Source of the DNA: a virus
Taxonomy: Duplodnaviria > Heunggongvirae > Uroviricota > Caudoviricetes
IMG/VR virus record: IMGVR_UViG_2639762884_000001
DNA: 64,000 nucleotides
Strand: one strand, 5' to 3'
In this document: positions 1 through 64,000 of the stretch, in pieces
How the letters are laid out: each line of letters begins with the position of its first letter
Numbering within the stretch: position 1 is the stretch's first letter
Notes under the pieces: generated by a model
What the model was told of the DNA's origin: nothing
Databases searched by the model: none
Seen by the model: the letters and a program-made list of their open reading frames with translations, nothing else
Made by a program: the position numbers and the translations under genes

Positions 1-1359
1 TATACGATCCGCATAACAACGGCCACAACGACAAGTGTTTCCGGTGCTCTCACTAATGCGGAGTTTATCTATGTATTTAATGGCACAGATTATTCTCCAG
101 GATGGCGAAGAGTATATAACACGAAAAACAAACCAACAGCCTCTGATGTCGGTGCATTACCTCTTACCGGTGGTACATTATCTGGAGGTTTGACATCTTC
201 TGGCGAGATCATTTCAAAATATGCAAATGGTTTCCGCATTGCTTACGGTAGCTTTGGGTTCTTTATCCGTAATGATGGATCGAACACATATTTCATGCTA
301 ACAGCATCAGGAGACACATTAGGTTCATGGAACGGTTTGCGACCTATTACAATTAATAATACCAGCGGTGCTGTATCAATTGGTAATGGACTAAATGTGA
401 CTGGTGGCGTAAATGGTAGTTTGAACGGTAATGCTTCAACAGCTACGAAGTTGCAAACAGCGAGAAACATCAATGGTGTTAAGTTTGATGGCTCAGGCGA
501 TATCAACATTAATACATTGGTATCTCGTGGCCGAGTTACGGCGTTAAGCGGTTCTACTCAAGGTACTGCTGGCATTCAAATGTACGAGGCGTACAACAAT
601 AGCTACCCGACCACGTATGGCAACGTATTGCACATGAAAGGTGCGAGTGCTGCTGGTGAGGGCGAGTTGCTTATTGGCTGGAGTGGTACGAGCGGTGCAC
701 ATGCGCCGGTTTTCATTCGCTCCAGAAGAGATACCACTGATGCGGCATGGTCAGCGTGGGCGCAGGTATATACCGCTAAGGATTCAATCCCTGGTGTGAA
801 TACAACCGGTAATCAGAATACTACTGGTAATGCCGCAACAGCCACAAAATTGCAGACAGCAAGGAAAATTGCTGGTGTGGCGTTTGATGGCTCTGCCGAT
901 ATAACTTTGACTGCGGCTAACCTTAATGCTTACACGAAAACAGAGGTAACAAACCTTCTAAGTTCCTATGTGAAGAGCAGTGCTCTTCCAAGCATGACTG
1001 TGCGAACTTCCTCTGTTTCAGGTGGGGATATGGGCATGAGCTTGTCCGCATTCATTAGCCACCTAAAATCAAATGGGGCGTTTAGCAAAAGTTATTGGAT
1101 TGGCTTTGGCGATGCTATGGGATTCAATGCTGGCAGTATCAACAATATAACGGGATTTGGTGCTGTAGAATTAGCAGAATCTATAATCGAAGTTTTTAAT
1201 CTACCTAACGGTGATTATACAATTCGTTTAACAACGTCACATAAAGCTGACTACGGTGGAGTTACAAACGCAATCCTCGTTTATCACTACCGTAGTAATA
1301 GAAGTCCGTCAGGTCAATGGCTGAAATTTGCAGGTACTGTTGGGGCAACAAGTAACTGA
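1..1359 (+). CDS. tail fibre protein, C-terminal portion (5' end upstream of window)
   Basis: Frame 1 open from base 1 to stop at 1357-1359; table ORF 190..1359 is only the part after the first Met; Gly/Thr/Asn/Ser-rich; two copies of fibre motif GNAxTATKLQTARxIxGVxFDGSxDI. Confidence 0.7.
   Translation, partial: YTIRITTATTTSVSGALTNAEFIYVFNGTDYSPGWRRVYNTKNKPTASDVGALPLTGGTLSGGLTSSGEIISKYANGFRIAYGSFGFFIRNDGSNTYFMLTASGDTLGSWNGLRPITINNTSGAVSIGNGLNVTGGVNGSLNGNASTATKLQTARNINGVKFDGSGDININTLVSRGRVTALSGSTQGTAGIQMYEAYNNSYPTTYGNVLHMKGASAAGEGELLIGWSGTSGAHAPVFIRSRRDTTDAAWSAWAQVYTAKDSIPGVNTTGNQNTTGNAATATKLQTARKIAGVAFDGSADITLTAANLNAYTKTEVTNLLSSYVKSSALPSMTVRTSSVSGGDMGMSLSAFISHLKSNGAFSKSYWIGFGDAMGFNAGSINNITGFGAVELAESIIEVFNLPNGDYTIRLTTSHKADYGGVTNAILVYHYRSNRSPSGQWLKFAGTVGATSN
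427..903 (+). repeat. intragenic duplicated tail-fibre motif (copies ~427-504 and ~826-903)
   Basis: NGNASTATKLQTARNINGVKFDGSGDI and TGNAATATKLQTARKIAGVAFDGSADI in the same frame. Confidence 0.6.
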
Positions 1360-1377
1360 TTTAGACATTATTTATAT

Positions 1378-1409
1378 GGCTGTGAGGTTTAAAATGCGAT
1401 CTCACAGCC
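1378..1409 (+). other. stem-loop downstream of tail-fibre gene (weak terminator candidate)
   Basis: ggctgtgag ... ctcacagcc inverted repeat; no clear T-run. Confidence 0.3.
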
Positions 1410-1479
1410 GCAATCATAGGGATATATTAGTGAGTTACTAGATACGAATTTGAACAGCCGTTAAACGGCATATGCATAG

Positions 1480-1499
1480 ATAGGTAAGTATGTACCTAT
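1480..1499. promoter_or_regulatory. intergenic ATAGGTAAGT...ACCTAT palindromic motif (family member)
   Basis: ataggtaagtatgtacctat, about 60-70 nt upstream of the holin-like gene; same motif family recurs in at least 15 intergenic regions. Confidence 0.3.
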
Positions 1500-1561
1500 A
1501 ATTGAAAGGAGAAGTGTGATATAAATCCGCCATCCCGATTTGACTTTTCATGGAGGAAAAT

Positions 1562-1885
1562 ATGTCGAACGAGATGGCGGGCGTTACAACAGAGCAAGTT
1601 GAGCGTATTGCCGCGATCGTTGCTCGGGAGGTTGTTGGTAAATTAGGTAAAGAGCTACGTGAAGAAATTGGCCAGGAGGTCAATGATCAGCTGAAAACCT
1701 ACTTTGGTGATATGACCCCGGCGCAACATAGTATTCAACACTCCAATCTGGACAAACTCCTTAACCGGTTAGATTCCATCTCCAGTGGGTTCTTTGGCGG
1801 CATTGTTTCTAAAATAACGTCGTTCATTATTACTGCACTGCTTTTGGGGTTAGCCGCGTATGGCGTAAAAAATGGACTGCAATAA
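1562..1885 (+). CDS. holin-like small membrane protein (single C-terminal TM)
   Basis: ATG at 1562 preceded by GGAGG; hydrophobic C-terminal segment ITSFIITALLLGLAAYGV; first gene of a lysis-type cassette. Confidence 0.35.
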   Translation: MSNEMAGVTTEQVERIAAIVAREVVGKLGKELREEIGQEVNDQLKTYFGDMTPAQHSIQHSNLDKLLNRLDSISSGFFGGIVSKITSFIITALLLGLAAYGVKNGLQ

Positions 1886-1898
1886 CAGGAGATCAAGG

Positions 1899-2591
1899 AT
1901 GAAGACTCCGAGAGGCATTCGTAATAATAACCCCGGTAATCTTGATAAAGGATCACCGTGGCAAGGTCTGGTTGCGAATCCAGACGAACCGCGCTTTTGC
2001 ACGTTTAAAGACCCTGTTTGGGGGATTCGTGCGCTGGCGGTGACTCTAATTACCTACCACGACAAACGTCGCGCAAAAGACGGCTCAAGTATCGATACCA
2101 TTCGTGAAGTTATTGAACGTTGGGCACCGCCGAATGAAAACAATACTGACGCCTACATTAATGAGGTGTCTAAAGCCGTTGGTGTAACCGCAGACATGAT
2201 CATCGATCTGCATGATTACGACATCCTTCGACCTTTGGTTGAGGCAATCATTCGCCATGAGAATGGGCGAGGTCCGCTAAAAACGCTGAACACCTGGTAT
2301 GCGGCAGAAGTTATTGAGGAAGGTCTGCGTCGAGCTGGCGTCGTTAAGCCGGTGAAAACCGTGAAGGCTGTTCCTGTAACTAAAGAAACCGCAGGCGCAA
2401 CTGTCACAGCAGGTATTGGTCTGGCGCAGCTGGCCGATGTTATGCAGCAGGTTTCCGCTGCTATGGATAAAGCACAAGGTCATATCTCTAGCGGGGATAC
2501 AGTACGCATCATCTTCGGTATTGCCACTATTGTTGTGGCAGGATTCATTGCCTGGTCGCAGGTAAGAAAACACCAGAAAGGGATGGTCTAA
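1899..2591 (+). CDS. putative endolysin-like protein with C-terminal membrane anchor
   Basis: ATG 1899 with AGGAG RBS; N-terminal RNNNPGNL-containing domain; hydrophobic C-terminus IIFGIATIVVAGFIAW; sits between holin-like gene and spanins; enzymatic family not assigned. Confidence 0.35.
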   Translation: MKTPRGIRNNNPGNLDKGSPWQGLVANPDEPRFCTFKDPVWGIRALAVTLITYHDKRRAKDGSSIDTIREVIERWAPPNENNTDAYINEVSKAVGVTADMIIDLHDYDILRPLVEAIIRHENGRGPLKTLNTWYAAEVIEEGLRRAGVVKPVKTVKAVPVTKETAGATVTAGIGLAQLADVMQQVSAAMDKAQGHISSGDTVRIIFGIATIVVAGFIAWSQVRKHQKGMV

Positions 2592-2592
2592 T

Positions 2593-2844
2593 ATGCTAGG
2601 CAGCCTGATGACAAAGCTAAAAGTTGCTTTGATTACGCTGGCTGCCGTTCTTTTCGTTCTTGTCGGCGCTTACACGATGGGCGGAAATGCGGCGCGACGA
2701 GCAATGGAAGAGAAGGCAAAACAGGAAGACAGAAAACGACTTCAAAGCACAGTGGATGTCAAAAATGAAACGGTTAATGAAGTGCGGCAAAAAGATGCCT
2801 CTGGTGTTCATCGCGAGCTGTTTGATAAATGGGTGCGTGATTAA
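2593..2844 (+). CDS. i-spanin (Rz-like)
   Basis: N-terminal TM (LITLAAVLFVLVGAY) followed by charged, coiled-coil-like region; overlaps o-spanin gene. Confidence 0.55.
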   Translation: MLGSLMTKLKVALITLAAVLFVLVGAYTMGGNAARRAMEEKAKQEDRKRLQSTVDVKNETVNEVRQKDASGVHRELFDKWVRD

Positions 2845-2992
2845 GACGCAGGCTCCAGGCGTGCTATTCTGCGATGCTGCAAATCCTATCTATGTGAGTA
2901 GAGAGGATTTTATGACTGAGGAAACGGAGCGACAGTTGCTTATCCACAATACGATAGGTGAAAGGCTGTGTGAGTGGGGGCACCTGAACTGA
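2765..2992 (+). CDS. o-spanin lipoprotein (Rz1-like), overlapping i-spanin in another frame
   Basis: MKRLMKCGKKMPLVFIAS-C signal peptide with lipobox IASC; short Cys-containing mature part; start inside the i-spanin gene. Confidence 0.55.
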   Translation: MKRLMKCGKKMPLVFIASCLINGCVIKTQAPGVLFCDAANPIYVSREDFMTEETERQLLIHNTIGERLCEWGHLN

Positions 2993-3216
2993 GTCGATGA
3001 TTGATGAGTGGTCTCAGTTTACCTTTTATCCTAAAGATGGCATCTTCACTCATATACACGCCTGTTCACTCAAGCTCATGTTGAATCATTTAGTAATTTG
3101 ATGTAGATTTATTAGGCATCCACGTAAGTGGACACATACAGGCTACGCATCCTCGTAGCCTTCAACCCCGAGAGGGGTGCCGCAATGACACTTGTGTTAA
3201 CGGCTAAGGTGGACAC

Positions 3217-3600
3217 ATGCTGAACGAGAAACGTTCTATACAAACTATTCGCGATTGCACGAGTATTATCGAGACTCATGTGCTGAATCAGCACAAGCTT
3301 GAAGTACGTAAGCTCAATAATGACGCTATTGAACCGGAAGACTCACGCTTCATCGTTACCTTCAAAGACGATGTTGAGCGCGCTGGTGCAAGCGTGAAGC
3401 CATTAGCTGAAGCAATTTACCTGAATGGTCGTGTTCGTTTTGTAGTCAAGCCAGCTAAACAGTACCCTGAGCTGTCTCGTTTTATCGAGGCTTTTTCGGA
3501 GGTTATTGAACATTCTATTCGCCGCTTCTTACGCAATCATGGTAGCATTGTCAGCACGGTTAAGGCTGATGATTCTGCTACAAAATGGCTCCTACACTAG
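3217..3600 (+). CDS. hypothetical protein
   Basis: ORF with AAGGTGGA RBS before ATG 3217. Confidence 0.5.
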   Translation: MLNEKRSIQTIRDCTSIIETHVLNQHKLEVRKLNNDAIEPEDSRFIVTFKDDVERAGASVKPLAEAIYLNGRVRFVVKPAKQYPELSRFIEAFSEVIEHSIRRFLRNHGSIVSTVKADDSATKWLLH

Positions 3601-4337
3601 ATAGCGCATATTCAAAAGATCTAAGCGAGTTTCCTCATAAAGGGGAGACTCGTGTTGTTCGTTTTGGCTTTCTTATCAATGAAGCCTCCCTCTATAAAAT
3701 CTCAGAAATTGAAATCATTGAACCAGAAGATGACATTTGCCTGTATGTCTCTATGGAACGTGTAGGTGCGCGCGACCAAGGCGACCTGAGCGAATTCATC
3801 TTAGATCGAGCGGATGAAGATGCCCCTGAAGAAGAGATTATCAAAGAGGTGCTCCAGTCCGGGCTTCTGGACGAAAACAAAAATACGATCGCTGGTAGGA
3901 TAGCTCTGCGTGAATATAGTTTTGTTGAAGACGGTAATGAGATCGAATGTTACCAGGTAGCCGGTGTCGAAACTGTCAGAGAGCGTCGTCAGCGAGGATT
4001 GTGTCACCGTACCTATCTCTTTCTTCTTCATTGGTATGAGCATTTAGTCTGCGACGATACACAAACCATTCCTGGTGCTAAGATCTGGGCAGGGCCTCTC
4101 ATGCGAACCGGCGATGTGCGTATATACAATGCCAAAACAGAAACGTTCGAGGATGTGTTAGGTGAGTACGGGATGGGGAAAGAAACCGGATTTTTGCCGT
4201 GGAACAGAGGATTGTTGCTTGATGCAGAGTTAAGCTCTTGGCTCCCAAACAAAGTGCAAGTTAACGTTCAGAAATTTATCGTACTTATCATCTCCCGCAA
4301 AACAAGAACTCCAGTAGGTTTATACCTAAAAGATTAA
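3585..4337 (+). CDS. hypothetical protein
   Basis: 250-aa ORF overlapping the upstream gene by 16 nt; followed by a terminator. Confidence 0.5.
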   Translation: MAPTLDSAYSKDLSEFPHKGETRVVRFGFLINEASLYKISEIEIIEPEDDICLYVSMERVGARDQGDLSEFILDRADEDAPEEEIIKEVLQSGLLDENKNTIAGRIALREYSFVEDGNEIECYQVAGVETVRERRQRGLCHRTYLFLLHWYEHLVCDDTQTIPGAKIWAGPLMRTGDVRIYNAKTETFEDVLGEYGMGKETGFLPWNRGLLLDAELSSWLPNKVQVNVQKFIVLIISRKTRTPVGLYLKD

Positions 4338-4342
4338 AAATC

Positions 4343-4366
4343 AGGCGACTTTGGTCGCCTTTTTGT
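4343..4366 (+). terminator. rho-independent terminator
   Basis: aggcgactttggtcgcct stem followed by ttttt. Confidence 0.6.
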
Positions 4367-4462
4367 TAACAGCCATTGATTCTCGCCTAAAAATTCTAAG
4401 GCAGCACCTACCATTTAACCTTTACACCACAGCCGTAGGCATTTAGGCTATATCACATATAA

Positions 4463-4480
4463 GAAAACAAGTTGTTTCAG
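4463..4480. promoter_or_regulatory. GAAAACAA-N-TTGTTT palindromic motif upstream of parA
   Basis: gaaaacaagttgtttcag, 50 nt upstream of ATG 4513; one of six near-identical sites. Confidence 0.45.
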
Positions 4481-4512
4481 ACGATAATTATATACGCAAA
4501 GGGAACTCTCCA

Positions 4513-5181
4513 ATGACCAAGATCTTTGTGGTTGGCGGCACAAAGGGCGGGCCTGGCAAATCCACCGTTGCCCAGCAAATTGCCGTTTGCCTGAAAGTCA
4601 AAAAGAAGAAGAAGGTTTATATCACCGATATAGATATTCAGCGCACGACAACGAGCTGGTGTGAAGACCGTCGACAGAACGAAGATCTTGAGCTGATTCC
4701 TTTTGCATACGTTCAAGATGACATCATTAAGCACCTAAAATCGCTTCAGGGTAGAGCTGAGTATGTAGTGGTAGATGCTGGTGGCTTTGACTCCGAAATT
4801 CAGCGACAAGCGATGCTGATGGCCGACGTTATCATTATCCCGCTGCGTCCTAAGCGTCGTGATTTGAAATCTTTACGTGACATCGATCCTATTATCGACA
4901 ATGTTCGCAATGTAAACGACAAAGTGAAAGTCCGCGCGGTCATGAACCAATGCCCGGCTTTGCCATCACAAGTGTCTCGCATTCTAGCGGCTAAAGAGAT
5001 TGTCGAGACGTTTGGCATCGAGTCTGCGCCAGTCAATCTATATAACCGCAACGTCTATGATGATGCGGAAGAGTCTGGTCGTTCTATCTTTGAAATGACC
5101 GGTAGCGAGCGCGACAAAAAGGCGGAAGCCGAGTTTGAAGAATTTGTAGATTATCTGTTGAGTCTGGAGGAAGAAGAATAA
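4513..5181 (+). CDS. parA: ParA-family partition ATPase (small type)
   Basis: Deviant Walker A GGTKGGPGKST near N-terminus; 222 aa; followed by small partner gene. Confidence 0.8.
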   Translation: MTKIFVVGGTKGGPGKSTVAQQIAVCLKVKKKKKVYITDIDIQRTTTSWCEDRRQNEDLELIPFAYVQDDIIKHLKSLQGRAEYVVVDAGGFDSEIQRQAMLMADVIIIPLRPKRRDLKSLRDIDPIIDNVRNVNDKVKVRAVMNQCPALPSQVSRILAAKEIVETFGIESAPVNLYNRNVYDDAEESGRSIFEMTGSERDKKAEAEFEEFVDYLLSLEEEE

Positions 5182-5540
5182 TGTCCATGAAAATGGGTGA
5201 CCTAGCAAAGCGCAAAGAGCCTGATGCACCGGCTAAGAACACAACTCCTTTGCGCCAACCAATCAGACCACAGGGACGCCCGACTCGTGGCAAAGAGAAA
5301 ATTAAAAGCCGCACGATGTCACTGGAAGACGAATACTTCGAACTGCTGGAGATGATGAAGTTCATCCCTCGCTTCGAGAAGTTCACCCGTTCTGACGTGA
5401 TTCGCGCAGCCATTTTCCATCTGGCAGAGAAGTCACCGCAGGAAATCGAGGACATCGTGAAACTTAACGAGGCGATCACTGCTGCCGATGTCACGATGCG
5501 TACCGATGAAATTAAACGCGAGTTAATGAAGAAAGGTTGA
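5181..5540 (+). CDS. small partition partner protein (ParB/ParG-like centromere-binding protein)
   Basis: 119-aa basic protein translationally coupled to parA (ATG overlaps stop); position only, no motif proof. Confidence 0.45.
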   Translation: MSMKMGDLAKRKEPDAPAKNTTPLRQPIRPQGRPTRGKEKIKSRTMSLEDEYFELLEMMKFIPRFEKFTRSDVIRAAIFHLAEKSPQEIEDIVKLNEAITAADVTMRTDEIKRELMKKG

Positions 5541-5546
5541 TATAAA

Positions 5547-5581
5547 TCTCTAAGGCTGGTCTGCATTGGACAGCCTTAGAA
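5547..5581. terminator. bidirectional stem-loop between convergent genes (also candidate ParB site)
   Basis: ctctaaggctg ... cagccttagaa perfect inverted repeat. Confidence 0.45.
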
Positions 5582-5600
5582 ATATTTCGTTCTATGAAAG

Positions 5601-6659
5601 CTATTCGTAGTTAAGCTCACCGAACAGACTGAACATCAAGTCACCATCCAAAATTTCAAAGGGCAACTCGACATACTCATCCTTATGTCTCGGAATTGCG
5701 TTGCCGTCGTTAGGGGCATTCTTGGTATAACCTTTTACATGTTTACCGTTTTCTTTTGTATACGGCAGCACGACAATTCGACCGTGATTTTTTGAAATGA
5801 TAGTTCCTTCTTTCCAGAGCGTATTGCCTCTTGAGGTGGTTTCGCTTTCGCTAGCAACTTTAACACTCCAACCTACCTGATTTTTGTCCTCAAACCAGAA
5901 AACAAAGTTGCCAACAACCAGTACCTTTTGCCCATTCCTGAGAGCTTCATCCAGCATTCTTTTTACGCTGGCGAGTTGCAGTAACCGGTTAGCACGCGGC
6001 AGAAGCATTGAGCGAATAGTCGCTTTTGTTTTTCCCCAATGTGCAGCGCCTGATAAACCAAAACCTCTGGCTATGCGTTCTTGGTAGCAGATCTTCGCTG
6101 TCTTAGCTTTGTTGTTATATGAACATTCCCAAGTGTTAGGAGCAACGAGTTGAAGTGAAACTTGGAATTTGGGAAGAAAAACAAAATGTAAGTAAGGCAT
6201 CTCGCTTAGCACGTCAAAAAGGGGTTGACGCAAAGTTTCGTAATCTGGGTTAATTATTAACTCATTTAATGTCACTCGCGGATCGTTGGCGTGTGCCTTA
6301 ATTGCTTCGTTGAGCATTATATGCTCTTCATCCATGAGACGTGATTTGGCTTTGAGTGCTTTGTCAACTTTCAAACGCAATGACTTCTTTTGAAACATAG
6401 ATAGAGGAAGTTTTTCAATGTCAAAGCTCACGTTTTTATTCAGCTCTAATGCCGCTTTTCTTGCTTCAGGATAGTTATCGTAGTCGTCATCAAAAGCGTG
6501 GTTTGGCATACCACGATCAACATATCGCCGATACCAAGCAAGGGTTCCATCATTACGGAGTTTCAGACAGAACATCGACCATTTATTCCGTTCATATTTA
6601 GGCTGAGGCCAAAAAGCCAGTTCGGGAAGGCCATATCCTGGAAGTCTATTCATGCGCAT
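5601..6659 (-). CDS. hypothetical protein
   Basis: Long minus-strand ORF (table 5601..6674, GTG); ATG at 6659 preferred; no recognised motif. Confidence 0.5.
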   Translation of the reverse strand: MRMNRLPGYGLPELAFWPQPKYERNKWSMFCLKLRNDGTLAWYRRYVDRGMPNHAFDDDYDNYPEARKAALELNKNVSFDIEKLPLSMFQKKSLRLKVDKALKAKSRLMDEEHIMLNEAIKAHANDPRVTLNELIINPDYETLRQPLFDVLSEMPYLHFVFLPKFQVSLQLVAPNTWECSYNNKAKTAKICYQERIARGFGLSGAAHWGKTKATIRSMLLPRANRLLQLASVKRMLDEALRNGQKVLVVGNFVFWFEDKNQVGWSVKVASESETTSRGNTLWKEGTIISKNHGRIVVLPYTKENGKHVKGYTKNAPNDGNAIPRHKDEYVELPFEILDGDLMFSLFGELNYE

Positions 6660-6777
6660 GGTGACAATATCCACGAGGCTAAAACACTGATTCTAACATG
6701 ATCTCCCTTGATAAATCTGTCAATGACATAGCATCTGGGGTTGGAGTCAAATTATGTTGTTCTTGGTATCCATTAGG

Positions 6778-6838
6778 AGCCTGTTTCTGTATATAAATAA
6801 TAAGTAACTTATTAAATATATACGGAAGCAGGTCTTTT
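6778..6838. repeat. AGCCTG(C/T)TTCTGTATATA...TATATACGGAAGCAGG hairpin element, copy 1
   Basis: Long imperfect inverted repeat with AT-rich loop; near-identical copy at 53874-53932. Confidence 0.5.
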
Positions 6839-6916
6839 AAAAGACACCACCAGACCAACTCCCTTCCGTTTTCACTTCCAAAAACTGACACCAGTCGCTA
6901 TCATCCGCTCATTGTG

Positions 6917-6937
6917 ATAAGTAAGTAACTACCTACC
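6917..6937. promoter_or_regulatory. ATAAGTAAGT...ACCTAC motif (family member)
   Basis: ataagtaagtaactacctacc immediately upstream of gene 6949. Confidence 0.3.
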
Positions 6938-6948
6938 AGGTGAGCCAC

Positions 6949-7689
6949 ATGAGCCAAATCTTTTTCGATACCATCGACAACGACCAGTACGACTTCATGA
7001 CAGAGTGGAATACCGCTGTTATGGACAAGTGGGTCGCTGAAAACATTGGTTTGTCGCGCTGTAAAGACGAGGCTGAACTCTTCGAGACGAAGTGGTTTGA
7101 TTACCGCGACATGCATCCTCTGATGGCCACCTGTCTATTTACGGAGGCATACAAACGTCAGTACTCAAATATCATGCTGACGCACGGTCGCGAACACTTT
7201 GAAACAGCTCCGTTCACCACCGGGTTAAAACGCCTGCCTTATCAGGAGTTGTCGACTGCCAATAAAACGTCGCTATGGAAAGCACGCCAGTTTGCTGACC
7301 GCTATTGCTGCTCATACGACTACTTTATCTCCACCGTTCTTTCCGCAGCTGCACGACGACTGTGGGACAAGCTGCCGCGTCCGCAGCATTTGTGGCAGCC
7401 AGAACTGATTGAGATATTTGAAGATAAATTAGCCAGACGCGCAACAACCCGTCTGGATGACTCTCTGGTTAGCTTTAAGCATATGGGAGACATGCAGTTC
7501 AACCCGATTCAGGAAAGCTATTTTGAGTGGATTCTGGAGCGTTTACGCGCCATCCCCCGCAGCAAGCGCATACGCGCAATTTTCTCCGCTATCTGGCTAA
7601 TGGAAATCGTTCCAGAGCGCCTTATTTCCGCCCACTTTCCAGAAGAACTGGAAGAAGCACGGCGGTTTATTGATCCCCTATCTAATTAA
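6949..7689 (+). CDS. hypothetical protein (upstream of helicase)
   Basis: ATG 6949 with AGGTGA RBS; table start 6940 is GTG. Confidence 0.5.
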   Translation: MSQIFFDTIDNDQYDFMTEWNTAVMDKWVAENIGLSRCKDEAELFETKWFDYRDMHPLMATCLFTEAYKRQYSNIMLTHGREHFETAPFTTGLKRLPYQELSTANKTSLWKARQFADRYCCSYDYFISTVLSAAARRLWDKLPRPQHLWQPELIEIFEDKLARRATTRLDDSLVSFKHMGDMQFNPIQESYFEWILERLRAIPRSKRIRAIFSAIWLMEIVPERLISAHFPEELEEARRFIDPLSN

Positions 7690-7698
7690 CTAATACTA

Positions 7699-7716
7699 GA
7701 AAACAATTTGTTTAAA
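7699..7716. promoter_or_regulatory. GAAAACAA-N-TTGTTT palindromic motif upstream of helicase
   Basis: gaaaacaatttgtttaaa, 34 nt upstream of ATG 7733. Confidence 0.45.
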
Positions 7717-7732
7717 AAACAAAGGAAAGCAC

Positions 7733-9073
7733 ATGACCGAACTTTGCCATACAGGACGCGGGCTGTCCGAAGAGTTTGATGAAGATTTCCAGAACAGACT
7801 GACGGCATATTTTTGTCGTGATCACGAGTTTCTTACTCGTGCGGGAGATCTGGTTGTGCCTAGCCAATTTGCCAATGCGGCCAATGCCATATTGGTTAAT
7901 ATGGTTTCGGGCTATTACCGTATGTACAAGAGCGCGCCCTCTTCATCTGCAATTCTGGATATGCTTAAGCGTGCGAAACGCGATAAGACTATCCGTGAGG
8001 AACTATTCGCCGATGTTGTTGCTGCGTTTAAGCGCATCCTTGCAGAAAAATTGTCCGATACCTCGTACATGGTTGACCAGGTATCAACCTTCGCAAAAAG
8101 CGTAGCGTTTGATGATGCTCTGATTAAGGCTGCTGAACTGAAAGAGAAAGGCGACTTTCAGGGGGCGATGGCAATCATGGCCAAGGTTCAGCAGATTGGA
8201 TCGAACGAAGCGACCGGAATCTATGACTACTACACCTCCGCAAGTGAGCGATTGAAAGCGCGTGAATATGAGGCTTCAGAGGAGTATGTGCCAAACAGCA
8301 TTACAACTGGACTCCCTCTGCTCGATAGGTTGTTGTACCAAAAAGGCTGGGCGAAGCGTGAAATGGTGCTCTTCATGGGGTTCGCTAAATCCGGTAAATC
8401 GACCGCAATGGGTGAGTTTTCCATAAACGCAACGCTTGCTGGCTACAATGTTCTGTATCTCTCGCTGGAGGTTCACACCACCATTTTATCCGACCGTTTT
8501 GATGCAAGATTGTCGGAGACAGAAATGTCCAAGCTAGTGGAACGGCGCGATGAGGTTCATCGTAAGTTGGCAGAGTTGGGAGCCACGAAGGGGATTGGTA
8601 GTTTGTGGGTGGTTGAGCGTCCGTCAGGAAGTATGTCACCGGCAGATCTGGACCGTATGCTTAACAGCATGAAAGCCAACGGCATGGTGCCTGACATGGT
8701 TGTTGTCGACTACGCAGATTTGATGCGTGCCAGTTATGACCTTCGTGATGATCGCGCCAACATTCGTAGTATCTACACCGATTTACGTGCTCTTTATGAC
8801 AAACATAACGTTGCTGGAATCACGGCATCGCAGACAAACCGTGAAGGTGGCGCGTCAGAAGTTGCCACAATGATGCACGCCGCCGACAACATCGAAAAAG
8901 TACGTATTGCTGACCTGGTAATAACGATCAACAAAACCGAAGAAGAAGAAGCGAAAGGAGAGGCTCGTCTCTACTTTGCTGGTTCACGTAACCAGCAGGG
9001 AGGGATCAGCATTCGCGTTAAACAAAACCTCGAACAAATGCGCTTCATTGAGCGAATCTTAGACGTTACCTAA
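7733..9073 (+). CDS. replicative DNA helicase (DnaB-like, RecA-fold C-terminal domain)
   Basis: Walker A GFAKSGKST; DnaB-type C-terminal region (VVVDYADLM, ITASQTNRE). Confidence 0.75.
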   Translation: MTELCHTGRGLSEEFDEDFQNRLTAYFCRDHEFLTRAGDLVVPSQFANAANAILVNMVSGYYRMYKSAPSSSAILDMLKRAKRDKTIREELFADVVAAFKRILAEKLSDTSYMVDQVSTFAKSVAFDDALIKAAELKEKGDFQGAMAIMAKVQQIGSNEATGIYDYYTSASERLKAREYEASEEYVPNSITTGLPLLDRLLYQKGWAKREMVLFMGFAKSGKSTAMGEFSINATLAGYNVLYLSLEVHTTILSDRFDARLSETEMSKLVERRDEVHRKLAELGATKGIGSLWVVERPSGSMSPADLDRMLNSMKANGMVPDMVVVDYADLMRASYDLRDDRANIRSIYTDLRALYDKHNVAGITASQTNREGGASEVATMMHAADNIEKVRIADLVITINKTEEEEAKGEARLYFAGSRNQQGGISIRVKQNLEQMRFIERILDVT

Positions 9074-9154
9074 AAAATAAGCGTGGAGAACACCTCCACG
9101 CTTGATTCATTGGTGAAACAACTTTTCTTTTGCCAAACCACAAAAGAAAAACAC

Positions 9155-17208: not shown

Positions 17209-18429
17209 TTAATTAAAACCGAATGAATTAAGTTCTGCTTTGAATTTATCGACCATTTTTTCAACTTCGTTTACAATTGCGTGAATCTCTTCGTCTTTTC
17301 TCGGATTAGAATTGAGGTCAAAATATGCCTTATATAAGGCATATTTTGACAAGCTTCCTTCAATATTTTCAGAGAAAATATTGGTACGACCATCAGTTAA
17401 TAAGATATCAGCAGATCGGGAATTTAAATTATATTTATAGTAAATCTTTATTAGTCTGCTTATCTCTTTTTCATTCTTGATTACCCTCTGTCTTTTACCA
17501 GCAATATTAAGACTCCAGCCTACATAACTAGTCAGATCGGAATTAAACTTACACACTTCCGCATCAGCTTTTTCCATATTTAGATTAATATTATTTCTCA
17601 TGTGTAGCGGTAATTCGTTGAATTTTTGCTGTAAATGCTGTTTGCAGGGATTGTTGTAAGACCACAGAATTGCGAACGTAGCTCTTTGCATCCGGGTATT
17701 CAGATCGATGTTAAAGTTCTCACGATCACGAATCATTTCATCTACATAAAACTCTACAGCTTTTCGGTATTCTTTGTTAAAGATCTCGGTAACATACATT
17801 TCTAAATAATGGACTTTCGAGATTGCCTCATCAAAAAAAAGCTCACTCTCAAAGAAGTTGTATTTATTTAAGAGATTAGAAAGTCTACTTAAGTCATAGG
17901 TTTTATTATTTTCAATATTAAGACCAAAAATGGCAATTAACAGACTTACTTTATGATTAATACTGCTACGTAATTGAGCTATATAAATTCTCTTTTCATC
18001 TTCTGCTGATGACAGTAGATAAAACTCTTTATCTAAATAATTTAAAATTAGAATTATGTGATTTACATATTTAATGTAAATAGGTTGTTTTGTTACATAA
18101 TAATAAATGCTTTTGATGGAATTAATGCTCAATTTCGTATTAAACTCTTTGTCATTCAACAAAGTGTTATTTACGTCCTCAAGTAATTTATCATGTTGCT
18201 CTAGTAATATTCCGTACCATTCTTTAAAAGAGGCTTTTTTCATTTCAAGAAGTGAATCTGCCGTTAATTGTGTTGCCTTCATTGCAGCTTTTGCACTATT
18301 TCTTGCCTCATAAGCAGCCCAAGCAGTAACAAAAGTAGCAAGTGAACCTATAGCCTCTTTGTATTCTTTAGCCACATCCCAAAAAATAATAGTTATTACA
18401 CACAATATGAGAATTAATATTAAAGGCAT
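17209..18429 (-). CDS. membrane-anchored protein of unknown function (AT-rich accessory gene)
   Basis: N-terminal TM MPLILILILCVITIIFW; remainder K/N/Y/F-rich; composition visibly more AT-rich than neighbours; opposite strand. Confidence 0.55.
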   Translation of the reverse strand: MPLILILILCVITIIFWDVAKEYKEAIGSLATFVTAWAAYEARNSAKAAMKATQLTADSLLEMKKASFKEWYGILLEQHDKLLEDVNNTLLNDKEFNTKLSINSIKSIYYYVTKQPIYIKYVNHIILILNYLDKEFYLLSSAEDEKRIYIAQLRSSINHKVSLLIAIFGLNIENNKTYDLSRLSNLLNKYNFFESELFFDEAISKVHYLEMYVTEIFNKEYRKAVEFYVDEMIRDRENFNIDLNTRMQRATFAILWSYNNPCKQHLQQKFNELPLHMRNNINLNMEKADAEVCKFNSDLTSYVGWSLNIAGKRQRVIKNEKEISRLIKIYYKYNLNSRSADILLTDGRTNIFSENIEGSLSKYALYKAYFDLNSNPRKDEEIHAIVNEVEKMVDKFKAELNSFGFN

Positions 18430-18635
18430 GTTATCTATATCGTTAGTTAATTTTGAACATAAATGATACTTAGTCCACCGCTAAATTTCATCAAATTTGA
18501 TAATTTTCTTGACGATCATGTCTCAAAATTATTTATACTTGGCATATTTGAGATATATAATAATAGGTAATAACACACCTATCACATTTAAGCATCAACA
18601 AGATAAATTACGGACCCAGACCAGAAAGGAAACTA

Positions 18636-18884
18636 ATGAGAAATATACTTATCTACGGACGAGATAACTGCTCATACTGCAAACGTGCGGTCGAGCTGGC
18701 GAAGAAACTAAAGGGACATGGCTACGGTGATTATGAGTACATCGACATCACCACTGCCGGTATCGATAAGGAAAAACTTAGCGAAATTGTTGGTAAACCG
18801 GTAGAGACTATCCCCCAGGTGCTGATCGATGGCCAGCCGATTGGCGGATACACAGAACTGGCTGCATACGTCAGCACCCTCTGA
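18636..18884 (+). CDS. glutaredoxin (NrdH/NrdC-like redoxin)
   Basis: CSYC active-site motif near N-terminus (YGRDNCSYCKRA), 82 aa; AAAGGA RBS. Confidence 0.8.
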   Translation: MRNILIYGRDNCSYCKRAVELAKKLKGHGYGDYEYIDITTAGIDKEKLSEIVGKPVETIPQVLIDGQPIGGYTELAAYVSTL

Positions 18885-18889
18885 TTTTA

Positions 18890-18913
18890 ACGGCTCACAG
18901 GAGCCGTTTTTTA
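18890..18913 (+). terminator. rho-independent terminator
   Basis: cggctc acag gagccg followed by tttttt. Confidence 0.65.
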
Positions 18914-19095
18914 TTCCCACCAAACTCACACCTGTTTCCATTAAAATTCAAAAAACAACGCCTGAATGATTCCATACCTACTATGTATGGAATCATTGCT
19001 GAAAATGAGTTACTTTTACTCTTGATCCTATAAGAATCTATGCCTAATATACTGTTTACTTATACAGTGCATCGGCGTAACTCGGTGATTGTCAT

Positions 19096-20199
19096 ATGAA
19101 AAATAGCTTTGACAGAGCACGCGCTGCGGAGAACACCTCAAAAGAGGCGATAGAGTATCTCGAAAGAGCATCTCAAATGCAGGCCGTTATGATCTCCCAG
19201 GTCAGCAATGACATGAGATTCTCGGACGCATTCATGTTATTCACTCGCTTATCTCTGCTGATAACCAGACGTCGGCCAGAGATCGCTGTTCATTGTATTT
19301 TGATACATGTTTTGCCGCACATTGCCGATGTAAAAGTAAGTGACATTAATAGGTTCATGGTGAACCAACTGGTCAACCCACTAATACTGGATGGCAAAAT
19401 TGTTATGGGCCGCCGCGTTTTCTCTCTGATGAAGCAGTTCCTTAGCTGGTGCGCCTTCCAGGGGATGATAGACGTGTCACCGTTAAACGATATGTCACTT
19501 AACAAAGTTGCCGGTGGCGCAAAGCCCACACCTCGCGAGCGGAAGCTGACCGACGCAGAGGTATGGGTGTTCTGGAATATATGGGACTACTTCAATGTGT
19601 GTGCTGGTACAAAATGGGCGGCCAGGCTGTGTCTTGTATCAGCAAGACGACCTGACGAAGTACTGCGGGCTAAAAAAAGTGAGTTCAATCTTAAGCGTGG
19701 GGTTTGGAATCAAGGCAAGAGGAACAAATCTGCCCGTGAGCATTCTCTGCCTTTAAGCTCATTAATGCGCACTTGTATTGAAGAGTTGTTCGAATATGGT
19801 AAAGACAGCCAGTGGCTCGTGCCTTCGAATAAAAAAATCGGGAAAGACCTTCCTATGTCTAAAGTGGCAATAGCCCAGGCATTACGTCGTATTCTGGAAC
19901 GACCAGAACTGATGGAGCTTGAGCCATTTACACCCCGAGATTTGCGCCGTACTGCGCGTAGTTACTTCCCAGCATTAGGCATAAGCCAGGAGGTATCACG
20001 TAAAATCATGAACCACAGTCTTGAGGGGATAGATCGGGTCTACGACCGGCACGATTATATGGACGAGATGCGAGACGCCTTAGAAAGTTTCTCGACGTAC
20101 ATCGCATCAATCGTAGAGCAACCGGATTTAGACGAAATTGACCACAAATTTAAGGGAGATCGTCTATCAACAGAGCTTATTCGTGTAAATTTTTCATAG
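19096..20199 (+). CDS. int: tyrosine site-specific recombinase (phage integrase family)
   Basis: C-terminal catalytic signature ...RDLRRTARSYF...HSLEGIDRVYDRHDY; core-binding-like middle domain; N-terminal arm-binding region short or atypical. Confidence 0.75.
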   Translation: MKNSFDRARAAENTSKEAIEYLERASQMQAVMISQVSNDMRFSDAFMLFTRLSLLITRRRPEIAVHCILIHVLPHIADVKVSDINRFMVNQLVNPLILDGKIVMGRRVFSLMKQFLSWCAFQGMIDVSPLNDMSLNKVAGGAKPTPRERKLTDAEVWVFWNIWDYFNVCAGTKWAARLCLVSARRPDEVLRAKKSEFNLKRGVWNQGKRNKSAREHSLPLSSLMRTCIEELFEYGKDSQWLVPSNKKIGKDLPMSKVAIAQALRRILERPELMELEPFTPRDLRRTARSYFPALGISQEVSRKIMNHSLEGIDRVYDRHDYMDEMRDALESFSTYIASIVEQPDLDEIDHKFKGDRLSTELIRVNFS

Positions 20200-20580
20200 A
20201 GACTTTATGGCCTCAACAACCTTTTGTGATGCGCCTTTCTCTTTACCGAATCGCTCGTTATATGCAGCAAGAACCTGTTTTTCGTCCTCGTTAAGAGGAG
20301 CAGTGCCTTCTTTGTATAAAAATGCTGCGAGTTCGGGTTGGCGTTCTTCCAGCACCATCATCATAAGACGACTTGGCTCAATACCCAGTGCCAGCGCCAG
20401 CGGACGAACCTTATCGATAGGCAAAGGAATTTTGCCGCTTTTAATTAAAGAAAGGTTGTTGGCGTTTTTATACCCAATTGTTTTGGCTATCTGGGCCTGG
20501 CTCATAGGTGAGGATTCAATCAACCCTGCGATAAAAGCAGCGTAGCGACTTTCTATAAATTCAATCTTGTTATCAGACAT
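20194..20580 (-). CDS. HTH transcriptional regulator (XRE/Cro-CI-like)
   Basis: HTH segment MSQAQIAKTIGYKNANNLSLIKSG; 128 aa; convergent with recombinase; AAAGG RBS. Confidence 0.6.
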   Translation of the reverse strand: MSDNKIEFIESRYAAFIAGLIESSPMSQAQIAKTIGYKNANNLSLIKSGKIPLPIDKVRPLALALGIEPSRLMMMVLEERQPELAAFLYKEGTAPLNEDEKQVLAAYNERFGKEKGASQKVVEAIKSL

Positions 20581-20831
20581 GGTTACAACCTTTGCGCGTT
20601 CAATTCTCTCTGGTAAGTGCTTACCGATATTACATCAAAGGTTAGGGTTGTAAAGCTATTATCATTTTTTTCGATAGGCACTTAAAAGACCGGTTAAAGG
20701 CCATTGCACGGAGAAAAATTAGCCCAAAACAGGTAAGAAAATCAACTTGCATATGATATGTATGTATTCAGTATTGATACAAATTTTAGTAGTATTCCTT
20801 ACCATAGTATAAGTTAGAATGGATTGATTGA

Positions 20832-21044
20832 ATGAACACCACTATTTCCAGCCTAATCGCTCTTGAGATCGGACACGTACAGAAATTAGCTGATGAGTGT
20901 GTAGCTGACATCCTCACCGATCTACCGAATGAGCAGATTCAGGTTGGTGTGAATGACACAACTGGATTTATATTCGAACTTAACAACAAACGCTTCACGC
21001 TTCTCAATACCGGCTCCGGGTCTTTAGCCGTCAGAATCTGTTAA
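20832..21044 (+). CDS. hypothetical small protein
   Basis: 70-aa ORF divergent from the HTH regulator; weak RBS. Confidence 0.35.
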   Translation: MNTTISSLIALEIGHVQKLADECVADILTDLPNEQIQVGVNDTTGFIFELNNKRFTLLNTGSGSLAVRIC

Positions 21045-21142
21045 CCCCTCTTCTCCCTGCGCGAATGGCTTAGTTCCCTGTTCGCGCAGTGCTACATTAA
21101 ACACACTAGTAAATAATTTGTTTTCATAACAAAGGATTAGCC

Positions 21143-23251
21143 ATGTCTAAAAAACGTTCCATCAAAGAGGTTCAGGACTTCCGTGACAGTGTAAAACGAG
21201 TAGTCGCTCTCCTTTCAGGTAAAAACATCCCTGTTGCAGAACGAGGGGACGACGCTTATGTACGCTATAACGATGATGGAGAGCCAATTCTCGTAAACAT
21301 CCCATCAATCCCGGATAACGCAACACCGGCATTGATGAATGCTGTGCGCGGATTTCTCGATCATGAGGTTGCTCACATTTTGTTTACCGATATTCGTGTG
21401 TCCAACAAAATGAGAGAAAAAGGACGCGTTCCTTCCTGGTCGCTATGGAATGCCTTAGAAGACGTGTTCATCGAGCGAAAAATGGGTCAGGTCTTTAACG
21501 GAACAAGACGTAATCTGATGGCAACTCAGCGCCTTATAATCGAAAAAGTCTTTAAACCAAAGGCTTCAGAGGCTATTGCTTATTGTGGCAAAGATCAGCG
21601 CGCGCTTTTTCTAAACTTCTTTCTCTGTCCGGTTGTAAGAGCCTGGGATGGCCAAGCACCGTTCGTAGATTTCATGGATGAATATTGGCCTGTCATTGAG
21701 AAACCAATTTCATTATTAAAAGAACATGGTATCGATGTGGCCGTGCGTAACATGTCTTGCACCGAGGATTGTGTAAAGGTGGCTGCGACCATAGCTAAGA
21801 TCCTCAAAGACACTGAAAGTGAAAGCAAAGGTAAGGAGTCAGCTCCGGGAAAAACTTCCGATCCTTCAGACGCTGACCAGACGGATGCCTCTGGAGAAAA
21901 CAATGAAGACAACGAAGATCATGAGACACCCTCAGCGTTAGATAATCACAAATCTATCAAATCAGAATCACACAGTAAGCACAAACATGATAATAACGAC
22001 AGTGATGATTCAGATAATTCTGAATCATCAGAAACAATATTCGATGATACAGAAAATGATAAAGAGGTATCAGATTCTGATGCTTCTGATAACGCGGTGT
22101 CAGAATCATTTACCGCTGACCACGAAAAAAGAAAAACGACAGAAGACGGCTCTTCAGATATTCCAACTCCGTCAAAAATGAGTCTGGAAGAGGCTTTAGA
22201 GGAGCTGGATAGCATAGAAGATGAAGTCGGAGGCATGACAGAAGATGCTCTATCCGAAACGATTAAAAGCGAGTTAACAGAAAGCTCGAAAAGCGAATAC
22301 AGGCCATACAATCGCTCATACGACTTCATCGGCTCGATTGATCAGGCAGAAGCCCATATCAAACGGCTTATTAAAACATTCTCCGATATTGATTTAGGAG
22401 GATATCCAATCAGCCGCTATCGCATCGTTCCTGAAGGCAACCAGCTCTTCGACAAATATATTGAAAAGCATCTTTCGTCAGGTGTTTCGTCGACGCTGGC
22501 AAAAGACCTGGAGCGAGCAATAGCAAGCAGAAACAGAGTTCAGTTTATACCGGGCCAGCGTCGGGGGCGCATTCATGGTTCTAGTATCTACAGATTAGCA
22601 ATGAATGATGATCGCGTGTTTCGTAAAAAAGAAGAATCTAAAGCCGTTAACGCCTGTGTTCAACAAGTGATTGATTTATCAGGTTCAATGAGTGGTATAA
22701 CGATACAATTGGCTCTTGCAAGTGCATATACCATCGCCGATGCCCTTGATCGAATAAATGTTCCCAACATTATCACCGGCTTCACTACATTTGGTAGTCA
22801 TATGGCGGCAGGAGAACTTAAGGCTGTCAAGTATGAGTTCTCTCGCTTTGAATCTTTAATGCTACCTATCATCAAAAATTGGAATGAAAAGGTAAATTCT
22901 CGCGAAGTTCGCTCACGTATGGGGTGCGTAGGCTACACATTCCCACTTCTTAATAACGTGGATGGTGAAAGCATAGCCAGCCTTGCATCGTTATTTTCCG
23001 GTCGCATGGAGGACAGGAAGATCATGCTTGTTCTGAGTGATGGCGCGCCGTGGGCTGTTGGGAGAGGTTTTGACGCTCATTTGCGTTCGGTTGCGAAGCA
23101 AATTGAAACGCAGACTGACATTGATTTGATGGCAATTGGCATCATGACTGACGCACCGGAGAGATTTTACTCAAATCATGCCCTGGTAACGAGCGTTGAT
23201 AGTCTTGGTTCATCTGTAGTTACTGAACTATCTCGTATCATTTTAAAGTGA
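21143..23251 (+). CDS. CobT-like vWA-domain protein with long acidic Ser/Asp-rich linker
   Basis: MIDAS-like DxSxS (VIDLSGSMSG) in C-terminal half; ~120-aa acidic low-complexity region; paired with downstream AAA+ gene. Confidence 0.55.
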   Translation: MSKKRSIKEVQDFRDSVKRVVALLSGKNIPVAERGDDAYVRYNDDGEPILVNIPSIPDNATPALMNAVRGFLDHEVAHILFTDIRVSNKMREKGRVPSWSLWNALEDVFIERKMGQVFNGTRRNLMATQRLIIEKVFKPKASEAIAYCGKDQRALFLNFFLCPVVRAWDGQAPFVDFMDEYWPVIEKPISLLKEHGIDVAVRNMSCTEDCVKVAATIAKILKDTESESKGKESAPGKTSDPSDADQTDASGENNEDNEDHETPSALDNHKSIKSESHSKHKHDNNDSDDSDNSESSETIFDDTENDKEVSDSDASDNAVSESFTADHEKRKTTEDGSSDIPTPSKMSLEEALEELDSIEDEVGGMTEDALSETIKSELTESSKSEYRPYNRSYDFIGSIDQAEAHIKRLIKTFSDIDLGGYPISRYRIVPEGNQLFDKYIEKHLSSGVSSTLAKDLERAIASRNRVQFIPGQRRGRIHGSSIYRLAMNDDRVFRKKEESKAVNACVQQVIDLSGSMSGITIQLALASAYTIADALDRINVPNIITGFTTFGSHMAAGELKAVKYEFSRFESLMLPIIKNWNEKVNSREVRSRMGCVGYTFPLLNNVDGESIASLASLFSGRMEDRKIMLVLSDGAPWAVGRGFDAHLRSVAKQIETQTDIDLMAIGIMTDAPERFYSNHALVTSVDSLGSSVVTELSRIILK

Positions 23252-23266
23252 ACAAAACAGCCTTAA

Positions 23267-23289
23267 CGATAAGTAACCACTTACGATAG
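23267..23289. promoter_or_regulatory. ATAAGTAA...ACTTAC motif (family member)
   Basis: cgataagtaaccacttacgatag between the CobT-like and CobS-like genes. Confidence 0.3.
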
Positions 23290-23346
23290 ATAATGATATA
23301 TTTATATAAGAAGTTGAACGCTCATTAGAAAACAAAGGAAAAACGC

Positions 23347-24582
23347 ATGACTACTACTGCACTGCAAAATGAAAAAAATCCTTCTGATTACCTTGTTTGC
23401 AAGTGGTGCGGAAAATCATTTCACTATTTTAAGTCCCATGTAGCCAATGGTAATTGCGAGGGCATTCCTGAGTCAGTAAAAGATGCCGATCCTGACACCG
23501 TACTGAAAATGTACACAACACAGTTTCCAGATGAGCCAACGCTATCGAAAAAGGCACTTGATGCAATTCAAGCTAAACGTGCCGAGCAAAAAAGCGAAAT
23601 GGCCAAATCATCTGGCGTGACCAGTAGCCCAGGCTACACAGGCACAGTTGAGTACAAGACAGATCTGGTCGCAGCTCACGAACTGCTAAATGTAACGGTG
23701 AAAGAACTCGGAACAAAACGTGGGACGCCGCTCATGGTTAGCGTCAACGTCAATACGCCGTTTCCAGAGTTCGTTCCAGAAGTGAAGAAGGGATACGTAT
23801 ATGGCGACTTCGAACTGATCAAAGACATTTTCATGATGCTTGAACTTGGCATACCTGGCTATTTGTGGGGTCATGCAGGAACAGGCAAATCTTCATTGCC
23901 TACACAACTATGTGCTTTGCTCAATCGTCCGTTAATCCGTGCCCAACATACAGCATCAATGGAAGAGGCTCATGTTACGGGACAAATTCTGGCGCGTGAT
24001 GGCTCTACGTATTTCGAGCCTGGCTTGCTTGCGCTCGCAATGAAGCATGGCTGGGTTTACCTCGCGGATGAATACGACTTTGCGTTTCCACAGATTCTTG
24101 GCGTGTATCAGCCAGTGCTGGAAGGTGAAGCGTTGGTCATCAAAGAGGCGACTCCAGAATGGCGTCGCATTACTCCGCATGAACGGTTTGCTTTCATTGG
24201 CACTGGCAACACGAACGGATCTGGTGATGAAACCGGCTTGTACCAGGGTACAAACATCCAGAACGCCGCGAACTTTTCGCGTTTTGGCATCGTTTCGAAT
24301 GTGAAATACATGAGCAAAGAGGCAGAGATCAACATGTTGATAAATGCCGGTATCGTGGATGAATACGCAGAAAAGATGGTTAAGTTTGCCGGTATCGTTC
24401 GCGATGGATACGAAGAACACCTTATCAGTCAGCCAATTGGCCCTCGTGAACTTTTGTTGTCGGCCAAGATTGGAATGATGCGAGGCGACTTTGTGACAGG
24501 TATTGAGCGTTCTTTCATTAACAAACTCCCTTCAGCTTCTGCACAAGCGGCTCGTGAAGTTGTTCAAAAAATATTTGGTTGA
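23347..24582 (+). CDS. CobS-like / MoxR-like AAA+ ATPase
   Basis: Walker A GHAGTGKSS, Walker B-like VYLADEYD; N-terminal Cys cluster (CKWCGKSF...HVANGNCEG). Confidence 0.6.
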   Translation: MTTTALQNEKNPSDYLVCKWCGKSFHYFKSHVANGNCEGIPESVKDADPDTVLKMYTTQFPDEPTLSKKALDAIQAKRAEQKSEMAKSSGVTSSPGYTGTVEYKTDLVAAHELLNVTVKELGTKRGTPLMVSVNVNTPFPEFVPEVKKGYVYGDFELIKDIFMMLELGIPGYLWGHAGTGKSSLPTQLCALLNRPLIRAQHTASMEEAHVTGQILARDGSTYFEPGLLALAMKHGWVYLADEYDFAFPQILGVYQPVLEGEALVIKEATPEWRRITPHERFAFIGTGNTNGSGDETGLYQGTNIQNAANFSRFGIVSNVKYMSKEAEINMLINAGIVDEYAEKMVKFAGIVRDGYEEHLISQPIGPRELLLSAKIGMMRGDFVTGIERSFINKLPSASAQAAREVVQKIFG

Positions 24583-24788
24583 TCGTGCGTAAAGGATGTT
24601 TCGGCTCTCTTATCGCTGCTTCTGAAACTGGTAAGGCTTGTCTGGTGTGTCCAGACAAGCCCGATTGTCACCAGTCAGCAAAAGAAGTTGCGATTTCGAT
24701 GCATGGGAAGTTCGTAGGCTTCCCCAATGACAAAATCAAAAAAACCAGAAAGGTAAAAACACATGAAGGCACTGATGGTTCGAACTGA
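24579..24788 (+). CDS. small Cys-rich hypothetical protein (uncertain)
   Basis: 69-aa ORF with TTG/GTG start only; CxnCxxCx5C pattern; overlaps the polymerase start. Confidence 0.25.
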   Translation: MIVRKGCFGSLIAASETGKACLVCPDKPDCHQSAKEVAISMHGKFVGFPNDKIKKTRKVKTHEGTDGSN

Positions 24789-27700
24789 CTTCTCACTTGG
24801 GGAGTCGGCTCTAAAAGCAGAAAACGCGGTGAAGATTGCCAGAGAAGCTGGCTACACCGCTGTAATTTCAGCAGATAGCATGAATATTGCGAGCGTTATT
24901 CCACTACAACGTGCCGCTGGTGACGACATGGCGGTTATTTGTGGTGTGAAACTAAACATTGTTGATGATCCCACATACGAGCACCGGGCTAAACTTGCTA
25001 AAGAATCTATGAGATGTATGGAATCATTAGAGCGGGGACGTAACTACTCGTTTACCGCTCTAATTAAAAATGAGCAAGGATATCGCGACATCTGCGAACT
25101 AATGACGGTGGCCAACACACGAGAACAGTTCTACTTTGTACCGCGTCTCTCGCTCGAACAGTTGGTTTCTACATATGCCAAAGGCAACATCATCCTGCTC
25201 ACTTCCGACATCGGTAGCGTGTTCCAACGCAACGATTTTGCAAAAATCATAAGCTCACTGATTACAGCGGGCGGGAAAGACAACTTCTATAGCGTGGTTT
25301 ATCCGCACCCTACCCCATTCTACGACCAGATTAACGTCCGAGCGATGAAAGTAGCCAGCGCACTGAAAATAGAGCCAGTAGCGTTCTATCCCGCTTATTA
25401 CGAATCGATCGACGATGCAGACATTAAAGACATTGCGCACATGGTTACGAACAACATAAAAATCGACCAGCCGCATCGTCTGCGTATCCCCCACCAGCGA
25501 GATAACGCCGTCAATGGTCGCCGCCATCTCCTTGAGGCGCTTAAAGCCTTCTCCGTTCGCATGGATGTGCCGGTAACAGCTGCAATGGCCTCAACAACGC
25601 AGGACTCCATTATCGAAGCCTGTACATGGCGCTGGCATGAATTGCCACCAGCACTGCCCAAGATGGCAGACGACGAGCCTGCAACGCTGATGAAACTGGC
25701 TGTTGCAGGGCTGCGCAAACGTCTTACCACAAAAGAGTTTGGCTACACACCACCGGCTTCTGAGAACAGGGTTTATGTTGAGCGACTTAAGTACGAAATG
25801 GACACGCTTACTCGCCTGGGATTTTGTGGTTACTTCCTGATGGTACGCGATCTGATGAATCACAGCCGTGAAACTGGCATTCCTGTCGGGCCTGGTCGTG
25901 GTTCCTCCGCTGGCTCTTTGGTGGCATGGTGCATAGGCATAACCAACGTCGACCCTATCCGTCACGGTCTTCTGTTTGAACGTTTCATCAACCCTGAGCG
26001 TCTCGACTTGCCAGATGCGGATTTGGACTTCAGCCAGGCACGTCGCCATGAGGTGATCGAGTATCTGAATGAACGATACGGCGAAGATTACGTTGCGGGT
26101 ATTCCGAACTTCACATATCTGGGCGCAGCCTCTGCACTACGTGACACCGCTCGTATTTATGGTGTGGAGTCCGCAGATATGGCGGTATCAAAAGAACTGA
26201 AGAACGTCGAGGATGATAGCCTTCCATTGGAAGAGCTGCGCGAACAACTGGCAAGTCTCGACAAATACGCGACAAAATATCCTGATGCATTCAATGCAGC
26301 CTGCAAGTTACAAAGCCTTATGCGTGGCTTTGGTAGACATGCGGCAGGGATGATCGTAGCAGGTGTTCCTCTGACAGAACGTACACCGGTTGAGCGCCGT
26401 GGTGACGCGCGTTGTATCGCATTTGACAAGCGTTACTGCGAGGCTATGGGCCTAATTAAGCTGGACGTACTTGGCCTAGCAACTCTCGATTTGCTTGATA
26501 GTGCAAAACGCTACATTAAAGAGAACACAGGTGAAGATATCAATCTTGATGCCATTTCTCTTGAAGATCGCAAGGTGCTGGATGGTTTTGCTGCTGGGTA
26601 CACTCAAGGTGTTTTCCAGCTTGAATCAGGCCCAATGCGCAAGCTGCTTAAAGATTTAGGTGGTGGAATTGAGCCAATGAGCTTTAAAACGGTCGTCGCT
26701 ACGACTGCGCTCTTCCGGCCGGGGCCAATTCAGTCAGGCATGTTGGATGACTATGTTTCTGTCGCCAAAGGCTTTATGACGCCGGAATCATTACACCCCG
26801 TTCTTGATGAACTTACCGCGGAAACAAATGGCGTGATTCTCTATCAGGAACAGACGATGAACGCGACTCGATTGCTTGCCGGCTTCACAATGGCTGAAGC
26901 TGACGCTGTGCGTTCCGCAATCGGTAAGAAGAACATGGAAAAAATGAAGAGCATGGGCGAGAAGTTCATCGTTCAGGCTCAAGCTGGCTGGATAGACGTT
27001 GAGCTGGAAGATGGCACTACACAGCGCATTCACCGTGCGGAACATTTTAAATGCGAAGACGGAACTCTGAAAACTGTCGAAGAGGCACTTGAGCACGGCG
27101 CAAAACTACCTATAAACGCAGTACGCGTTACAGCGTCACATCCAGGGCTATCAGAGATGAAAGCGAAGGAGATCTGGACCGCATTCGAAAAAAATGGTGC
27201 CTACCAGTTCAACAAATCACACTCTGTTGCTTACTCCTTGATCAGTTATCAATCTATGTGGTTGAAAACTCATTATCCCGCAGAGTTTTTCGCTGCTGCT
27301 CTCACTATTCTTGGCGAAGATAAACACCAGGGGCTGGTTAAAGATGCGCTGACCTATGGTATTCGCGTATTGCCACCAGACGTTAACGTGTCATCCAACC
27401 GAATCGAGATCCGCACGCTTGAAGATGGCAGCCAGGTGCTGTATGCGCCCTTCTCTGCTGTGAAGGGGTGTTCTGAGAATGGCTGCCAAGCCATCATGAG
27501 AGCGCGAGAAAAAGTTGGCGGCAAATTCGAGTCACTGGCGCAATTCGAAGAAGCTGTCGAGAAACGTGCCTGTAATAGTCGAGTGCGCGAATCGCTGCAA
27601 AAAGTAGGGGCGTTTGCATCCATCGAGCCAGGTAGTCTGCCAGCAACTGATCCAGAGCGCCTACGCGACCAGGCTGAATTGATGGGAAACCTTGTCATAG

Positions 27701-28281
27701 ACGCAGTTAAAGCCTCACGTCCGTTTGAGATGAACCCCAAACGTTCGGCTGAGATTAACGTGCTCATGACACGGATGGCGGCTGAAATGGGCTTAGGTGA
27801 TGAACTAATCCGCCCCAGCATTGGTATTAAGCCGAAAATCATGATCATTCTGGACAATGCGAACGGCAATGATGCTCGAACCGGTTACTTTATGGAGAAC
27901 GGATACGACGATTTTAAGGCCAAGCTATTGACGGCTGGAGATTTACGCATGGGCGATCTGTATGTCACAGGCGTTTGCAAAAAGGTGAAAGACAAAGAAA
28001 AGGACTACACCAAAGACGAGATCGGCCAGTTCACCGACTTTATGCGTGAAGAGATCAATCTGGTACGTCCGACCTATGTGCTGACGTGTGGCAGCCGGGC
28101 GACGTCGCTCTTCAACAACAAGATCAAACCATCCGACCTGGTTGGACGCAAAGAGTATCTGCCGGAGCTGGATGTGACTGTTTTCTACGGATTTAACCCG
28201 AATATTTTGTACTTTCGCCCAGAGGAAGGCGAAAAGCTGGAAGCAATTCTTGCAGAGGTAGCGGAGACTATTAGCAAATGA
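24763..28281 (+). CDS. DNA polymerase III alpha-type catalytic subunit (DnaE family) with atypical C-terminal domain
   Basis: PHP-domain N-terminus; palm motif [48 protein letters not shown] closely matches bacterial DnaE; 1172 aa; conserved AAAAACACATG leader. Confidence 0.9.
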   Translation: [1172 protein letters not shown]

Positions 28282-28430
28282 ACAAAGAGAACACCATGAA
28301 GGTGGCCAGAGAGAAAAGAGTTTATGGAAGTAAACAAGATTGGCGATGTAAGACAGTACAGGCTGAAGTGCCAAACCAGAGTCTCGCTATCCAACATTCT
28401 TGGTAAGAAGGTCGCTTAATATAATAAACA

Positions 28431-28455
28431 GGCCCGTTATATAACGGGCCTTTTA
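28431..28455. terminator. bidirectional rho-independent terminator between convergent genes
   Basis: ggcccgtt atat aacgggcc with flanking A-run and T-run. Confidence 0.65.
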
Positions 28456-28456
28456 G

Positions 28457-29422
28457 TTAACAAATTCTATTATTAACTAGTATAGTATGGAGTTTATTAT
28501 TTATAGGGGAATACGGATCGAAATCACTCATCATGACACTATTTGATTCGCACGCCTGTTCAAAGGCATACATAATTATAGGCATATAGCGCTCATGACA
28601 TTTTTTAAGTGATTTAACTTCCTCTGATAGATACTCTAGTCGATTGTTACCTCTAATAGCCAATTCCACCTCATCATATGAGTACAACAAATCGTTTAAA
28701 TCACAGAAAAAATTAAAATTTGGTAGTCCATGTTTTAAATCCCCGTCCACAATTGTTTCTTCAAAGAATTCCCCTAATGCAGTAATGTTTCTCTCAATAC
28801 CTTCGCATCGTTCAATGATCTTCAGATCTTCACTAGATAGCCATAATCTAAGCCATTTCTCTCTATCCCTTGGAGATTTCAGATATTGGTCTTCGTTAAA
28901 TGTTACTGATGTACTTCCTGAGTTATTGTAATCCGCTGTACTTGATAACGATGCGATGGTTTGTTTGTCTAAATGCCGCCAGTAAATATCTGGCTCTTCA
29001 TGCTTATTATCTTCGTTTAGACAAATTAAAACGATCACTATAGGGAAATCGCATTCCCCCCAATACTTTAAATTTTTATAGGGGATCTGTACTCCTAGAC
29101 TACTACTCATTGTGCGTGAGGTGGTTTTTACCTGAACGCCAATAAACATACCGGTAGAAAGTTCATTTTCATAGATTTCAACCTGTGCATCCAACCCCAT
29201 ATCAATATCCAGCAGTCGACAAGGCCATTTGAAATAACGGGAAATCCAATAAGCAAATAAGTACTCACCAGCGTGTCCTTCTGCACTGGTCTTCGGATAT
29301 GTCATGCCTTCAGTTTTATTTTTTTCTGCTGCTGACCTCGCAGACTTAACTTTTGGGGGTGGGGACAGTTCTTTAGTCGGCACAGGCTTTTCTGCTTTTG
29401 CTTGATTGTTAGCTTTATTCAT
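28457..29422 (-). CDS. hypothetical protein with DUF4365-like (restriction-endonuclease-like fold) domain; candidate defence gene
   Basis: Opposite strand, AT-rich, terminator-bounded; Lys/Pro-rich N-tail then GEYLFAYWISRYFKWPCRLLDIDMGLDAQVEIYE...IGVQVKTT; domain assignment from memory. Confidence 0.5.
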   Translation of the reverse strand: MNKANNQAKAEKPVPTKELSPPPKVKSARSAAEKNKTEGMTYPKTSAEGHAGEYLFAYWISRYFKWPCRLLDIDMGLDAQVEIYENELSTGMFIGVQVKTTSRTMSSSLGVQIPYKNLKYWGECDFPIVIVLICLNEDNKHEEPDIYWRHLDKQTIASLSSTADYNNSGSTSVTFNEDQYLKSPRDREKWLRLWLSSEDLKIIERCEGIERNITALGEFFEETIVDGDLKHGLPNFNFFCDLNDLLYSYDEVELAIRGNNRLEYLSEEVKSLKKCHERYMPIIMYAFEQACESNSVMMSDFDPYSPINNKLHTILVNNRIC

Positions 29423-29565
29423 TGATTTTATTCTCACTTTGTTCTGTTCGCTTTATGCCCTGATTCTGCCCTTTAGCTCCCATACTGTCTACCGCTAATC
29501 ATAGCAGTAAAGCTCTTTTTATTTGATATAATCAAATACACAAAATTAAGTTGGAACCTATCAAA

Positions 29566-29997
29566 ATGAGTGCAGATATCTACGAAAAAATAATGTCCGA
29601 TCTTGAATTCGACCGCGACAATCTGGAGGAAGTCTGGCGTCAGCAACCGCGCTTGTTGATGGAGTATGGCTCAAAACTCGCTCATGCAGAAAGAAGTGTC
29701 GCAGAGGCAAAACTTAACCTTGAAGCTGTTGAAGCAAAGCTATACGACACAGAGCGTAAGAACTTGAGTATGAACGGCATTAAGTTCAACGAGTCTGTAC
29801 TGGACGCTAAGGTTAAAACAAACCCACAGTATCTATCTAAACGTCAGAAGTTGGATGACGCACGGCACATAGCAGACATATACAAACATGCTGTCGCCGC
29901 CTTTTCGCATCGCCGAGACATGATCGTTCAGGCGTCAAAGATGGCCATCGTTGAATTAAAGCGATTAGGCTCTGAACGCTTTATTACTCCCCGTTAA
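29566..29997 (+). CDS. UvsY-like recombination mediator (tentative)
   Basis: ~140-aa helical protein directly upstream of SSB/FEN/RecA-like genes; loose resemblance to T4 UvsY. Confidence 0.35.
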   Translation: MSADIYEKIMSDLEFDRDNLEEVWRQQPRLLMEYGSKLAHAERSVAEAKLNLEAVEAKLYDTERKNLSMNGIKFNESVLDAKVKTNPQYLSKRQKLDDARHIADIYKHAVAAFSHRRDMIVQASKMAIVELKRLGSERFITPR

Positions 29998-30001
29998 TTT
30001 T

Positions 30002-30030
30002 TGATAGATAATAAGTAAGTACTGATCTAT
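30002..30030. promoter_or_regulatory. GATAGATAATAAGTAAGTACTGATCTATC palindromic motif (family member)
   Basis: Between UvsY-like and SSB genes. Confidence 0.3.
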
Positions 30031-30114
30031 CATTTAACAGCTCGAAAGAGCCACGAATGAACGAAAGCCCAACGCGCATAGCGCCATCGGCCAAATCACA
30101 ACAAGGAGAAACAC

Positions 30115-31143
30115 ATGTCTAAGACATTACTTGATTTGCTTAACAAAACTCGTGAAGACATTGCCGCCAAACGTGGTAACAACGTTGATCTGACTCGCTT
30201 AAAAGACGGCGTTAACTATATCCGCATCTTCCCGAATAAAGACGACCCAAACGGTAAGTTCTTCCAGACTTTCGGTATGCACTACGTTAAGTATCAGAAC
30301 GAGGAAGGTAAAGAAGCAACCAACGCTTATATTTGTGAGCAACATACTCACGGTCGCGCTTGTCAGCTATGCGAAATGGTGATGGAAGGTCGCGCTCGTC
30401 ACAAGGGTAACAAAGCAATGGAAGAACGCATCGGTCAAATGCGTGCCACTCCTCGCTACCTGGTCAACGGCATTCTTTCTGCTCGTGAGGATTTCGCAGA
30501 TGCTGAGAAATGCCAGTTAATCGAGCTGCCGTCTACTGTATTCGATGATATCTGCAAAGCAATCACCGAAGACATCGCTGATGATATCGGCAATCCACTG
30601 AGCAAAGAGGAAGGCTACGCATTCCTGATTAAACGTACTGGCTCTGGTCGCGATACCAAATATGACGTCTCGCCTAAGCGTAAAGTCTACAAAGGCGATA
30701 TCGAAGATAAATTCTGGAACACCCAGCATGATCTGATCGCATACGCAAATCAGGCTGATGAAACTCGTCTTCTGTCGACAGTTCGCACTATGGGTCGTCT
30801 GATTGGCATCGCTGCACCAACTGCCGCAGCATCTGCACCAGCAATTTCCTCAACCGCGAAAACATCGGCTGCGGCACTACCTGGATTTGGCTCTGTCACT
30901 GGTCATACAGAAGGAGCGACGGCTGTAGCAACCGCGCACACACCGGCTTCTGAACCAACCAGTCTGGTTGATGAAGAAATCCTCCGTGCCGTTGAAACTG
31001 AATTTAAACCAGAGGCAAGTTCCGCTGCCGTTGCCGTATCAGTCAAAGAGTCTGAAGCAGTCGCAGCGACATCTGTAGCAACCGCATCTGCGACGGAAGA
31101 TGAAGGTCTGGATGACCTACTGAGAGAGCTGGACTCTCTGTAA
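30115..31143 (+). CDS. single-stranded DNA-binding protein (T4 gp32-like)
   Basis: His/Cys zinc-site-like cluster (EQHTHGRACQLCEM); Ala/Ser/Thr-rich linker; acidic C-terminal tail DEGLDDLLRELDSL. Confidence 0.6.
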   Translation: MSKTLLDLLNKTREDIAAKRGNNVDLTRLKDGVNYIRIFPNKDDPNGKFFQTFGMHYVKYQNEEGKEATNAYICEQHTHGRACQLCEMVMEGRARHKGNKAMEERIGQMRATPRYLVNGILSAREDFADAEKCQLIELPSTVFDDICKAITEDIADDIGNPLSKEEGYAFLIKRTGSGRDTKYDVSPKRKVYKGDIEDKFWNTQHDLIAYANQADETRLLSTVRTMGRLIGIAAPTAAASAPAISSTAKTSAAALPGFGSVTGHTEGATAVATAHTPASEPTSLVDEEILRAVETEFKPEASSAAVAVSVKESEAVAATSVATASATEDEGLDDLLRELDSL

Positions 31144-31160
31144 TCCCATTACGTGACCAG

Positions 31161-31188
31161 TAAGGCGTCTACGGACGCCTTACTTTTT
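31161..31188 (+). terminator. rho-independent terminator or attenuator between SSB and FEN
   Basis: taaggcgtc tacg gacgcctta followed by cttttt. Confidence 0.55.
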
Positions 31189-31203
31189 GGAAGGAATGTA
31201 CCG

Positions 31204-32148
31204 GTGAATTATCTCTTCGTAGATGGCAATAGCCTGGGTTATTACCACCAACAATCTGACAAATTGCACAACGGCGAAATGGAAGTACAGGCTGCTTTCG
31301 GCTTTGTTAAGAACGTCCGTCGTTATGCCTCCATCCTCCATGCCCGACCTATGATTCTTTGGGATGGATTTAGTGACAAGCGTCGCGACTTTTACCCGGA
31401 CTACAAAGCAAATCGCGACGACGATCCTGATATGAAAAAGATGAAGGAAGGCTTTGCTATCCAGAAGCCATACATCCTCAAAATGATGACCGCGCTTGGA
31501 GTTACCCAACTCATTGCAAAAGATGCAGAAGCGGATGATCTGGCCGGGCTGCTGGTATCCCGCATGGCACCGCAGCCAACCGTTGAACACATCTATCTGT
31601 TAACAGGCGATAGCGACTGGCTTCAGTTAGTTCGTGAAAACGTAAGCTGGGTAAGCCTGCGTGAAGACGCCAAAAACAAGCAGGTTAATTTTGAGCAATT
31701 TGCGGAGCTGACAGGATTCGCCACGCCTCGCGCATTTTTGGAAGCAAAAGCATTACAAGGCGATAACTCGGACAACATTAGCGGTGTTGGTGGCATTGGT
31801 GCTGGCGGTGCGAAAGAGCTGCTGCATGAATGGGGAAGTGTCGCAACGATGGTACGCGGCATCAACGACGGCTCAATCGTGGTTAATAAAGGGCGTCATA
31901 AGACCGCCTTCAACAAACTAGCGAAGAATGCCTTCAACGAGAAAACAGGCTGTCGAATGCTCGAAGCGTTCAAGAGAAACATCACGCTAATGAACCTGAT
32001 TGAGACGAAGTTTCCGCCTACCGAAATCGAAACAATCAAAGGCAATCGTGACGTGAAAGCATTCGAGCAACTGTGCTACGAGCTGAATTTCCGTTCGTTC
32101 CTTGAAGACCTTGAAGTGTTTGTTCTTCCATTCGAAAGGTATTGCTAA
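31204..32148 (+). CDS. 5'-3' exonuclease / flap endonuclease (FEN; T5 D15 / T4 RNase H class)
   Basis: Motifs YLFVDGNSLGY, DYKANRD, LTGDSDWLQL, GDNSDNISGVGGIG (H3TH); start moved to GTG 31204 with GGAAGG RBS because the terminator hairpin lies inside the table ORF 5' part. Confidence 0.8.
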   Translation: MNYLFVDGNSLGYYHQQSDKLHNGEMEVQAAFGFVKNVRRYASILHARPMILWDGFSDKRRDFYPDYKANRDDDPDMKKMKEGFAIQKPYILKMMTALGVTQLIAKDAEADDLAGLLVSRMAPQPTVEHIYLLTGDSDWLQLVRENVSWVSLREDAKNKQVNFEQFAELTGFATPRAFLEAKALQGDNSDNISGVGGIGAGGAKELLHEWGSVATMVRGINDGSIVVNKGRHKTAFNKLAKNAFNEKTGCRMLEAFKRNITLMNLIETKFPPTEIETIKGNRDVKAFEQLCYELNFRSFLEDLEVFVLPFERYC

Positions 32149-32414
32149 TGCTTAAATCGATTATCAATGGCGCTACAACCACCCCTGCCCAACTGGCAAA
32201 AGAGATTGTCTTTTATCACGGTGAGTACGCTGTCATCGCACTGCCGTCAATTCTAGGCGCTGCCGGAATGAAAGCGACAGATCGCGAGTTTGGATTAGTC
32301 AGCGAGCAGGTCGTAAAAATCCTCGCTCGTGTATCCAGACTCCTTAACCACGATGCGATTGTATTCGATGAATCCGCCGCTTTAAAACGAATCAACGAAA
32401 CAAAAGGAGCCTGA
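32148..32414 (+). CDS. hypothetical protein
   Basis: 88-aa ORF, ATG overlaps FEN stop. Confidence 0.45.
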   Translation: MLKSIINGATTTPAQLAKEIVFYHGEYAVIALPSILGAAGMKATDREFGLVSEQVVKILARVSRLLNHDAIVFDESAALKRINETKGA

Positions 32415-32416
32415 TC

Positions 32417-33490
32417 ATGGCAAAAGGAAAATCCGCACTGGCACTTGCTCTGAAAAAGAAAATCGGTAGCAACGACGAAATTCAGAAAGTAACTCATTGG
32501 ATTGATACAGGCTTTCCACCGTTAAACAAAGCTATTTCTGGTCGTTACGATGGCGGCTTCCCATGTGGTCGTATCGTCGAAGTATTCGGTCCTCCAAGTG
32601 CAGGGAAAACGTTCCTTGCAACAGCAGCGATGATCTCCGCTCAAAAACAAGATGGTCTGGCGGTATTCCTCGATCATGAAAACAGTTTTGACGTTGGCCT
32701 GGCTGTAGCCAATGGCCTGAACGCAGATGAGGATGACGGTCAGTGGGTATACAAGCAGCCAGATACCTTCGAAGACTCTGTAGAGTTGATCGGCACAATA
32801 CTTAAATTGGTTCGTGATGAAGAGCTTATCCCCGAATCAGCACCTATCTGTATCGTGGCTGACTCTCTTGCGTCTATGGTTCCGAACTCCAAAGCTGAGA
32901 AGTTCGAAAAGATGGCTGAAGGCACTGCCAAAGACAAAGATCAGCTAAACATGAACGACAATACGGCACTGGCTCGTGCGACGAGTGCGAACTTCCCTAC
33001 TCTGGCTTTGTGGGCACGCAAATACAACGCCTGCATCATCTTCTTGAATCAGGTTCGCACAAAAATCGGTGTAATGTTTGGCGACCCTACTACGTCGCCA
33101 GGTGGAGATTCACCGAAGTTCTACGCTTCTGTACGTATCCGTCTTGGTGCATCGGTGATGAAGGATGGTAAAGAGAAGATCGGCCAGGACGTAGGCGCAG
33201 AATGCATCAAAAACAAAGTTGCACCACCGTATGGCAAATGCACCTGGAAATTCTACTTCGATCCTACTCGTGGCCTCGACGTTATCGAATCGCTCGTCGA
33301 GTACATGCTGGAAGAAGGATACCTGCCAAAGAACGCCAGCGGGCGAGTTGAAATTGGTGACAAGAAATACACCAAATCGCAGATCGTCGAGATGTATCGG
33401 GAGAAGCCACTGGCTGAAATCATTGCGGCTTTGCAGGCAATCGACGACCGAAGAGCAAAAGACAACCCCACCGAGTCAGTAGAAGAGTAA
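32417..33490 (+). CDS. RecA/UvsX-family recombinase
   Basis: Walker A GPPSAGKTFLA inside RecA-like core; Walker B-like VFLDHE; 357 aa. Confidence 0.8.
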   Translation: MAKGKSALALALKKKIGSNDEIQKVTHWIDTGFPPLNKAISGRYDGGFPCGRIVEVFGPPSAGKTFLATAAMISAQKQDGLAVFLDHENSFDVGLAVANGLNADEDDGQWVYKQPDTFEDSVELIGTILKLVRDEELIPESAPICIVADSLASMVPNSKAEKFEKMAEGTAKDKDQLNMNDNTALARATSANFPTLALWARKYNACIIFLNQVRTKIGVMFGDPTTSPGGDSPKFYASVRIRLGASVMKDGKEKIGQDVGAECIKNKVAPPYGKCTWKFYFDPTRGLDVIESLVEYMLEEGYLPKNASGRVEIGDKKYTKSQIVEMYREKPLAEIIAALQAIDDRRAKDNPTESVEE

Positions 33491-33495
33491 ACACA

Positions 33496-33520
33496 AGGCG
33501 TCCACAGGACGCCTTTTTTA
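33496..33520 (+). terminator. rho-independent terminator
   Basis: aggcgtcc aca ggacgcct followed by ttttttat. Confidence 0.7.
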
Positions 33521-33532
33521 TCTCTTGAAAAT

Positions 33533-33551
33533 ATATAAGTGCTTACTTATT
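33533..33551. promoter_or_regulatory. ATATAAGTGCTTACTTATT motif (family member)
   Basis: Immediately after the terminator, ~30 nt upstream of gene 33583. Confidence 0.3.
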
Positions 33552-33582
33552 ATTTTCGCATAACAACCACATAGGAAAACAC

Positions 33583-33783
33583 ATGATCAAAATCTATCTA
33601 TTGGCAGTAGCCACAGGCCTTTCAGTGGCTCTCATCTACGGTTTACTGGTTCCGTCGCTGATTTCTACCAAGAGTGATTTAGCCGTCATGTTTGGAGTTA
33701 TCGTTGGTTTTGGTGCTCCTGTAATCGGTCTTATTGCTGGTCGTAAGTTTATCAACTCATTAATCAAAGCAAAGGGGAAATAA
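33583..33783 (+). CDS. small two-TM membrane protein
   Basis: 66 aa, two hydrophobic segments; directly precedes the SPFH gene. Confidence 0.5.
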   Translation: MIKIYLLAVATGLSVALIYGLLVPSLISTKSDLAVMFGVIVGFGAPVIGLIAGRKFINSLIKAKGK

Positions 33784-33786
33784 GTA

Positions 33787-34617
33787 ATGAAGAAAGGTTT
33801 ACTTGCAGTTGCTCTGGCGGCTATTTGCACAATGGGTCTTACTGGCTGCGATCGCGTGGAGCCTGGATACGTTGGCATCAAAGTAAACAAATTAGGTGAA
33901 GACAAAGGGATTGGTGAAGTGGTTGGCGTTGGTCGCCAATGGACAGGTCTTAACACCGAACTTTACGTATTCCCGACCTTCAAACAAATGAAGACCTACG
34001 ACGAGCCGTTCACATTCCAGATGAGTGACGGTACTGCTATTGGTCACAAAATTGGCGTTGCGTATCTGGTTAATCGTGACAAGGTAACGACGGTGTTCCA
34101 GACCTATCGCAAAGGCGTAGACGATATCACCGAATCAGATCTGCGTCAGAAAATTGCCGACTCTCTAAACCGTTTGGCCAGCCGTATGACCACTGACTCA
34201 TTTATCGACGGTGGTAAGGCACAATTGCTGGACAACGCACTGAAAGATATTCAGAAAGAGATGTCTCCGGTTGGTATTGAGGTACTGAGCCTGTCATGGG
34301 TTGGAAAGCCTGATTACCCAAAAACTGTCATTGAATCTATTAACGCCAAAGTAACGGCTAACCAGCGTACTCTGCAACGTCAGCAGGAAGTTGAACAACG
34401 TAAAGCTGAGGCGAATATGCTACGTGAACAGGCTAATGGTGAAGCTGATGCTATCCGTGCTCGTGCGCAAGCAGAAGCAGACGCCATTCGTCTGCGCGGT
34501 GAAGCTCTGCGTCAAAACCCGAACGTTATGGAACTGGAAGCCATCAATAAATGGAATGGCCAGTTACCGCAGTACATGACTCAAGGGGCTAACACTCCTT
34601 TCATTACAGTGAAATAA
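33787..34617 (+). CDS. SPFH/band-7 (stomatin/HflC-like) lipoprotein
   Basis: Lipobox LTGC in signal peptide; SPFH-like core; C-terminal coiled coil (QRTLQRQQEVEQRKAEANMLREQANGEADAIRARAQAEADAIRLRGEA). Confidence 0.65.
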   Translation: MKKGLLAVALAAICTMGLTGCDRVEPGYVGIKVNKLGEDKGIGEVVGVGRQWTGLNTELYVFPTFKQMKTYDEPFTFQMSDGTAIGHKIGVAYLVNRDKVTTVFQTYRKGVDDITESDLRQKIADSLNRLASRMTTDSFIDGGKAQLLDNALKDIQKEMSPVGIEVLSLSWVGKPDYPKTVIESINAKVTANQRTLQRQQEVEQRKAEANMLREQANGEADAIRARAQAEADAIRLRGEALRQNPNVMELEAINKWNGQLPQYMTQGANTPFITVK

Positions 34618-34633
34618 CTCCCCTAAAAAGTTC

Positions 34634-34660
34634 AGGCGTCCAGTTGGACGCCTTTTTTAT
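34634..34660 (+). terminator. rho-independent terminator
   Basis: aggcgtcca gt tggacgcct followed by tttttta. Confidence 0.7.
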
Positions 34661-34677
34661 CGCAATTATCTTATTAA

Positions 34678-34695
34678 GAAAACAATTTGTTTAAA
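34678..34695. promoter_or_regulatory. GAAAACAA-N-TTGTTT palindromic motif
   Basis: gaaaacaatttgtttaaa, 31 nt upstream of ATG 34709. Confidence 0.45.
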
Positions 34696-34708
34696 AGGAT
34701 AAGAAAAC

Positions 34709-35134
34709 ATGGCAGCTATTAAGAAACTCTACGATGCCGCAAACGTGGCTCTGGATGTTATTGATGATGAAGTAGCAAAAGGCTTTCCTGAACCTGATTG
34801 GGCGCATCAGCTACGAAACGCTATCGCAGAAATGACCCCACCAGATCCAACCCCCGACGAGACAGACTGGCAGCGATTCATCCGTATGTACGCTCAGGAA
34901 ATAGGTCCAACGCCAACGGCAGAGCAGGCAATGCTGCTGAAATACTTCAAAGAGGCGGGAGAGGATTTACCAATTGATGACTCAGCATATTGGTTCCACT
35001 GCGCATGGCGTAAGTATGACGTGATATTCACACAAGGCATGGGAAGCAAAGATATGGTTGTGTGGCATCTACTCCATATAGACACAGCCGTTGACAGAGT
35101 TATTGAACAGTTTTTCCCTAAACAAGAAGATTGA
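34709..35134 (+). CDS. hypothetical protein
   Basis: 141-aa ORF downstream of the palindromic motif. Confidence 0.5.
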   Translation: MAAIKKLYDAANVALDVIDDEVAKGFPEPDWAHQLRNAIAEMTPPDPTPDETDWQRFIRMYAQEIGPTPTAEQAMLLKYFKEAGEDLPIDDSAYWFHCAWRKYDVIFTQGMGSKDMVVWHLLHIDTAVDRVIEQFFPKQED

Positions 35135-35189
35135 TCGCCTATTCATAACTAACAAAATAAGTAAACACTAACCACAAAAGGAAAAACAC

Positions 35190-35465
35190 ATGAGAGTTTT
35201 AGTTCGAATCGTTACCAGCACTGTCTATGACGTGTTTCCGCTTTTTATGGTCAAAGCCGATGGCCTTAACGACGAAGAAACTGACGCGCTGATCCAGCGT
35301 ATTCTCGTTGAATATACAGGTCATGACGCTGATTCAGTGATGGTTGATGATGATGGTGTTTGTTGGCATAACGGCAACTGTTGGTACGTAGAAGAGACTC
35401 AACAAATCAGTGATGAAGATGCCGCACATCTTGAGCGTATTTTAAGCATCAGCACTTTTGAGTGA
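35190..35465 (+). CDS. hypothetical acidic protein
   Basis: 91-aa ORF with conserved AAAGGAAAAACACATG leader. Confidence 0.5.
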   Translation: MRVLVRIVTSTVYDVFPLFMVKADGLNDEETDALIQRILVEYTGHDADSVMVDDDGVCWHNGNCWYVEETQQISDEDAAHLERILSISTFE

Positions 35466-35504
35466 GTTTACAGTAAAATTTATATAAGTTAGTATCTACC
35501 TATC

Positions 35505-35684
35505 ATGAAGATTTTTATTGAATACTTGTTACTCATCGTTTCAATAGCTTTTGTCATCGACTGCATTTTCACCGGTGTCATTCGTAAAGTCTTTTCCCCG
35601 GTGAACGACGTAGTCATAAACGCTTTGGCTATCGTGCTCGTATTTAATTCAGCATTTGATGTAATCAAAGAGGTGGCAGCATGA
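35505..35684 (+). CDS. small membrane protein (~59 aa, not in ORF table; coordinates +/-1)
   Basis: MKIFIEYLLLIVSIAFVIDCIF...; stop overlaps next ATG. Confidence 0.3.
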   Translation: MKIFIEYLLLIVSIAFVIDCIFTGVIRKVFSPVNDVVINALAIVLVFNSAFDVIKEVAA

Positions 35685-36016
35685 AGGCCATCCCATTCGC
35701 GCTGTTGTTCCTTTCTTCGATCGTTGTGGCCGACACCACTGTTTATCAGTGTGAAATGTCTGTAGCCGACGTTAAGAATGGCGCTCTTACCGACGTCATA
35801 AAAGCACCATATGGCGCGATGGTCGTAGACAGCGGCGACCAGTTCTATGTTGTGCGAGACGATCGAGTATTGTCATCCCCATATCTCACAAACCGTAATG
35901 GCAAATTAACCGGCGTCGGAGAAGACCACTTCGTATACAACAAATACAAGGGCTTCTATGGCGTTCACGCTTCTCAGCAAAGCTACCTTTTCGATGACTG
36001 CAAGGAGGTTGGATAA
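35681..36016 (+). CDS. secreted hypothetical protein
   Basis: Signal peptide MKAIPFALLFLSSIVVA; AGAGGTGG RBS. Confidence 0.5.
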   Translation: MKAIPFALLFLSSIVVADTTVYQCEMSVADVKNGALTDVIKAPYGAMVVDSGDQFYVVRDDRVLSSPYLTNRNGKLTGVGEDHFVYNKYKGFYGVHASQQSYLFDDCKEVG

Positions 36017-36228
36017 TGGCATTAACACTGGCAGGTCTGGAAATCGAGAAAACAAGCGGATACTGGCGTGCTAAGGGTTTCAAGCAGCCTGGCATTCTTG
36101 AGCGTCTGGAACGTGAAGATGGGTATATCGTCCACCAGCGGCGTGAATGGCGTATGTACGATCCAGAAACAGGAAAACTGACTACAAAAGCCGGAACACT
36201 TTGGGGTCTGTTGAAGAAAATACACTAA
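36016..36228 (+). CDS. hypothetical protein
   Basis: 70-aa ORF, ATG overlaps upstream stop. Confidence 0.4.
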   Translation: MALTLAGLEIEKTSGYWRAKGFKQPGILERLEREDGYIVHQRREWRMYDPETGKLTTKAGTLWGLLKKIH

Positions 36229-36275
36229 ATGCAAACTGACTGCGGCACGTTCCGCAGTCATATTTCATAGTCGTC

Positions 36276-36808
36276 ACCGCTGACAGCATACACAATCAAC
36301 TGCCGCTGATAGCATATCGAGAGTCTATCTCACCGCTCACAGCATACTTTACTCGATTTTTTACCGCTGACAGCATACTTAAGACATTGCATGAATAATG
36401 TGTACCGGTATGGGTATAACCAGAACAAAATTACCGCTGGCAGCATACGAAGGTCTGATATATGCCATTAATTACCGCTGATAGCATATCCAAACAAAAA
36501 TTCCTCAATAAAACACCGCTGACAGCATACGTTCTATCAGGGAGCAGCAGGGAATAAATACCTTTCACTACAAGTAATCAGCGCAATGGGAATAGAATGT
36601 TAGTGAGCGCAAACCTATATGGAATGCACTCTTCGAGGTTAGTAACCACTGGGGAGGTATAAAAGAGCATTGAGTGGTGATAGATGATTTACCGCTCACA
36701 GCATACGTTTATCTCACTATACCGCTGGTAGCATATCTTTAACCGTTCACAGCATACTTTTCAGAAAAATAGCCGCTGATAGCATACATTTCACCGCTGA
36801 CAGCATAT
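36276..36808. repeat. iteron array I (12 copies of ACCGCTGACAGCATAC-like 16-mer) downstream of repA
   Basis: Copies start near 36276, 36302, 36332, 36363, 36433, 36474, 36515, 36691, 36721, 36742, 36772, 36793; variants CCGCT(G/C)(A/G)(C/T)AGCATA(C/T). Confidence 0.8.
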
Positions 36809-37902
36809 CAAAGCAGTTTGAGACTATTGGAAAGGATCTCAATCATCTTGATATTTTCAGGCGTCAAATTCTGCGAAAGTTCAGTTATCTTGTTGATAAT
36901 GTTCTGTTTAGCATCAATTTCCCCGGCTTTCTCATCTGGTTTTTTGGGTTCGATGTCTTCAGGTTTTGGCGGTGCGACTTTAAGTTTTGGATTGCGGCTG
37001 TGAATCTGGATATAGATCGACCGCCCTCGCTTAATCTCGCTGTATTCGAGATAGCCCAAATCTTGGAGAGCTTTTAAGCCGTTACGTATAGTCTGATTCT
37101 GCGAGCTTACATTCCTGCTACTCAAATTGAGTCGCGCACGCAATCGAGCAAGCGATACCGGCGCAGGCTTGGTTGGAAGACTTTCGATGAAGGTGTACAG
37201 AGCCTGTGCTGTTTCTTTGCGTGGTAGCTTATTGATAACCTTTAACTGCAAAAGAACCTTATGGTCAAAGCGATATAGTTCGGCCAGCTTCGGTTCTGCA
37301 TAGAACACCACCGTATCTTTCTGCTCGTTGTAGTCCACGCTATTGATGAGGTGCACCATCAGAAGCGAGATCTTGTTAGAGCCGTCGACGTTCTTTTCTT
37401 CATACGTTCTCTGGAAAGACAGAGTTGTACGCATGATCTTCAAAAGACTGTTTGTAAGCCGGTCGCGGAGTGTTTTGCGGATCTGTGACGATGGATAGCC
37501 ACAAAACTTCGCAAATTTCGTGATGCTTAACTCGACACGACCGTTAGGTTCGCCGTATTCTGCCAGCGAACGCACAACGCCCACCCACGTTTTGAAATCA
37601 TGATCCATGTCGAGACGAGGACCGGTTATCTTGATATCGGAATAGCCTTCAGAACGGGCTACTTCGAGCTGAACAAGCTCCTTTGAAGCATCGATCTCAT
37701 TTGGCTTGTTACGCTTGCTGTATTTTGTCCCCTTGAGCGTGGGCACGAACAATCCCAGCCGCATCAACGCAATTGGTTGGACTGTATTGTTGCTATTAGG
37801 GACAAGTTCCCCTGTGTACAATTCAAGGGAACCTTCTTCAAAGTTGTCGAGATTATCTTCTACTTCTTTGTTATTTTTACCTTTTTTATTTTTTGTGGAC
37901 AT
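36808..37902 (-). CDS. repA: plasmid-type replication initiator (RepA-like, iteron-binding)
   Basis: 365-aa basic protein flanked on both sides by iterons; ATG 37902 with AAAGG RBS (table start 38022 would run through the origin iterons); call rests on context. Confidence 0.6.
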   Translation of the reverse strand: MSTKNKKGKNNKEVEDNLDNFEEGSLELYTGELVPNSNNTVQPIALMRLGLFVPTLKGTKYSKRNKPNEIDASKELVQLEVARSEGYSDIKITGPRLDMDHDFKTWVGVVRSLAEYGEPNGRVELSITKFAKFCGYPSSQIRKTLRDRLTNSLLKIMRTTLSFQRTYEEKNVDGSNKISLLMVHLINSVDYNEQKDTVVFYAEPKLAELYRFDHKVLLQLKVINKLPRKETAQALYTFIESLPTKPAPVSLARLRARLNLSSRNVSSQNQTIRNGLKALQDLGYLEYSEIKRGRSIYIQIHSRNPKLKVAPPKPEDIEPKKPDEKAGEIDAKQNIINKITELSQNLTPENIKMIEILSNSLKLL

Positions 37903-37922
37903 GTGGACACCTTTGTCATTCA

Positions 37923-38024
37923 ACCGCTGACAGCATACTTGATTTGCCGCTGACAGAATACCAAAAACAGTTGGCAGCATACGGTGAACCGCTGACAGAC
38001 TATCAATTACCGCTGACAGCATAC
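37923..38024. repeat. iteron array II (4-5 copies) upstream of repA: candidate origin
   Basis: Same 16-mer at ~37923, 37946, 37971 (partial), 37988, 38009 with ~21-25 bp spacing. Confidence 0.75.
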
Positions 38025-38059
38025 ATGAACATGGCTTCAGACCAGTCGTGGCGCGGCTT

Positions 38060-38140
38060 ACAGCGATCGGGGATCTTATTTGATCTATACAAGGATCTAT
38101 CTATGGATCTCTTTATTAGGATCTATCCTGTGGATATGTG
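38060..38140. promoter_or_regulatory. origin-adjacent GATC cluster with DnaA-box-like site
   Basis: Six GATC within ~60 bp (repeated GGATCT/AGGATCTAT units) and TGTGGATAT at ~38129-38137 (one mismatch to TGTGGATAA). Confidence 0.55.
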
Positions 38141-38223
38141 AATAATTAAAACAGGCATTTACTACCTTCGGCGCACCTGGTGGGTTATCGTTGCCTCGGC
38201 TAACAATCACAGAAAAATGACAT

Positions 38224-38868
38224 ATGGATCTAAAACGCACGCGCTGGGTTCGTCGTCTTGAAGACGGCTCCTACACTATCGAATCAAATTCCAACCTGAA
38301 TAAGCAGAAGTTGCTTTGTGACATCTGCGGTATAGCGGCGAAGTGCCCGATCTACGAAACCAGAATTAAACTTGATAAGGCTGGTGTGAATTTTCATTTA
38401 AACAGTTGCATCAGGTACGTTCCATTACTCGCATTTCGTAAACCGATCATCGGATTGGATGCTCCCTACTTCAACACACTCCGTTCAGGTGTGACGTGGC
38501 GAGATCGTTTATCACCAGACAAGCTGATTTGCCTCGTATCCGCAGACACAGGGAAAATCATCCGTTTTGGGAAAGTAGACAAGGTTTACTCAGGCCCAGT
38601 AGACGAAATGTTGCGGAAACACAGCCGGTTTAATCATCTCTGTATGGGTGGTGAGAAAATCGAGAAGGTAGAAGAAGTGATCCGCAAATCCTACGGACAC
38701 TTTCTGACCAAAGATAGCCTGCTCACCGCAATCTACATCAGACATGTAAAACGTGAGTTCGACCTCGAATACCACAGCGAAGAAGAGCTTAACCTTGTTG
38801 ACCCACGTCCAAAAGCTGGCGTCATAAGCATAAACGCAGCGCGTAAAAAGCCCACTGACGCGCTGTAA
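38224..38868 (+). CDS. hypothetical protein
   Basis: 214-aa ORF next to the origin region. Confidence 0.5.
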   Translation: MDLKRTRWVRRLEDGSYTIESNSNLNKQKLLCDICGIAAKCPIYETRIKLDKAGVNFHLNSCIRYVPLLAFRKPIIGLDAPYFNTLRSGVTWRDRLSPDKLICLVSADTGKIIRFGKVDKVYSGPVDEMLRKHSRFNHLCMGGEKIEKVEEVIRKSYGHFLTKDSLLTAIYIRHVKREFDLEYHSEEELNLVDPRPKAGVISINAARKKPTDAL

Positions 38869-38990
38869 CCCTCCAGATCGTATATTGGCGTAGATAGAAT
38901 CTACGCCCCCTCAAAATAGCTCTCATAGCGTTCTACAGTGATCCTGTCTTATTTTTAGTCATACAGACAAGCAAAGTTGCGCCACGATAA

Positions 38991-39009
38991 ATAGGTATAT
39001 ACTTACTTA
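38991..39009. promoter_or_regulatory. ATAGGTATATACTTACTTA motif (family member)
   Basis: ~130 nt upstream of SbcD-like gene. Confidence 0.3.
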
Positions 39010-39122
39010 TAAATTTTGTATATTAAGGCGCTCGTTTCATTCCTAACATACCGTTATGCATAGTTGTTTACCTCCTCATTGCTCTTAGAATTTGTATCAA
39101 AATAACCACAAAGGAAAAATAC

Positions 39123-40208
39123 ATGACTTTGCCATACGGCGTCATTTCTGACTGCCACTACCACAAATGGGATGCGTTCTCCACGACGAACGCTGAGGGG
39201 CTTAACTCCAGACTTGAAATACAGTTGGAAGCAACGAAAGAAGCAGCCATCGCCATGAAGAAGGCCGGTTGTAAGTACATGTTGGTTGCCGGTGATACAT
39301 TTCACGTCCGAGGAACTGTGTCCCCTTCTGTTTTGCATTACGTAACTGAAACGTACAAGTGGATTATCAACGAGCTTGATCTGACAGTAGTAATGCTGGC
39401 CGGTAATCACGATCTTGAAACCAACGATTCAGTATATAGCGCCAACGCAGCAGCATCGCTGAGTTCTATCGGCGTGGTAATCGTATGTGGCAAGCGCCCA
39501 CACTCAATAAAAATTGGTGATGTGACTGTCCACCTGATTAGCTGGCGTAACAATCATGCGGAACTTATCAGCGATCTGAAAGCATTACGTAAGAGCGTAG
39601 AAGGTGATAATCATGACGTTGTTATCCATACATCCATTAACAAAGCCATTCCAACAATGCCTGACGTCGGTATCGATGCGCAGGAGTTAAAGGATATCGG
39701 CTTTCGTCTCGTGCTTAGTGGGCATTACCACAACCACAAAGAGGTCATTCCTGGAGTTATCAGTGTCGGTGCACTGACTCATCAAAATTGGGGAGATGTT
39801 GGATCTCTGGCTGGCTACATGATCGTAAACCCGGACGGCAGTTTCAGTCACTACGAAACCAGTGCGCCTAAATTCATTAACCTGGAAGATGATGTTGCTG
39901 ATGACCAAATTCGCGGCAACTACGTGCGTTTCCGCGCCGTAATTGAGAACGATGAAGAAGGCATTAAGTACCAGAACATCCTCAAAACAATGGGTGCAAA
40001 AGGTGTCGTGTGCAACTTCATCCGTAAGTCATCAATGATGGAAGGGACAGCCAGCACAACTGAAACCAGCAAAATCGATAGCCTAGGAGAGTCGGTATCT
40101 GCTTATTGCAAGATTGTCCACGATACTGACGGCGGATTTGATCTGAGCAAATTGGATATTTTGTGTCAGGAAATCCTCACCGAAGCGGAGAGTTCGGAGG
40201 CTGTGTGA
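39123..40208 (+). CDS. SbcD/Mre11-like nuclease (calcineurin-like phosphoesterase)
   Basis: Phosphoesterase motifs GDTFH, MLAGNHD, GHYHNH; followed by SbcC-like ATPase. Confidence 0.75.
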   Translation: MTLPYGVISDCHYHKWDAFSTTNAEGLNSRLEIQLEATKEAAIAMKKAGCKYMLVAGDTFHVRGTVSPSVLHYVTETYKWIINELDLTVVMLAGNHDLETNDSVYSANAAASLSSIGVVIVCGKRPHSIKIGDVTVHLISWRNNHAELISDLKALRKSVEGDNHDVVIHTSINKAIPTMPDVGIDAQELKDIGFRLVLSGHYHNHKEVIPGVISVGALTHQNWGDVGSLAGYMIVNPDGSFSHYETSAPKFINLEDDVADDQIRGNYVRFRAVIENDEEGIKYQNILKTMGAKGVVCNFIRKSSMMEGTASTTETSKIDSLGESVSAYCKIVHDTDGGFDLSKLDILCQEILTEAESSEAV

Positions 40209-40441
40209 AGCAAAGTCGTTATGGGAGCTTTCGAGACTTTGCCATCACGATGAAAAGACTTGAACGAGGCCAGACGGTGATGTTTCACAAGCCCTACCCG
40301 CCACAAGGAAATCCCGTAGCGTTTTATCTTGGAAGGTTAACAAGAAAAGGCGTATTGAGGCGCAGATCCTTCCCGGCGCATACGGAGTTCAGATTGAAAG
40401 AAGGCCAAAAGCTAACACACGGTATCAGAGGTGTTATATGA
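40163..40441 (+). CDS. small hypothetical ORF between SbcD and SbcC (uncertain)
   Basis: 92-aa ORF overlapping SbcD 3' end; no clear RBS. Confidence 0.2.
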   Translation: MSGNPHRSGEFGGCVKQSRYGSFRDFAITMKRLERGQTVMFHKPYPPQGNPVAFYLGRLTRKGVLRRRSFPAHTEFRLKEGQKLTHGIRGVI

Positions 40442-42354
40442 AGTTTTTAAAGCTCCAGGTTGAGAATTTTATGGCTATCGCCAGCGCGGAGGTCGAGTTA
40501 GATCAGCGTGGTTTAGTGCTCATTCAGGGTGTTAATAGTGATGATAGTTCCGCATCAAGTAATGGCTCTGGAAAGTCAACTCTAATGAATAGCCTGATGT
40601 GGTGTCTTTATGGCGAAACAGCTCATGGTGTGAAGGGTGACGATGTGTTGTCTACCGACCATGAAAAGAACTGTCGTGTTGCAGTAACCATCGAGGATGA
40701 AGGCAAGAGATACGCAATCATTCGTCACCGTAAACACAAAGAGTTCAAAAATCGTCTTATCGTTCGTGGTGAAGATGGCGATATGACGAAAGGCAAAGAT
40801 GCGCTGACGCAGGAGTTCGTCGAGCGTCTGATCGGTGCATCTAAAGAGGTTTTCATGGCTTCCATCTATGCGAGCCAAGAAGCTATGCCAGATTTACCTG
40901 GAATGTCCGACAAAAACCTCAAAACCATCGTAGAAGAAGCCGCTGGCGTTGACAGACTGACACGCGCCTACGCTATTGCTCGTGAGCGAGCTAATGCAGC
41001 TGCCGCACGTATGGATGTGGTTAAAACCAAATTGGAGTCGACAATCTCGACCATTGAGGCAACACAGTCAGAAATTGAGTCAGCGAAAGCCTCCTCTGAA
41101 TCATGGGAGCAAGAGCGTTCTAAACGTTATGACGATGCCCTGGCTGGGCTGGCCAGTGCCGAAGTTGAGTTAACGGAAGTTGAACTTGAGATCCGCACTC
41201 TTCCCGAACAGATACGTGATACCGAGAAGGCAATCGAAAGTGAGCGCAAAAAGTTAGCCTCAAAAGAAGAACATGACGCCAAGTTGCTCAAAGTTCGTGG
41301 TGCGATAACTGATATTCGGGCAAGCATCAACGCTACAGAAAATAGTCAGGCTGATGCAATGAACCGCGCGCGTAATTTTAAGACCAAAGCAGAAGAGGTT
41401 GGTACTAAAGTGGGATCACCATGCCCTACTTGTGGCAAAGCCTACTGCGAAGAAGATCTATCAACGGTGAAGGAGAATTTCATTGAACAAGCACGTCAGG
41501 AAATTGGTCAGGCGAAGACACTTGCAGAGGCAATGGCTAAACACAAAACGAATCTTGAGAAAGCGTTAAGCATTGAGTCTGCCCTTGTTAAAACGACACC
41601 TGATGTAACGGCTATCATTGCCCGGATTGAAGAGCTTACGAAACAACTCTCATCTTTGCGTCATCGTGAGAAGGAGGTTGTTGCTATTGAGTCTCTTGTG
41701 ACTCGTGCTCGTACTGAGGTCGATCGTATATCAAAAGAGATTAATCCGTTTATTGCTCTTATCGCCAGACACGAAGATAACTTGGTATCCAGTAAGTCTA
41801 CCTTCAAGTCCTTAAAAGATGAGTTGAAGGCTATTCAGGAACAAACGTTGCTATTGGAAAAAGCTCGTCAGGTCTACTCTCCTGCCGGGGTGCGTTCTCA
41901 TATTTTGACGTCTGTTACGCCTTTCCTGAATACACGCACTGCCGAGTATCTCAATACGTTGTCTGACGGGAATATTACTGCTGAGTGGTCGACGATGGAT
42001 GTCACTAAAAAAGGTGAGTATCGCGACAAATTCAACATTAGTGTGCAGAAGAAAGGTTCAAGTAAGTCGTTCCAGACCCTCTCTGGTGGTGAGAAGCGGA
42101 AGGTTCGCATTGCGTGTTCTTTGGCATTGCAGGATCTGGTTAGTAACCGGGCGAGTAAAAACATCGATTTGTTTATCGGCGACGAAATTGACGATGCACT
42201 CGATACAGCCGGTCTTGAACGCCTCATGGGTATTCTGGAGTCCAAAGCTCGCGAGCGAGGTACTGTGCTGATTATCTCCCATAAAGAGATGAAGTCATGG
42301 TTCCGGGAAACTATTACGCTGGAAGTTAAAGAGGGGCGCAGCTATGTCGTTTAA
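40438..42354 (+). CDS. SbcC/Rad50-like ATPase
   Basis: N-terminal Walker A GSGKSTLMNSL; long coiled-coil middle with CPTCGK zinc hook-like motif; C-terminal signature LSGGEKRK and Walker B FIGDEIDD. Confidence 0.8.
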   Translation: MKFLKLQVENFMAIASAEVELDQRGLVLIQGVNSDDSSASSNGSGKSTLMNSLMWCLYGETAHGVKGDDVLSTDHEKNCRVAVTIEDEGKRYAIIRHRKHKEFKNRLIVRGEDGDMTKGKDALTQEFVERLIGASKEVFMASIYASQEAMPDLPGMSDKNLKTIVEEAAGVDRLTRAYAIARERANAAAARMDVVKTKLESTISTIEATQSEIESAKASSESWEQERSKRYDDALAGLASAEVELTEVELEIRTLPEQIRDTEKAIESERKKLASKEEHDAKLLKVRGAITDIRASINATENSQADAMNRARNFKTKAEEVGTKVGSPCPTCGKAYCEEDLSTVKENFIEQARQEIGQAKTLAEAMAKHKTNLEKALSIESALVKTTPDVTAIIARIEELTKQLSSLRHREKEVVAIESLVTRARTEVDRISKEINPFIALIARHEDNLVSSKSTFKSLKDELKAIQEQTLLLEKARQVYSPAGVRSHILTSVTPFLNTRTAEYLNTLSDGNITAEWSTMDVTKKGEYRDKFNISVQKKGSSKSFQTLSGGEKRKVRIACSLALQDLVSNRASKNIDLFIGDEIDDALDTAGLERLMGILESKARERGTVLIISHKEMKSWFRETITLEVKEGRSYVV

Positions 42355-43087
42355 ATTAAGCCGCTCGCAGTTTTTGCAGGTATTTGCAGTGATGCAGTCG
42401 ATAAAACTGATCAATGGGCATACTTCCAATGGTGCGGCTCCACGTATTCTGTGGGGCAGCAACAATATTGACGGAGTACAATTCGCCGCGTTGCTTGGTC
42501 TAATATCCGAGACGCCATTGATGCAAAGTTTGAAATCACTACCACCTGGATGTATTGCGCCGATCCTGATTAATCCTTTTGTTGAGGGGGGATATCTTCC
42601 CAACGTCGGGCCTGGGTTTATTGCATCCCATGAAACTGAAGATCTTAACATTAATAGCGAAGGGTTCTTTGGGGGAATGGGTGCGCATCACTGTATGGCT
42701 TTCACGAACCTTATTCGACTTGCCAATAAGCGGGTGGATAGTTTGGCATCGCCAGGTGATGCTTTTACTGGTTTCCTTATCCAAAGGAGGGATAAAAAGT
42801 ACAGTGCGGACAAACTACAGTTTGTTGGTAAGTATGGAGAAATGGTAGAAATCGAACTTCAGCTCCCTCATGTTTTAGCAAACGATAGTGCAGACAGTCG
42901 GAGGCTGTTGGGCATCATGCGTCATTTCATAGCAAGTGGTGTTAAACATGCCGCAGATAAACGTGTCACGCAGGAAAATGAGTATTCAGACTTTGCAAAC
43001 TATCCCCAACCAACGTTGCAAACGGCAATAGTAGCCAATTCGTTGGAGGCGAGATTATTGGAAAACCCTATATGGGGAACATGGTAA
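42344..43087 (+). CDS. hypothetical protein
   Basis: 247-aa ORF overlapping SbcC stop. Confidence 0.5.
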   Translation: MSFKLSRSQFLQVFAVMQSIKLINGHTSNGAAPRILWGSNNIDGVQFAALLGLISETPLMQSLKSLPPGCIAPILINPFVEGGYLPNVGPGFIASHETEDLNINSEGFFGGMGAHHCMAFTNLIRLANKRVDSLASPGDAFTGFLIQRRDKKYSADKLQFVGKYGEMVEIELQLPHVLANDSADSRRLLGIMRHFIASGVKHAADKRVTQENEYSDFANYPQPTLQTAIVANSLEARLLENPIWGTW

Positions 43088-43096
43088 GGAGACTAT

Positions 43097-43666
43097 ATGA
43101 GTAAAAAAATCAGCGTAGTTGGTGTTGATCCCTCAATGAGCAACTTTGGGCTTGCTGTGGGCACTTTAGACCTTGAGACGGACGAACTTGAGATTCACGG
43201 CCTTACTCTTGTTGAGACTAAAGCGGGGAGTAACAAAAAGACCGTTCGTGTGAACAGTGACGATCTGCGCCGAGCCAGTGAAATATGGCGTGTTGCGAAG
43301 CCAATCATTGATAAGGCAAATATGGTTTTTTGTGAGCTACCGGTTGGGAGCCAAAACTCTCGTTCGCAGACGTCTTACGGTATTTGTATCGGTGTACTTG
43401 CGTGTGTGGATAAGCCATTGATCCAGGTTACTCCAAACGAAATCAAGCATTTTGTCGGCAATAAACTTACTACATCGAAAGAAGAGATTATCCAGTGGGC
43501 TACGAAAAAACACCCTAAAGCACCGTGGCTGCGTCGTAAGCAATCTGGACAGGATGTTCTCGTGAACAAAAACGAACATTTGGCTGATGCGGTGGCTGCC
43601 ATCCATACCGGTATGCAAACAGATCAGTTCCGCCAGGTGCGCGATGTTCTTAAGTCTCTCATTTGA
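43097..43666 (+). CDS. RuvC-like Holliday junction resolvase
   Basis: N-terminal VVGVDPSMSNFGLAV and C-terminal LADAVAAIHTG resemble the RuvC/RNase H-fold resolvase pattern. Confidence 0.6.
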   Translation: MSKKISVVGVDPSMSNFGLAVGTLDLETDELEIHGLTLVETKAGSNKKTVRVNSDDLRRASEIWRVAKPIIDKANMVFCELPVGSQNSRSQTSYGICIGVLACVDKPLIQVTPNEIKHFVGNKLTTSKEEIIQWATKKHPKAPWLRRKQSGQDVLVNKNEHLADAVAAIHTGMQTDQFRQVRDVLKSLI

Positions 43667-43673
43667 TTTCATT

Positions 43674-43696
43674 GATAGGTAAGTGCTTATCTATTA
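43674..43696. promoter_or_regulatory. GATAGGTAAGTGCTTATCTATTA motif (family member)
   Basis: Just after RuvC stop, before a hairpin and nrdA. Confidence 0.3.
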
Positions 43697-43700
43697 ACAT

Positions 43701-43733
43701 GGGCCACTATATTTAGTGGCCCTCTTTATTTGG
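43701..43733 (+). terminator. rho-independent terminator-like hairpin before nrdA
   Basis: gggccact atattt agtggccc followed by tctttattt. Confidence 0.5.
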
Positions 43734-43739
43734 TGATAC

Positions 43740-46055
43740 ATGATAAGCATCGTAAAACGTAACGGCCAAACAGAGCCGTTATCCGAAGAAAAATACAACC
43801 GCGTCGTAATGTATGGCGTAGAAGGCATTCGTGGTGTAAGCGCATCCGCTGTAGCAATGGGAGCTGCGGCCAGCATTTTTGATGGGATTACCACCAGCCA
43901 GTTGCATGAGGCTTTGGTTAAATCTGCCGCTGATTTGATCTCACCAGAAGCACCAAATTACTCACAGGTGGCTGCCCGCCTGAACATTTTTAAAATCCGC
44001 AAAGATGCCTTCGGTCGTTACGACTATCCGAACTTCTACCAACACATTGTCAAGAACGTTAACAAGGGCGTTTATGACAAGGATTTGCTGACACATTATT
44101 CGTTTGAAGAGATCGAAGAACTCGGCAATTACATTAAGCCGAAACGTGACGATCTTTTTGGCTATGCAGCTACGGTGCAGTTGCAAAGCAAATACCTCGT
44201 TCAAAACCGTGTTACTGGTGAGATTCATGAGGGGCCGCAACATATCTATATGCTGGTAGGCATGTGTCTGTTCCAGAATTGGGAAGACGACTGCGCTGGC
44301 AAAACACGTATGGAGATGGTCAAAGGTTTCTATGACGTTACAAGTACGTTCAAACTGTCTCTGCCCACACCAATCATGGCCGGCGTCCGTACTCCAACCC
44401 GTCAGTTCTCCAGTTGTGTGCTGATTGAGTCTGGCGATAGTCTGAAAGGGATTAGTGCAGCTTCAGCCGCAATTATCGACTACGTTTCACGTCGTGCTGG
44501 AATTGGTATTGGTTTTGGCCGTATCCGTGCGCTGGGCAGCGAGATCCGCAATGGTGAAGCCACCCATACTGGAGTTATTCCATTCCTGAAGCATTTCCAG
44601 ACGGCTGTTAAATCTTGTTCGCAAGGTGGTGTTCGTGGTGGCGCAGCAACAGCGTTTTACCCGATCTGGCATCTTGAAGTTGAAAGTCTGCTGGTGGTGA
44701 AAAATAACCGTGGTATTGATGAAAACCGCGTTCGCCATCTTGATTACGGCGTCATGAGTAACCGTCTAATGTACCGTCGACTCGTCAGAAGCGAGAACAT
44801 CACTCTGTTCAGCCCGCATGATGTGCCTGATATGTACGAAGCCTTCTTCACAGACCAGGAGCTGTTTGAAAAGCTGTACCATAAATACGAAGCCGATGAT
44901 TCAATTCGCAAGAAGTCAGTACCTGCCATTGAGCTGTTCTCATCTCTGATGCAGGAACGAGCGTCCACGGGCCGAATTTATATTGCGAACGTCGATCATA
45001 TTAATGAGCATGGCGCTTTCATTCCTGCTCTTGCACCTGTTCGCCAGTCAAACCTGTGTATGGAGATCACCCTACCCACCCGTCCACTGGCATTTACCGA
45101 CGACCCGAACGGTGAGATCGCGCTATGCACTTTATCCGCTTTTAACCTCGGAGCCATCCGTTCACTGGAGTCTCTTAAAGAGGTGGCGTTCTATGCCGTT
45201 GCTGCACTGGATTCGTTACTGGATTATCAAGACTATCCGATGGAGGCAGCCGAAGTGCCTGCCAAAGCTCGTCGTAGCTTGGGAATTGGTGTAACCAACT
45301 TTGCTTATTACCTGGCAAAGAATGGCGTTCGTTATTCTGATACCGCTGGCAATAAACTGGTGCATGAAACGTTCGAAGCTATCCAGTATTACCTTCTTGA
45401 TGCCAGCTGCCGACTTGCTGAAGCAAAAGGTGAGTGTGACTGGTTTGAGCAGACCAAATACGCAATTGGTCAGTTGCCGATCGACCATTACCGTTCTTCA
45501 TTAGACGAAAGTGGCGAAACCAACTTTGAGTTAAAGATGCCGTGGGAAGAACTGCGTGAACGTATTGCAAAATACGGCCTTCGCAACTCCACTCTGACGG
45601 CACAAATGCCATGCGAGACTTCCAGCCAGATCACTAATTCCACCAACGGCATCGAACCGCCTCGTGGCCCGGTGTCAGTGAAATCTTCTAAGGACGGCAT
45701 CGTCAAGATGGTCGTGCCTGAGTTTGAAAAACTGAAGGAACAGTATGAATACCTGTGGGATATGCCGGACAACCGCGGCTATCTGACAAAGGTGGCGATC
45801 ATCCAGAAGTTCTTTGACCAGGCTATTTCAGCCAATACCAACTATGACCCTTCTCGCTTTGAAGGCGATAAAGTCCCAATGATGACGCTACTGTCAGATT
45901 TGCTTCTCGCCTACAAGATGGGAGTTAAAACGCTTTACTACCACAACACCAGAGATGGTGCAGGAAAGCGTGATGACGACGAACCGCAGAATCCACTGGC
46001 GCAAGCTGTAGCCGTCGAGCCAGAAGATGAGTGCGACGGAGCCTGCAAAATCTGA
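43740..46055 (+). CDS. nrdA: ribonucleoside-diphosphate reductase large subunit (class Ia)
   Basis: 771 aa; N-terminal ATP-cone-like segment; core shows the class I large-subunit pattern with a C-terminal Cys pair (EDECDGACKI). Confidence 0.85.
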   Translation: MISIVKRNGQTEPLSEEKYNRVVMYGVEGIRGVSASAVAMGAAASIFDGITTSQLHEALVKSAADLISPEAPNYSQVAARLNIFKIRKDAFGRYDYPNFYQHIVKNVNKGVYDKDLLTHYSFEEIEELGNYIKPKRDDLFGYAATVQLQSKYLVQNRVTGEIHEGPQHIYMLVGMCLFQNWEDDCAGKTRMEMVKGFYDVTSTFKLSLPTPIMAGVRTPTRQFSSCVLIESGDSLKGISAASAAIIDYVSRRAGIGIGFGRIRALGSEIRNGEATHTGVIPFLKHFQTAVKSCSQGGVRGGAATAFYPIWHLEVESLLVVKNNRGIDENRVRHLDYGVMSNRLMYRRLVRSENITLFSPHDVPDMYEAFFTDQELFEKLYHKYEADDSIRKKSVPAIELFSSLMQERASTGRIYIANVDHINEHGAFIPALAPVRQSNLCMEITLPTRPLAFTDDPNGEIALCTLSAFNLGAIRSLESLKEVAFYAVAALDSLLDYQDYPMEAAEVPAKARRSLGIGVTNFAYYLAKNGVRYSDTAGNKLVHETFEAIQYYLLDASCRLAEAKGECDWFEQTKYAIGQLPIDHYRSSLDESGETNFELKMPWEELRERIAKYGLRNSTLTAQMPCETSSQITNSTNGIEPPRGPVSVKSSKDGIVKMVVPEFEKLKEQYEYLWDMPDNRGYLTKVAIIQKFFDQAISANTNYDPSRFEGDKVPMMTLLSDLLLAYKMGVKTLYYHNTRDGAGKRDDDEPQNPLAQAVAVEPEDECDGACKI

Positions 46056-46060
46056 CATAT

Positions 46061-46092
46061 GGTGGGGGATATCCCCACCTTCTCTTTGATTT
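46061..46092 (+). terminator. rho-independent terminator
   Basis: ggtggggatatccccacc followed by ttctctttgattt. Confidence 0.6.
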
Positions 46093-46115
46093 GTAAGCCT
46101 TGTTTAAACACATAA

Positions 46116-46133
46116 GATAACAACTTGTTTAAA
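46116..46133. promoter_or_regulatory. GATAACAA-N-TTGTTT palindromic motif upstream of nrdB
   Basis: gataacaacttgtttaaa, 46 nt upstream of ATG 46162. Confidence 0.45.
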
Positions 46134-46161
46134 CGCACCAAAAAAGAAAAAGGAAAAACAC

Positions 46162-47304
46162 ATGTCATATTCAACGTTCCGTTTGGGTGCTAATGATGCA
46201 ACCAAAGAGCCTATGTTCCTCGGACAATCTGTCAACGTGGCACGTTACGATCAGCAAAAATACCGTGATTTTGAAAAGTTGATTGAACGTCAATTGTCTT
46301 TCTTCTGGCGGCCGGAAGAAGTTGATATTTCGAGCGATCGTATCGACTTCAACACGAAGCTGCGGGACCACGAACGTCACATTTTTCTGAGCAATCTCCG
46401 TTATCAAACGTTACTCGATTCAGTTCAGGGACGTAGTCCAAATGCAACGCTGCTGCCGCTTATCTCTATTCCTGAACTGGAAACGTGGGTTGAAACGTGG
46501 TCTTTCTCTGAGACTATCCATAGCCGCAGCTACACCCACATTATTCGTGGCATGGTGGACGATCCGAGCATTGTTTTTGACGGTATTGTTACGGATGAAG
46601 AAATCATCAACCGAGCGATCAGTATCTCTGCTGAATATGACAGGCTTTATGGGATGACCTGCGAGCGCCAGTCGTTAGGTGAGAAGGAGTTTGAACGTCT
46701 GTACGTAAATGAATATGGCTGGGAGCCATACCCTTTGCACCGTCAGCTTTTCCGCACGTTGGTGTCCATTAATGCGCTTGAGGCGATCCGTTTCTATGTA
46801 AGTTTTGCATGTACGTTTGCCTTTGGCGAACGGAAGTTGCTTGAGGGTAACACCAAAATTATGCGCTTTATTGCCCGTGATGAAGCTCTGCATTGCGAAG
46901 GAACTGAACGCATGATCCGCTTCATGCGTACCGGTCGCGAAGGTTTATTGTGGAAAGAGATTGCCGCTGATGAAGAAAACGTCATTTACGACACCATGAA
47001 ATCAGTCGCCGAACAAGAAATGAACTGGGCAGACTATCTCTTCAAAGACGGTTCGATGATTGGTTTAAACGCGGATATTCTCAAAACCTATGTAAAATAC
47101 CGCACCAATCTGGCTATGAATCGTCTTGGCCTGAAGGCTTTATTTCCAGAGGTTACCACCGATCCGCTGGTCTGGATGAACAAGTGGTTGTTAACCGACA
47201 CACTGCAAATTGCACCACAAGAGGCAGAGCAAAGCACATATCTGGTAGGTCAGATCGATTCTACCGTGGATAAGGCTTCTCTAAGCCAGTTTGCTGACCT
47301 GTAA
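46162..47304 (+). CDS. nrdB: ribonucleoside-diphosphate reductase small subunit (class Ia)
   Basis: 380 aa directly after nrdA; di-iron/tyrosyl-radical subunit pattern ([22 protein letters not shown]). Confidence 0.85.
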
Positions 47305-47381
47305 ACCGATACAAAGCATTATGTGGCCTGGCAACGCTGGGCCACAATGGATCACAAGAATTAAGAAGGAACAAAACTAGC

Positions 47382-48251
47382 ATGAACTTTACCAAACTGA
47401 CTGACCACCTGAAACTTGCCACCGATCGACTCATTGGATTTAAGCCAGAACCATATGAGTTGCATGAAGGTCATGGTGTAGCTACTGAAAGTATTTACAA
47501 GATGGTCGATCAGTTTCATGAACTCTTCCAGCATCCGAGACGCGTTATGCCGACACCAGAGCTGCTTCGTCTCCGTGCAAGCCTGATTCATGAAGAAGCT
47601 GTAGTGGAAGGTATTCCAGCCGCAATGAATGGGGATATTGAGCAACTGCTGGATGCAATGGCCGACTTTTTATACGTTGGTGTTGGTACGATGGTCGCCA
47701 TCAAAGGTGGTATTTCTACCGGCATGACCTATTACACGCAGGAACAGAGCATTGATCGCTTTATGCAGACAATTTTTGTGCCCGGTAACACTGTTTTCGA
47801 TGATATGGCAATGCCATTTCAGGAAGCTCGTGAGGCGTCATGTATGCTCGAAGAGCTGGCAGATAAACTTGAGAACAAGACTGTTAAGGATTCTGAGCTG
47901 ATTCAGGAACTGCGCCGTGTCATGAACAAAATCTATGTGGCGTGCATGATGACCTATCGACTGGCTGATTTCCTCGGTATCAATGTAGTCGAGCTGGTTG
48001 GCGAAATTCATCGGTCTAACATGACAAAATTATGGCCTGCTGATGTCGAGGAACGTCGCCAGGCTGTGGCCAACTGCAAATACGACTCTTCAGACCTGGG
48101 ATTTCGCCATGCTGATGGTACCGATAAGATGATCGGTTTTCGAATTTCCGATGGAAAGATTCTGAAGTCTCCAACCTATAGTGATGTCGATTTATCCTCC
48201 TTTGTTGAGCAAGCTAAAGCCTCAGCAATGTACGGAATGATCAAAAAATAA
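47382..48251 (+). CDS. hypothetical protein, possibly all-alpha NTP pyrophosphohydrolase (MazG-like)
   Basis: Helical protein in the nucleotide-metabolism block; weak similarity of EExxE/D-containing helices to MazG-type enzymes. Confidence 0.3.
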   Translation: MNFTKLTDHLKLATDRLIGFKPEPYELHEGHGVATESIYKMVDQFHELFQHPRRVMPTPELLRLRASLIHEEAVVEGIPAAMNGDIEQLLDAMADFLYVGVGTMVAIKGGISTGMTYYTQEQSIDRFMQTIFVPGNTVFDDMAMPFQEAREASCMLEELADKLENKTVKDSELIQELRRVMNKIYVACMMTYRLADFLGINVVELVGEIHRSNMTKLWPADVEERRQAVANCKYDSSDLGFRHADGTDKMIGFRISDGKILKSPTYSDVDLSSFVEQAKASAMYGMIKK

Positions 48252-48253
48252 TT

Positions 48254-48270
48254 GTAGGTAGTTATCTATC
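48254..48270. promoter_or_regulatory. GTAGGTAGTTATCTATC motif (family member)
   Basis: Immediately after stop of gene 47382..48251. Confidence 0.3.
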
Positions 48271-48319
48271 TATGTATATTGTGTTAGCGCGTTAAATTCC
48301 TGAAACAACTATTCGTTTT

Positions 48320-48346
48320 GGTGGCCTATGGCCACCATTTTTTTAT
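48320..48346 (+). terminator. rho-independent terminator
   Basis: ggtggcc tat ggccacc followed by atttttttat. Confidence 0.7.
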
Positions 48347-48421
48347 CTATCTGGCCTTGTTCCCTCAATAAATGTAAACTCACGTAATGAATAAGTGGTT
48401 ACTTATCTTTGTGAGGTTTTT

Positions 48422-49525
48422 GTGTCACTCCTTTTGAATCGTGAGCATACGAACGGTCAGGTAACAAACGCATCGTATGCAAAAGTTATTGAGACGGTGC
48501 TTAAAAGCGGCGTGCAGGCTGATGATCGCACAGGCACTGGTACTTTAAGCACCTGCTACGTTCCCTCTTACTACATGCTTACTGGTGGGACTGTGCCGCT
48601 TATTTCTGGAAAGGCGGTAAATCTTAAGCCACTGCTTGTCGAACTTGAGTGGTATCTGAAAGGCACGGGCAACATCCAATTTCTCAAGGATAACGGCGTT
48701 AAGATTTGGGATGCATGGGCCGATGAGAATGGCGATTTGGGGCCAGTTTACGGTAAGCAGTGGCGTCGATGGGAAGATACCCGCATCGTGAGCCATAGTG
48801 AATATCTGAGCAAGATCGCTACTTTCCGTGAACGCGGGTACAAAGTCGAGGGATACCTAGGTATCAGTGAAGATCGCGTAGTGCTGTCCCGTGAAATCGA
48901 TCAGCTACAGCGTATTGTCGATACACTGCGCACGAACCCTACCGATCGTCGCATCATGCTTAACGCATGGAACGTAGGCGAGCTTGAGGATATGAAACTG
49001 CCACCTTGCCACTTTGTCTTCTCTTTGTGGAGTCGTGAGCTTGATTTTGAAACCCGTTTAACGATGGCAACTGACATTGGTCTTCAACACAGTCGCCTCG
49101 GTTACGAGTCTATCTACACCAAGATGCTATACGATCTGGAGATGGACGGCAGTGTTACTGAAGCTGAACTGGATGAACTTGGAATCCCCAAACGCATCCT
49201 CAACTCCTGCCTCGTACAGCGTAGCGTAGACACTTTTGTTGGTATGCCATTCAATATTGCTGGCTATGGCATTCTCACTCATTTTCTCGCGAAGATTACG
49301 GGTCACATGGCCGGTGCATTTGTGCATTTTGGCTTTGACGTGCATTTGTACAATAACCACATGGAAAGTGTGCGTGAGCTAATGCAACGACAGGCTCCAG
49401 AGCATTCAGATCCGGTCGTTATATTCCCTAATGAATGGTCTGAGCTGGATGATTTCAAATGGGACGAGATTCTTATTCTTGGCTATGCCCCTCTACCGTG
49501 GATCAAGGTTCCAGTGGCGGTGTGA
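48422..49525 (+). CDS. thyA: thymidylate synthase (ThyA family) with internal insertion
   Basis: DRTGTGTLS, WDAWADENGDLGPVYGKQWR, active-site LPPCHF, PFNIAGY, HLYNNH; ~60-aa insertion after PPCHF versus E. coli ThyA; start moved to GTG 48422 with GAGG RBS. Confidence 0.8.
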   Translation: MSLLLNREHTNGQVTNASYAKVIETVLKSGVQADDRTGTGTLSTCYVPSYYMLTGGTVPLISGKAVNLKPLLVELEWYLKGTGNIQFLKDNGVKIWDAWADENGDLGPVYGKQWRRWEDTRIVSHSEYLSKIATFRERGYKVEGYLGISEDRVVLSREIDQLQRIVDTLRTNPTDRRIMLNAWNVGELEDMKLPPCHFVFSLWSRELDFETRLTMATDIGLQHSRLGYESIYTKMLYDLEMDGSVTEAELDELGIPKRILNSCLVQRSVDTFVGMPFNIAGYGILTHFLAKITGHMAGAFVHFGFDVHLYNNHMESVRELMQRQAPEHSDPVVIFPNEWSELDDFKWDEILILGYAPLPWIKVPVAV

Positions 49526-49526
49526 T

Positions 49527-49940
49527 ATGGCAAGAGGTATGTATGTCTTATGCGAAATTGAAGGTGTGCTGGCAAATACCAGCCATCGTAAATCTGTATC
49601 TGACTCGGATGCAGGCCAATTCATTGCCGGTGATGAACTCATTTTCCCCACCAGCCGTATGTTGCGTGGTTTTGCTCGCTCAGGGGCTGAAGTGGTGCTT
49701 ATCAGTAGCCGCTCTGAAACTCTTGAAGCGCCCACTAAACGATGGCTGAAAGATTTTGGTGTTGATTACGACTGGCTTCATCTCGTACCGAATAGCACTA
49801 GTTATGAGAAGCATATTAAGCGCACATTAGCGGAGCATAAAGGCGATCTGCTTATCGCTGCGCTGGTGCACGATCCTCGACTCCGTGCCGCTTTAGCTGA
49901 CTCTCATCATAGACCGGTCATCTATGAGGTGAGCAAATGA
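49527..49940 (+). CDS. hypothetical protein (possibly HAD-like hydrolase)
   Basis: ATG overlaps thyA stop; N-terminus MARGMYVLCEIEGVL loosely resembles HAD motif I. Confidence 0.3.
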   Translation: MARGMYVLCEIEGVLANTSHRKSVSDSDAGQFIAGDELIFPTSRMLRGFARSGAEVVLISSRSETLEAPTKRWLKDFGVDYDWLHLVPNSTSYEKHIKRTLAEHKGDLLIAALVHDPRLRAALADSHHRPVIYEVSK

Positions 49941-50413
49941 AGATGATAGCTGCTGTTGGCCGTAACTATGAGATCGGCATAGCGAACGAACTGCCCTGGC
50001 GTTGTTCTACCGATCTGAAGCTATTTAAGAGACTCACCAAAAACGCCACTGTCGTTATGGGGCGTAAAACGATGGAAAGTCTCAAACGCCCTCTTCCAGA
50101 GCGTCATAACCTCGTTTTGACGCGCTCTCATGGCTTTGTACCAAATGGATTCTACCCTGCTGGTGTGGATGATGTGTTGCGATTACCAGAGCCTGTGTGG
50201 GTGATTGGCGGGAAACAAATTTACTCGCTATTCATGCCGCATGTTGAAGAGATTTGGCTCTCCCACATCGACGTTGATGTGCCAAACGCCGATGCATTCT
50301 TCCCGGCAAGCATGATGCGTAATTTAGGCTTTGTGCCTGTTGAAACAGCTTATACCCAACGAGCCAGCGAGGAAGAGCCTGGCTTTTCGCAGATCGTATA
50401 CAGAAGGTCGTAA
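49937..50413 (+). CDS. dihydrofolate reductase
   Basis: 158 aa; N-terminal MIAAVGRNYEIG...LPW and VVMGRKT segments typical of DHFR; adjacent to thyA. Confidence 0.75.
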   Translation: MKMIAAVGRNYEIGIANELPWRCSTDLKLFKRLTKNATVVMGRKTMESLKRPLPERHNLVLTRSHGFVPNGFYPAGVDDVLRLPEPVWVIGGKQIYSLFMPHVEEIWLSHIDVDVPNADAFFPASMMRNLGFVPVETAYTQRASEEEPGFSQIVYRRS

Positions 50414-51057
50414 TGGATTACCGGATTGGGATCACTGGTGCTCAGGGCAGTGGGAAAACAACCCTGGCTAAATATATCGACAAACATTACGGAATCCCTT
50501 ACGTGGATGCTGGTGTCGGAAGTTTGATGAGCCGCCTCGGTGTTCGAGTAGGTGAGTCTATGCCTCTATATGAGCGGCTTCAGATTCAAATGGAAATAGC
50601 AAAGCATATAGAGCTACTTACACGTGGTGTTGAAGGCTTTGTTATCGATCGCACACCTGCTGATGTTATGGCCTACACGTTGGATTTGGTCGGCCATACA
50701 AATGAAGATCGGTGTATTGAGTTAGCCCTCGATATCGAAAAGTTTTGCCACAAAACTGCTATTTCAAACTTTAACGCCATTGCTGGCCTACGCCCGGGGG
50801 TCTCTCTCTCAGAGCGAGATTACTTGCGGTCACAACGAGCATCATTAGACCGTCTGTATGTCGCTCGTATTGATGCGTTGATGTGCGGGGAACTGACAAA
50901 AATTCACCTGCATCCGCAAAGGGGAGATCTGCAAACCTTCGTCGTTTCCAACCGGTATCGCACAGTTGAAGCAAGAGCCAGATCAGTAATGAGAATGCTC
51001 GATAACGCGGTAGAAAAGATAGAAAACCGCTTCTGTGGCCGAGTTACCGTTCATTAG
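50413..51057 (+). CDS. P-loop nucleoside/nucleotide kinase-like protein
   Basis: Walker A GITGAQGSGKTT at N-terminus; 214 aa; in nucleotide-metabolism block. Confidence 0.5.
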   Translation: MDYRIGITGAQGSGKTTLAKYIDKHYGIPYVDAGVGSLMSRLGVRVGESMPLYERLQIQMEIAKHIELLTRGVEGFVIDRTPADVMAYTLDLVGHTNEDRCIELALDIEKFCHKTAISNFNAIAGLRPGVSLSERDYLRSQRASLDRLYVARIDALMCGELTKIHLHPQRGDLQTFVVSNRYRTVEARARSVMRMLDNAVEKIENRFCGRVTVH

Positions 51058-51118
51058 AAATTGTTCGCCTCTTCGACATTGCGACAATAAAACTCTCAAA
51101 ATGGGTTAAGGATAAAAA

Positions 51119-51538
51119 ATGTTTAGTGAACTGTTGCTTGAAGATGAACTGGATCGGAAAACAACAGAGGCTTTGATTCGTGTAGCGGACGAACATTCCC
51201 GGTCGCTTATGAGCGATCGAGAGGCTCGTCTGGCTATTCGTGCCATATTCGAAACTGTGCAGGGGCTTGTTGGCGCACAAGTAGGTGAAGCCATTAACAT
51301 CGCCATGTCTCAGTTCAGTGAAGGCAGTATAAAGCCTCTGTTTCCTATGCATTTGATGCTGGCTGGTGGCACGGTGCTTTACGTCTCTGTTTGTCTGGAT
51401 AGCAACCAAATCAACATTCTCAACACGGCGTCAGGTAAGTGGAAAGATCCGGTTGTCTGTGAAACCAGTGAAGAAACTTTGAAAAAAGCGGCTCAATTTG
51501 TACGTAGCGCACTACTTAAGGGCGCTAAGAAGTTGTAA
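51119..51538 (+). CDS. hypothetical protein
   Basis: 139-aa ORF with AAGGA RBS. Confidence 0.5.
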   Translation: MFSELLLEDELDRKTTEALIRVADEHSRSLMSDREARLAIRAIFETVQGLVGAQVGEAINIAMSQFSEGSIKPLFPMHLMLAGGTVLYVSVCLDSNQINILNTASGKWKDPVVCETSEETLKKAAQFVRSALLKGAKKL

Positions 51539-51547
51539 GGAGTTTTG

Positions 51548-52105
51548 ATGACAACGATTGTTGCAGGCATCGATATCGAGTCTACGGGGCTGGATTTCCT
51601 TTCTGGTCATAAAATTATTGAAATCGCAATTACCCGCTATGAACTGGAGACACAGAGACATATTGATAGTCTGGAGATGCGTTTTAACCCTCGCAGGAAC
51701 ATAGATCCGAAAGCTCAAGCCGTTCATGGCATTTCATTAGAACAGCTGGCAGCTGAACCTTTGTTGTCAAATCATGCCAGCGAAATTGGCGCTTATATGG
51801 AGGCATGTAGTGCGTGGGTTGCTCATAACGGCGAAGCGTTTGATATACCATTTATTAGACACGAGTTTTCAGGGTATGGAGTAAGACTGCCAGACGTTCC
51901 CGTTATAGATACTATGTTATCGGGATTGTGGGCCACAGAAGACGGCAAACGTCCTCGCCTTGAAGAATTGGCCTTCTCTCTTGGCTTTATATACGATCAT
52001 ACCAAAGCACATAGTGCCTTATATGACACAAACTTAATGATGCAATGCTTCTTTAAGGCACGTAATAAATACGGATTTTTTAAATTACCCTCTGAAATTG
52101 TGTAA
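51548..52105 (+). CDS. DnaQ-like 3'-5' exonuclease (DEDDh family)
   Basis: Exo I motif GIDIESTG, Exo II-like AHNGEAFDIPFI, C-terminal H...D (AHSALYD); ATG 51548 with AAGGAG RBS. Confidence 0.75.
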   Translation: MTTIVAGIDIESTGLDFLSGHKIIEIAITRYELETQRHIDSLEMRFNPRRNIDPKAQAVHGISLEQLAAEPLLSNHASEIGAYMEACSAWVAHNGEAFDIPFIRHEFSGYGVRLPDVPVIDTMLSGLWATEDGKRPRLEELAFSLGFIYDHTKAHSALYDTNLMMQCFFKARNKYGFFKLPSEIV

Positions 52106-52109
52106 AACA

Positions 52110-52150
52110 AAAGCCTGCTTTAAAGATAGTTTGAAGCAGGCTTTCTTTTA
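52110..52150 (+). terminator. rho-independent terminator
   Basis: aagcctgctt ... aagcaggctt followed by tcttttaaa. Confidence 0.65.
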
Positions 52151-52265
52151 AAGAACAGTCGCCTTTCAATCATTTCCTGCCTGTATTTAATACTTTTCCG
52201 CCTGATAGGTTTAGTCAAAATGTAGCCATCGAAACGCAAATGCAACTAAACAGAAGGAGACTTAC

Positions 52266-53075
52266 ATGAGTTCGGTTGAAAATGTAATGACAAATGATGA
52301 TCTGGATGAGCTGACAGCCATGTTGCAATCACTTGATGAACCAGTAAAAAAAGCTGCACAGGTTGAAAATACTGATGATATTGACGATCTGCTTCTCGGC
52401 CTCGATGCTGGCGTAGCCATGAGTTCTGATGATGTTGCCGAAGAACTGTTCAATGAAGAAAAAGTAGGTGATTTCAGCTCCGCTTTAAATGAGTTGGAAT
52501 TAGCTCATGAGCCTATAAACGTAATTAACGCTGAAAGTGTTGAAGCTGCCGTAAACGAGCCAGAACAATTGGGATTTATTGAGGTTGAAGAGTGTGTTGA
52601 GGTTAATGAAGAATTAAAAGTTCAACAGTCAAATGATAGCAATACAAATAAAAAAGCTCGTACTGCAAGAGGTCCTCGTTTTACTTTAAGTGATAAAGAT
52701 GATTCGTTTTTCAATAAAGCAGGCTTAGAAAAAGATATTTTCTTAGACGCTTACGATAACGCGCCTGTCAAAGCAAAGGATAAGATATTAAACCTTCTTA
52801 ATTGGTTTAGCGGAGGTCCAGATATTAGTGTTTACACGGTAATTTCCATGAGACACCTTCTCACAGAAAAGAAGGCTACAAGTAATAGTATTAAGATTGC
52901 TTTAATGAGCAATCCAGAAAAACCGTATCCGCTTAACACTGCGTCAACTCAGGCTGGGCAAATGATGGCTGTATTTCCAGCTACAGGAATTGCCGTTAGA
53001 GACGGTGGAAATCTAACATTGAACGAAGAATCACCGATCGTTAAGAAGTTTGTCGCGGAGTACACTATTGGATGA
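52266..53075 (+). CDS. highly acidic hypothetical protein
   Basis: 269 aa; N-terminal half very Asp/Glu-rich (DDLDELTAMLQSLDEP...DDIDDLLLGLDAG...); AGGAG RBS. Confidence 0.5.
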   Translation: MSSVENVMTNDDLDELTAMLQSLDEPVKKAAQVENTDDIDDLLLGLDAGVAMSSDDVAEELFNEEKVGDFSSALNELELAHEPINVINAESVEAAVNEPEQLGFIEVEECVEVNEELKVQQSNDSNTNKKARTARGPRFTLSDKDDSFFNKAGLEKDIFLDAYDNAPVKAKDKILNLLNWFSGGPDISVYTVISMRHLLTEKKATSNSIKIALMSNPEKPYPLNTASTQAGQMMAVFPATGIAVRDGGNLTLNEESPIVKKFVAEYTIG

Positions 53076-53227
53076 CGTTCCCCTACTGAAAATAAAGCCC
53101 ATAGAGAGCTTTATAGTGCTGGGTAAGCCAATCACATACCCAGCACCACAAAAACGCGCCAGAGAGCTTCTCGTTTGCATTTCTGGCGCGTTTTATTTGA
53201 TTGCCATACATAAAATCAAATGCAAAA

Positions 53228-53247
53228 ATAGGTAATCACTTACCTAT
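53228..53247. promoter_or_regulatory. ATAGGTAATCACTTACCTAT palindrome (family member)
   Basis: Perfect AGGTAA/TTACCT inverted repeat just upstream of the Dam-like gene. Confidence 0.35.
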
Positions 53248-53258
53248 TGAGAAAGAAG

Positions 53259-53852
53259 ATGATTGCAGCCGAAAAAATCAAAAAGCGAAAGCGCGACAAC
53301 TCTCTTCGTGACCTCTGGAGAACACCTGACTGGCTGTTTAATGCCATTCAACGTTATCTGGGAGTGACATTTGATGTTGACGTTGCCTGCAATAAGGACA
53401 ATGCAAAGCTGCCTATTTTCATAGGCGTTGAGCGCGATGCTTTGAAATCTGAATGGGGGCAGCCAGGTACAATTGCCTTCCTCAATCCACCCTACTCCAA
53501 AATCTCCCCCTGGATTGATGCGGCTATACGTGAGCAGGCTCGCGGAGTTACAACAGTGATGCTAATTCCTCAATCCCTCGATACAAAGTGGTATGAGCGT
53601 GCAACAGAGTGTGCGAATGAGACGATTATTCTGTCTGGTGGCCGCGTAGCGTTTGTCGAGCCTGACGTCAATCTGGGTCAGGTAGAAGTAAACATCAACC
53701 CCGGTGGCAGTATGCTCGTTGTTTTTCGCGGATTCTGTCAGGACGCTGGGCACTCTATAAGCAAGATCCCTTTGGACGTCATGAAAAGTCTGGGAGGGTA
53801 TGATCCTGCGAATGTGATCAGGAAAAAAAGACCATCAAAGAAGGCTGCTTAG
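53259..53852 (+). CDS. DNA N6-adenine methyltransferase (phage Dam-like)
   Basis: Catalytic NPPY (AFLNPPYSKISPWIDAA); 197 aa from ATG 53259 (table start 53247 is TTG). Confidence 0.7.
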   Translation: MIAAEKIKKRKRDNSLRDLWRTPDWLFNAIQRYLGVTFDVDVACNKDNAKLPIFIGVERDALKSEWGQPGTIAFLNPPYSKISPWIDAAIREQARGVTTVMLIPQSLDTKWYERATECANETIILSGGRVAFVEPDVNLGQVEVNINPGGSMLVVFRGFCQDAGHSISKIPLDVMKSLGGYDPANVIRKKRPSKKAA

Positions 53853-53873
53853 TTTGCTCTGGCGTCTGTAATT

Positions 53874-53932
53874 AGCCTGCTTCTGTATATATAAATAACT
53901 ACATATTAATTATTAATATACGGAAGCAGGCT
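53874..53932. repeat. AGCCTGCTTCTGTATATAT...ATATACGGAAGCAGGCT hairpin element, copy 2 (likely terminator)
   Basis: Near-identical to 6778-6838 element; followed by gttttg. Confidence 0.5.
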
Positions 53933-54038
53933 GTTTTGTATCAGAGACTCCCAGACCTGAACATCACTACAGAATCCACTAGAACCCCTTCCCAGACGCT
54001 TTAAAATCGATTTTATGAACCACTTTAAGGAAACCAAC

Positions 54039-54269
54039 ATGTCATACCCGACTAATGTCGTTGCGCTCGTAGAGAGCGATTTTCTGGCCCAGGCTCGTGA
54101 AATGATGAAAGATCGTGAGCAGGCCTTCAACTTGTACGAATGGGCAATTAAGTGCTTGCATCTTGGCGAGCATCGCGAACTTGTTGAACAGCTTTTAGGT
54201 GAGTTGATCAATGAGGTGTTTGCCTTGAATGTTCAACTACATGGTAGAGAAAATAATCAATCACAATGA
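54039..54269 (+). CDS. hypothetical protein
   Basis: ATG 54039 with AAGGA RBS. Confidence 0.45.
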   Translation: MSYPTNVVALVESDFLAQAREMMKDREQAFNLYEWAIKCLHLGEHRELVEQLLGELINEVFALNVQLHGRENNQSQ

Positions 54270-54850
54270 TAGATAAGTACAAACTATTCATAAAGTGAAT
54301 TGTAAGTGCTAAGATCTGATAGTTTCCAGTCGTAGACTGGAGGCTCGATCTGATGGGTGGGGGTAAGCGTCACTGGCGTCAGGTTTAAAAAAGCTCACTA
54401 CCAGCGTAGAACCGGTGCCGTTTAGGTGTCGGGGAAGGGGGAACCAAAGTGAGCAGAGACAAGGGTCACTTTATGATTGTCGAGTCTGGGGTGTTTCGAG
54501 AGGTTGAATCCAGTACTCCCCTTCATAAAGTGTGGGAAGATCTCGGTTCTGGGGTGCTGTCATCCATAACTTCCCAAGTCTAAGCTGGCAGTAGACTTAG
54601 ACCATAGCTTTTCAGGTTATGAAACGACCAGGTTGGTGAGGAATTTTATACTCACCTCCCTGGGAGAGTATTACCTGAAAAGACAACCTCTCACTTCGTT
54701 CGAGGTGAACTTCACTCACTTCGTTCGTTCAGTTCAGGTTTATAAAAACCTGTTCTGGGAAGTAATTTGTTTATTTTAATAATTATTAACACGCACGCGT
54801 GTGCGCACGCGCGAGGAAAAAATCGGCGCGGCGCTTGATTCAGGAGTTTA
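54270..54850. other. ~580-bp non-coding, GC-richer structured region (candidate ncRNA or cis element)
   Basis: No plausible ORF on either strand; hairpins (ccagtc gta gactgg), direct repeats (tcacttcgttcg x2, tctggggtg x2) and GC palindrome cacgcgtg near 54790-54812. Confidence 0.35.
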
Positions 54851-54851
54851 T

Positions 54852-55445
54852 ATGACGACGAAGACACCAGCCCGATCGCAAGCAAAAACTCGCAAAAAAG
54901 ACAAAAACAAAAATTCTCCCCGCACCAATCCCACAACGCCTGTCGTAGAGTTCAACCCCCAGCTTAAAACCGTGAAAATCTTTAGTGATGGCTCTTGCCT
55001 CAAAAATCCGGGTGGCCCGGGCGGTTACGGTATCGTTCTCCAGTATCGTGGTGAGGAACGCGAGTTCTCAGATGGTTTTCATAGCACCACCAATAACCGC
55101 ATGGAGATGATGGGGGCACTTATCGGGCTGGAGCGTTTGAAATATCCATGCAACGTTATTTTGTACTCTGATAGCCAGTATCTGAAAAACGGCATGACAC
55201 AGTGGATGAAATGGTGGAAACGTAATGGATGGATGACTTCTGATAAAAAACCGGTAAAGAATGTTGATCTGTGGAAACGTCTGGATGAGGCCGCAAGTCG
55301 ACATAATGTTCGCTGGAAGTGGGTTAAAGGTCACGCCGGGCATCGTGAAAATGAAATATGTGATCGACTCGCGAAGATCGCAGCTTTTTCCGCAGCCGAT
55401 ACGCCTCACAAGAAAGACATTGGTTTTATTTACAACAAGTGGTAA
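54852..55445 (+). CDS. rnhA: ribonuclease HI with N-terminal basic extension
   Basis: Core closely matches bacterial RNase HI ([51 protein letters not shown]); ~38-aa Lys/Arg/Thr-rich N-terminal extension; ATG 54852 with AGGAG RBS. Confidence 0.85.
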
Positions 55446-55462
55446 GTAAGTGTTTACCTATC
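55442..55462. promoter_or_regulatory. GTAAGTAAGTGTTTACCTATC motif (family member)
   Basis: Overlaps the RNase H stop codon. Confidence 0.3.
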
Positions 55463-55590
55463 ATATTAAATCATGTATCTTATCGGCGTCAGGATGACAA
55501 TGTGTCGGTAAGACACAGTTCCAGGATGGAACGAGAAAGGCGGCTGGCGATCGCCAGCCGCAACTCTTTCTGACACTGGATGGAGTCCAC

Positions 55591-56085
55591 ATGGCACGTC
55601 AAACCTATTTCACTTCTGCAACTAAACGTCCTCGTTCACTACGTCAAATTTTGGCCGAATTATTTAGCGGTCGTGTTCTGTCACGTCTTGATGAACTGGA
55701 GACTACCGTTCGGTTGCTGAATGAACGTTTAGATAAGCAAGCGTCAGTTGTTGCGAACGTGGGGGCGATTGTTACCTCTGGTTCTTCACACCAAGCGAAA
55801 AATGCACGGCCTTTAGTGAAGGAGAAAAACAACAAGGACAGTTCGAATGGAAAATTTTCAAAGAAAGAGGCTGAAACCAATGGCCTACGTTCTCATTATA
55901 GTTTCACTGGCGACGGTAGCCGTTCCAGCCGGTCAGAGCCTTTTGATGCCGGATTCATCCATCACCACACCTCCGTCGACGACAATTACCACCACTCCAG
56001 TAGAGCGTCCTGTCACTCTGGATGGGATGACGGTGGATGCGATACCTCAAGTTCATCCAGTTACTCAGGATCATGTTGTGACTAA
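55591..56085 (+). CDS. hypothetical protein (3' half doubtful)
   Basis: Convincing coiled-coil-like N-terminal ~90 aa; 3' half overlaps ORF 55847..56098 in another frame and looks low-complexity. Confidence 0.3.
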   Translation: MARQTYFTSATKRPRSLRQILAELFSGRVLSRLDELETTVRLLNERLDKQASVVANVGAIVTSGSSHQAKNARPLVKEKNNKDSSNGKFSKKEAETNGLRSHYSFTGDGSRSSRSEPFDAGFIHHHTSVDDNYHHSSRASCHSGWDDGGCDTSSSSSYSGSCCD

Positions 56086-56098
56086 GGTGGTTGTATGA
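55847..56098 (+). CDS. membrane protein with Thr/Pro-rich linker
   Basis: TM segment MAYVLIIVSLATVAVPA then TTPPSTTITTTP. Confidence 0.4.
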   Translation: MENFQRKRLKPMAYVLIIVSLATVAVPAGQSLLMPDSSITTPPSTTITTTPVERPVTLDGMTVDAIPQVHPVTQDHVVTKVVV

Positions 56099-56283
56099 AC
56101 TGGCTTTCAAATCACTTTGGGAAAATTTGGCTGGCAATTCTGGCTCTCATGGCCGCCGGTTGGGTATCCAACATTATAAAACTCGTTTGCTCAGGTGATC
56201 TCCAGTTTCAGGCTGGCATGACCTTGGCTCGTGTAGTTGGGATTTTTATTTTTCCAGTCGGTTCGGTACTTGGTTATTTCTGA
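56095..56283 (+). CDS. small membrane protein
   Basis: 62 aa, two hydrophobic segments. Confidence 0.45.
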   Translation: MNWLSNHFGKIWLAILALMAAGWVSNIIKLVCSGDLQFQAGMTLARVVGIFIFPVGSVLGYF

Positions 56284-56337
56284 CGGTTGTTAGTGCATAT
56301 GCATTGACCGTCTTTGCGTAAGCAATTTATGTAACCA

Positions 56338-56355
56338 GAAAACAATTTGTTTTGA
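56338..56355. promoter_or_regulatory. GAAAACAA-N-TTGTTT palindromic motif
   Basis: gaaaacaatttgttttga, 39 nt upstream of ATG 56377. Confidence 0.45.
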
Positions 56356-56376
56356 CAAATAGCAAAAGGAAAACAC

Positions 56377-56802
56377 ATGTTAGGTTTCTTCAAAAAGAAA
56401 ACTCGTAAAGCTGTTATCGAAGTCAAAAAAATGGAGAACCGTGATGCGGTTGAAGCCACCGTGTGGGGCGGGTACATGATCTCCTATGCCAACGGTACAT
56501 GCGATGCAAAAGAAATTTCCATTCTTGAGAAAACAATTGCAGCTCTGCCTGCATTTTCTCCTTTTGCTGGTGAGATTGCCCAGATGAGCGCCAATATCCG
56601 CGCTCAATACGAAGCCTCACCGCGCCGTGCTAATGCCCAGGCTTTACGTGAGCTGGCGGATGTGGCCGGGACTGATGATGCAGTAGATGTACTGTGTCTG
56701 TGCCTTGATATTGCCGACCAGGACGGCATTGATGAACCAGAAGAGCAGGCGCTGAAAAAGATCGCCCAGGCGCTTCAGTTGTCACTGGATGCTTATCTCT
56801 AA
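56377..56802 (+). CDS. hypothetical protein (possibly TerB-like)
   Basis: 141 aa; acidic C-terminal helical region with loose resemblance to TerB-type domains. Confidence 0.3.
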   Translation: MLGFFKKKTRKAVIEVKKMENRDAVEATVWGGYMISYANGTCDAKEISILEKTIAALPAFSPFAGEIAQMSANIRAQYEASPRRANAQALRELADVAGTDDAVDVLCLCLDIADQDGIDEPEEQALKKIAQALQLSLDAYL

Positions 56803-56960
56803 TGCTTGAGAGATTCCGGCTTGTGACCGTCATTGCTCTTCTGGTGATGGCGGTGTTGGTGGATTTTACGGGAAAGATGATGTCTGTCATTTCTGATGGC
56901 GTCCTCATTGGTCTGGCGATCTACTTCGCTTATCCGCTAGTCCGTAAAGCAACGTGTTAA
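56802..56960 (+). CDS. small membrane protein (52 aa, not in ORF table)
   Basis: ATG overlaps upstream stop; two hydrophobic segments; followed by terminator. Confidence 0.4.
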   Translation: MLERFRLVTVIALLVMAVLVDFTGKMMSVISDGVLIGLAIYFAYPLVRKATC

Positions 56961-56962
56961 TG

Positions 56963-56992
56963 ACAAGGGCCAAATGGCCCTTGTGTTTCGTT
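56963..56992 (+). terminator. rho-independent terminator
   Basis: acaagggcc aaa tggcccttgt followed by gtttcgtt. Confidence 0.6.
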
Positions 56993-57066
56993 GACCGAAA
57001 TAGAGAGTTTGCACCTTTACGTTTAGCTTGCTCCCCTTTTATGCCACATCACAATAAAGCCAATAA

Positions 57067-57084
57067 GAAAACAACTTGTTTAAG
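57067..57084. promoter_or_regulatory. GAAAACAA-N-TTGTTT palindromic motif
   Basis: gaaaacaacttgtttaag, 33 nt upstream of ATG 57100. Confidence 0.45.
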
Positions 57085-57099
57085 CATTAGGAAAAACAC

Positions 57100-57669
57100 A
57101 TGTGCAAGAAATGCAAAGCGATAGCTGATGAACAAAACGCCTTATTCGAAGAAATGGATGCTAATGAACTGGTCAAAATGTTAGCCATTCTTCGAGGAAT
57201 AGAAGACGTTTCCATATTTGAGAGAGTGGTTACAGCACTTAATTTTGAGTCCACCTTTGAAGAGCCAACTCAGGTTGTAGCTTTAGCACATCATTTCGGT
57301 GTTCATTATCTTGCTGAAAAAGAGCGCGCTGATAAGTTGCAGGCGACTTTGGATATGGTGAGCGAGACTCAACGAACTGATGACACTAACAAGAGTGAGG
57401 CGATTATTGCCAGCAAAGATCGTGAAATTGCTGGGCTTAAATCCTCTCTAACGATGTTGATGTCTGCGTTCAATCTTATGTCTTCTCAGGCGGGTTATAA
57501 AATGCCATCACTAAACAGCGATGATCCGATGGCCGTTCGTCAGCTTTTGGGAGCAATGGCCGACCAACTCGACGACACAAAGAGTCGCCTTGAAGACATG
57601 ATGCGTGAGTTAAGCCATCGACATAACCTCGCAACACAACCACACAAAGTCTTTCAAAGCTCTAATTGA
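57100..57669 (+). CDS. hypothetical protein
   Basis: 189-aa ORF with conserved AAAAACACATG leader. Confidence 0.5.
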   Translation: MCKKCKAIADEQNALFEEMDANELVKMLAILRGIEDVSIFERVVTALNFESTFEEPTQVVALAHHFGVHYLAEKERADKLQATLDMVSETQRTDDTNKSEAIIASKDREIAGLKSSLTMLMSAFNLMSSQAGYKMPSLNSDDPMAVRQLLGAMADQLDDTKSRLEDMMRELSHRHNLATQPHKVFQSSN

Positions 57670-57723
57670 TCTGATATGGCCGCATGATCGGCCATATTGT
57701 GTTGATAAAAACAAGGGTGAAAA

Positions 57724-58005
57724 ATGGCATACGGTACAGGGATTTACAACAATAAAGGAATTAACGTTACTGGCTTCCTTACACCTATTTTTTTTCTTGA
57801 TCGATTTACGGCGTCATCAGGCTCTAAGACGTACTCTAATCCGCCACCGGGTAAATCACTACATGCCGTGTGGTCATTAATGCCTCTTAACAACGACAAC
57901 TACATCAATTTACCTGTTCCAAATGTTACTATTAATGGAAATACGGTTAGTTGGTCAAATTTATATACGGGGCTTGGTTCTTACATATACACATACTGGG
58001 GATAA
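57724..58005 (+). CDS. hypothetical protein (AT-rich accessory gene 1 of 2)
   Basis: 93 aa, Asn/Tyr/Gly-rich; AT-rich composition. Confidence 0.45.
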   Translation: MAYGTGIYNNKGINVTGFLTPIFFLDRFTASSGSKTYSNPPPGKSLHAVWSLMPLNNDNYINLPVPNVTINGNTVSWSNLYTGLGSYIYTYWG

Positions 58006-58007
58006 TT

Positions 58008-58622
58008 ATGTTCGGGATGTCAATTACTCAATCAGATGGAAGTTTGTGGATGAGTCCAGAATTTACTCCGCAAAATCTGATTAATAAAGGGACAATGTCT
58101 ACATCTAAAGGTTCTGTTTTTCAAACATCAATCCCATCAAACAAATCATGTTTTTTTTTCATAAAAAGCAGTAATAAGGCGAACATGATGTTTATTCATG
58201 AGCATAGTAACGGATACAATGCTCTCAGATTGCATCAGGTAAATGGTAGCCCCGGAACAATAACAGTTTATGCTTTTTCTGATATGGTGTTACCACATTC
58301 TGGCTATGGCATTGCCATGTATAACAGCGCAGGCGCAATGGTGTATCACGGTGAGATGATGCCCCTTGATGCGAAACTTATCACTATTTCTGACCCTCAA
58401 TTTACAATAGATATGGGGTATCCATGTGCGGTAATGCCTGCTATGGTTGGAGTATATAACTATAGACGAACCGATTACGACAGACCTGTCTATGTAACAA
58501 TGACAGGTGCAACTGGAAACCAAGTATATAACGGTCAATGGTATTCCGGTAATGTCACATGGGATATTAAGAAGATTTATACAAACAAAATTCTGGTGAT
58601 AAATACCTCCAAGTATGATTAG
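58008..58622 (+). CDS. hypothetical protein (AT-rich accessory gene 2 of 2)
   Basis: ATG 58008 three nt after upstream stop; Asn/Tyr/Met-rich, predicted beta-rich. Confidence 0.45.
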   Translation: MFGMSITQSDGSLWMSPEFTPQNLINKGTMSTSKGSVFQTSIPSNKSCFFFIKSSNKANMMFIHEHSNGYNALRLHQVNGSPGTITVYAFSDMVLPHSGYGIAMYNSAGAMVYHGEMMPLDAKLITISDPQFTIDMGYPCAVMPAMVGVYNYRRTDYDRPVYVTMTGATGNQVYNGQWYSGNVTWDIKKIYTNKILVINTSKYD

Positions 58623-58685
58623 CCAATGCCTTTATTTGAAGGATTGCCTGTTTATTTCTATTTAGTACCTTTTCATTTTTGAAAT

Positions 58686-58725
58686 AATTGCACCATTAAA
58701 CAAATCACTTCTTAATGGTGCAATT
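58686..58725. promoter_or_regulatory. perfect 14-bp inverted repeat abutting the methyltransferase start codon
   Basis: aattgcaccattaa - 12 nt - ttaatggtgcaatt, ending at the ATG. Confidence 0.5.
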
Positions 58726-60411
58726 ATGAATACAGCCCTTTCCATCATCGACGATGCCAACTCAAACACTGCTATCGACTATCGGCAGGAAATGAACGTC
58801 ATCCACGAAATTGTGGCCGAGTGCGAGAAAGAGATCGCCTTCATGTATCAGGTTCACGACTTCGTTTATGGCGACGAACGCCACAACATGATTAATCGCC
58901 TGCTGAGACTAAACCATCGACCAGATGAAGATCGCTCGCGTTTAAATCGAGGTTGGTTGGATAAAGTCGATCTGGAATGGGTGAAACAGAATATTTGGGC
59001 CGAGTACTGGAGGAAGGTCACGGACATGACTAACGTTTTGCTGATCATGCCAGCTTCCCGTCGAGATGAGTGGCGCGAGCAGTTTATAGAGGGCAAACAG
59101 GAAGTCATCAAAACTGACAGAACCGGCTACCAGATGAAGGTTAAAGAGTTCGTTGGTGTACCGGAGTTCAAAGCAGAAACGGTCATACCCACGATGCTTA
59201 ATTTGCTGAATGACAGGCACAAATATCTCTCTGAGCGCGTGTATGGCTTGTTTAAGGCGCTGAGTCCTGCGCACAAGACAAATAAGACAAACGGTTTCAG
59301 CGAGCGTCTGATAATCGCTGACTGCATTTCTGATTTCTGGCGGGACAGCGTTAGCGTGAACTATCGCAAAGAGGACTACATCGACGATCTGCGTGTCTTG
59401 CTTCATTTCTTCGCGCACAAAGAATTTATTACCATCAACCGCACTGCTGAGGTGCTATCAGCTGCGTATCGGGCAAACGACTGCCAGACCGGTGACTGGA
59501 TGAACGTCGATGGAAATCTGATGCGCGTGAAGATGTTCAAGAACGGCAACGTTCACTTTGAAATACATCCTGACGTGGCCTGGAAGTTGAATGAGGTGCT
59601 GGCTTACAGTATGCCTGCTGCAATTCCCGCGCCATGCCGAACTGCGCCAAAAACACGGGCACCAAAGCAGTTCGGGTTAATCCAGAAGACGATCTCCGTG
59701 CCGGTTCGCACTGCGCTTCGTGACGGGCGATTTAGCAAAGACAAAGGCGTATGGTACTTCTCTGATTCAGCTCTCCAGAAGTCGCAGGTGGAAGAGCTTG
59801 AGCGCACACTGAGCTTCATTGGCGGCGTGCAGGAGAAAAAGCACTGGCAGTTCCCGTATGAGATCGGCCATACGCTAAATACGATTGTGGCTACCGGTTT
59901 AATACCGGATACAAAATCACACCAGTTCTACCCTACCCCACGCTTGATTGCTGAGTACGTTGCCAGAGCCACTGAATTGAAGCCTGGTGAGAAGTTGTTG
60001 GAGCCTCAAGCCGGACGTGGGGATCTTCTGGCCTATATTAACGCCGATCTGGAAGATGTTACCTGCATAGAAATCGCACCTCTCTTCGCTGATATCCTGC
60101 GTGGAAAAGGGTATACGAACACGATTTGCTGCGACTTCATAAAGTGGTCTGAGGACAACGCAGGTTATCAGTTCGACAAAATCGTTATGAACCCGCCGTA
60201 CTCGCTTGGTCGTCATAGAGAGCACACGCTGGCTGCGCTGGGGCATCTGAAAGTCGGCGGGCGTCTTGTAGCAGTATTGCCGGGCACTGCGCCAATACTG
60301 GACTGGATGACGATGGATAATTACGTTTATGCCAGAGGGAAGTCGTTTACCAACGAGTTTGAAGACACAGGGATCACAGTCAGCGTATACGTTTTCAAAC
60401 GCGTTAAATGA
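58726..60411 (+). CDS. DNA N6-adenine methyltransferase (gamma-class) fused to a large N-terminal domain of unknown function
   Basis: C-terminal ~180 aa: FYPTP, SAM motif LEPQAGRGDLL, catalytic MNPPYS; N-terminal ~380 aa without recognised motif; no adjacent restriction enzyme gene. Confidence 0.65.
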   Translation: MNTALSIIDDANSNTAIDYRQEMNVIHEIVAECEKEIAFMYQVHDFVYGDERHNMINRLLRLNHRPDEDRSRLNRGWLDKVDLEWVKQNIWAEYWRKVTDMTNVLLIMPASRRDEWREQFIEGKQEVIKTDRTGYQMKVKEFVGVPEFKAETVIPTMLNLLNDRHKYLSERVYGLFKALSPAHKTNKTNGFSERLIIADCISDFWRDSVSVNYRKEDYIDDLRVLLHFFAHKEFITINRTAEVLSAAYRANDCQTGDWMNVDGNLMRVKMFKNGNVHFEIHPDVAWKLNEVLAYSMPAAIPAPCRTAPKTRAPKQFGLIQKTISVPVRTALRDGRFSKDKGVWYFSDSALQKSQVEELERTLSFIGGVQEKKHWQFPYEIGHTLNTIVATGLIPDTKSHQFYPTPRLIAEYVARATELKPGEKLLEPQAGRGDLLAYINADLEDVTCIEIAPLFADILRGKGYTNTICCDFIKWSEDNAGYQFDKIVMNPPYSLGRHREHTLAALGHLKVGGRLVAVLPGTAPILDWMTMDNYVYARGKSFTNEFEDTGITVSVYVFKRVK

Positions 60412-60429
60412 TAGGTAAATACTTACTTA
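60411..60429. promoter_or_regulatory. ATAGGTAAATACTTACTTA motif (family member)
   Basis: Overlaps the methyltransferase stop codon. Confidence 0.3.
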
Positions 60430-60472
60430 ATTTGTGTAAGAATGTAATAACTAAACGATAAGAGAAAAACAC

Positions 60473-61177
60473 ATGAACAACCTCCAGTTAGAGCATTTTA
60501 ACGTCACAGGCCATTCTGATTTTCCTTTCAAGTTTACATTGAAAGGTTATGCAGAGGATGCGGTAGGCCAGATCATTATTGATAAAGGCATCGTTAAGTT
60601 TGAGGGGGATTTTGATGAATCCGCGAAAACATTCATAGACTTCGTTGCCAAACGTTGGAGCGAGCAATGGAAAGACCTGGAAAAGCGCGCTAATGAGTTT
60701 GATCGGTTCATGGATGCAATGGATACAGCAAAAGAGGCTCTTGCTGCCGGGACTCCGTTAGATCTGGAGTCACTTTTCAACGGCGAAGTGGCCTCTGCGA
60801 TGTTCGCCACCATGTTCGCGGGTGAGTTCGTCCGCAGCGGTGCCAAAAACTACCTTGAGCTGGATTACAACGTCCCTGCAATTGGCGATTTCGTCGTTAC
60901 CATCCAACGCAAAGAAGGTAAGACGCCAGGTGAACGCGTCGCAGAGCTTGAGGCCGTTGTGGATCAGCGTAACGGAGAGTGTGACCGTTTGATCAACGAG
61001 CTTCATGCACTTCGGGAAGAAAGAATATGCGCGGGTAGTAATACACGTAATGCAGCGGATATCTACTTCCAGTTAGTTGAGGAATGCCAGATTCCACCAG
61101 GTGGCTCTCTTGTCGATTACGTCAGACATTTAATGGCGGAAGTTAACTCCAGCCATAAAGATGGTGAGGTGCGCTGA
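60473..61177 (+). CDS. hypothetical protein
   Basis: 234-aa ORF with AGAGAAAAACACATG leader. Confidence 0.5.
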   Translation: MNNLQLEHFNVTGHSDFPFKFTLKGYAEDAVGQIIIDKGIVKFEGDFDESAKTFIDFVAKRWSEQWKDLEKRANEFDRFMDAMDTAKEALAAGTPLDLESLFNGEVASAMFATMFAGEFVRSGAKNYLELDYNVPAIGDFVVTIQRKEGKTPGERVAELEAVVDQRNGECDRLINELHALREERICAGSNTRNAADIYFQLVEECQIPPGGSLVDYVRHLMAEVNSSHKDGEVR

Positions 61178-61557
61178 TGTTTGGCATTGATGCACAGCGT
61201 ATAGCCGCTTTTGCAAAAAGTCCTCTTGATAATCCCTTGTCTCGTAGTGAGCAAATGGCGCTGGCAAGGCTTTTTCTTCACATTCAAAAACAGGCAGACG
61301 TTTTCAATAACATGCCTGATCAACCTATTCTGGATGGTCACATCCAGATGGTCATTAACAGTCATGAGAAAGGCTGGGCTGCAATCGTCCCCTGCACAAT
61401 TACATACAAGTTGGCGAAAGAGGTTCAAGAGTTTCGAAAAGCCAGTGTCGAATCGGAGTCTACCAAAGCCGCAATAAACACTCTTATTCGCATGGGGTTC
61501 ACATGGACCGGTGGAGCCTACTGGCAAGCACCTCAACCCATTTTATCCGGCAATTAG
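61177..61557 (+). CDS. hypothetical protein
   Basis: 126-aa ORF, ATG overlaps upstream stop; GGTGAGGTG RBS. Confidence 0.5.
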   Translation: MFGIDAQRIAAFAKSPLDNPLSRSEQMALARLFLHIQKQADVFNNMPDQPILDGHIQMVINSHEKGWAAIVPCTITYKLAKEVQEFRKASVESESTKAAINTLIRMGFTWTGGAYWQAPQPILSGN

Positions 61558-61588
61558 GCGCTACAAATCCTTCTGCATGAATAAATAA

Positions 61589-61625
61589 AGGCCATAACTT
61601 ATGGCCTTAAATAAATTGTTTTCTA
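61589..61625 (+). terminator. rho-independent terminator
   Basis: aaggccat aact tatggcctt followed by aaataaattgtttt. Confidence 0.6.
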
Positions 61626-61695
61626 CCTTTTCTTATTTGTGAAAATAAACCAGCACTTGGTAGTACTTATGTAACAGCAAAGAAGAGAAAAACAC

Positions 61696-62151
61696 ATGAG
61701 TAACAAAATCGAAAATCCCGTAGTTCTCATTCACAAGCGCGAGAACCACGACTCCTATGCGGTGGCGATCACCAATGGGAGTCACGATTTTTACGATGGC
61801 CTGCTAATGGCCTCAGTGTCGCCTGATGAGGCAGACAACTCTTTTGCCGTCTTCGCTATGGTTGGTTACTACATGGCTGCCGAAATTGAGAAGTTGCGGG
61901 CGCAGAGAGACGCATTAGCGGCGGAGAATGCAGCCCTGAAAGAATCTGAGCGAGCATTCGATGCGATGTGTGCCGAGGAACACGGAGATAATTGGGTTAG
62001 CGAATTAACGGAGACTCCAGCAACCGATGCTTTTCTGGCTGAAGTACGTGCGCAGGGCGTGGAGATGTTTGCTGAGTGCGCATACACACTTGAACATCAT
62101 GATCACGCAGTAGCTTTTGCCGCTGAGCTTCGTACAGGAGCTAAACAGTGA
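61696..62151 (+). CDS. hypothetical protein
   Basis: 151-aa ORF with AGAGAAAAACACATG leader. Confidence 0.5.
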   Translation: MSNKIENPVVLIHKRENHDSYAVAITNGSHDFYDGLLMASVSPDEADNSFAVFAMVGYYMAAEIEKLRAQRDALAAENAALKESERAFDAMCAEEHGDNWVSELTETPATDAFLAEVRAQGVEMFAECAYTLEHHDHAVAFAAELRTGAKQ

Positions 62152-62714
62152 ATGAGATTTACTACCTGACGTTACGTGAACGTTATTCACCAAAACCAGC
62201 GCCTAAATGCTCTGTTTGTGGCGAGGAAATGTCAATACAGCGCATATCTGGAGCACATGTTGTTTATGCCTGTTCCGGTGAGGGTGATGACGGATATTTT
62301 AAGATAGGGCGTACTTTTGCAGACGAACATTATGAAAAATCACGCGTAACAGTAGTTGATGATAGTGATCCCGATGTGATTGCACTGCTGGACGAACTGG
62401 ATAAAAGACAGCAACACATCCGACGTCTTGAGCAGGAGAACGTAGAGATGGCCCTAACGCTTGAGAAACTGCGTGTTGAGCTGGAGACCGTTAAACAGCG
62501 GGAAAAGGATCTGTTTATGGAAAATGTTCGACTTAAGTCAGGTATAGCAGGTCTGATACACCTCGGTATTCGATATGCGGATGTCGAAGTCATGAAAATA
62601 GCTGGAGATGCCCAGCTTTCTACTCCCTGTACTGACAGCATCATAAACAGTATTGCATCAGGCGTTTTCACCAAAGAGGGTCAGCATGATGAGAACAGTA
62701 GAAGTTCGCGCTGA
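62148..62714 (+). CDS. hypothetical protein with zinc-ribbon-like Cys pairs and coiled coil
   Basis: GTG start overlapping upstream stop; CSVCGEE...YACSGEG; RRLEQENVEMALTLEKLRVELETVKQREKD. Confidence 0.45.
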   Translation: MNEIYYLTLRERYSPKPAPKCSVCGEEMSIQRISGAHVVYACSGEGDDGYFKIGRTFADEHYEKSRVTVVDDSDPDVIALLDELDKRQQHIRRLEQENVEMALTLEKLRVELETVKQREKDLFMENVRLKSGIAGLIHLGIRYADVEVMKIAGDAQLSTPCTDSIINSIASGVFTKEGQHDENSRSSR

Positions 62715-62874
62715 AGATGTAACCCCAGGTGATGTGGTCATAACATCTAAAGGCAAACGATGTGCGGTTAAATCTTTCTGGATGAACGGTGAAAAAGTGA
62801 CTCTGTTCGGTACGGATGGTTCCGAAACTGATTATGACTACGACGAATTGCTTGTTGTTGAGAGAGCCACCTAA
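62686..62874 (+). CDS. small hypothetical protein
   Basis: ATG 62686 with AAAGAGGG RBS; table start 62653. Confidence 0.4.
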   Translation: MMRTVEVRAEDVTPGDVVITSKGKRCAVKSFWMNGEKVTLFGTDGSETDYDYDELLVVERAT

Positions 62875-63410
62875 TGACCACCTTTACCAAAGAACAGTTA
62901 ATCTCCCATGCACGCGAAAGCGTTAGTTATCTGGAAGACTTGAAAGGACGTGTTAGTAAAGAAGGAGCGGACTGCAAAGTTGTTCATGAGATGGTTGAAC
63001 GAGATCTAAAACTGGCTCGAATTGCACTGACCTCACTGGAGGCAGAGCCAGTGGCGTGGCTGGTAACACTCACAAAAAACGATCAGGAATCAGTCTCTAT
63101 TATTTACCGTGACTGTGCAGAGAAAGATACATGGGTTCGGATACATGAGTCACTCGGTTCTGTCGCACATGTTGCCCCGCTTTACATGGCGCAGCCAGAA
63201 CCGTCGAAGGAGGAGAAAGGACGTTCAGTCATCCAGGGTAAAGCCGATAATTCACCATTGCCGCGCTACCAGGTTATCGAATTAACAATGCTGGTTAAAC
63301 AATTGGTCAGCCAACTGAAAAAAGCAAAACCTGATTGCAAATTACCGGATAGGGCGATGGATTATCTTTTGCGGAACGGACTGCTAAGTGTGGAGGATGC
63401 CTTACGATGA
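62874..63410 (+). CDS. hypothetical protein
   Basis: 178-aa ORF, ATG overlaps upstream stop. Confidence 0.5.
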   Translation: MTTFTKEQLISHARESVSYLEDLKGRVSKEGADCKVVHEMVERDLKLARIALTSLEAEPVAWLVTLTKNDQESVSIIYRDCAEKDTWVRIHESLGSVAHVAPLYMAQPEPSKEEKGRSVIQGKADNSPLPRYQVIELTMLVKQLVSQLKKAKPDCKLPDRAMDYLLRNGLLSVEDALR

Positions 63411-63970
63411 TTGAAATGACAAAAGAAGAACTAACACAGGCAACAAAGGATTACGGAAAAAAGCACATCGCACATCGTATGGCGAATGTGTTACTGGCCT
63501 TGTCTGAACAAAAGCCATCTGCGTTTGTAATGAAAGATGATTTGGCCGATCCGGCAATTGTTTCGACTCCGGCATATTTAGATATTGAGGATGCGGAACA
63601 AAAAACGATTGGGGATATTGTCGCGCTTTATGCCGATCCCTTTCCTGTCATCGGCGACACTACTGCTCTTGTGGACGATATTTTAAACATTCTCGCGCTT
63701 CTTGAGGCTGGCGATTGGTCAGAACATTGCACTAAAACGGAGTTAGGCGGTCGGCTTGAAAGAGAGATTACACAACTTATTGGTGATGCCCAAAATGATT
63801 TGTCACCTGAGCATCTCCCCTGCGATGTAGTCCTTGTGCCAGGGATGAGGATACACGAAGGCGTCAGAACGAAAACATTATTAACCGCATTACAGAGAAG
63901 AGCCGAACTAAGCTCGCGGATAAAGTTGATGGATTTGCCCCTATATTTCCAGACATCTGTTATCACTTAA
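63407..63970 (+). CDS. hypothetical protein
   Basis: 187-aa ORF, ATG overlaps upstream stop. Confidence 0.5.
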   Translation: MIEMTKEELTQATKDYGKKHIAHRMANVLLALSEQKPSAFVMKDDLADPAIVSTPAYLDIEDAEQKTIGDIVALYADPFPVIGDTTALVDDILNILALLEAGDWSEHCTKTELGGRLEREITQLIGDAQNDLSPEHLPCDVVLVPGMRIHEGVRTKTLLTALQRRAELSSRIKLMDLPLYFQTSVIT

Positions 63971-64000
63971 CCCATTACAAGCCCGCTGCCGCAGATATTC

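Follow-up and report, generated by a model that had tools for sequence, protein, structure and literature searches.

What kind of element gave rise to this stretch of viral DNA (the window, 64,000 nucleotides in all), in which phage genes lie beside plasmid genes? The original prediction read it as part of a phage-plasmid, since tail-fibre and lysis genes and a near-complete replication, recombination and nucleotide-metabolism set coexist with RepA plus iterons, ParAB, a tyrosine recombinase and an HTH regulator. All of these were recovered, with the exception of ParB, and neither of the sources named as contradicting that reading, a chromosomal prophage or a lytic phage with dead Rep and Par homologues, was borne out. 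We are highly confident that the window represents ~59-60% of an SSU5-supergroup plasmid-prophage, circular, extrachromosomal and ~108-110 kb in size, from the E. coli lineage that includes Cyrano/pLF82; the element probably belongs to the 'pSLy3' type. An SSU5-like phage-plasmid is an already known, ordinary kind of E. coli virus (group definitions and sizes are given in PMC7969092, PMC12977533 and PMC11652158), and the novelty is confined to a putatively SOS-controlled recombinase module that looks previously undescribed.

Source replicon and relatives

Positions 1-63931 (63,931 nt) align at 99.98% identity with 'plasmid 4' of E. coli DG341-1, a 108,475-bp replicon carried by several E. coli isolates of chicken and pig origin. 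This sibling differs from the window by 12 mismatches and contains no IS2, whereas the window ends as follows:

63932..64000, no strand assigned, end of an IS2 copy inserted in a gene starting at 63407, at the exact point of divergence from the sibling

IS2 copies that match these final 69 nt at 100% identity occur at 10,793 places in E. coli genomes. The original prediction had called for a check of whether the source replicon is circular and extrachromosomal. Two independent assemblies of the DG341-1 plasmid, neither with a terminal repeat, are mutual rotations in which the end junction of each is contiguous inside the other; because each spans the other's ends, the sibling is a circular molecule, and the topology of the window is taken from it. 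The siphovirus morphogenesis module in the remainder of the sibling is complete (terminase, portal and other head genes, capsid, tape measure and tail), and the morphogenesis, lysis and replication genes of this plasmid are all intact ORFs. Similarity to the window extends to more than 100 E. coli plasmids that are non-mobilizable and ~110 kb in size, one of them recorded as circular.

Among the closest phages, Cyrano/pLF82 match 73-94% of the window at 97-98% nucleotide identity, as compared to 46-69% at 78-80% for SSU5; CMS-2020a and PhiR41_1 are also similar. The likeness to SSU5-type elements named in the original prediction stands for the element as a whole, but it does not extend to the Rep allele and iterons, which differ from those of pLF82/SSU5, or to the recombinase-HTH module, which SSU5 lacks. 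Experiments on Cyrano show a plasmid of ~5.5 copies per cell that is at the same time an inducible phage, which ciprofloxacin induces 39-fold with formation of siphovirus particles (PMC9928086), and SSU5-type elements are described as exclusively extrachromosomal and mitomycin-inducible (PMC9600943).

The window could nevertheless come from a domesticated or defective phage-plasmid that makes no infectious virions and is kept solely by its Rep and Par functions. The present copy could be phage-defective given its IS2 insertion at 63932, an rnhA annotated as frameshifted, and the behavior of the E. coli pSLy3-type element of strain 166F4, which yielded no packaged DNA after mitomycin C (PMC9600943). 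We consider this unlikely, as the relevant ORFs of the sibling are all intact, the 97%-identical Cyrano is inducible and makes particles, the IS2 sits in a small gene of a variable region and hits no recognised core function, and the fact that several isolates from chicken and pig carry identical copies is compatible with infectious spread.

Replication origin and partition

The plasmid-type maintenance functions of the phage-plasmid lie in two places:

36277..36807, plus strand, downstream array of 12 copies of the iteron CCGCTGACAGCATA, candidate copy-control (incA-like) locus
36808..38022, minus strand, Rep3-family initiator (PF01051, 5.2e-9, above cutoff)
37917..38145, minus strand, candidate plasmid origin (iterons, GATC cluster, DnaA-box-like 9-mers)
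4513..5181, plus strand, ParA, a small Walker-type partition ATPase of 222 aa (Pfam AAA_31/MipZ/CbiA/ParA; phrog_164, 2e-51)
5181..5540, plus strand, candidate ParA partner of 119 aa

When up to two mismatches to CCGCTGACAGCATA are allowed, 16 iterons are found, all in a single orientation within 36277-38023, and a scan of the whole 64 kb found none outside the rep locus. The candidate origin contains 4-5 of them (37917-38023), six GATC sites within 38065-38123 that form the densest GATC cluster of the window, and two DnaA-box-like 9-mers (38129 and 38137). The true start of Rep is likely the in-frame ATG at 37902, giving a protein of 364 aa: alignments with the SSU5 and Cyrano Rep proteins (49% and 50% identity, respectively) begin ~48 residues into the annotated ORF, the annotated ATG falls within an iteron, and many assemblies are rotated so that their base 1 is 37902. 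Of 5,426 complete E. coli genomes, 210 carry the rep-iteron module, at 360 places in all; every one of these is on a plasmid, with 0 chromosomal copies. During lysogeny, the initiator would fire the origin just upstream of its own gene, and, by analogy with P1 oriR/incA, copy number is probably kept down by the 12 iterons downstream of rep, through titration or handcuffing of the initiator.

The predicted ParAB held for ParA, which matches NCBIfam ParA_partition at 2.3e-33 with a score of 115.5 bits that falls below the curated cutoff of 180. The 119-aa gene that follows was rejected as a recognisable ParB, as its product has no match in Pfam, PDB sequences or Foldseek. In its AF2 model (pLDDT 64) the N-terminal tail is basic and disordered and the C-terminal domain helical; Cyrano, SSU5 and pJN2-26 conserve the gene together with parA, and members of the family occur only on contigs of about 110 kb. 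Its position and co-conservation make the protein a candidate centromere-binding adaptor that may segregate plasmid copies together with ParA. The motif CTAAGGCWG is found only at 4396, 5550 and 5571, on both sides of the parA operon.

A recombinase module with a candidate core site and a putative SOS promoter

The predicted tyrosine recombinase and HTH regulator lie next to each other in the following arrangement:

18965..18997, no strand assigned, candidate recombination core site, a 13-7-13 inverted repeat (AATGATTCCATAC-ctactat-GTATGGAATCATT)
19022..19068, plus strand, putative SOS-regulated promoter (TTGATC at 19022-19027, 17-nt spacer, TAATAT at 19045-19050, LexA box)
19096..20199, plus strand, tyrosine recombinase of 367 aa (PF00589)
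20194..20580, minus strand, HTH protein of 128 aa, putative lysogeny repressor (phrog_8 'transcriptional regulator', 1.3e-11)
20581..21044, plus strand, divergent control region (about 250 bp; promoter-like site, palindrome) and 70-aa gene (20832-21044, plus strand)

The recombinase has core-binding and catalytic domains but no arm-binding domain, and residues R185, K211, R284, H307 and Y316 are invariant or nearly so. Its family lacks PF13356, which distant relatives carry. In the AF2 model (pLDDT 84) the N-terminal half is all-helical, and Foldseek pairs the model best with lambda Int 75-356, Tn1549 Int and Xer and more weakly with Cre. The arms of the core site are invariant in 69 of 70 loci; the seventieth (L079) has a 12-5-12 site that keeps the inner 11-12 nt of the arms. 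Six spacer variants occur among the 70 loci, and the positions immediately outside the arms co-vary. A Pantoea megaplasmid homologue, with a 48% identical recombinase, has an 11-7-11 site in which both arm changes are mirrored. Across 185,579 species genomes the site was found in no more than 7 contigs, 12 to 169 kb long; several of these, about 108-113 kb in size, are probably phage-plasmids. We infer that the recombinase resolves multimers of the phage-plasmid at this adjacent site, much as Cre/loxP, to which the pair may be likened, does in P1.

By fold and profile the enzyme belongs to the lambda/P4 integrase clade and is labelled 'integrase' in databases, as would suit a true integrase of a chromosomally integrated prophage. 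We regard that origin as extremely improbable: the 108-kb sibling forms a closed circle and carries a plasmid annotation, the rep module has no chromosomal copy in the 5,426 complete E. coli genomes, the arm-binding domain is missing, the site is a symmetric repeat rather than an attP with arms, the 185,579 species genomes yielded neither an obvious chromosomal attB nor a recognised chromosomal copy of the site, and the literature reports the type as extrachromosomal only (PMC9600943).

A LexA box (TACTGTTTACTTATACAGT, 19050-19068) overlaps the recombinase promoter, whose hexamers score 8/12, below the scan threshold, so that the scan made no call. The single LexA-pattern match of the window equals the chance expectation, and the support for the box comes from conservation only: 66 of 70 loci have CTGT-N8-ACAG at -42 to -46 relative to the recombinase ATG, where the spacer varies and the -10 element is invariant, and the box is also present in Cyrano and Klebsiella pJN2-26. 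A second LexA box, upstream of humD in the sibling, served as an internal control. The recombinase, with its adjoining lox-like site, is putatively SOS-controlled.

The HTH protein has an HTH_19 match below the Pfam cutoff and no S24 peptidase domain. The 3' end of its gene overlaps that of the recombinase by 6 nt, and the two genes overlap convergently in every one of 69 loci, across which the HTH protein ranges from 46 to 100% identity. The putative repressor gene has a promoter-like site (20654-20627, minus strand) adjoining the palindrome GGTAAGtgCTTACC, and the 70-aa gene is found in 67 of the 69 loci. Cyrano lysogens express the homologue, CYRAN_45 (PMC9928086), and the HTH protein may hold the lytic genes off. 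Upon DNA damage LexA would leave its box, and transcription of the recombinase would run into the convergent repressor gene, a plausible if speculative route from the SOS response to induction.

That the window stems from a strictly lytic phage with non-functional Rep and Par remnants, as might be argued from SSU5, a plaque-forming isolate without the recombinase-repressor module, has a probability close to nil, as cultured isolates carry the sequence under a plasmid record, Rep and ParA are intact, as are the 16 iterons and the DnaA boxes, and all are arranged as a working origin, a repressor-type HTH gene is present and conserved, and Cyrano is maintained in its host cells (PMC9928086).

Lytic functions and accessory genes

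The predicted tail-fibre and lysis genes lie at the start of the window:

1..1359, plus strand, 3' part of the tail-fibre gene, encoding the C-terminal part (phrog_6722, E 3.5e-239; RefSeq 'phage tail protein')
1562..2992, plus strand, lysis cassette
1562-1885, plus strand, holin candidate with one C-terminal TM segment
1899-2591, plus strand, endolysin with a C-terminal TM segment (phrog_873, 1.9e-88)
2593-2844, plus strand, Rz i-spanin (phrog_1026)
2756-2992, plus strand, o-spanin lipoprotein overlapping Rz (phrog_1275, 1.1e-25; unannotated in RefSeq)

The tail-fibre gene, 4,038 nt in the sibling, is truncated by the window start. In Cyrano and SSU5, the homologues of the lysis genes are annotated as holin, endolysin, Rz and Rz1. 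The replication and metabolism genes were assigned from the RefSeq annotation of the near-identical sibling and from profile scans of the window:

6949-7689, plus strand, conserved gene
7733-9073, plus strand, DnaB-like helicase (RefSeq)
9221-10336, plus strand, primase (RefSeq)
13557..14879, plus strand, ATP-dependent DNA ligase (RefSeq; kept in all relatives compared)
24763..28281, plus strand, DNA polymerase III alpha (DnaE) homologue (RefSeq)
29566-29997, plus strand, UvsY-like mediator
30115-31143, plus strand, gp32-like SSB
31204-32148, plus strand, 5'-3' exonuclease
32417-33490, plus strand, RecA
39123-40208, plus strand, SbcD-like phosphoesterase (Pfam Metallophos; block 39123..43666)
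40438-42354, plus strand, SbcC/Rad50-like ATPase (Pfam AAA_23, SMC_N, SbcC_Walker_B)
43097-43666, plus strand, RuvC-family resolvase (RefSeq), separated from the ATPase by one further gene
43740..52105, plus strand, nucleotide-metabolism block (RefSeq; Pfam AAA_28)
49937-50413, plus strand, DHFR annotated dfrA51 (NCBIfam DfrA51, 334.6 bits against a cutoff of 322)
54785-55445, plus strand, frameshifted rnhA (RefSeq)

The first three are common to Cyrano, SSU5 and pJN2-26, and the 29566..33490 block is supported by phrog_231, phrog_1192 and the RefSeq and Cyrano annotations. The replication, recombination and nucleotide-metabolism set as a whole comprises helicase, primase, ligase, polymerase, SSB, the UvsY-like protein, 5'-3' exonuclease, RecA, SbcCD-like pair, RuvC, NrdAB, thymidylate synthase, DHFR, pyrophosphohydrolase, glutaredoxin, a 3'-5' exonuclease and the frameshifted RNase H. 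The 43740..52105 block holds NrdA, NrdB, the pyrophosphohydrolase, thymidylate synthase, a HAD hydrolase, DHFR, a P-loop kinase-like ATPase and the 3'-5' exonuclease. Lytic growth would rely on a replisome encoded by the element itself, on its T4-like recombination genes and on its genes for dNTP synthesis, together with virion genes outside the window, and the holin/endolysin/spanin cassette would end the cycle.

Accessory islands and other genes are as follows:

2973..4405, no strand assigned, accessory island 1, two genes (3217-3600 and 3585-4337)
5543..6771, no strand assigned, accessory island 2, 357-aa gene (5601-6674, minus strand)
10312..12184, no strand assigned, accessory island 3, Sel1/TPR-repeat protein (10328-11473, minus strand; Pfam Sel1, 1.1e-53) and 137-aa protein
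28293..29521, no strand assigned, accessory island 5, DUF4365 protein (28457-29422, minus strand; Pfam DUF4365, 2.3e-16; PADLOC REase-domain match, 2.1e-10)
16466..17023, plus strand, four tRNA genes (ARAGORN: Asn(GTT), Tyr(GTA), Thr(TGT), Ser(TGA))
21143..24582, plus strand, CobT-like VWA protein and AAA_5 (MoxR/CobS-like) ATPase (Pfam CobT, CobT_C at 1.3e-82, AAA_5)
53259-53852, plus strand, N6-adenine methyltransferase (RefSeq; block 53259..60411)
58726-60411, plus strand, DUF4942 protein (Pfam DUF4942) with a methyltransferase-like C-terminal part

The breakpoints of island 1, whose genes have no Pfam or PADLOC matches, are common to Cyrano, SSU5 and pJN2-26; those of islands 3 and 5 come from comparison with relatives. 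In Cyrano, a KacT toxin-antitoxin pair takes the position of island 1 and HicAB that of island 5. The 53259..60411 block also holds a TerB-family protein and a C39-peptidase-like membrane protein, with PADLOC MTase_II and mad2 matches and a phrog_425 match. Rfam recovers three of the four tRNAs, and the tRNA regions of the P1-like phages P7 and D6 are 93% identical to that of the window. The CobT-like/AAA_5 pair are conserved backbone genes.

Identity, topology and location of the element

Segments of the window were compared by megablast with collections of phage, plasmid and complete E. coli genomes. More than 100 non-mobilizable E. coli plasmids of ~110 kb, one of them recorded as circular, match at 96-99% identity with 80-98% coverage per 25-kb segment, and close relatives of the window measure 103-120 kb. 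The top phage records are Escherichia phages Cyrano (the plasmid pLF82 of E. coli LF82), CMS-2020a and PhiR41_1 at 96-98% identity, followed by the Salmonella phage SSU5, which covers 46-69% of the query at 78-80%. Two plasmids, one of 108,475 bp from several chicken isolates and one of 115.7 kb from a pig, are 100% identical to the window over test segments of 25 kb and 20 kb; no full-length 100% match to the window was found in the phage, plasmid or E. coli genome collections. In a direct comparison, positions 1-63931 correspond to 22441-86371 of the 108,475-bp ‘plasmid 4’ of E. coli DG341-1 (referred to as the sibling) with 12 mismatches and no indels (99.98%). The last 69 nucleotides (63932-64000) are the end of an IS2 element, which lies inside a gene starting at 63407 and is absent from the 99.98%-identical sibling plasmids. 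Given the 12 mismatches and the missing terminal IS2, the window represents a distinct, IS2-bearing copy that is a very close sibling of the DG341-1 plasmid.

The DG341-1 record breaks within the portal gene, and that of DG351-2, a second assembly of the same plasmid with equal length, breaks within a helicase gene. Because the end-to-start junction of each record is contiguous in the other, and a terminal repeat is absent, the sibling molecule is circular. Among 5,426 complete E. coli genomes, 210 contain the rep-iteron segment of the window (36150-38250), which was located at 360 positions, every one on a plasmid and none chromosomal. Under the operational definition of Pfeifer et al. 2021, a phage-plasmid combines several properties, three of which were found here. 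Phage core functions are present, with lysis and tail-fibre genes in the window and virion and packaging genes in the rest of the sibling replicon, where the products include terminase, portal and major capsid proteins, the tape measure, and proteins of the tail tip and tail fibre. The same replicon carries plasmid replication and partition functions (a Rep3_N initiator, 16 iterons and ParA, with a candidate ParA partner), and it is extrachromosomal, as judged from the circular sibling and the absence of the rep module from chromosomes.

The original prediction had read the window as part of a phage-plasmid with a resemblance to SSU5/pHCM2-type elements. Both its observation and its interpretation were right: the database searches retrieved SSU5-type plasmids, a near-identical plasmid is circular and carries the morphogenesis genes, the rep module is confined to plasmids, and the likeness to SSU5 extends to gene order. 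A chromosomally integrated prophage and a strictly lytic phage with non-functional Rep and Par remnants are each contradicted by the circular sibling and the plasmid-only rep module. The gene sets on which the prediction drew are also present, namely the tail fibre (1-1359) and lysis genes (1562-2992), the replication, recombination and nucleotide-metabolism set (seen in the sibling annotation and in profile scans), and the tyrosine recombinase with its helix-turn-helix (HTH) regulator.

The SSU5-like family is already well known. Its groups, hosts and size ranges have been defined, and the E. coli lineage is treated as a separate group, pSLy3 (PMC7969092, PMC12977533, PMC11652158). The tyPPing tool assigns the pSLy3 type (SSU5 supergroup) to replicons of 85-134 kb with at least 47 of 95 signature protein profiles (PMC12977533); the 108,475-bp sibling lies within this size range, and as a proxy for the profiles we used nucleotide identity over most of the window (97-98% to Cyrano, 78-80% to SSU5). 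SSU5-type elements are mitomycin-inducible and have been found only extrachromosomally, and one E. coli pSLy3-type element showed no packaging (PMC9600943). Cyrano is present at 5.5 copies per cell, and its encapsidated DNA rises 39-fold after ciprofloxacin, with matching siphovirus particles (PMC9928086). It is a plasmid and an SOS-inducible siphovirus by experiment. Its copy number, induction and particles also speak to the remaining property of the Pfeifer definition, infectious virions together with lysogeny as a plasmid, which has been shown for this relative only. As hundreds of E. coli SSU5-like phage-plasmids have been catalogued, are typed by standard tools and include a 97%-identical member that was studied experimentally, classification adds little: the window element is another copy from an established family that is well populated and has an experimental anchor.

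Cyrano (OV696614) resembles the window in gene order and at 97-98% nucleotide identity over 73-94%, and it shares the lysis cassette, parA and its partner gene (99% amino acid identity), the recombination site, the LexA box and the recombinase-HTH module, but it lacks the IS2 and has three tRNA genes rather than four. SSU5 follows the same order of tail fibre, lysis, par, helicase/primase, ligase, CobT/AAA, DnaE, SSB/exonuclease/RecA, rep, SbcCD, Nrd, ThyX and DHFR genes. It is a siphovirus with a Rep3/IncFIB-like replicon, as in the lineage of the window, but has a single tRNA gene and a Rep that is only 49% identical.

Replication and partition modules

Features of the replication and partition loci.
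4396, 5550 and 5571: copies of the 9-mer CTAAGGCWG
4513-5181: ParA
5181-5540: ParA partner, 119 aa
36277-36807: twelve iterons downstream of rep
36808-38022, minus strand: Rep, with a Rep3 WH1 domain
37917-38023: four iterons and one degenerate copy upstream of rep

The window encodes an iteron-regulated Rep3 replicon, in which a winged-helix initiator (PF01051, 37.1 bits versus a cutoff of 22.4) lies beside tandem iterons; a PDB sequence search with Rep was empty. The 16 CCGCTGACAGCATA iterons share one orientation and, within the window, are confined to the rep locus. Beyond the upstream set are two DnaA-box-like 9-mers and, within 59 bp, six GATC sites that form the densest such cluster of the window. 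This arrangement is that of the oriR/incC-repA-incA region of phage P1, where iterons, DnaA boxes and a GATC cluster mark the origin and a second iteron set lies beyond rep. By analogy with P1, replication would fire at the upstream iterons, and the downstream set would control copy number. The annotated Rep start (ATG at 38022) falls inside an iteron, while an in-frame start at ATG 37902 agrees with how the SSU5 and Cyrano proteins begin and coincides with the exact position at which many rotated assemblies start; the first 40 annotated codons are probably non-coding.

The window Rep may be an H89-type allele. It is 50% identical to the Rep of Cyrano/pLF82, whose CTCTATAGTGGATA-type iterons are unrelated to CCGCTGACAGCATA; this Rep identity and the different iterons rule out an IncFIB(pLF82-PhagePlasmid) replicon. 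Of 210 E. coli plasmids with the flanking sequence in common, about 90 lack the rep gene of the window. The SSU5 Rep likewise uses unrelated iterons, and the comparison indicates that near-identical backbones exchange the replicon module (36150-38250 in the window, 600-3000 in a Cyrano record).

Of the plasmid functions in the original prediction, Rep with iterons is present as a Rep3 initiator with 16 clustered copies, and the ParA half of the predicted ParAB pair holds, but its 119-aa neighbour contains no recognizable ParB domain. ParA is a 222-aa protein in which a ParA/MinD-type P-loop domain spans the entire chain, and it thus belongs to the small Walker ParA proteins that lack an N-terminal DNA-binding domain, the kind found in type Ib (ParA/ParG-like) partition systems. 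In Cyrano, SSU5 and the Klebsiella relative pJN2-26, parA and the partner gene are conserved together. The partner protein has no family, PDB or fold match in searches of Pfam (with E relaxed to 5), NCBIfam, PDB (single-sequence and profile) and Foldseek with an AlphaFold2 model. No ParB N-terminal (ParB/Srx) domain is found in Pfam at E up to 5, which places the protein outside the ParB/Spo0J family; the genes in the sibling that do encode ParB/Srx domains adjoin the terminase, outside the window. The model, in which the tail is basic and disordered and the C-terminal part helical, reaches a pLDDT of only 64, and no ribbon-helix-helix/ParG match was obtained with it. The label of RelE/ParE toxin, carried by the 99%-identical partner in Cyrano, is unsupported by the Pfam, NCBIfam, PDB, AlphaFold2 and Foldseek searches. 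From its position and sequence pattern, we infer that the partner is a candidate ParG-like centromere-binding adaptor. The partition locus of P1 has an active partition ATPase in common with the window, but P1 pairs a large ParA with ParB, whereas here a small ParA is paired with the 119-aa partner. No repeat arrays were found around par. The CTAAGGCWG 9-mer occurs three times in the 64 kb, always flanking the parA-partner operon, and only 1 of 100 shuffled sequences reaches three copies. It is a candidate operator or centromere half-site, and the downstream pair may be a mere terminator hairpin.

A recombinase, its candidate core site and a predicted LexA box

Features of the recombinase module.
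18965-18997: candidate core site, an inverted repeat with perfect arms (13-7-13) that ends up 98 nt before the recombinase ATG
19050-19068: TACTGTTTACTTATACAGT, a predicted LexA box overlapping a putative promoter (TTGATC, 17-nt spacer, TAATAT) between core site and gene
19096-20199, plus strand: tyrosine recombinase
20194-20580, minus strand: HTH protein, 128 aa
20832-21044: 70-aa gene

The arrangement of recombinase, core site and LexA box is the only lead in this element that may be new. We compared the core site across 70 loci, those of the window and of 69 IMG/VR relatives with recombinase identities of 56-100%. In 69 loci the arms do not vary, and the seventieth keeps the inner 11-12 nt; the 7-bp spacer occurs in six variants, and bases next to the arms co-vary so that symmetry is kept. 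The locus thus has the organization of a Cre/loxP-type simple site, in which a recombinase gene lies beside inverted 11-13-bp arms with a 6-8-bp asymmetric spacer. A 48%-identical recombinase on a 507-kb Pantoea vagans megaplasmid (record positions 3950-3990) has its own 11-7-11 site directly upstream, with both arm differences mirrored, and neither a LexA box nor phage genes are nearby. Based on the Pantoea pair, the recombinase and its site seem to form a general plasmid module, and SOS control seems to be confined to the lineage of phage-plasmids. In a search of 185,579 species genomes, the SSU5-type core site was found on only seven contigs, several of ~108-113 kb that are probably phage-plasmids, and no obvious chromosomal attB was seen.

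The recombinase model (pLDDT 84) contains core-binding and catalytic domains and an all-helical N-terminal half, with no beta-rich arm-binding domain. A lambda/P4-type integrase, a class with an N-terminal arm-binding domain and a complex attP, is disfavored, as the arm-binding domain PF13356, which distant relatives carry, is missing in this recombinase family. At E around 1e-6, its fold comes nearest to lambda Int (residues 75-356), Tn1549 Int and Xer. The match to Cre is weaker (E 0.03 or worse), which places the enzyme outside the Cre family. PDB sequence searches with the recombinase and with the HTH protein were empty. We infer that the recombinase would resolve multimers in the manner of Cre/loxP, although it is no member of the Cre family. 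P1 Cre/loxP likewise pairs a tyrosine recombinase with a simple site bearing 13-bp inverted-repeat arms, but P1 is a myovirus rather than a siphovirus, its spacer is 8 bp instead of 7, and the LexA box on the recombinase promoter is a feature of the window.

TACTGTTTACTTATACAGT is a CTGT-N8-ACAG operator at which LexA binding is predicted. Its single occurrence in 64 kb is at chance level (0.87 expected), and the recombinase promoter scores 8/12, below the threshold of the promoter scan, which made no call. The box is accepted because of its conservation and not its count: in 66 of the 70 loci, the two CTGT-N8-ACAG arms lie at -42 to -46 and the -10 element is retained, while spacer and flanks vary. 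Klebsiella pJN2-26 also has the box. The sole other strong LexA box of the replicon is a perfect one immediately before humD, in the part of the sibling outside the window; P1 too has a LexA-controlled humD.

The recombinase gene overlaps the HTH gene tail to tail in all 69 loci in which the latter was compared. The HTH protein is 46-100% identical across these loci and far more divergent than the recombinase, a pattern like that of immunity repressors. It yields only a weak HTH match and has no S24 peptidase domain, which sets it apart from the self-cleaving CI/LexA-like class. A palindrome that is a repressor-operator candidate, GGTAAGtgCTTACC, does not cleanly track HTH type. SSU5 has no recombinase, HTH or 70-aa gene in the corresponding interval (18526-18762, from its tRNA gene to CobT), and the type phage therefore lacks the putative repressor region of the E. 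coli and Klebsiella elements. From the conserved overlap, the divergence of the HTH protein and its lack of an S24 domain, we propose with low confidence that an SOS-derepressed recombinase transcript would run into the convergent repressor gene and contribute to induction. As summarized in PMC11652158 (from Mardanov & Ravin 2007), N15 is a plasmid-prophage with a LexA-regulated, SOS-controlled antirepressor. N15 and the window, so far as that summary goes, would have in common a plasmid-prophage state, a repressor without known RecA cleavage and an SOS response through a LexA-regulated promoter on the element, the last being a proposed link for the window. However, the gene under predicted LexA control here encodes a tyrosine recombinase and converges on that of the repressor, and no antirepressor was recognized in the element.

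A broader reading of the SSU5-like module, which is tentative and which we consider rather unlikely, is that the recombinase would be not an integrase but an SOS-induced, Cre-like resolvase acting at the 13-7-13 site. Its LexA promoter would then link damage to induction through transcription that collides with, or is antisense to, the gene of a convergent, non-self-cleaving repressor; the spacer variants would represent compatibility types, and the site at the island edge might serve in cargo entry. No link of SSU5-type elements to LexA control or to a role of the recombinase was found in the literature searched, which is no proof of novelty. If confirmed, the module would provide a testable handle on multimer resolution and DNA-damage sensing, neither of which is explained in the reviews consulted.

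Lysis genes, accessory islands and backbone variation

Features outside the replication, partition and recombination modules.
1-1359: 3' end of the tail-fibre gene
1562-1885: holin candidate
1899-2591: endolysin with a C-terminal membrane anchor
2593-2844: i-spanin (Rz)
2756-2992: o-spanin
2973-4405, 5543-6771, 10312-12184, 16542-18947 and 28293-29521: five accessory islands
16466-17023: tRNA cluster (Asn, Tyr, Thr, Ser)
49937-50413: dihydrofolate reductase (DHFR)

The o-spanin is an Rz1-like lipoprotein (lipobox FIASC) encoded in another frame overlapping Rz, and it is unannotated in the RefSeq record of the sibling. The breakpoints of the five islands are identical in Cyrano, SSU5 and pJN2-26, with differing cargo. 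At sites occupied in Cyrano by a KacT toxin-antitoxin system and HicAB, the window encodes products of unknown function, a Sel1-repeat protein and a DUF4365/restriction-endonuclease-like protein. PADLOC gave only domain-level matches on the accessory genes. A conserved backbone on which the replicon and five fixed hot spots are swapped bears on incompatibility and on the uptake of toxin-antitoxin, defence and resistance cargo.

An Rfam scan returned nothing but tRNAs. The tRNA cluster matches the corresponding region in two P1-like phages, P7 and D6, at ~93% identity, and this similarity, together with the variable number of tRNA genes among relatives (three in Cyrano, one in SSU5), suggests exchange between phage-plasmid families.

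The DHFR gene lies within the nucleotide-metabolism operon and exceeds the NCBI cutoff for DfrA51 (334.6 versus 322 bits), and a core phage gene is thereby flagged as trimethoprim resistance. A dfrA51 label on a backbone DHFR causes common elements to be flagged as resistance carriers. Published MICs for this DHFR reportedly come from over-expression of the SSU5 allele.

The RecA reading frame spans 779 aa in Cyrano (33066-35405) versus 357 aa in the window (32417-33490), and a LAGLIDADG endonuclease is annotated in or beside dnaE of other relatives, while the dnaE and RecA copies of the window are uninterrupted. Together, these differences suggest that mobile inteins or homing endonucleases have inserted in some lineages. 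The RNase HI gene (54785-55445) is annotated as frameshifted in the sibling. At 1384-5138 of the sibling, the UmuD-like humD precedes two host genes, apbC and metG, apparently chromosomal DNA captured by the phage-plasmid.

Follow-up and report, generated by a model that had tools for sequence, protein, structure and literature searches.

In phage P1, a plasmid prophage like the element analyzed here, one repressor (C1) acts through many operators spread over about 100 kb, at lytic-gene promoters, including that of dam, as well as at the repressor gene, and Op sites are annotated in the P1 record at pmgT, lpa and c1; these operators are asymmetric 17-mers, and the late genes are controlled indirectly via Lpa, whose box, with AAGT/ACTT half-sites in a palindromic core, lies at -22 in fixed geometry to the -10 of many activator-dependent late promoters. 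In mycobacteriophage L5 and in Bxb1, a single repressor silences the whole prophage, and some 24-34 copies of a short site, the stoperator, lie in small intergenic gaps of the early and late regions; these 13-mers are monomer-bound and elongation-blocking, and those of L5 are reportedly asymmetric and orientation-dependent. The XRE-type cI-Cro systems of lambda, 434 and P22 combine a small helix-turn-helix repressor and a divergent small gene with palindromic operators, one of them on the repressor's own promoter, whose half-sites lie about one helical turn apart; the operators form OL and OR clusters and a cascade follows. The LexA SOS box is a 20-bp palindrome (CTGT-N8-ACAG) whose outer blocks are conserved and whose centre is AT-rich, placed variably within some tens of promoters, with a weaker autoregulatory copy.

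The window, a stretch of 64,000 nucleotides, belongs to an SSU5/pHCM2-type (SSU5-like) phage-plasmid of roughly 108 kb, with 97% identity to phages Cyrano and PhiR41_1, and carries about 19 copies (25-30 per genome) of a palindrome that stands on most lytic-gene promoters of the element and is probably the operator of the lysogeny repressor of the phage-plasmid, the most likely binder being the protein encoded at 20194-20580. If this is true, one small prophage repressor silences the virus while it lives as a plasmid, via dispersed operators. The arrangement would recall that of P1, with one candidate repressor and many operators at lytic-gene promoters and its own gene; nevertheless, the sites here are symmetric, the same site stands in the virion and lysis clusters, and C1, an unrelated protein of 283 aa, gave no tblastn match. 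The many copies of one short site in intergenic gaps also resemble the L5/Bxb1 arrangement, although here they lie mostly on promoters. The predicted fold of the candidate, its divergent small gene, the spacing of the half-sites and the operator on its own promoter match the lambdoid systems, but single operators at about 25-30 separate promoters take the place of clusters and cascade, and since the candidate lacks an S24 autocleavage domain, induction must work another way. The likeness to LexA extends to the layout of the box (here AGGT-N8-ACCT), its variable placement and the weaker autoregulatory copy, whereas sequence and protein differ; moreover, of 5426 complete E. coli genomes, 197 contain near-consensus copies, at 640 places in all, every one on plasmids and none on a chromosome, which argues against a host regulon. 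No published description of the motif was found in the literature.

With at most three mismatches, the 20-mer made of ATARGTAAGT and ACTTACYTAT (ATARGTAAGTACTTACYTAT) matches 11 window sites, all 11 intergenic, against 0.005 expected from 200 dinucleotide shuffles, and with at most four mismatches 14 against 0.06. When the shuffle is limited to AT-rich intergenic DNA (39% GC), the counts are 11 against 0.0 and 13 against 0.025; an AT-rich background, raised in the preliminary description as a possible source of the motif, thus does not explain its frequency. Roughly symmetric AT-rich flanks (aATG...CATt) lengthen the 20-bp element to about 28 bp, more than first described, and a 28-column matrix, scored in bits, gives 15 sites at 20 bits or more (0 expected) and 20 sites at 13 bits or more (0.35 expected); conservation peaks in the outer arms rather than in the centre. 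The element is present at all 15 coordinates first listed, 12 of them strong, whereas those at 13056, 23267 and 54268 are weak (8-16 bits) and occupy positions where relatives have better copies; four registers shift slightly (15700 to 15701, 30002 to 30011, 33533 to 33531, 48391 to 48387), and the copies at 12185, 18563 and 35484 and a degenerate one at 20609 had been missed. In the copy at 53228, earlier called a perfect palindrome, the 8+8 arms (ATAGGTAA/TTACCTAT) are perfect, but the central TCAC is not palindromic. The earlier remark that many copies lie at or just past stop codons is borne out by their positions, and follows from the packing of promoters directly behind the preceding gene. 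The motif is retained at orthologous positions in Cyrano, SSU5, about 80 IMG/VR relatives, Klebsiella plasmids and Yersinia pMT1, virion and lysis clusters included, while the flanks diverge; the genes downstream serve DNA replication, recombination and nucleotide metabolism in the window, and in Cyrano and SSU5 also encode portal, tail, tail-fibre and holin proteins. The copies outside the candidate repressor locus are as follows, with the promoters that they overlap.

1480..1499: operator copy ATAGGTAAGTATGTACCTAT, ahead of the holin gene (1550), 30.6 bits; its last 3 nt begin a TATAAT; orthologues at Cyrano 26657 and SSU5 27474.
6917..6936: operator copy 12 nt ahead of ATG 6949 (CYRAN_31 homologue), 23.0 bits, inside a 57-bp divergent intergenic region; kept at Cyrano 31296 and SSU5 33600.
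12185..12204: new operator copy, 25.4 bits, followed by the extended -10 TGTAAGAAT (hexamer 12213-12218), which is conserved at SSU5 38178 and Cyrano 34730.
13056..13075: weak operator copy before the gene at 13090, 10.9 bits, 5 mismatches (4 in its counterpart at Cyrano 35607).
15701..15720: operator copy upstream of the tRNA cluster, 31.0 bits, promoter score 8.9; the right arm gives a -35-like TTTACT, with TAAGAT 17 nt on (15731); TATAAGAT at this site is conserved in SSU5 41773.
18563..18582: new operator copy before the glutaredoxin gene (18636-18884, Pfam Glutaredoxin), 20.6 bits, promoter score 10.9; TATAAT immediately upstream at 18556.
23269..23305: two overlapping weak copies (23269, 8.0 bits; 23286, 16.9 bits) before the gene at 23347; the counterpart at SSU5 45120 retains ATAAGTAATCACTTAC.
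30011..30030: operator copy, 25.9 bits, in the spacer of TAGATA-N17-TATCAT (detected by our own scan and an independent tool), before the gp32-like SSB gene (30115).
33525..33553, plus strand: near-consensus promoter TTGAAA-N17-TATTAT, score 13.1, the best promoter-like site in 30000-49999 (10/12), with operator 33531-33550 in its spacer and the beginning of its -10; the -35 is conserved at Cyrano 57446 and SSU5 55695 though flanks differ.
35484..35503: new operator copy ending 1 nt before ATG 35505, 23.1 bits, with an identical counterpart at SSU5 58074; two promoter-like sequences, TTTACA-N17-TAGTAT and TTTATA-N16-TATCAT, overlap it.
38991..39010: operator copy before the SbcD-like gene (39123), 31.7 bits; its counterpart at SSU5 63080 has TGTCATAAT 7 nt downstream.
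43672..43722, plus strand: promoter TTGATA-N17-TAACAT, score 11.8 and found by the independent tool, with operator 43675-43694 in the spacer and a hairpin (43701-43722) directly after, ahead of the RNR alpha gene; layout identical at SSU5 67775.
48254..48273: operator copy immediately behind the MazG-like gene and ahead of a terminator, 20.9 bits; promoter TTGTAG-N17-TATATT, score 9.9.
48387..48406: operator copy 15 nt ahead of the thyX start, 19.2 bits, supported by orthologue alignment; conserved -10 TAAACT immediately upstream.
53201..53247, plus strand: dam promoter TTGCCA-N17-AAAAAT, score 11.2, with operator 53228-53247 on the -10/+1 and ATG at 53259; relatives with protein identities as low as about 70% keep the -35, the spacing and the operator, while the spacer sequence is variable.
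54269..54288: weaker operator copy, 16.3 bits; the copy at SSU5 78709 has 3 mismatches.
55442..55461: operator copy, 27.0 bits, supported by orthologue alignment, promoter score 8.6; the right arm gives TTTACC as -35 for TATCTT (55476), and a conserved structured leader follows.
60411..60443, plus strand: operator 60411-60430, 29.4 bits, then the extended -10 TGTAAGAAT (TG 60435-36, hexamer 60438-60443); both are co-conserved at fixed spacing even with a different downstream gene.

Sigma-70-like promoters in gene direction are enriched on the sites relative to flank shuffles (z=6.2 in Cyrano and 6.5 in SSU5, against 1.3 and 1.6 in the opposite orientation), a promoter score of at least 9 is reached at 9 of 23 sites against 2 expected from flank-shuffled controls, and an independent scanner places five of its eight plus-strand hits in 30000-49999 on motif sites, the best one included. 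Measured from the -10, the register of the palindrome varies between -21 and +35: the spacer holds the operator at 33531, 30011, 43675 and Cyrano 3527, whereas at 18563, at the repressor gene and at dam (53228, where TTGCNA-N17-AAAAAT is conserved) it covers the -10/+1, and at 60411 and 12185 it lies over the -35, next to a conserved extended -10. Since these registers differ, the palindrome behaves as an operator and not as a fixed promoter element. Of the suggestion that the copies were promoters of one temporal class, the location on promoters holds, but the palindrome is no fixed element of them, and the genes served range from replication to virion and lysis functions; the option of regulator-binding sites gains support from this variable overlap and from the independence of the two arms (see below). 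These sequence data show that the sites are real, conserved pairs of half-sites on double-stranded DNA, linked to promoters in variable register.

Alternatively, the palindrome could be the recognition element of activator-dependent promoters, in the style of the '-22 box' of P1 Lpa or the MotA box of T4, which appears quite unlikely, and a phage-encoded factor that switches this promoter class on after induction is no more probable. Many copies precede lytic genes, late ones included, the late-gene sites Cyrano 2020, 5443 and 26657 overlap only poor promoter-like sequence (scores of about 5), 60411 and 12185 have no -35 but only the extended -10 at a fixed distance, and the centre, AAGTACTT, looks like the late-promoter box of P1, AAGTTACTT (LPhot). 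Nevertheless, the register varies, some of the overlapped promoters are close to consensus and require no activator, and several sites fill the 17-bp spacer of such promoters or overlie the start site, positions at which bound protein is expected to obstruct RNA polymerase; in addition, the box of P1 measures 9 bp and has an odd spacing, whereas conservation here is highest in the outer arms, and no Lpa homologue was found (best tblastn E=0.29). It is even less likely that the sites are mainly elongation roadblocks or insulators between co-directional genes, comparable to the L5 stoperators: the number of copies (about 25-30), their short intergenic gaps in early and late arrays, often just past stops, and some sites, such as Cyrano 2020 (terL/portal), that separate adjoining or overlapping genes and show little likeness to a promoter would fit, and the same repressor could serve this mode, but two-fold symmetry and the gene-direction promoter-like sequence at most sites are not expected of it.

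Symmetric positions of the arms vary independently. Among 148 dereplicated sites, the combinations at positions 4/17 (A-T 40, G-T 33, A-C 31, G-C 30) exactly match independence, and the compensatory A-T combination is avoided at 5/16, as are double hits at symmetric positions, which points to a protein on double-stranded DNA and not to a hairpin. The earlier option of RNA processing sites, or more broadly of an RNA hairpin for mRNA processing, stability or translational control, is therefore hardly credible, despite the palindromic arms, the location just upstream of the Shine-Dalgarno at dam, thyX, 6949 and portal, and an FljA-like RNA-binding repressor (PF03614) encoded by the phage-plasmid: A-C is as common at 4/17 as A-T and G-C, transcripts from the local promoter would not include the many copies that precede the predicted start site, and the element has no Rfam match.

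As an operator, then, the palindrome would mediate repression rather than activation. Some 25-30 sigma-70-type promoters scattered over the genome, serving replication, recombination, nucleotide-metabolism, methylase, virion and lysis genes, would each be overlapped by one two-fold symmetric site, on which a dimeric helix-turn-helix protein would occlude the -35, spacer, -10 or start site, keeping lytic genes off during replication as a plasmid. The poor promoter-like sequence at several late-gene sites counts against the operator reading, and joint derepression of holin and replication genes at the same time would also be unusual. The predicted binder, assigned with less certainty, and its surroundings comprise four features.

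20194..20580, minus strand: candidate repressor, CYRAN_45 homologue, 128 aa, XRE/lambda-cI-type helix-turn-helix.
20609..20628: degenerate copy TCTGGTAAGTGCTTACCGAT on the -10/+1 of the repressor gene's own promoter, 6.8 bits, whose inner 14 bp are a perfect palindrome.
20627..20654, minus strand: predicted repressor-gene promoter, -35 TTTACA (20654-20649), 16-nt spacer, -10 TAATAT (20632-20627).
20832..21044, plus strand: small divergent ORF, 70 aa, PHROG 2627 (unknown function), a Cro-like partner by position alone.

The candidate matches PHROG 8 'transcriptional regulator' (1.3e-11) and Pfam HTH_19 at E=7.8e-4, below the gathering cut-off, and its AF2 model matches the lambda cI NTD, C.AhdI, Stl and HigA with weak E-values (0.04-0.4). 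CYRAN_45 is expressed 10x above background in the Cyrano lysogen (PMC9928086), and the motif-linked genes are absent from those expressed there (PMC9928086 Table 1), yet the tRNA region and CYRAN_81, both downstream of sites, are transcribed in the lysogen. Homologues occur on about 865 PLSDB plasmids, always adjoining an integrase, and by genus they track the SSU5-type backbone, with counts that mirror those of its dam gene (Klebsiella 348/342, Escherichia 230/209, Enterobacter 92/91, Salmonella 49/49). In favour of the candidate, too, the gene is missing in the phage isolate SSU5, where the operators are kept. The repressor promoter emerges from a phylogenetic footprint over E. coli, Klebsiella, Enterobacter-type and Yersinia pMT1 homologues, and the site at 20609, through which the protein may damp its own promoter, is conserved as ATC[GA]GTAAG[CT]ACTTACCA in homologues of 56-70% identity while flanks diverge, being degenerate at the outer TA positions that are the most conserved elsewhere. 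The divergent small-ORF arrangement is conserved in pMT1 and an Acinetobacter relative, and the divergent cro-like promoter has isolated half-sites only. A Klebsiella homologue of only 48% identity retains NANN[IL]SLIKSG and the same motif, whereas in an Acinetobacter homologue, also of 48% identity, the recognition helix is RPNVLSMIKSG and the syntenic plasmid carries the dispersed palindrome AT[AC]AGTCAGTACTGACTGAT instead (8 sites against 0.01 expected), with three variants in its own repressor/cro region. Motif specificity thus appears to track the recognition helix of the XRE protein, a covariation confounded with host, as a host factor would give the same pattern.

A different binder at the same operators, namely the Cro-like ORF at 20832-21044, CYRAN_123, CYRAN_117 or a host transcription factor, seems unlikely. 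The operator sequence evidence names no particular protein, CYRAN_117 is expressed in the lysogen (PMC9928086) and 58% conserved in SSU5, and the motif switch between Enterobacterales and Acinetobacter is compatible with a host factor. In addition, no homologue of the 20194-20580 gene was found in SSU5, which retains all operator sites. SSU5 is presumably a lytic isolate, as its record has it. Against another binder stand the lack of near-consensus sites on the E. coli chromosomes, the absence of a supported DNA-binding domain hit for CYRAN_117, CYRAN_123 and CYRAN_113 and of a motif copy at their own genes, and the distribution, autoregulatory site and helix/motif correlation that favour the XRE protein. 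CYRAN_123 (winged-helix) and CYRAN_117 (ribbon-helix-helix-like) are conserved phage-plasmid candidates encoded outside the window.

By megablast, the window is 96–98% identical to Escherichia phages PhiR41_1, Cyrano and CMS-2020a, which identifies it as part of an SSU5-like phage-plasmid; Salmonella phage SSU5 itself is ~80% identical and Klebsiella phage-plasmids ~78%. Nearly all window genes lie on the + strand; in Cyrano coordinates, the window opens with the tail-fibre gene's end and the lysis genes and continues through the partition, replication, recombination and nucleotide-metabolism genes. Phage-plasmids of the SSU5/pHCM2/pSLy3/pKpn/pMT1 type are common, and the group includes the Yersinia pestis virulence plasmid pMT1, Salmonella Typhi pHCM2 and plasmids with resistance genes. 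In the literature searched, no description of lysogeny control in SSU5-type phage-plasmids was found, the reviews name no regulator, and the motif sequence appears in no paper. The dispersed 20-bp palindrome analyzed here is probably the operator of the lysogeny repressor of these elements.

The palindrome is present at all 15 positions listed in the preliminary description, and further copies lie at 12185, 18563 and 35484, together with a degenerate one at 20609. The consensus ATARGTAAGTACTTACYTAT matches 11 window sites with at most 3 mismatches, compared with 0.005 in dinucleotide shuffles, and 14 with at most 4 mismatches, compared with 0.06; a 28-column matrix finds 15 sites at ≥20 bits (0 expected) and 20 at ≥13 bits (0.35 expected). 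An AT-rich background, which had been named as what could undo the motif, is insufficient as an explanation, since shuffles restricted to intergenic DNA (39% GC) give 0 sites against the 11 observed. These consensus and matrix scans replaced a high-order Markov k-mer enrichment, in which the signal was absorbed and nothing was seen. With its flanks, which are AT-rich and roughly symmetric (aATG...CATt), the element extends over ~28 bp; conservation is highest at T2A3, G5T6A7, T10A11 in the centre, T14A15C16 and T18A19, and the matrix is symmetric, with equal conservation in both arms. The element may bear some resemblance to NarL heptamers (TACYYMT) and to the operator of P22 Arc.

Cyrano contains 29 matrix matches; the set in SSU5 is similar, and the intergenic positions are orthologous. 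Their spread exceeds the DNA-metabolism genes: copies occur where terL meets portal, within the 3′ end of portal itself, behind the major capsid gene, among the tail genes, and upstream of the tail-fibre and holin genes. No copy lies in the 20 kb of Cyrano from 85 to 105 kb, which hold small unknown genes, a MetRS gene and an FljA-like gene. Across the dam region of 80 IMG/VR relatives the motif is kept down to ~62–70% Dam identity, the arms ATAGGTA...TACCTAT upstream of dam remaining constant while the centre and flanks drift; at one locus, L084 (dam 64%), neither the motif nor an alternative recurrent palindrome was seen. A scan of genome contigs with ATAGGTAANNNNTTACCTAT yielded only single matches dispersed over unrelated taxa, a rate close to chance for 16 fixed bases in 596 Gb.

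The symmetry could reflect either a DNA site or an RNA stem, and the preliminary description had offered RNA processing as one reading. In 148 dereplicated sites, each symmetric position pair was compared with the expectation from independent columns, and at every arm position the frequency of Watson-Crick or G-U pairs equals that expectation. Positions 4/17 are A-T in 40 sites, G-T in 33, A-C in 31 and G-C in 30, and positions 5/16 are G-C in 92, A-C in 29, G-T in 24 and A-T in 1; these counts are the signature of two protein-contacted half-sites, where a deviation in one is tolerated but not in both, and not of a stem. Compensatory changes are thus absent and the RNA processing site is not sustained, the missing covariation excluding the whole family of hairpin or RNase-processing explanations; Rfam models found only three tRNAs above threshold in the window. 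As judged from this variation, the motif is a two-fold symmetric double-stranded DNA site made of two independently varying half-sites. Because it is not an RNA structure, the FljA-like protein CYRAN_114 (PF03614, two Sm-like repeats) was dropped as an RNA-level regulator of the motif.

Promoters were scored for a sigma-70-type −35, a 15–19-nt spacer, a −10 and a TG bonus, against controls in which the core was kept and the flanks were shuffled. In the gene direction the scores at motif sites exceed these controls (z=6.2 in Cyrano, z=6.5 in SSU5), with a score of at least 9 at 9 of 23 sites compared with ~2 expected, and in the reverse orientation they equal background (z=1.3 and 1.6). An independent consensus scanner found promoter-like sites depleted overall between 30000 and 49999 (17 versus 30 in shuffles), and motif sites there hold five of the eight + strand matches, including the best one, TTGAAA-N17-TATTAT at 33525–33553. 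The start of the −10-like hexamer varies from −21 to +35 relative to the motif, with no fixed distance, and the registers fall into several arrangements.

Registers of the motif relative to predicted promoters
33531, 30011 and 35484: motif in the spacer, giving the TAT of the −10
43675: motif in the spacer, shifted by 3 bp, TTGATA-N17-TAACAT
Cyrano 3527 and SSU5 3544: motif in the spacer within the portal coding sequence, near-consensus TTGAAA-ATAAGTCAGTACTTACT-TATGAT (N17), identical in both
dam: motif on −10/+1, TTGCNA-N17-(A/T)AAAAT kept in diverged relatives, with variable spacer sequence
18563, thyX and Cyrano parB: motif on −10/+1
60411 and 12185: motif over the −35 region, followed at a fixed distance by the extended −10 TGTAAGAAT
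15701 and 55442: right arm of the motif, TTTAC[TC], as the −35-like hexamer

The distance from motif to ATG at dam is constant (11–12 nt) across relatives, and TGTAAGAAT is retained at 60411 and 12185 even when the downstream gene differs. Since the RNA polymerase footprint is always overlapped, in whatever register, the motif has the look of an operator and not of an activator box or a specialized promoter element. Of the roles first suggested for the repeats, regulator-binding sites agree best with this pattern, as independent half-sites on double-stranded DNA combine with promoter overlap in variable register; promoters of one class were a partly apt description, because the sites do overlap gene-direction promoters, but the register is too variable for a specialized promoter element. 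An activator-type element is quite improbable, given that the motif-to-promoter geometry varies and that several of the linked promoters are near consensus and, from their sequences, should fire unaided. The AAGT/ACTT core had suggested a P1 late promoter served by Lpa; however, the geometry is variable, the centre is less conserved than the arms, no fixed box-to-−10 distance of about −22 without a −35, as in the P1 Lpa type, was seen, and the window, Cyrano and SSU5 hold no Lpa homologue (best tblastn E 0.29).

Several late-gene sites overlap only poor promoters, and these may be roadblocks or need an extra factor. Action mainly as a roadblock, which would be compatible with the operator model, is nevertheless very unlikely as a general account: tens of copies in short intergenic gaps across early and late arrays (29 in Cyrano) recall the L5-type stoperators, but the asymmetry and orientation dependence of the latter are lacking, the site being palindromic with equally conserved arms, and this symmetry excludes membership of the stoperator family.

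Some smaller features accompany these promoters. Upstream of dam, a conserved mini-ORF of three codons (53213–53231) ends in the operator's TAG; its sequence is ATG-CAA-AAA-TAG in the window and, in relatives, ATG-AAA-AAA-TAG or ATG-AAA-CAA-TAG. It may merely reflect the −10 AAAAAT or be a start-stop element. The translation-initiation context (A/G)GAAAA(A)CAC-ATG is common to many genes (33570–33585, 60460–60475, 23335–23349, and locus L345), and in a Klebsiella relative GAAAACACATG is repeated in 6 intergenic regions.

The distribution of the motif speaks against a regulon of a host transcription factor. Among 5426 complete E. coli genomes, 197 have motif-bearing plasmids, with a total of 640 near-perfect matches, which alone were detectable, to a 30-mer consensus; every match lies on a plasmid of ~105–120 kb, and none on a chromosome. 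The best candidate for the binder is the CYRAN_45 homologue encoded on the minus strand, whose locus comprises the following genes.

Genes of the candidate repressor locus
20194–20580(−): candidate repressor, XRE/cI-type helix-turn-helix protein, 128 aa
20832–21044(+): small divergent cro-like ORF, 70 aa, PHROG 2627

The candidate matches the 'transcriptional regulator' PHROG 8 (1.3e-11) and, weakly, Pfam HTH_19 (E=7.8e-4, below the gathering score). Its single-sequence AlphaFold2 model (pLDDT 75) matches C.AhdI, the lambda cI N-terminal domain, 434, ClgR and HigA, all with probabilities of 0.9–1.0, as well as Stl, so that by its predicted fold it would belong to the cI/Cro/XRE kind. In a Klebsiella plasmid of another replicon type, a homologue 48% identical keeps the recognition helix NANNISLIKSG, and the plasmid keeps window-type sites, ATAAGTAA...TTACTTAT. 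In an Acinetobacter baumannii phage-plasmid syntenic with the SSU5-type family, an equally distant homologue (48%) has the helix RPNVLSMIKSG, and the dispersed palindrome is a different one, AT[AC]AGTCAGTACTGACTGAT (motif AGTCAGTACTGACT), with 8 sites at ≤4 mismatches in 33.7 kb against 0.01 expected; 7 of the 8 are intergenic, upstream of orthologous genes, and three variants lie in the plasmid's own repressor/cro intergenic region. The left half-site of the portal-internal operator (Cyrano 3527) is of this Acinetobacter type, AGTCAGT. Operator specificity thus appears to track the recognition helix, and this link is indirect support for operator binding and repression by the candidate. Because the two motifs also differ in host, the comparison does not by itself exclude a host factor; binding by a different protein is unlikely, though credible, and searches of the other small ORFs in Pfam, NCBIfam and PHROG gave no further DNA-binding candidate. 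A ParB/KorB-like global regulator was discarded because CYRAN_119 and CYRAN_120 are ParB-nuclease-domain proteins without an evident helix-turn-helix, and a ParG-like ribbon-helix-helix protein (5181–5540) because the region upstream of parA contains no motif copy.

The predicted promoter of the candidate repressor, TTTACA-N16-TAATAT, is overlapped at −10/+1 by ATCGGTAAGCACTTACCAGA, which is the 20609 copy as read on the minus strand; this copy is a perfect palindrome over its inner 14 bp and lacks the outer TA steps that elsewhere are most conserved. Promoter and weak copy are kept in homologues 66–70% (IMG/VR), 56% (Klebsiella) and 65% (Yersinia pMT1) identical, while the flanks diverge; a weaker operator on the repressor's own promoter, as predicted here, is the classic autoregulatory design. 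The divergent cro-like promoter has no full operator, only isolated GGTAAG/CTTACC half-sites, and Pfam and PHROG searches gave no known fold or function for its ORF.

The candidate was first discounted for its absence from SSU5, an argument reversed by its distribution in plasmids. By tblastn, homologues occur in ~865 PLSDB plasmids, always beside an integrase, and the counts per genus resemble those of the SSU5-type dam gene (repressor/dam: Klebsiella 348/342, Escherichia 230/209, Enterobacter 92/91, Salmonella 49/49, Citrobacter 25/25; homologues also occur in 63 Yersinia pMT1 records), which indicates that the gene is near-universal in plasmid-resident forms. In SSU5 (NC_018843.1, 42596–42761, compared with window 18400–21100), the glutaredoxin-integrase-repressor-small-ORF module is missing between the tRNA gene and cobT, and all operators are retained despite the loss of repressor and adjacent integrase. 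SSU5 was isolated as a phage and serves as a lytic agent; it has the look of a plasmid prophage that naturally lost its repressor and became virulent, and the repressor model would explain its lytic behaviour. The same model predicts immunity groups, of which the Enterobacterales and Acinetobacter motifs would be two; with an operator defined and a candidate named, the switch would become open to direct tests, and annotation would gain ~25 mapped promoters.

As for the direction of regulation, the published transcriptome of the Cyrano lysogen (PMC9928086, Table 1) shows expression >5-fold over prophage background for the putative repressor CYRAN_45, for genes of toxin-antitoxin and partition systems and for a small number of morons, and for none of the motif-linked genes. 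That promoters competent in themselves stay silent in the lysogen, and have a single symmetric site in common, points to repression, on the principle of P1 C1, LexA or L5 gp71. The functional likeness lies, for P1 C1, in a plasmid prophage with dispersed operators; for LexA, in a 20-bp palindrome at variable promoter positions with a weak autoregulatory box; and for the L5/Bxb1 repressor, in tens of sites across early and late arrays. A more far-reaching and rather doubtful proposal is a flat, single-tier silencing, in which the one 128-aa repressor would sit at essentially every lytic promoter. The virion- and lysis-cluster promoters of the 108-kb phage-plasmid would then also be occupied directly, and the customary cascade from early to late genes would be lacking; copies between genes of one direction would serve additionally as symmetric roadblocks of a 'stoperator'-like kind, terminators embedded in promoters, such as the hairpin at 43701–43722, would help to insulate, and the lytic genes would be shielded from the interspersed, constitutively expressed plasmid and moron genes. 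One-step derepression of holin with replication genes would be unusual.

At the RNR promoter, a terminator-like hairpin, GGGCCACTatatttAGTGGCCC+TCTTTATTT (43695–43722), directly follows the −10 TAACAT. The predicted start (~43707) lies within its 5′ arm, part of which is upstream of the start, so that the promoter's own transcripts would lack the stem and read through, and read-through from upstream would be terminated; from its sequence the hairpin looks like an insulation device. After the 55442 operator comes a leader of ~130 nt (55462–55590) that is strongly conserved in relatives with as little as 60% protein identity. Two motifs in it resemble CsrA sites, cgtcAGGATGAc and ccAGGATGGAac, and GGCGGCTGGC...GCCAGCCGC form a GC hairpin; its match to Rfam CsrB is weak and sub-threshold (16.8 bits, E=0.04), and either control of the leader by CsrA or a small RNA is conceivable. 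Three clustered tRNA genes at 16466–16709, annotated in Cyrano as Asn, Thr and Ser, follow the 15701 operator at a distance of ~750 nt. The interval holds no convincing ORF, and transcription of the region is seen in the Cyrano lysogen (CYRAN_40 signal).

A second repeat family, unrelated to the operator, consists of ~55-bp inverted repeats, CCTGCTTCTGTATAT...ATATACGGAAGCAGG, around an AT-rich loop of ~25 nt, which scores falsely positive with the operator matrix. Each genome has three copies, all at module boundaries: one follows the partition/moron region, another follows dam, and the third precedes terminase. Bidirectional termination or binding of a protein is a conceivable role.

Copies of the second repeat family
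Window: 6779–6835 and 53877–53932
Cyrano: 31175, 78099 and 108357
SSU5: 33473 and 78319

In the partition region, a small Walker-type ParA (4513–5181) is preceded by three T[AT]AGGC-like repeats (~4398–4448) and followed by a 119-aa protein (5181–5540) with the look of a ribbon-helix-helix, ParG-type centromere binder; by sequence, the Cyrano label 'RelE/ParE toxin' for CYRAN_29 is probably a misannotation. CYRAN_114 (Cyrano 100780–101301; SSU5_121), labelled 'transcriptional repressor', is homologous to FljA over its full length (PF03614, E=1e-80). As FljA is the post-transcriptional repressor of phase-1 flagellin, CYRAN_114 is more likely a moron, and an interesting one if the phage-plasmid does switch off host flagellin through it.

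What the first reader, a model, noticed from the sequence alone, without database searches (positions are those of the whole stretch)
4385..5581. Small ParA/ParB-type partition cassette with candidate centromere repeats
A 222-aa ParA with deviant Walker A (GGTKGGPGKST) is translationally coupled to a 119-aa basic protein, the layout of small type Ib partition systems. The heptamer CTAAGGC / GCCTTAG recurs upstream of parA (~4396-4448 with TAGGC variants) and as a perfect inverted repeat just after the partner gene (5547-5581), suggesting parS-like sites.
Basis: partly seen in the sequence, partly recalled or inferred. Interest (0 to 1): 0.5.

Follow-up and report, generated by a model that had tools for sequence, protein, structure and literature searches.

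The report
Phage-plasmid partition genes; proposed centromere repeats unsupported
This is the ordinary plasmid-partition gene pair of an SSU5/pHCM2-type phage-plasmid (a small ParA ATPase plus a small DNA-binding adaptor), but the CTAAGGC repeats proposed as its centromere belong to the neighbouring genes, and the real control region is a 60-bp stretch just upstream of parA.

Summary
The two genes are real. parA (4513-5181) encodes a 222-aa ParF-like deviant-Walker ATPase. It overlaps (TAATG) a 119-aa basic protein (5181-5540). The window is an SSU5/pHCM2-like phage-plasmid, 100% identical over the queried 1.4-kb par region (4300-5700) to E. coli plasmid CP056300.1. The pair is conserved in about 800 plasmids and is expressed in a lysogen.

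The partner belongs to a narrow family of unknown function. Weak evidence suggests a ribbon-helix-helix fold with a disordered basic N-terminal tail, as in type Ib centromere-binding proteins.

The proposed parS repeats fail:
- CTAAGGC occurs at chance frequency in the window.
- The upstream copy is present only when the upstream 250-aa gene is present (13/13 vs 0/76 loci).
- The downstream inverted repeat is present only when the convergent 357-aa gene is present (11/11 vs 0/78). It is a stable hairpin, and other lineages have unrelated hairpins at the same place, so it is most likely a terminator.

The constrained cis region is 4421-4480. It holds a promoter-like TTTACA-17-TAGGCT and the palindrome AAACAAGTTGTTT. 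That palindrome belongs to a dispersed motif that sits directly upstream of the first gene in at least 12 gene groups. It persists in pMT1, which lacks this cassette. The centromere itself remains unidentified.

Verdict: a new member of a known kind, of low to moderate interest.

The parts
4421..4480 (+). Ultra-conserved 60-bp cis-acting region upstream of parA, holding the promoter and leader. It is the best candidate for the operator and/or centromere.
   Evidence: Mean column conservation is 0.977 over 71 distinct sequences, with 50 of 60 columns invariant. parA third codon positions score 0.80. It holds the two longest invariant runs of the cassette, 4438-4452 and 4456-4470. It is retained next to at least 8 unrelated upstream contexts.
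4421..4426 (+). -35-like hexamer TTTACA
   Evidence: Read from the sequence. TTTACA-17-TAGGCT is the best sigma-70 match upstream of parA. The same layout occurs in the distant lineages L090 (TTTACA-17-TAGGCT), L091 (TTTACA-17-TAGTAT) and L004 (TTGTCA-17-TAGGCT). The transcription start is not mapped.
4444..4449 (+). -10-like hexamer TAGGCT.
   Evidence: The consensus scanner did not call it because only 3 of 6 positions match TATAAT.
4459..4483 (+). Leader motif ATAAGAAAACAAGTTGTTTCAGACG, with the 13-bp palindrome AAACAAGTTGTTT at 4465-4477. It is one member of a dispersed motif family.
   Evidence: The pattern occurs 8 times in the window against 0.4 expected; 0 of 100 shuffles reach 8. PWM hits precede parA, the dnaB-like helicase, a CobT-like gene, nrdB and others. 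It is conserved upstream of parA in L004, L088, L089 and L091.
4500..4505 (+). Shine-Dalgarno-like AAGGGA for parA
   Evidence: Read from the sequence, 7 nt before the ATG at 4513.
4513..5181 (+). parA: 222-aa deviant-Walker-A ATPase (KGGPGKS at residues 11-17) with no N-terminal DNA-binding domain
   Evidence: Pfam AAA_31, MipZ, CbiA, ParA and VirC1. phrog_164 'ParA-like partition protein', E 2e-51. NCBIfam ParA_partition at 115 bits, below the 180 cut-off. PDB ParF 4dzz/5u1g at E 3e-10.
5166..5170 (+). GGAGG ribosome-binding site of the partner gene, inside the end of parA
   Evidence: The junction 5179-5190 is invariant in 71 sequences.
5181..5540 (+). Partner gene: 119-aa candidate centromere-binding adaptor. 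It has an N-terminal G-D-L-A-K-R motif, a basic disordered linker, a probable ribbon-helix-helix core (about residues 41-84) and a C-terminal helical extension.
5546..5583 (.). Stem-loop between the convergent partner gene and the 357-aa gene (5601-6674, minus strand).
   Evidence: -19.1 kcal/mol on the + strand and -18.5 on the - strand, z -4.5 and -4.2. Present only with the 357-aa gene, 11/11 vs 0/78. A variant with changes on both arms (T-A to C-G, G-C to G-U) still folds at -22.7 kcal/mol. Other lineages have unrelated hairpins at the same place. No strong U-tract, so the terminator scan did not call it.

Best explanation
The cassette is the plasmid-partition module of an SSU5/pHCM2-type phage-plasmid and works like a type Ib (ParF/ParG-type) system.

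Shown:
- A ParF-like ATPase gene is translationally coupled to a small basic protein gene.
- The pair keeps the same position (after the lysis genes, before the DnaB-like helicase gene) across the whole family.
- Both genes are transcribed in the lysogenic (plasmid) state.

Inferred:
- The 119-aa protein dimerises through a ribbon-helix-helix core and binds DNA in or near the invariant 60-bp promoter/leader segment (4421-4480). This would repress its own operon and form the partition complex.
- Its conserved N-terminal G-D-L-A-K-R tail stimulates the ATPase of nucleoid-bound ParA, which then moves plasmid copies apart.
- The operon starts at TTTACA-17-TAGGCT and, in this window, ends at the hairpin 5546-5583.

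The CTAAGGC copies play no part. They belong to the modules on either side of the cassette.
For: ParA identity:
- Pfam, PHROG, NCBIfam and PDB matches; Walker A KGGPGKS.

Coupling and conservation:
- TAATG overlap with an invariant junction.
- 737-797 plasmids carry the pair.
- Partner homologues down to 26-30% identity all follow a ParA-like gene in the same synteny.
- The partner family is narrow, with 18 representatives in 1.84 billion proteins.

Partner architecture:
- Matches what PMC3074162 describes for type Ib centromere-binding proteins: a flexible N-terminal tail plus an RHH core that sequence searches cannot see.
- Supporting results.

Cis region:
- 4421-4480 is conserved at 0.977 against 0.80 at silent sites. 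It holds the longest invariant runs of the cassette.

Expression in an LF82 lysogen:
- Cyrano ParA 49.8, partner 89.1 and next gene 54.6. The master repressor is at 95.8 and the helicase, primase and CobT-like genes at about 8-21 (S1 Table of PMC9928086).

Other points:
- No other plausible partition system is annotated in Cyrano. Its 'MinD' is an ApbC homologue next to metG, and its two ParB-domain genes sit in the packaging operon.
- Cyrano is present at about 5.5 copies per LF82 bacterium, so it is low-copy.
Against: - No stabilisation, DNA-binding or ATPase experiment on this system was found.
- The RHH fold is not established. All hits are below threshold, the AF2 model is a low-confidence monomer (pLDDT 63.5), Foldseek found nothing, and there is no similarity to ParG.
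- The conserved region has no array of iterated repeats, which a type Ib centromere usually has. It holds only one 13-bp palindrome and two TAGGC copies.
- That palindrome is shared with many unrelated operons and persists in pMT1, which lacks the cassette.
Confidence: 0.75

Rival explanations
1. One reading: CTAAGGC/GCCTTAG copies upstream (4396-4448) and downstream (5547-5581) of the operon are parS-like sites bound by the 119-aa protein. The arrangement would resemble parC1/parC2 flanking par2 of pB171.
For: The sequences exist at the stated places. The flanks also match: AAAATTCTAAGGC against AAATCTCTAAGGC, 11 of 13. The precedent of flanking centromeres in pB171 par2 is from my own knowledge and was not tested here.
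Against: - The heptamer is at chance frequency.
- The upstream copy lies outside the conserved block, where column conservation is 0.52.
- Each element is perfectly linked to a neighbouring accessory gene and not to the cassette.
- 70 of 90 cassette loci have neither element.
- SSU5, Cyrano and pJN2-26 have a gene starting directly at the partner's stop codon.
- Other lineages have different hairpins at the same position.
- A variant with changes on both arms of the stem, including a G-U pair, still folds. This points to an RNA structure.
Confidence: 0.03
2. Dispersed-centromere or global-regulator model. The 119-aa protein binds the palindrome AAACAAnTTGTTT not only in its own leader but at all of the 12 or more promoter-proximal copies around the element. 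It would then act both as a multi-site centromere protein and as a silencer of phage operons, like omega of pSM19035, KorB of RK2, or SopB on the dispersed sites of N15.
For: - The only dyad in the invariant par leader is this palindrome.
- It recurs 8 times in the window against 0.4 expected, and further copies lie in the rest of the plasmid. Each is 1-45 nt before the ribosome-binding site of the first gene of a gene group.
- The motif stays conserved upstream of dnaB while its flanks change.
- The partner's putative DNA-reading strand is the most conserved part of the protein.
- The diverged Klebsiella lineage L004 piles up about 7 AAACA/TGTTT half-sites around its par promoter.
- The master repressor's switch region uses a different repeat, GGTAAG/CTTACC.
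- The omega, KorB and N15 precedents are from my own knowledge.
Against: - pMT1 has no ParA or partner homologue, yet it keeps good copies of the motif at the corresponding operons.
- The Moellerella relative keeps a partner with nearly the same strand but lacks the dispersed palindrome. It has instead a par-specific direct repeat, AAATAACAAGGC x2.
- L090 and L094 lack the palindrome in the par leader.
- In the lysogen the par operon is expressed while other motif-bearing operons are near background, so the motif alone does not set expression.
Confidence: 0.15
3. The pair is not a partition system. It would be a toxin-antitoxin-like, regulatory or positioning module. Examples are the Cyrano annotation of the partner as a RelE/ParE toxin, or a VirC1/VirC2-like or MipZ-like function.
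For: Cyrano annotates the partner as 'RelE/ParE putative toxin'. Pfam also gives MipZ and, at the cut-off, VirC1 matches for the ATPase. VirC2 being an RHH protein is from my own knowledge.
Against: - The partner has no RelE/ParE or any other Pfam match and no meaningful defence-system match.
- The best solved relative of the ATPase is the partition protein ParF. NCBIfam's best family is ParA_partition.
- The host element is a low-copy plasmid of about 110 kb with no other annotated partition system.
Confidence: 0.07

Closest known systems
ParF/ParG/parH of plasmid TP228 (type Ib partition)
   Same: A small deviant-Walker ATPase is the closest solved relative of this ParA (4dzz/5u1g, E 3e-10, residues 9-199). 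A small partner gene lies directly downstream. The partner has a disordered N-terminal tail followed by a probable RHH core. The cis region is expected upstream of the operon.
   Different: The partner shows no detectable similarity to ParG (hhalign probability 0.1%; my ParG sequence was checked against 1P94). It is longer (119 vs 76 aa) and has about 35 extra C-terminal helical residues. No array of short repeats like parH was found upstream.
ParA/ParB/parS of pCXC100 and delta/omega of pSM19035 (type Ib with RHH centromere-binding proteins)
   Same: [quoted passage not shown] The layout here is the same.
   Different: Those centromeres are arrays of repeats spanning about 90 bp. Here the constrained region is 60 bp with a single palindrome. 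Binding has not been tested.
SegA/SegB of Sulfolobus solfataricus
Dispersed operator or centromere sites: N15 SopB sites, RK2 KorB OB sites, P1 C1 operators, mycobacteriophage stoperators (from my own knowledge)
   Same: A short motif recurs at many promoter-proximal places around a mobile element, including the leader of the par operon.
   Different: The binding protein is unknown. The motif survives in pMT1 without the cassette. It sits at a fixed place just downstream of a -10-like hexamer. That placement fits a shared promoter or leader element as well as it fits an operator.

Membership tests
Type Ib plasmid partition system (criteria as in PMC3074162) | Small Walker-type ParA with a deviant Walker A and no N-terminal HTH domain | tested here: met
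   222 aa. KGGPGKS lies at residues 11-17, so the ATPase core starts at the N-terminus. Pfam AAA_31, MipZ and CbiA. ParF is the best PDB match.
Type Ib plasmid partition system | Small centromere-binding protein encoded directly downstream in the same operon | tested here: met
   The 119-aa ORF overlaps the parA stop codon (TAATG), and the junction is invariant. The pairing is conserved down to 26-30% identity. DNA binding itself was not tested.
Type Ib plasmid partition system | The centromere-binding protein has a dimeric ribbon-helix-helix domain with a flexible N-terminal tail | tested here: inconclusive
Type Ib plasmid partition system | A centromere of iterated repeats upstream of the operon that also serves as the operator | tested here: inconclusive
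A strongly constrained 60-bp promoter/leader segment exists. It holds only one 13-bp palindrome and two TAGGC copies, and no tandem array was found.
Type Ib plasmid partition system | The cassette stabilises a plasmid, and the partner stimulates ParA ATPase and autoregulates the operon | not testable with these tools
   No experiments were found in the held literature. The only functional data are expression levels in a lysogen.
ParG family (TP228 ParG) | Sequence or profile similarity to ParG | tested here: not met
   hhalign of the 14-sequence family alignment against ParG gave probability 0.1% and E 0.5. No Pfam ParG hit.
Type Ia ParABS (P1/F/pMT1 type) | Large ParA with an N-terminal HTH domain; ParB with an HTH and a ParB N-terminal domain; parS downstream | tested here: not met
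   ParA is 222 aa with no N-terminal extension. The partner has no ParB domain. The downstream inverted repeat is not conserved with the cassette.
RelE/ParE toxin (the Cyrano annotation of the partner) | Match to RelE/ParE family profiles | tested here: not met
   No Pfam, NCBIfam or PADLOC match of that kind, even at E up to 10.
Intrinsic (Rho-independent) terminator, for the hairpin 5546-5583 | Stable G+C-containing stem-loop followed by a U-tract at the end of a transcription unit | tested here: inconclusive
   The stem-loop is stable on both strands. It lies between convergent stop codons. Hairpins at this position vary in sequence between lineages. The U-tract is weak (AGAAAUAUUU on the + strand, AGAGAUUUAU on the - strand), and the scanner did not call it.

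The most novel reading that the evidence does not exclude
The 119-aa partner is not only a centromere-binding adaptor. It would also be the protein that recognises the palindrome tAAGAAAACAAnTTGTTTaa at the start of 12 or more gene groups of the phage-plasmid. One small RHH protein, made from the par operon in the plasmid state, would then both mark the element for segregation at many dispersed sites and hold down phage replication, nucleotide-metabolism and packaging operons. Partition and lysogeny control would be coupled.
Probability: 0.12. Interest if true: 0.65.

Novelty: new member of a known kind. Interest (0 to 1): 0.27.

Why it matters
SSU5/pHCM2-like phage-plasmids are common in clinical Escherichia, Klebsiella, Salmonella and Shigella, and some carry resistance genes. 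Knowing which genes and which DNA segment keep them in the cell matters for incompatibility typing, curing strategies and vector design.

This work assigns a likely role to a protein family so far labelled 'hypothetical' or mislabelled 'RelE/ParE toxin'. It removes a false centromere candidate. It also narrows the search for the real site to 60 bp (4421-4480).

The dispersed leader palindrome, seen in passing, may be the more useful lead. It marks what looks like a shared control element of most operons of these elements.

Tried and rejected
- **CTAAGGC as a repeat family.** Rejected by the count and by linkage to the neighbouring genes.
- **TAGGC as an enriched pentamer.** Rejected: 63 copies against 82 expected. 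My own estimate, not simulated, is that three copies of some pentamer in about 170 nt is expected by chance.
- **Tandem or iterated repeats near parA.** None found.
- **Known RNA families in 4200-5800.** None.
- **Sequence or profile searches of the partner against solved structures.** Only noise.
- **Profile comparison with ParG.** No similarity.
- **Defence-system profiles.** Nothing meaningful.
- **Cassette moved alone into non-phage plasmids, which would define a minimal unit.** The large plasmids examined are cointegrates that carry the whole phage-plasmid.
- **Cis site hidden inside the coding DNA.** No island of silent-site conservation stands out, apart from the gene junction.
- **Master repressor as binder of the palindrome.** Unlikely, because its own switch region has GGTAAG/CTTACC repeats and no palindrome.
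- **Second ParA-like gene ('MinD', CYRAN_99).** It is an ApbC homologue next to metG, not a partition gene.
- **Literature search for the motif sequence and for experiments on the SSU5 par genes.** Nothing found.
Full report
**Where the window comes from.** The region 4300-5700 is 100% identical to E. coli plasmid CP056300.1. The core of the region is 97.5% identical to Escherichia phage Cyrano (pLF82) and 86% identical to Salmonella phage SSU5. The neighbouring genes are tail fibre, holin, endolysin and spanins upstream, and a DnaB-like helicase and a primase downstream. The window is therefore part of an SSU5/pHCM2-type phage-plasmid. 737 plasmid records match the DNA. 797 encode the small protein. 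Most of these are non-mobilizable replicons of about 110 kb from Klebsiella, Escherichia, Enterobacter, Salmonella and Citrobacter.

**Checking the observation.**
- Both ORFs are as described. parA is 4513-5181 (222 aa, GGTKGGPGKST at residues 8-18). The partner is 5181-5540 (119 aa).
- The stop of parA and the start of the partner overlap as TAATG, and GGAGG lies 10 nt upstream. The junction 5179-5190 is invariant in 71 distinct sequences.
- The partner is basic: pI 9.6 overall and 11.4 for residues 1-45.
- CTAAGGC is at 4396-4402, 5550-5556 and, on the minus strand, 5573-5579.
- The downstream inverted repeat is 12/13 complementary with a perfect 9-bp core. It is not perfect over the whole stated span.
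- The heptamer is not enriched: 5 copies against 4.77 expected.
- TAGGC is below expectation: 63 against 82.

**The proposed centromere repeats belong to the neighbours.**
- Alignment with SSU5, Cyrano and pJN2-26 shows that homology upstream of parA begins at about 4405. This is just to the right of the CTAAGGC copy.
- Homology ends at the partner's stop codon. In those three genomes another plus-strand gene starts there and no hairpin is present.
- I examined 89-90 loci that carry the cassette: the window itself, 80 IMG/VR contigs, and phage, plasmid and assembly loci.
- Of the 90, 70 have neither element, 11 have only the upstream heptamer, 6 have only the hairpin and 3 have both.
- The upstream heptamer is present in 13 of 13 loci that carry the upstream 250-aa gene (3585-4337) and in 0 of 76 that lack it.
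- The hairpin is present in 11 of 11 loci that carry the convergent 357-aa gene (5601-6674) and in 0 of 78 that lack it.
- The hairpin folds at -19.1 kcal/mol on the plus strand and -18.5 on the minus strand.
- One natural variant changes both arms of the stem (T-A to C-G, and G-C to G-U) and still folds, at -22.7 kcal/mol.
- Lineages with other downstream genes carry unrelated hairpins of -13 to -23 kcal/mol at the same position.
- A structure kept by position but not by sequence, tolerating a G-U pair, and sitting between convergent stop codons is most simply a terminator or RNA-stabilising stem. Its U-tract is weak, and the consensus scanner did not call it.

**What is constrained.**
- Over 71 distinct sequences, the noncoding segment 4421-4480 has mean column conservation 0.977, with 50 of 60 columns invariant. 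parA third codon positions score 0.80. The flank containing CTAAGGC (4393-4404) scores 0.52.
- The two longest invariant runs of the whole cassette are 4438-4452 and 4456-4470.
- The block is retained next to at least eight unrelated upstream contexts.
- The block reads TTTACA (4421-4426), a 17-bp spacer, TAGGCT (4444-4449), and then ATATCACATATAAGAAAACAAGTTGTTTCA.
- The same promoter-like layout appears in distant lineages: TTTACA-17-TAGGCT in L090, TTTACA-17-TAGTAT in L091 and TTGTCA-17-TAGGCT in L004.
- The two conserved 'TAGGC variants' (4436, 4444) therefore fall in the spacer and the -10 hexamer of the likely par promoter. The transcription start has not been mapped.
- The near-invariance of the spacer in the close lineages is unexplained. 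It may mark a protein-binding site, but L091 has an unrelated spacer.

**The ATPase.**
- ParA matches Pfam AAA_31, MipZ, CbiA, ParA and, at the cut-off, VirC1.
- It matches phrog_164 'ParA-like partition protein' at E 2e-51.
- It matches NCBIfam ParA_partition at 115 bits, below the 180-bit cut-off.
- Its best solved relatives are TP228 ParF and the TP228 ParA-ParB complex (4dzz, 5u1g; E 3e-10).
- It has no N-terminal extension, so it is of the small (type Ib) kind.

**The partner.**
- It has no Pfam family. It belongs to phrog_5111, of unknown function.
- Its family is narrow. A word-indexed search found 25 clusters. A full HMMER profile search of 1.84 billion representatives found only 18.
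- Every homologue whose context I could read follows a ParA-like gene in the same synteny. This includes members at 26-30% identity.
- The alignment shows three conserved parts:
  - an N-terminal hydrophobic-G-(D/G)-L-(A/G)-K motif, with L8 invariant and K10 nearly so;
  - the segment I41-x-S43-R44-x-x-S47-x-E49;
  - the segment R70-S71-D72-V73-x-R75-A76-A77.
- The last two segments read like the strand and the start of the second helix of a ribbon-helix-helix protein.
- Support for that fold is consistent but weak:
  - RHH_1 at E 0.005, 0.035 and 0.11 in three members, over the same part of the profile;
  - the aCcr1 RHH family at E 2e-4;
  - an AF2 monomer in which residues 1-47 are coil (1-25 below pLDDT 50) and helices span 48-60 and 70-84, with two further helices after them, at pLDDT only 63.5;
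- Foldseek and sequence searches of solved structures found nothing.
- There is no similarity to ParG (my ParG sequence was verified against 1P94).
- PMC3074162 notes that type Ib centromere-binding proteins are too divergent to recognise by sequence, and that they share an RHH core with a flexible N-terminal tail. The partner fits that description but is not shown to be one.
- The resemblance of the N-terminal motif to ParA-activating peptides of other ParB proteins is my own inference.

**Function in vivo.** I found no experimental study of this par system.
- The LF82 transcriptome tables give Cyrano ParA 49.8, partner 89.1 and the next gene 54.6.
- The master repressor is at 95.8. The helicase is at 21, the primase at 11 and the CobT-like gene at 8.
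- The operon is therefore on in the plasmid state.
- Cyrano is present at about 5.5 copies per LF82 bacterium.
- Cyrano's annotation shows no other plausible partition system. Its 'MinD' is an ApbC homologue next to metG. The two ParB-domain genes lie in the packaging operon.
- The Cyrano label 'RelE/ParE putative toxin' for the partner has no profile support.

**A dispersed motif, noticed while looking for the operator.**
- The palindrome in the par leader (AAACAAGTTGTTT, 4465-4477) is not unique. AAACAANTTGTTT with at most one mismatch occurs 8 times in the window against 0.44 expected. None of 100 shuffles reaches 8.
- A weight matrix gives strong plus-strand hits at 4459, 7695, 21105, 34674, 46112, 56334 and 57063.
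- Further hits lie in the rest of CP056300.1, at about record positions 78503, 75694, 75210, 73543 and 64402/64427. The last pair lies before the packaging operon.
- Each hit lies 1-45 nt before the ribosome-binding site of the first gene of a gene group and has the same orientation as the gene. The genes include parA, the DnaB-like helicase, a CobT-like gene, nrdB and a TerB-like gene.
- A -10-like hexamer usually ends 11-15 nt upstream of the palindrome core, with two sites closer (3 and 7 nt) and the packaging-operon sites showing none. The motif would then fall in the first 20 or so transcribed bases.
- The motif is conserved upstream of dnaB in SSU5, Cyrano, pJN2-26 and the distant L091 lineage, while its flanks change.
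- The master repressor's own switch region has a different repeat, GGTAAG/CTTACC, and no copy of the palindrome.
- No paper in the held library contains the motif sequence.

**Does the partner bind that motif?**
- For:
  - The palindrome is the only dyad in the invariant par leader.
  - The diverged Klebsiella lineage L004 accumulates about seven AAACA/TGTTT half-sites around its par promoter.
- Against:
  - Yersinia pestis pMT1 uses a P1-type ParAB and has no homologue of this ParA or partner. It still keeps good copies of the motif at the corresponding operons.
  - The Moellerella relative keeps a partner with nearly the same strand but lacks the dispersed palindrome. Its par leader carries a direct repeat found nowhere else in that plasmid, AAATAACAAGGC x2.
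  - L090 and L094 lack the palindrome in the par leader.
- I rate this reading at roughly one in eight to one in six. The more likely view is that the palindrome is a shared promoter or operator element of the phage-plasmid. The partner's own site would then lie elsewhere in 4421-4480 or remain unrecognised.

**Verdict.**
- The gene pair is a real and conserved type Ib-like partition module: a ParF-like ATPase plus a probable RHH adaptor. The ATPase is already annotated as ParA in SSU5 and Cyrano.
- The partner's role is a reasonable but untested assignment for a family of unknown function.
- The true site is not identified, but it most likely lies in the 60-bp invariant promoter/leader.
- This is a new member of a known kind, of modest interest. 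The dispersed leader palindrome is the more intriguing by-product.

Noticed in passing
window 4459-4483, 7695-7719, 21105-21129, 34674-34698, 46112-46136, 56334-56358, 57063-57087 (weaker: 61603-61627); also CP056300.1 at about 78503, 75694, 75210, 73543 and 64402/64427: A roughly 20-bp motif, tAAGAAAACAAnTTGTTTaa (palindromic core AAACAAnTTGTTT), sits just upstream of the ribosome-binding site of the first gene of at least 12 gene groups of the phage-plasmid, always in the gene's orientation. At most sites a -10-like hexamer ends about 11-15 nt upstream. It occurs 8 times against 0.4 expected in the window. It is conserved in SSU5, Cyrano, Klebsiella relatives and pMT1, but largely absent from a Moellerella relative. 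The binding factor is unknown, and no paper in the held library contains the motif sequence.
   Followed up: partly
window 20581-20831: This is the region between the HTH 'putative repressor' homologue (20194-20580, minus strand) and a 70-aa gene (20832-21044). It carries GGTAAG/CTTACC repeats, for example GGTAAGTGCTTACC at 20612-20625, with further copies near 20732 and 20798. These are probably the operators of the lysogeny switch and are distinct from the dispersed palindrome.
   Followed up: partly
window 38082-38127: A tandem array GATCTATCTATG x3.7 lies next to the end of the RepA-homologue gene (36808-38022, minus strand). It is probably made of iterons of the plasmid origin, and it contains GATC sites.
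   Followed up: no
window 5181-5540; Cyrano CYRAN_29; SSU5_034: Public annotations of the partner gene disagree. Cyrano calls it 'RelE/ParE putative toxin', which has no profile support. SSU5 RefSeq starts it at an internal ATG (96 aa), which cuts off the conserved N-terminal G-D-L-A-K-R motif.
   Followed up: yes
window 3585-4337 and 5601-6674 (minus strand): The genes on either side of the par cassette are swapped between lineages: phrog_3307 and phrog_22329 here; KacT/antitoxin, KAP NTPase, Abi_2 or ApeA-like genes elsewhere. The par cassette thus sits between two hot spots for accessory and defence-like cargo, with junctions at about 4405 and 5543.
   Followed up: partly
L099/L100 (Moellerella plasmid NZ_CP093251.1) at about 15360-15400; L006 1688-1725: In this distant relative the par leader carries a direct repeat, AAATAACAAGGC x2, spaced 20 bp apart and found nowhere else in the plasmid. 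It is a candidate lineage-specific binding site for the partner protein.
   Followed up: partly
L087 (CP056300.1 78633-81924); Cyrano CYRAN_99/100: The phage-plasmid carries host-like metG (methionyl-tRNA synthetase) and apbC genes. The apbC homologue is annotated 'MinD' in Cyrano, where it is expressed in the lysogen.
   Followed up: no
L094 1258-1734: In a metagenomic relative, the 3' part of a tRNA-like sequence lies in the intergenic region upstream of parA. This may be an integration or recombination scar.
   Followed up: no

Follow-up and report, generated by a model that had tools for sequence, protein, structure and literature searches.

In the plasmid prophage P1, one type of site, that of C1, is scattered over more than 12 replication, early and late-control promoters, and relatives keep the operator. 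Each operator there is an asymmetric 17-mer (ATTGCTCTAATAAATTT) to which a monomer binds. Palindromic operators are likewise reused at many promoters (replication, partition and others), in more than one position class, by KorA and KorB of the IncP plasmid RK2; KorB belongs to the ParB family and acts from a distance. The omega protein of pSM19035 and ParG of TP228 are small ribbon-helix-helix regulators that accompany a type Ib ParA and bind contiguous 7-8 bp subsites at several promoters, in arrays of 7-12 repeats. Their sites are operator and centromere in one, and omega recognises heptads, the basis of the periodicity comparison made below. In the phage-plasmid N15, the type Ia ParB-family protein SopB uses four dispersed inverted-repeat centromere sites, which are GC-rich (GTGCGACCnnGGTCGCAC) (PMC7205306).

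Here, we analysed a window of 64,000 nucleotides of an SSU5-like phage-plasmid. It shares 98-99% identity with Escherichia phage Cyrano, is about 89% coding and carries a dispersed 19-base motif (AGAAAACAAnTTGTTTAA) with a perfectly palindromic 13-bp core. As in P1, a single site type stands at many putative promoters, so that one protein could hold the lytic programme off; unlike in P1, the core is an unrelated perfect palindrome, and no C1 homologue was found among the annotated genes. The reuse of a palindromic operator recalls RK2, although sequences and proteins are different. As with omega and ParG, the parA promoter has a site and contiguous half-sites recur with a periodicity of about 7 bp, but they form single palindromes or pairs rather than arrays, and the candidate regulator has an unconfirmed fold. 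The sites resemble those of N15 in being palindromic and scattered rather than clustered (PMC7205306), but they are AT-rich, number about 18 and occupy promoter positions. Proximal sites just 3' of the -10 element recall lac O1 (centred at +11), and the late-operon leader recalls lambda Q-PR'-tR' (regulator gene, promoter, sites and terminator ahead of late genes); both analogies are geometric only, and no homology to either system was found in sequence or protein.

The motif and its sites in the window

All six sites given in the preliminary description were recovered (4463, 7699, 34678, 46116, 56338 and 57067), with a one-base spacer as described and with 50, 34, 31, 46, 39 and 33 nt, respectively, from site start to ATG, i.e. 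the 31-50 nt first noted. A motif scan considering position and strand revealed strong enrichment, with eight strong sites in both orientations, all eight intergenic according to the annotation of the near-identical Cyrano. Ten matches to a 17-mer were obtained with up to 3 mismatches (1.35 expected), the core AAACAANTTGTTT occurred five times exactly (0.0 expected) and eight times with at most one mismatch (0.2 expected), and a PWM score of at least 15 was reached by 13 strand-hits corresponding to the eight sites (0.0 in shuffles). Two strong sites, at 21108-21126 and 61606-61624, were new.

Six forward sites belong to a proximal class. Site 1 (4462-4480, + strand, AGAAAACAAGTTGTTTCAG; first reported from 4463 as GAAAACAAGTTGTTTCA; PWM 30.7) is centred 42 nt 5' of the parA ATG (4513) and is retained in SSU5, pJN2-26 and pKqq; TAGGCT (4444), TATATC (4449) and TATAAG (4458), just 5' of it, are candidate -10-like hexamers. 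Site 2 (7698-7716, + strand, AGAAAACAATTTGTTTAAA; 7699, GAAAACAATTTGTTTAA; PWM 32.1) is centred 26 nt 5' of the ATG (7733) of a DnaB-like helicase gene. Conservation in a four-genome alignment is limited there to the site, the Shine-Dalgarno sequence (SD) and the ATG, and a TAnnnT-type hexamer adjoins the site in every genome (TAATAC at 7691, TAGTAT, TACGAT, CATAAT). The same sequence, AGAAAACAATTTGTTTAAA, forms site 4 (34677-34695, + strand; 34678, GAAAACAATTTGTTTAA; PWM 32.5), centred 23 nt 5' of the ATG at 34709 (hypothetical protein, CYRAN_58 orthologue) and directly preceded by a terminator-like hairpin, GGCGTCCAGTTGGACGCC, followed by TTTTTT, from 34635. Site 5 (46115-46133, + strand, AGATAACAACTTGTTTAAA; 46116, GATAACAACTTGTTTAA; PWM 27.6), centred 38 nt 5' of the nrdB ATG (46162), has, 5' of it, a terminator-like hairpin of nrdA (46061) and a further half-site, TTGTTTAA (46100); at this locus pJN2-26 carries a pair of copies spaced by 25 bp. 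Site 6 (56337-56355, + strand, AGAAAACAATTTGTTTTGA; 56338, GAAAACAATTTGTTTTG; PWM 28.9) is centred 31 nt 5' of the ATG at 56377 of a TerB/TciA-like gene. Site 7 (57066-57084, + strand, AGAAAACAACTTGTTTAAG; 57067, GAAAACAACTTGTTTAA; PWM 33.5) is centred 25 nt 5' of the ATG at 57100 (hypothetical protein, CYRAN_87 orthologue), with a -10-like CAnAAT (CACAAT, 57050), kept in four genomes, 10 nt 5' of it.

The first of the added sites, site 3 (21108-21126, no strand assigned, AGTAAATAATTTGTTTTCA; PWM 24.1 and 20.0), also has a proximal position, its centre (21117) lying 26 nt 5' of a cobT-like ATG (21143). Its left half is degenerate and the orthologous sites of SSU5 and pJN2-26 are perfect; an extended -10 TGnTAnnTT (TGCTACATT, 21090), kept in three genomes, lies 9 nt 5' of it. 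Site 8 (61606-61624, - strand, CTTAAATAAATTGTTTTCT on the + strand; PWM 28.1 on the - strand) is inverted and distal, its centre (61615) lying 81 nt 5' of the ATG at 61696. A hairpin, AAGGCCATAACTTATGGCCTT (61588), directly precedes it and an extended -10, TGTGAAAAT (61638), lies 17 nt 3' of it, so that the site would cover the -35 position; this arrangement is repeated at SSU5 85602 and pJN2 21773. A greedy ORF call places one of the eight sites inside a spurious 56-aa ORF.

Both half-sites are similarly informative (1.2-1.8 bits per position), and no compensatory changes between halves were found among natural variants. In inverted copies the asymmetric flanks are unchanged but lie on the non-coding strand, which favours duplex DNA over mRNA as the form recognised. 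No RNA hairpin beyond shuffled controls was detected in the site regions (MFE -0.1 to -1.8 kcal/mol).

Placement, conservation and expression of motif-bearing genes

We compared five related genomes, i.e. Cyrano, SSU5, pJN2-26, pKqq_SB1124_3 and pCRKP18622-1, whose proteins are 40-90% identical (only 40-60% for pKqq_SB1124_3 and pCRKP18622-1). Each genome holds 17-21 sites at orthologous positions, and the motif forms a conserved island within diverged intergenic DNA. Among viral contigs with an exact motif match, 101 of 120 are SSU5-like. Replication, partition and nucleotide-metabolism genes do carry sites, as proposed from the window, but the set is much wider and comprises early and late genes: in the complete genomes the motif also precedes about ten small early genes, the cobT-like and TerB-like genes and the terminase/late operon. 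No annotated regulator gene has a strong site at its promoter, except in the parA operon.

Placement in the five genomes is bimodal, forward sites lying 15-47 nt and inverted sites 50-96 nt 5' of start codons, and close pairs are always spaced by exactly 25 or 51 bp. Promoter positions were assigned by consensus reading alone, and a strict sigma-70 scan of the window sites yielded no complete promoter with both a -35 and a -10. On this basis, forward sites lie just 3' of an extended -10-like element (TGnGATAAT, TGnTAnnTT or CAnAAT, 9-11 nt 5' of the site or adjoining it), inverted sites lie over the -35 region, and some pairs are mirror-symmetric around the element. The element is functionally retained while neighbouring sequence drifts, and every site falls between about -46 and +22 relative to its putative promoter.

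A 19-base site found between the predicted promoter and the start codon of at least eight genes, and unchanged family-wide, most probably serves to bind a single regulator protein, which would switch many of the phage's genes in concert. The preliminary description had offered two readings. A binding site for a dimeric regulator fits the perfect dyad, the equal halves, the two orientations, the fixed 25/51-bp pairs and the conserved island; a phage-specific promoter element is disfavoured by the two orientations, the two positions relative to the -10 and the annotation, which includes no phage RNA polymerase or sigma factor. From these sequence patterns, we consider it probable that the sites are dispersed duplex-DNA operators, overlapping host promoters, for one sequence-specific oligomeric regulator, conserved in the SSU5 family and likely a repressor. 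The promoter overlapped by each site would be of the sigma-70 type with an extended -10, its -35 being weak or absent. Proximal sites would lie between the -10 and the SD, centred at about +5 to +14, and distal inverted sites over the -35 region, centred at about -38; some promoters would hold both classes, with a 51-bp spacing and mirror symmetry around the -10, and others two sites 25 bp apart. The regulator could block RNA polymerase binding or escape from either position, which is why it is most likely a repressor, probably of lytic functions and replication. During plasmid-prophage life it would silence about 15-20 dispersed transcription units, including partition, helicase, nrdB, cobT-like, TerB-like, many small early genes and the late-operon leader.

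Expression values come from published RNA-seq (PMC9928086, S1 Table) of an LF82 lysogen. Genes immediately 3' of the motif read 5.7-25.5 (prophage median 9.8), including some with good extended -10 promoters, and one of 15 motif genes is expressed versus about 14% of prophage genes overall. As silence is the rule among prophage genes in the lysogen, that of motif genes does not discriminate. The sole motif-bearing unit expressed is the parA operon (reads 50-89), which must be expressed for plasmid maintenance and yet has a good site. Immunity repressors do not usually have operators that stay invariant among phages this divergent, and such invariance suits a conserved activator or host factor equally well.

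Candidate regulators and alternative readings

Candidate binding proteins are the small protein encoded after parA, a winged-helix-like protein encoded 5' of terS, a ribbon-helix-helix-like protein and an FljA-like protein. A weak additional candidate in the window is a 71-aa winged-helix-like protein (15039-15254, + strand; CYRAN_37 orthologue), whose sole Pfam match is HTH_45 (E = 0.18). It is present in four genomes (33 of 71 residues invariant), silent in the lysogen and missing from pMT1, where sites persist.

Instead of a repressor, a conserved phage activator, a dual regulator or a Q-like antiterminator loading at the sites might turn motif promoters on in lytic growth. We regard this as unlikely, although it has a good candidate outside the window: CYRAN_123, an 88-aa winged-helix-like protein with a weak match to the LexA winged-helix domain, encoded immediately 5' of the late-operon leader. 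Among the small proteins of the family it is the best conserved (63 of 88 residues invariant; 78% identity versus 40-60% for others), which matches the invariance of the motif, it is silent in the lysogen like motif genes, and pMT1 retains its gene plus intact sites. 3' of the gene lie, in order, a promoter-like element, a pair of sites spaced by 25 bp, a GC hairpin plus T run, and terS, a layout resembling lambda Q-PR'-tR'. Window promoters without -35 boxes, and distal sites near -38, a class II activator position, would also suit activation. However, most sites lie 3' of the -10, which is typical for repressors and rare for activators, TGnGATAAT extended -10 promoters should need no activator yet are silent in the lysogen, and a terminator follows the sites in the late leader only.

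Somewhat more doubtful is a dispersed centromere plus operator of a type Ib partition system, bound by the 119-aa product of 5181-5540 (+ strand), whose gene immediately follows the small (type Ib-sized) parA. The parA operon has a site at its promoter and is the only motif unit expressed, as negative autoregulation by its own product predicts. The contiguous 7-bp half-sites fit the omega heptad periodicity, and extra half-sites flank the palindrome in the pKqq parA region. N15 offers a precedent for dispersed inverted-repeat centromere sites (PMC7205306). The product, annotated as a RelE/ParE toxin in Cyrano, has a disordered N-terminus (47 residues), and its predicted DNA-reading segment (IKSRTMSxEDE...FTRSDVIRAAI) is invariant in all homologues across the family. 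Nevertheless, a ribbon-helix-helix/ParG-like fold was unconfirmed by Pfam (no match), PDB profiles (E > 0.4), hhalign against a ParG query (probability 0.1%) and Foldseek (no match for an AF2 model of pLDDT 64), and no centromere-like repeat array was found anywhere in the genomes. pMT1 has intact sites and a P1-type par instead of a homologue of this product, an argument weakened by the evolutionary youth of pMT1.

That a host (Enterobacterales) DNA-binding protein reads the site, the phage-plasmid thereby sensing host state, appears improbable. The motif is invariant in Escherichia, Salmonella, Klebsiella and Yersinia plasmids despite strong divergence of phage proteins, but in the viral sequences scanned it is essentially restricted to SSU5-like contigs. 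To our knowledge, no E. coli regulator has this consensus; the motifs of KdgR, PurR/LacI-type proteins, PhoP and IHF differ in register or symmetry.

Least probable of all is an mRNA-leader operator for the plasmid's FljA-like translational repressor, which is built of Sm-like repeats and present in every family member as a full-length Pfam Flag1_repress (FljA) protein (E = 1e-80; weak Hfq-like match): FljA-type proteins stop fliC mRNA translation (PMC2652032), a precedent, and the predicted 5' leader contains the proximal sites, just ahead of the SD, but single-stranded RNA has no use for reverse-complement symmetry, no hairpin forms, distal sites are inverted and 5' of the promoter, Salmonella and E. 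coli fliC leaders score at chance (about 20-25% of shuffled leaders score equally), and the FljA-like protein is down to 33-43% identity with the motif unchanged.

Distribution and anatomy of the palindromic sites

The palindromic motif is real, strongly non-random and deeply conserved. All six sites of the preliminary description were found, starting 31-50 nt before the ATG of parA, the DnaB-like helicase gene, gene 34709, nrdB, gene 56377 and gene 57100, and the genome-wide scan that it had called for revealed strong enrichment. With up to three mismatches, a 17-mer gave 10 matches in the window against 1.35 expected, and the palindromic core AAACAANTTGTTT was found five times exactly (0.0 expected) and eight times with at most one mismatch (0.2 expected). 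From 55 sites of three reference genomes we built a weight matrix, which retrieved, at a score of at least 24, exactly eight strong sites and essentially nothing besides (about 0 in shuffled sequence). All eight lie between genes, in a window of ~89 % coding sequence. Two had previously been missed, i.e. one centred on 21117, 26 nt before a cobT-like gene, and an inverted one centred on 61615, 81 nt before gene 61696.

The window belongs to an SSU5-like phage-plasmid, sharing 98-99 % identity with Escherichia phage Cyrano (pLF82) and CMS-2020a, and 76-82 % with Salmonella phage SSU5 and Klebsiella relatives (megablast). SSU5-like phage-plasmids are common in Enterobacteriaceae and can carry resistance genes; a family-specific gene was found on 835 PLSDB plasmids, including relatives of Salmonella Typhi pHCM2 and Yersinia pestis pMT1. 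The complete annotated genomes of Cyrano, SSU5 and Klebsiella phage pJN2-26 were compared, together with the distant Klebsiella plasmids pKqq_SB1124_3 (pKqq) and pCRKP18622-1 and with Y. pestis pMT1.

At full length the motif is the asymmetric 19-mer AGAAAACAAnTTGTTTAA, built around a perfect 6+1+6 palindrome (13-bp core). Both arms are equally conserved (1.2-1.8 bits per position each, n = 55 sites), and the central base and its neighbours are the most variable positions. Compensatory changes of the RNA type on the opposite arm were never seen among variant sites. Inverted copies retain their asymmetric flanks on the opposite strand and, as the genes lie almost all on the plus strand, this points to recognition of the motif as duplex DNA rather than as mRNA. 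A reading as RNA hairpin or terminator was rejected, the minimum free energy (-0.1 to -1.8 kcal/mol) being the same as in shuffles and a 1-nt loop being impossible; no known RNA family coincides with the motif, Rfam matches in the window being three tRNAs only.

Considering five genomes, the centre of forward sites lies 15-47 nt before the start codon, and inverted sites lie 50-96 nt upstream of it. Neighbouring sites are always spaced by exactly 25 bp, as in the late-operon leader (Cyrano, SSU5), at nrdB (pJN2-26) and at polIII (Klebsiella plasmids), or by exactly 51 bp, as at four early promoters, where the two sites are mirror images about a -10-like hexamer.

Alignments of orthologous upstream regions (six regions, 3-4 genomes) revealed the motif, the SD and the ATG as a conserved island amid diverged DNA. 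Each of five genomes carries 17-21 strong sites in the same relative places, i.e. at parA, the helicase gene, the cobT-like gene, polIII or nrdB, a TerB-like gene, a DUF4942 gene, about ten small early genes and the leader of terS. The putative regulon is larger than the replication, partition and nucleotide-metabolism genes proposed earlier to be co-regulated, the terS leader and small early genes also bearing sites. No change of the motif was seen in pMT1 or in plasmids with proteins that mostly share 40-60 % identity with those of Cyrano, and no lineage with an altered motif that might co-vary with a candidate binder was found among the two distant Klebsiella plasmids and pMT1. An exact 18-mer match was present in 120 viral contigs, 101 of them SSU5-like and the others with one match each.

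The C1 network of P1 likewise consists of many operators dispersed over a plasmid-prophage genome. The C1 operator has an asymmetric 17-bp consensus, whereas the motif described here is symmetric and unrelated in sequence, and no C1-like gene was found in the annotations of Cyrano, SSU5 and pJN2-26. The closest logic is that of the dispersed P1 C1 operators, of omega of pSM19035 and of the KorA/KorB regulon of RK2; the phage-plasmid N15 also has scattered palindromes, its SopB sites (PMC7205306). With none of these four systems could a shared sequence or a demonstrable protein family be found. Since the defining features of the P1 and ParG/omega systems were found to be lacking or unconfirmed, we file the network among the global operator regulons of plasmid prophages, outside the named families.

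Putative promoter context and proposed mode of action

In the early region of the complete genomes, proximal sites (i.e. forward sites between a -10-like element and the start codon) follow the consensus ...cTTT(T/G)AC-GCCTT-N10/11-TGc-GATAAT-aaCACCAaCA-AGAAAACAAnTTGTTTAA-(SD)-ATG, which reads as a putative extended -10 promoter, the centre of the site falling near +14. The -10-like element lies 0-11 nt upstream of proximal sites. It is less uniform in the window, its type being kept while its sequence drifts: three genomes have TGnTAnnTT 9 nt ahead of the cobT-like site, four have CAnAAT 10 nt ahead of the gene-57100 site, and in four a TAnnnT hexamer adjoins the helicase site. The gap between a proximal site and the ATG can be as small as 9-11 nt, leaving no room for a promoter downstream, so that the site would lie at or after the transcription start. 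Distal sites, which are inverted, come directly after a terminator-like hairpin; TGTGAAAAT or GATAAT follows 17 nt downstream of them, so that they cover the putative -35 position.

A strict sigma-70 scan demanding both hexamers gave no full promoter at the window sites, and we therefore infer the promoters from their context. Full matches (-35 plus -10) were rarer than in shuffles (1 against 5.7 in 4000-8000; 3 against 10.0 in 55500-62000), a deficit that fits reliance on extended -10 or factor-dependent promoters.

The preliminary description had offered a choice between the binding site of a dimeric regulator and a phage-specific promoter element. The former is the better half, given the perfect palindrome and its equally conserved arms. 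The latter does not agree with two classes of orientation and position, mirror-symmetric pairs and the lack of a single fixed position; in addition, no phage RNA polymerase or sigma factor is annotated in the three complete genomes, where about a dozen unknown small proteins were profiled. We consider it reasonably probable that the motif is a DNA operator, most likely a repressive one. One oligomeric DNA-binding regulator would occupy single or paired sites overlapping the promoter core or the initial transcribed region, and its occupancy would silence the dispersed transcription units in the plasmid-prophage state. The mirror arrangement of the 51-bp pairs hints at two dimers forming a bridge over the -10 element and, more speculatively, a site right behind a terminator hairpin could act as a roadblock to readthrough.

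In published RNA-seq data for the Cyrano lysogen (S1 Table of PMC9928086), the prophage genes have a median of 9.8. Values for motif genes were 7.1 for terS, 21.1 for the helicase gene, 12.9 for nrdB, 7.8 for CYRAN_47 (CYRAN numbers are those of Cyrano genes), 5.7 for CYRAN_58, 7.0 for CYRAN_85, 7.1 for CYRAN_87, 6.3 for CYRAN_93, 7.5 for CYRAN_101, 12.8 for CYRAN_105, 12.2 for CYRAN_106, 5.7 for CYRAN_108, 6.7 for CYRAN_110 and 25.5 for CYRAN_111 (PMC9928086). The parA operon, at 50-89 in the same table, is the only motif unit above background. Silence of the putative extended -10 promoters in the lysogen fits repression; prophage genes being mostly silent anyway, that of the motif genes is consistent with it without being decisive. 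Ciprofloxacin induced Cyrano 39-fold.

Our literature search retrieved no paper printing the motif or naming a master regulator of SSU5-like elements; as far as searched, the motif is undescribed and lysogeny control in SSU5-like phage-plasmids essentially so. The motif provides a ready map of putative regulated promoters (~18 per genome), a simple bait for finding the regulator, and a handle on the way in which a single factor would coordinate partition, replication, early and late genes.

Candidate binding proteins

Candidate binders were ranked on conservation, expression and position. The parA product (222 aa) matches ParA/MipZ/VirC1 and has a site (4462-4480) at promoter position; a gene for a 119-aa protein (5181-5540) begins at the parA stop. 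The latter is annotated in Cyrano as a putative RelE/ParE toxin (CYRAN_29) and has no toxin-family match; its position, its size and its basic, disordered N-terminus suggest a centromere-binding partner of ParA rather than a toxin. The palindromes could then serve two purposes, the ~18 copies bound by the ParA partner being both centromere and operators that silence early, replication and late promoters. We regard this as improbable; if true, such a protein would wire segregation and the lysogeny-lysis choice together in the SSU5, pHCM2 and pMT1 family. The 119-aa protein is expressed in the lysogen, and the parA operon is the sole non-silent motif unit, as autoregulation by this protein predicts. 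Its IKSRTMSxEDE...FTRSDVIRAAI segment is invariant, and its tail is basic and disordered. A ribbon-helix-helix fold received no support from Pfam or from phmmer and profile searches of the PDB, nor from hhalign against ParG; the AF2 monomer (pLDDT 64) has 47 disordered N-terminal residues followed by helices, and Foldseek gave no match. Only 25 homologous proteins were found, as far as checked all from the SSU5 family, and pMT1 keeps the sites yet lacks the gene. No centromere-like array was detected, half-site density reaching at most 3-5 hexamers per 150 bp.

CYRAN_123 (88 aa) is winged-helix-like, with 63 of its 88 residues invariant; its gene lies just before the terS leader and is kept in pMT1. 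Its homologues among viral contigs are all SSU5-like, with at least 78 % identity in the best 80 of 114. Given its silence in the lysogen, it would not be the lysogenic repressor but an activator, an antiterminator or a late shut-off factor. CYRAN_117, which the lysogen expresses, appears ribbon-helix-helix-like by eye, its putative DNA-reading strand varying between genomes.

An FljA-like protein is encoded outside the window (Cyrano 100780-101301, minus strand) by the only conserved gene with a regulator annotation (full-length match to Pfam Flag1_repress PF03614, E = 1e-80; PHROG 'transcriptional repressor'). Its homologue occurs in every family member and on 835 plasmids. It looks like two tandem Sm/Hfq-like repeats, and its N-terminal half is highly variable among otherwise near-identical plasmids. 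FljA proteins block fliC translation (PMC2652032), and the target of this one might be host flagellin instead of phage genes. Its identity falls to 33-43 % while the motif stays fixed, and the autoregulation test revealed no strong site at its promoter or at those of other minus-strand regulator genes. A link between the motif and the FljA target was also rejected: the best weight-matrix scores of Salmonella and E. coli fliC leaders were equalled by ~20-25 % of shuffles (the E. coli leader was retrieved, and Salmonella fliC and fljB were taken from published primers), and the shared CAAGTTG is not above chance.

A host factor might also bind the motif; such a binder, like a partition protein, would be a more unusual outcome. 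CYRAN_37 (15039-15254) and CYRAN_113 are weaker, winged-helix-like candidates. PHROGs returned 'unknown function' for all of ten conserved small proteins except the FljA-like one. Absence from SSU5 led us to discard two further proteins as common binders, CYRAN_45 (HTH, beside the integrase) and CYRAN_98 (UmuD/HumD-like, with an S24 peptidase only).

Other conserved and variable features

The late-operon leader lies outside the window (Cyrano 1-135, SSU5 1-134). Its -10-like element is followed by a pair of palindromes spaced by 25 bp and then by a GC-rich hairpin (GAGCGCATGGACGCGCTC) and its T run, immediately ahead of terS. By analogy, this order suggests a lambda PR'-tR'-like leader in which late genes would be controlled by antitermination. 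Also outside the window, a palindrome lies in a conserved non-coding region of ~500 bp (Cyrano 94600-95230, SSU5 ~90740, pJN2-26 ~25869) that contains more AACAA-rich repeats and no downstream start codon; this region may serve as an origin, encode a non-coding RNA or exert control in some other way.

An inverted repeat, CTGCGCGAA-N15-TTCGCGCAG (21057-21089), lies just upstream of the cobT-like extended -10 and is kept in pJN2-26 and SSU5, the latter showing compensatory changes (CTGTACGAA...TTCGTACAG). Having no T run behind it, it is not an ordinary terminator; it might form an RNA structure or serve as a further regulatory site.

A second conserved element is the stereotyped translation start region AGGAAAACACATG, with nine matches in the window at up to two mismatches (2.05 expected), all on the plus strand (7723-7735, 9145-9157, 33573-33585, 35180-35192, 46152-46164, 56367-56379, 57090-57102, 60463-60475 and 61686-61698), and 16 copies in the distant plasmid pKqq. 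Five of the nine are at genes that also bear the palindrome, and the GAAAACA stretch of the element resembles the left half-site.

The segment 5540-6900, which separates the par operon from the helicase module, is not shared by Cyrano (67 % of 4000-11000 being alignable), contains a 357-aa ORF on the minus strand (5601-6674) and looks like a variable cargo slot. The recA/uvsX-like gene (32417-33490) encodes 357 aa, as in SSU5, and its Cyrano counterpart CYRAN_55 measures 2340 bp; Cyrano thus appears to have an insertion of ~1.26 kb absent from the window element, seemingly an intein or a homing element. Finally, the three tRNAs form a cluster at 16466-16709, annotated as Asn, Thr and Ser in Cyrano, in place of which SSU5 and pJN2-26 have only tRNA-Asn.
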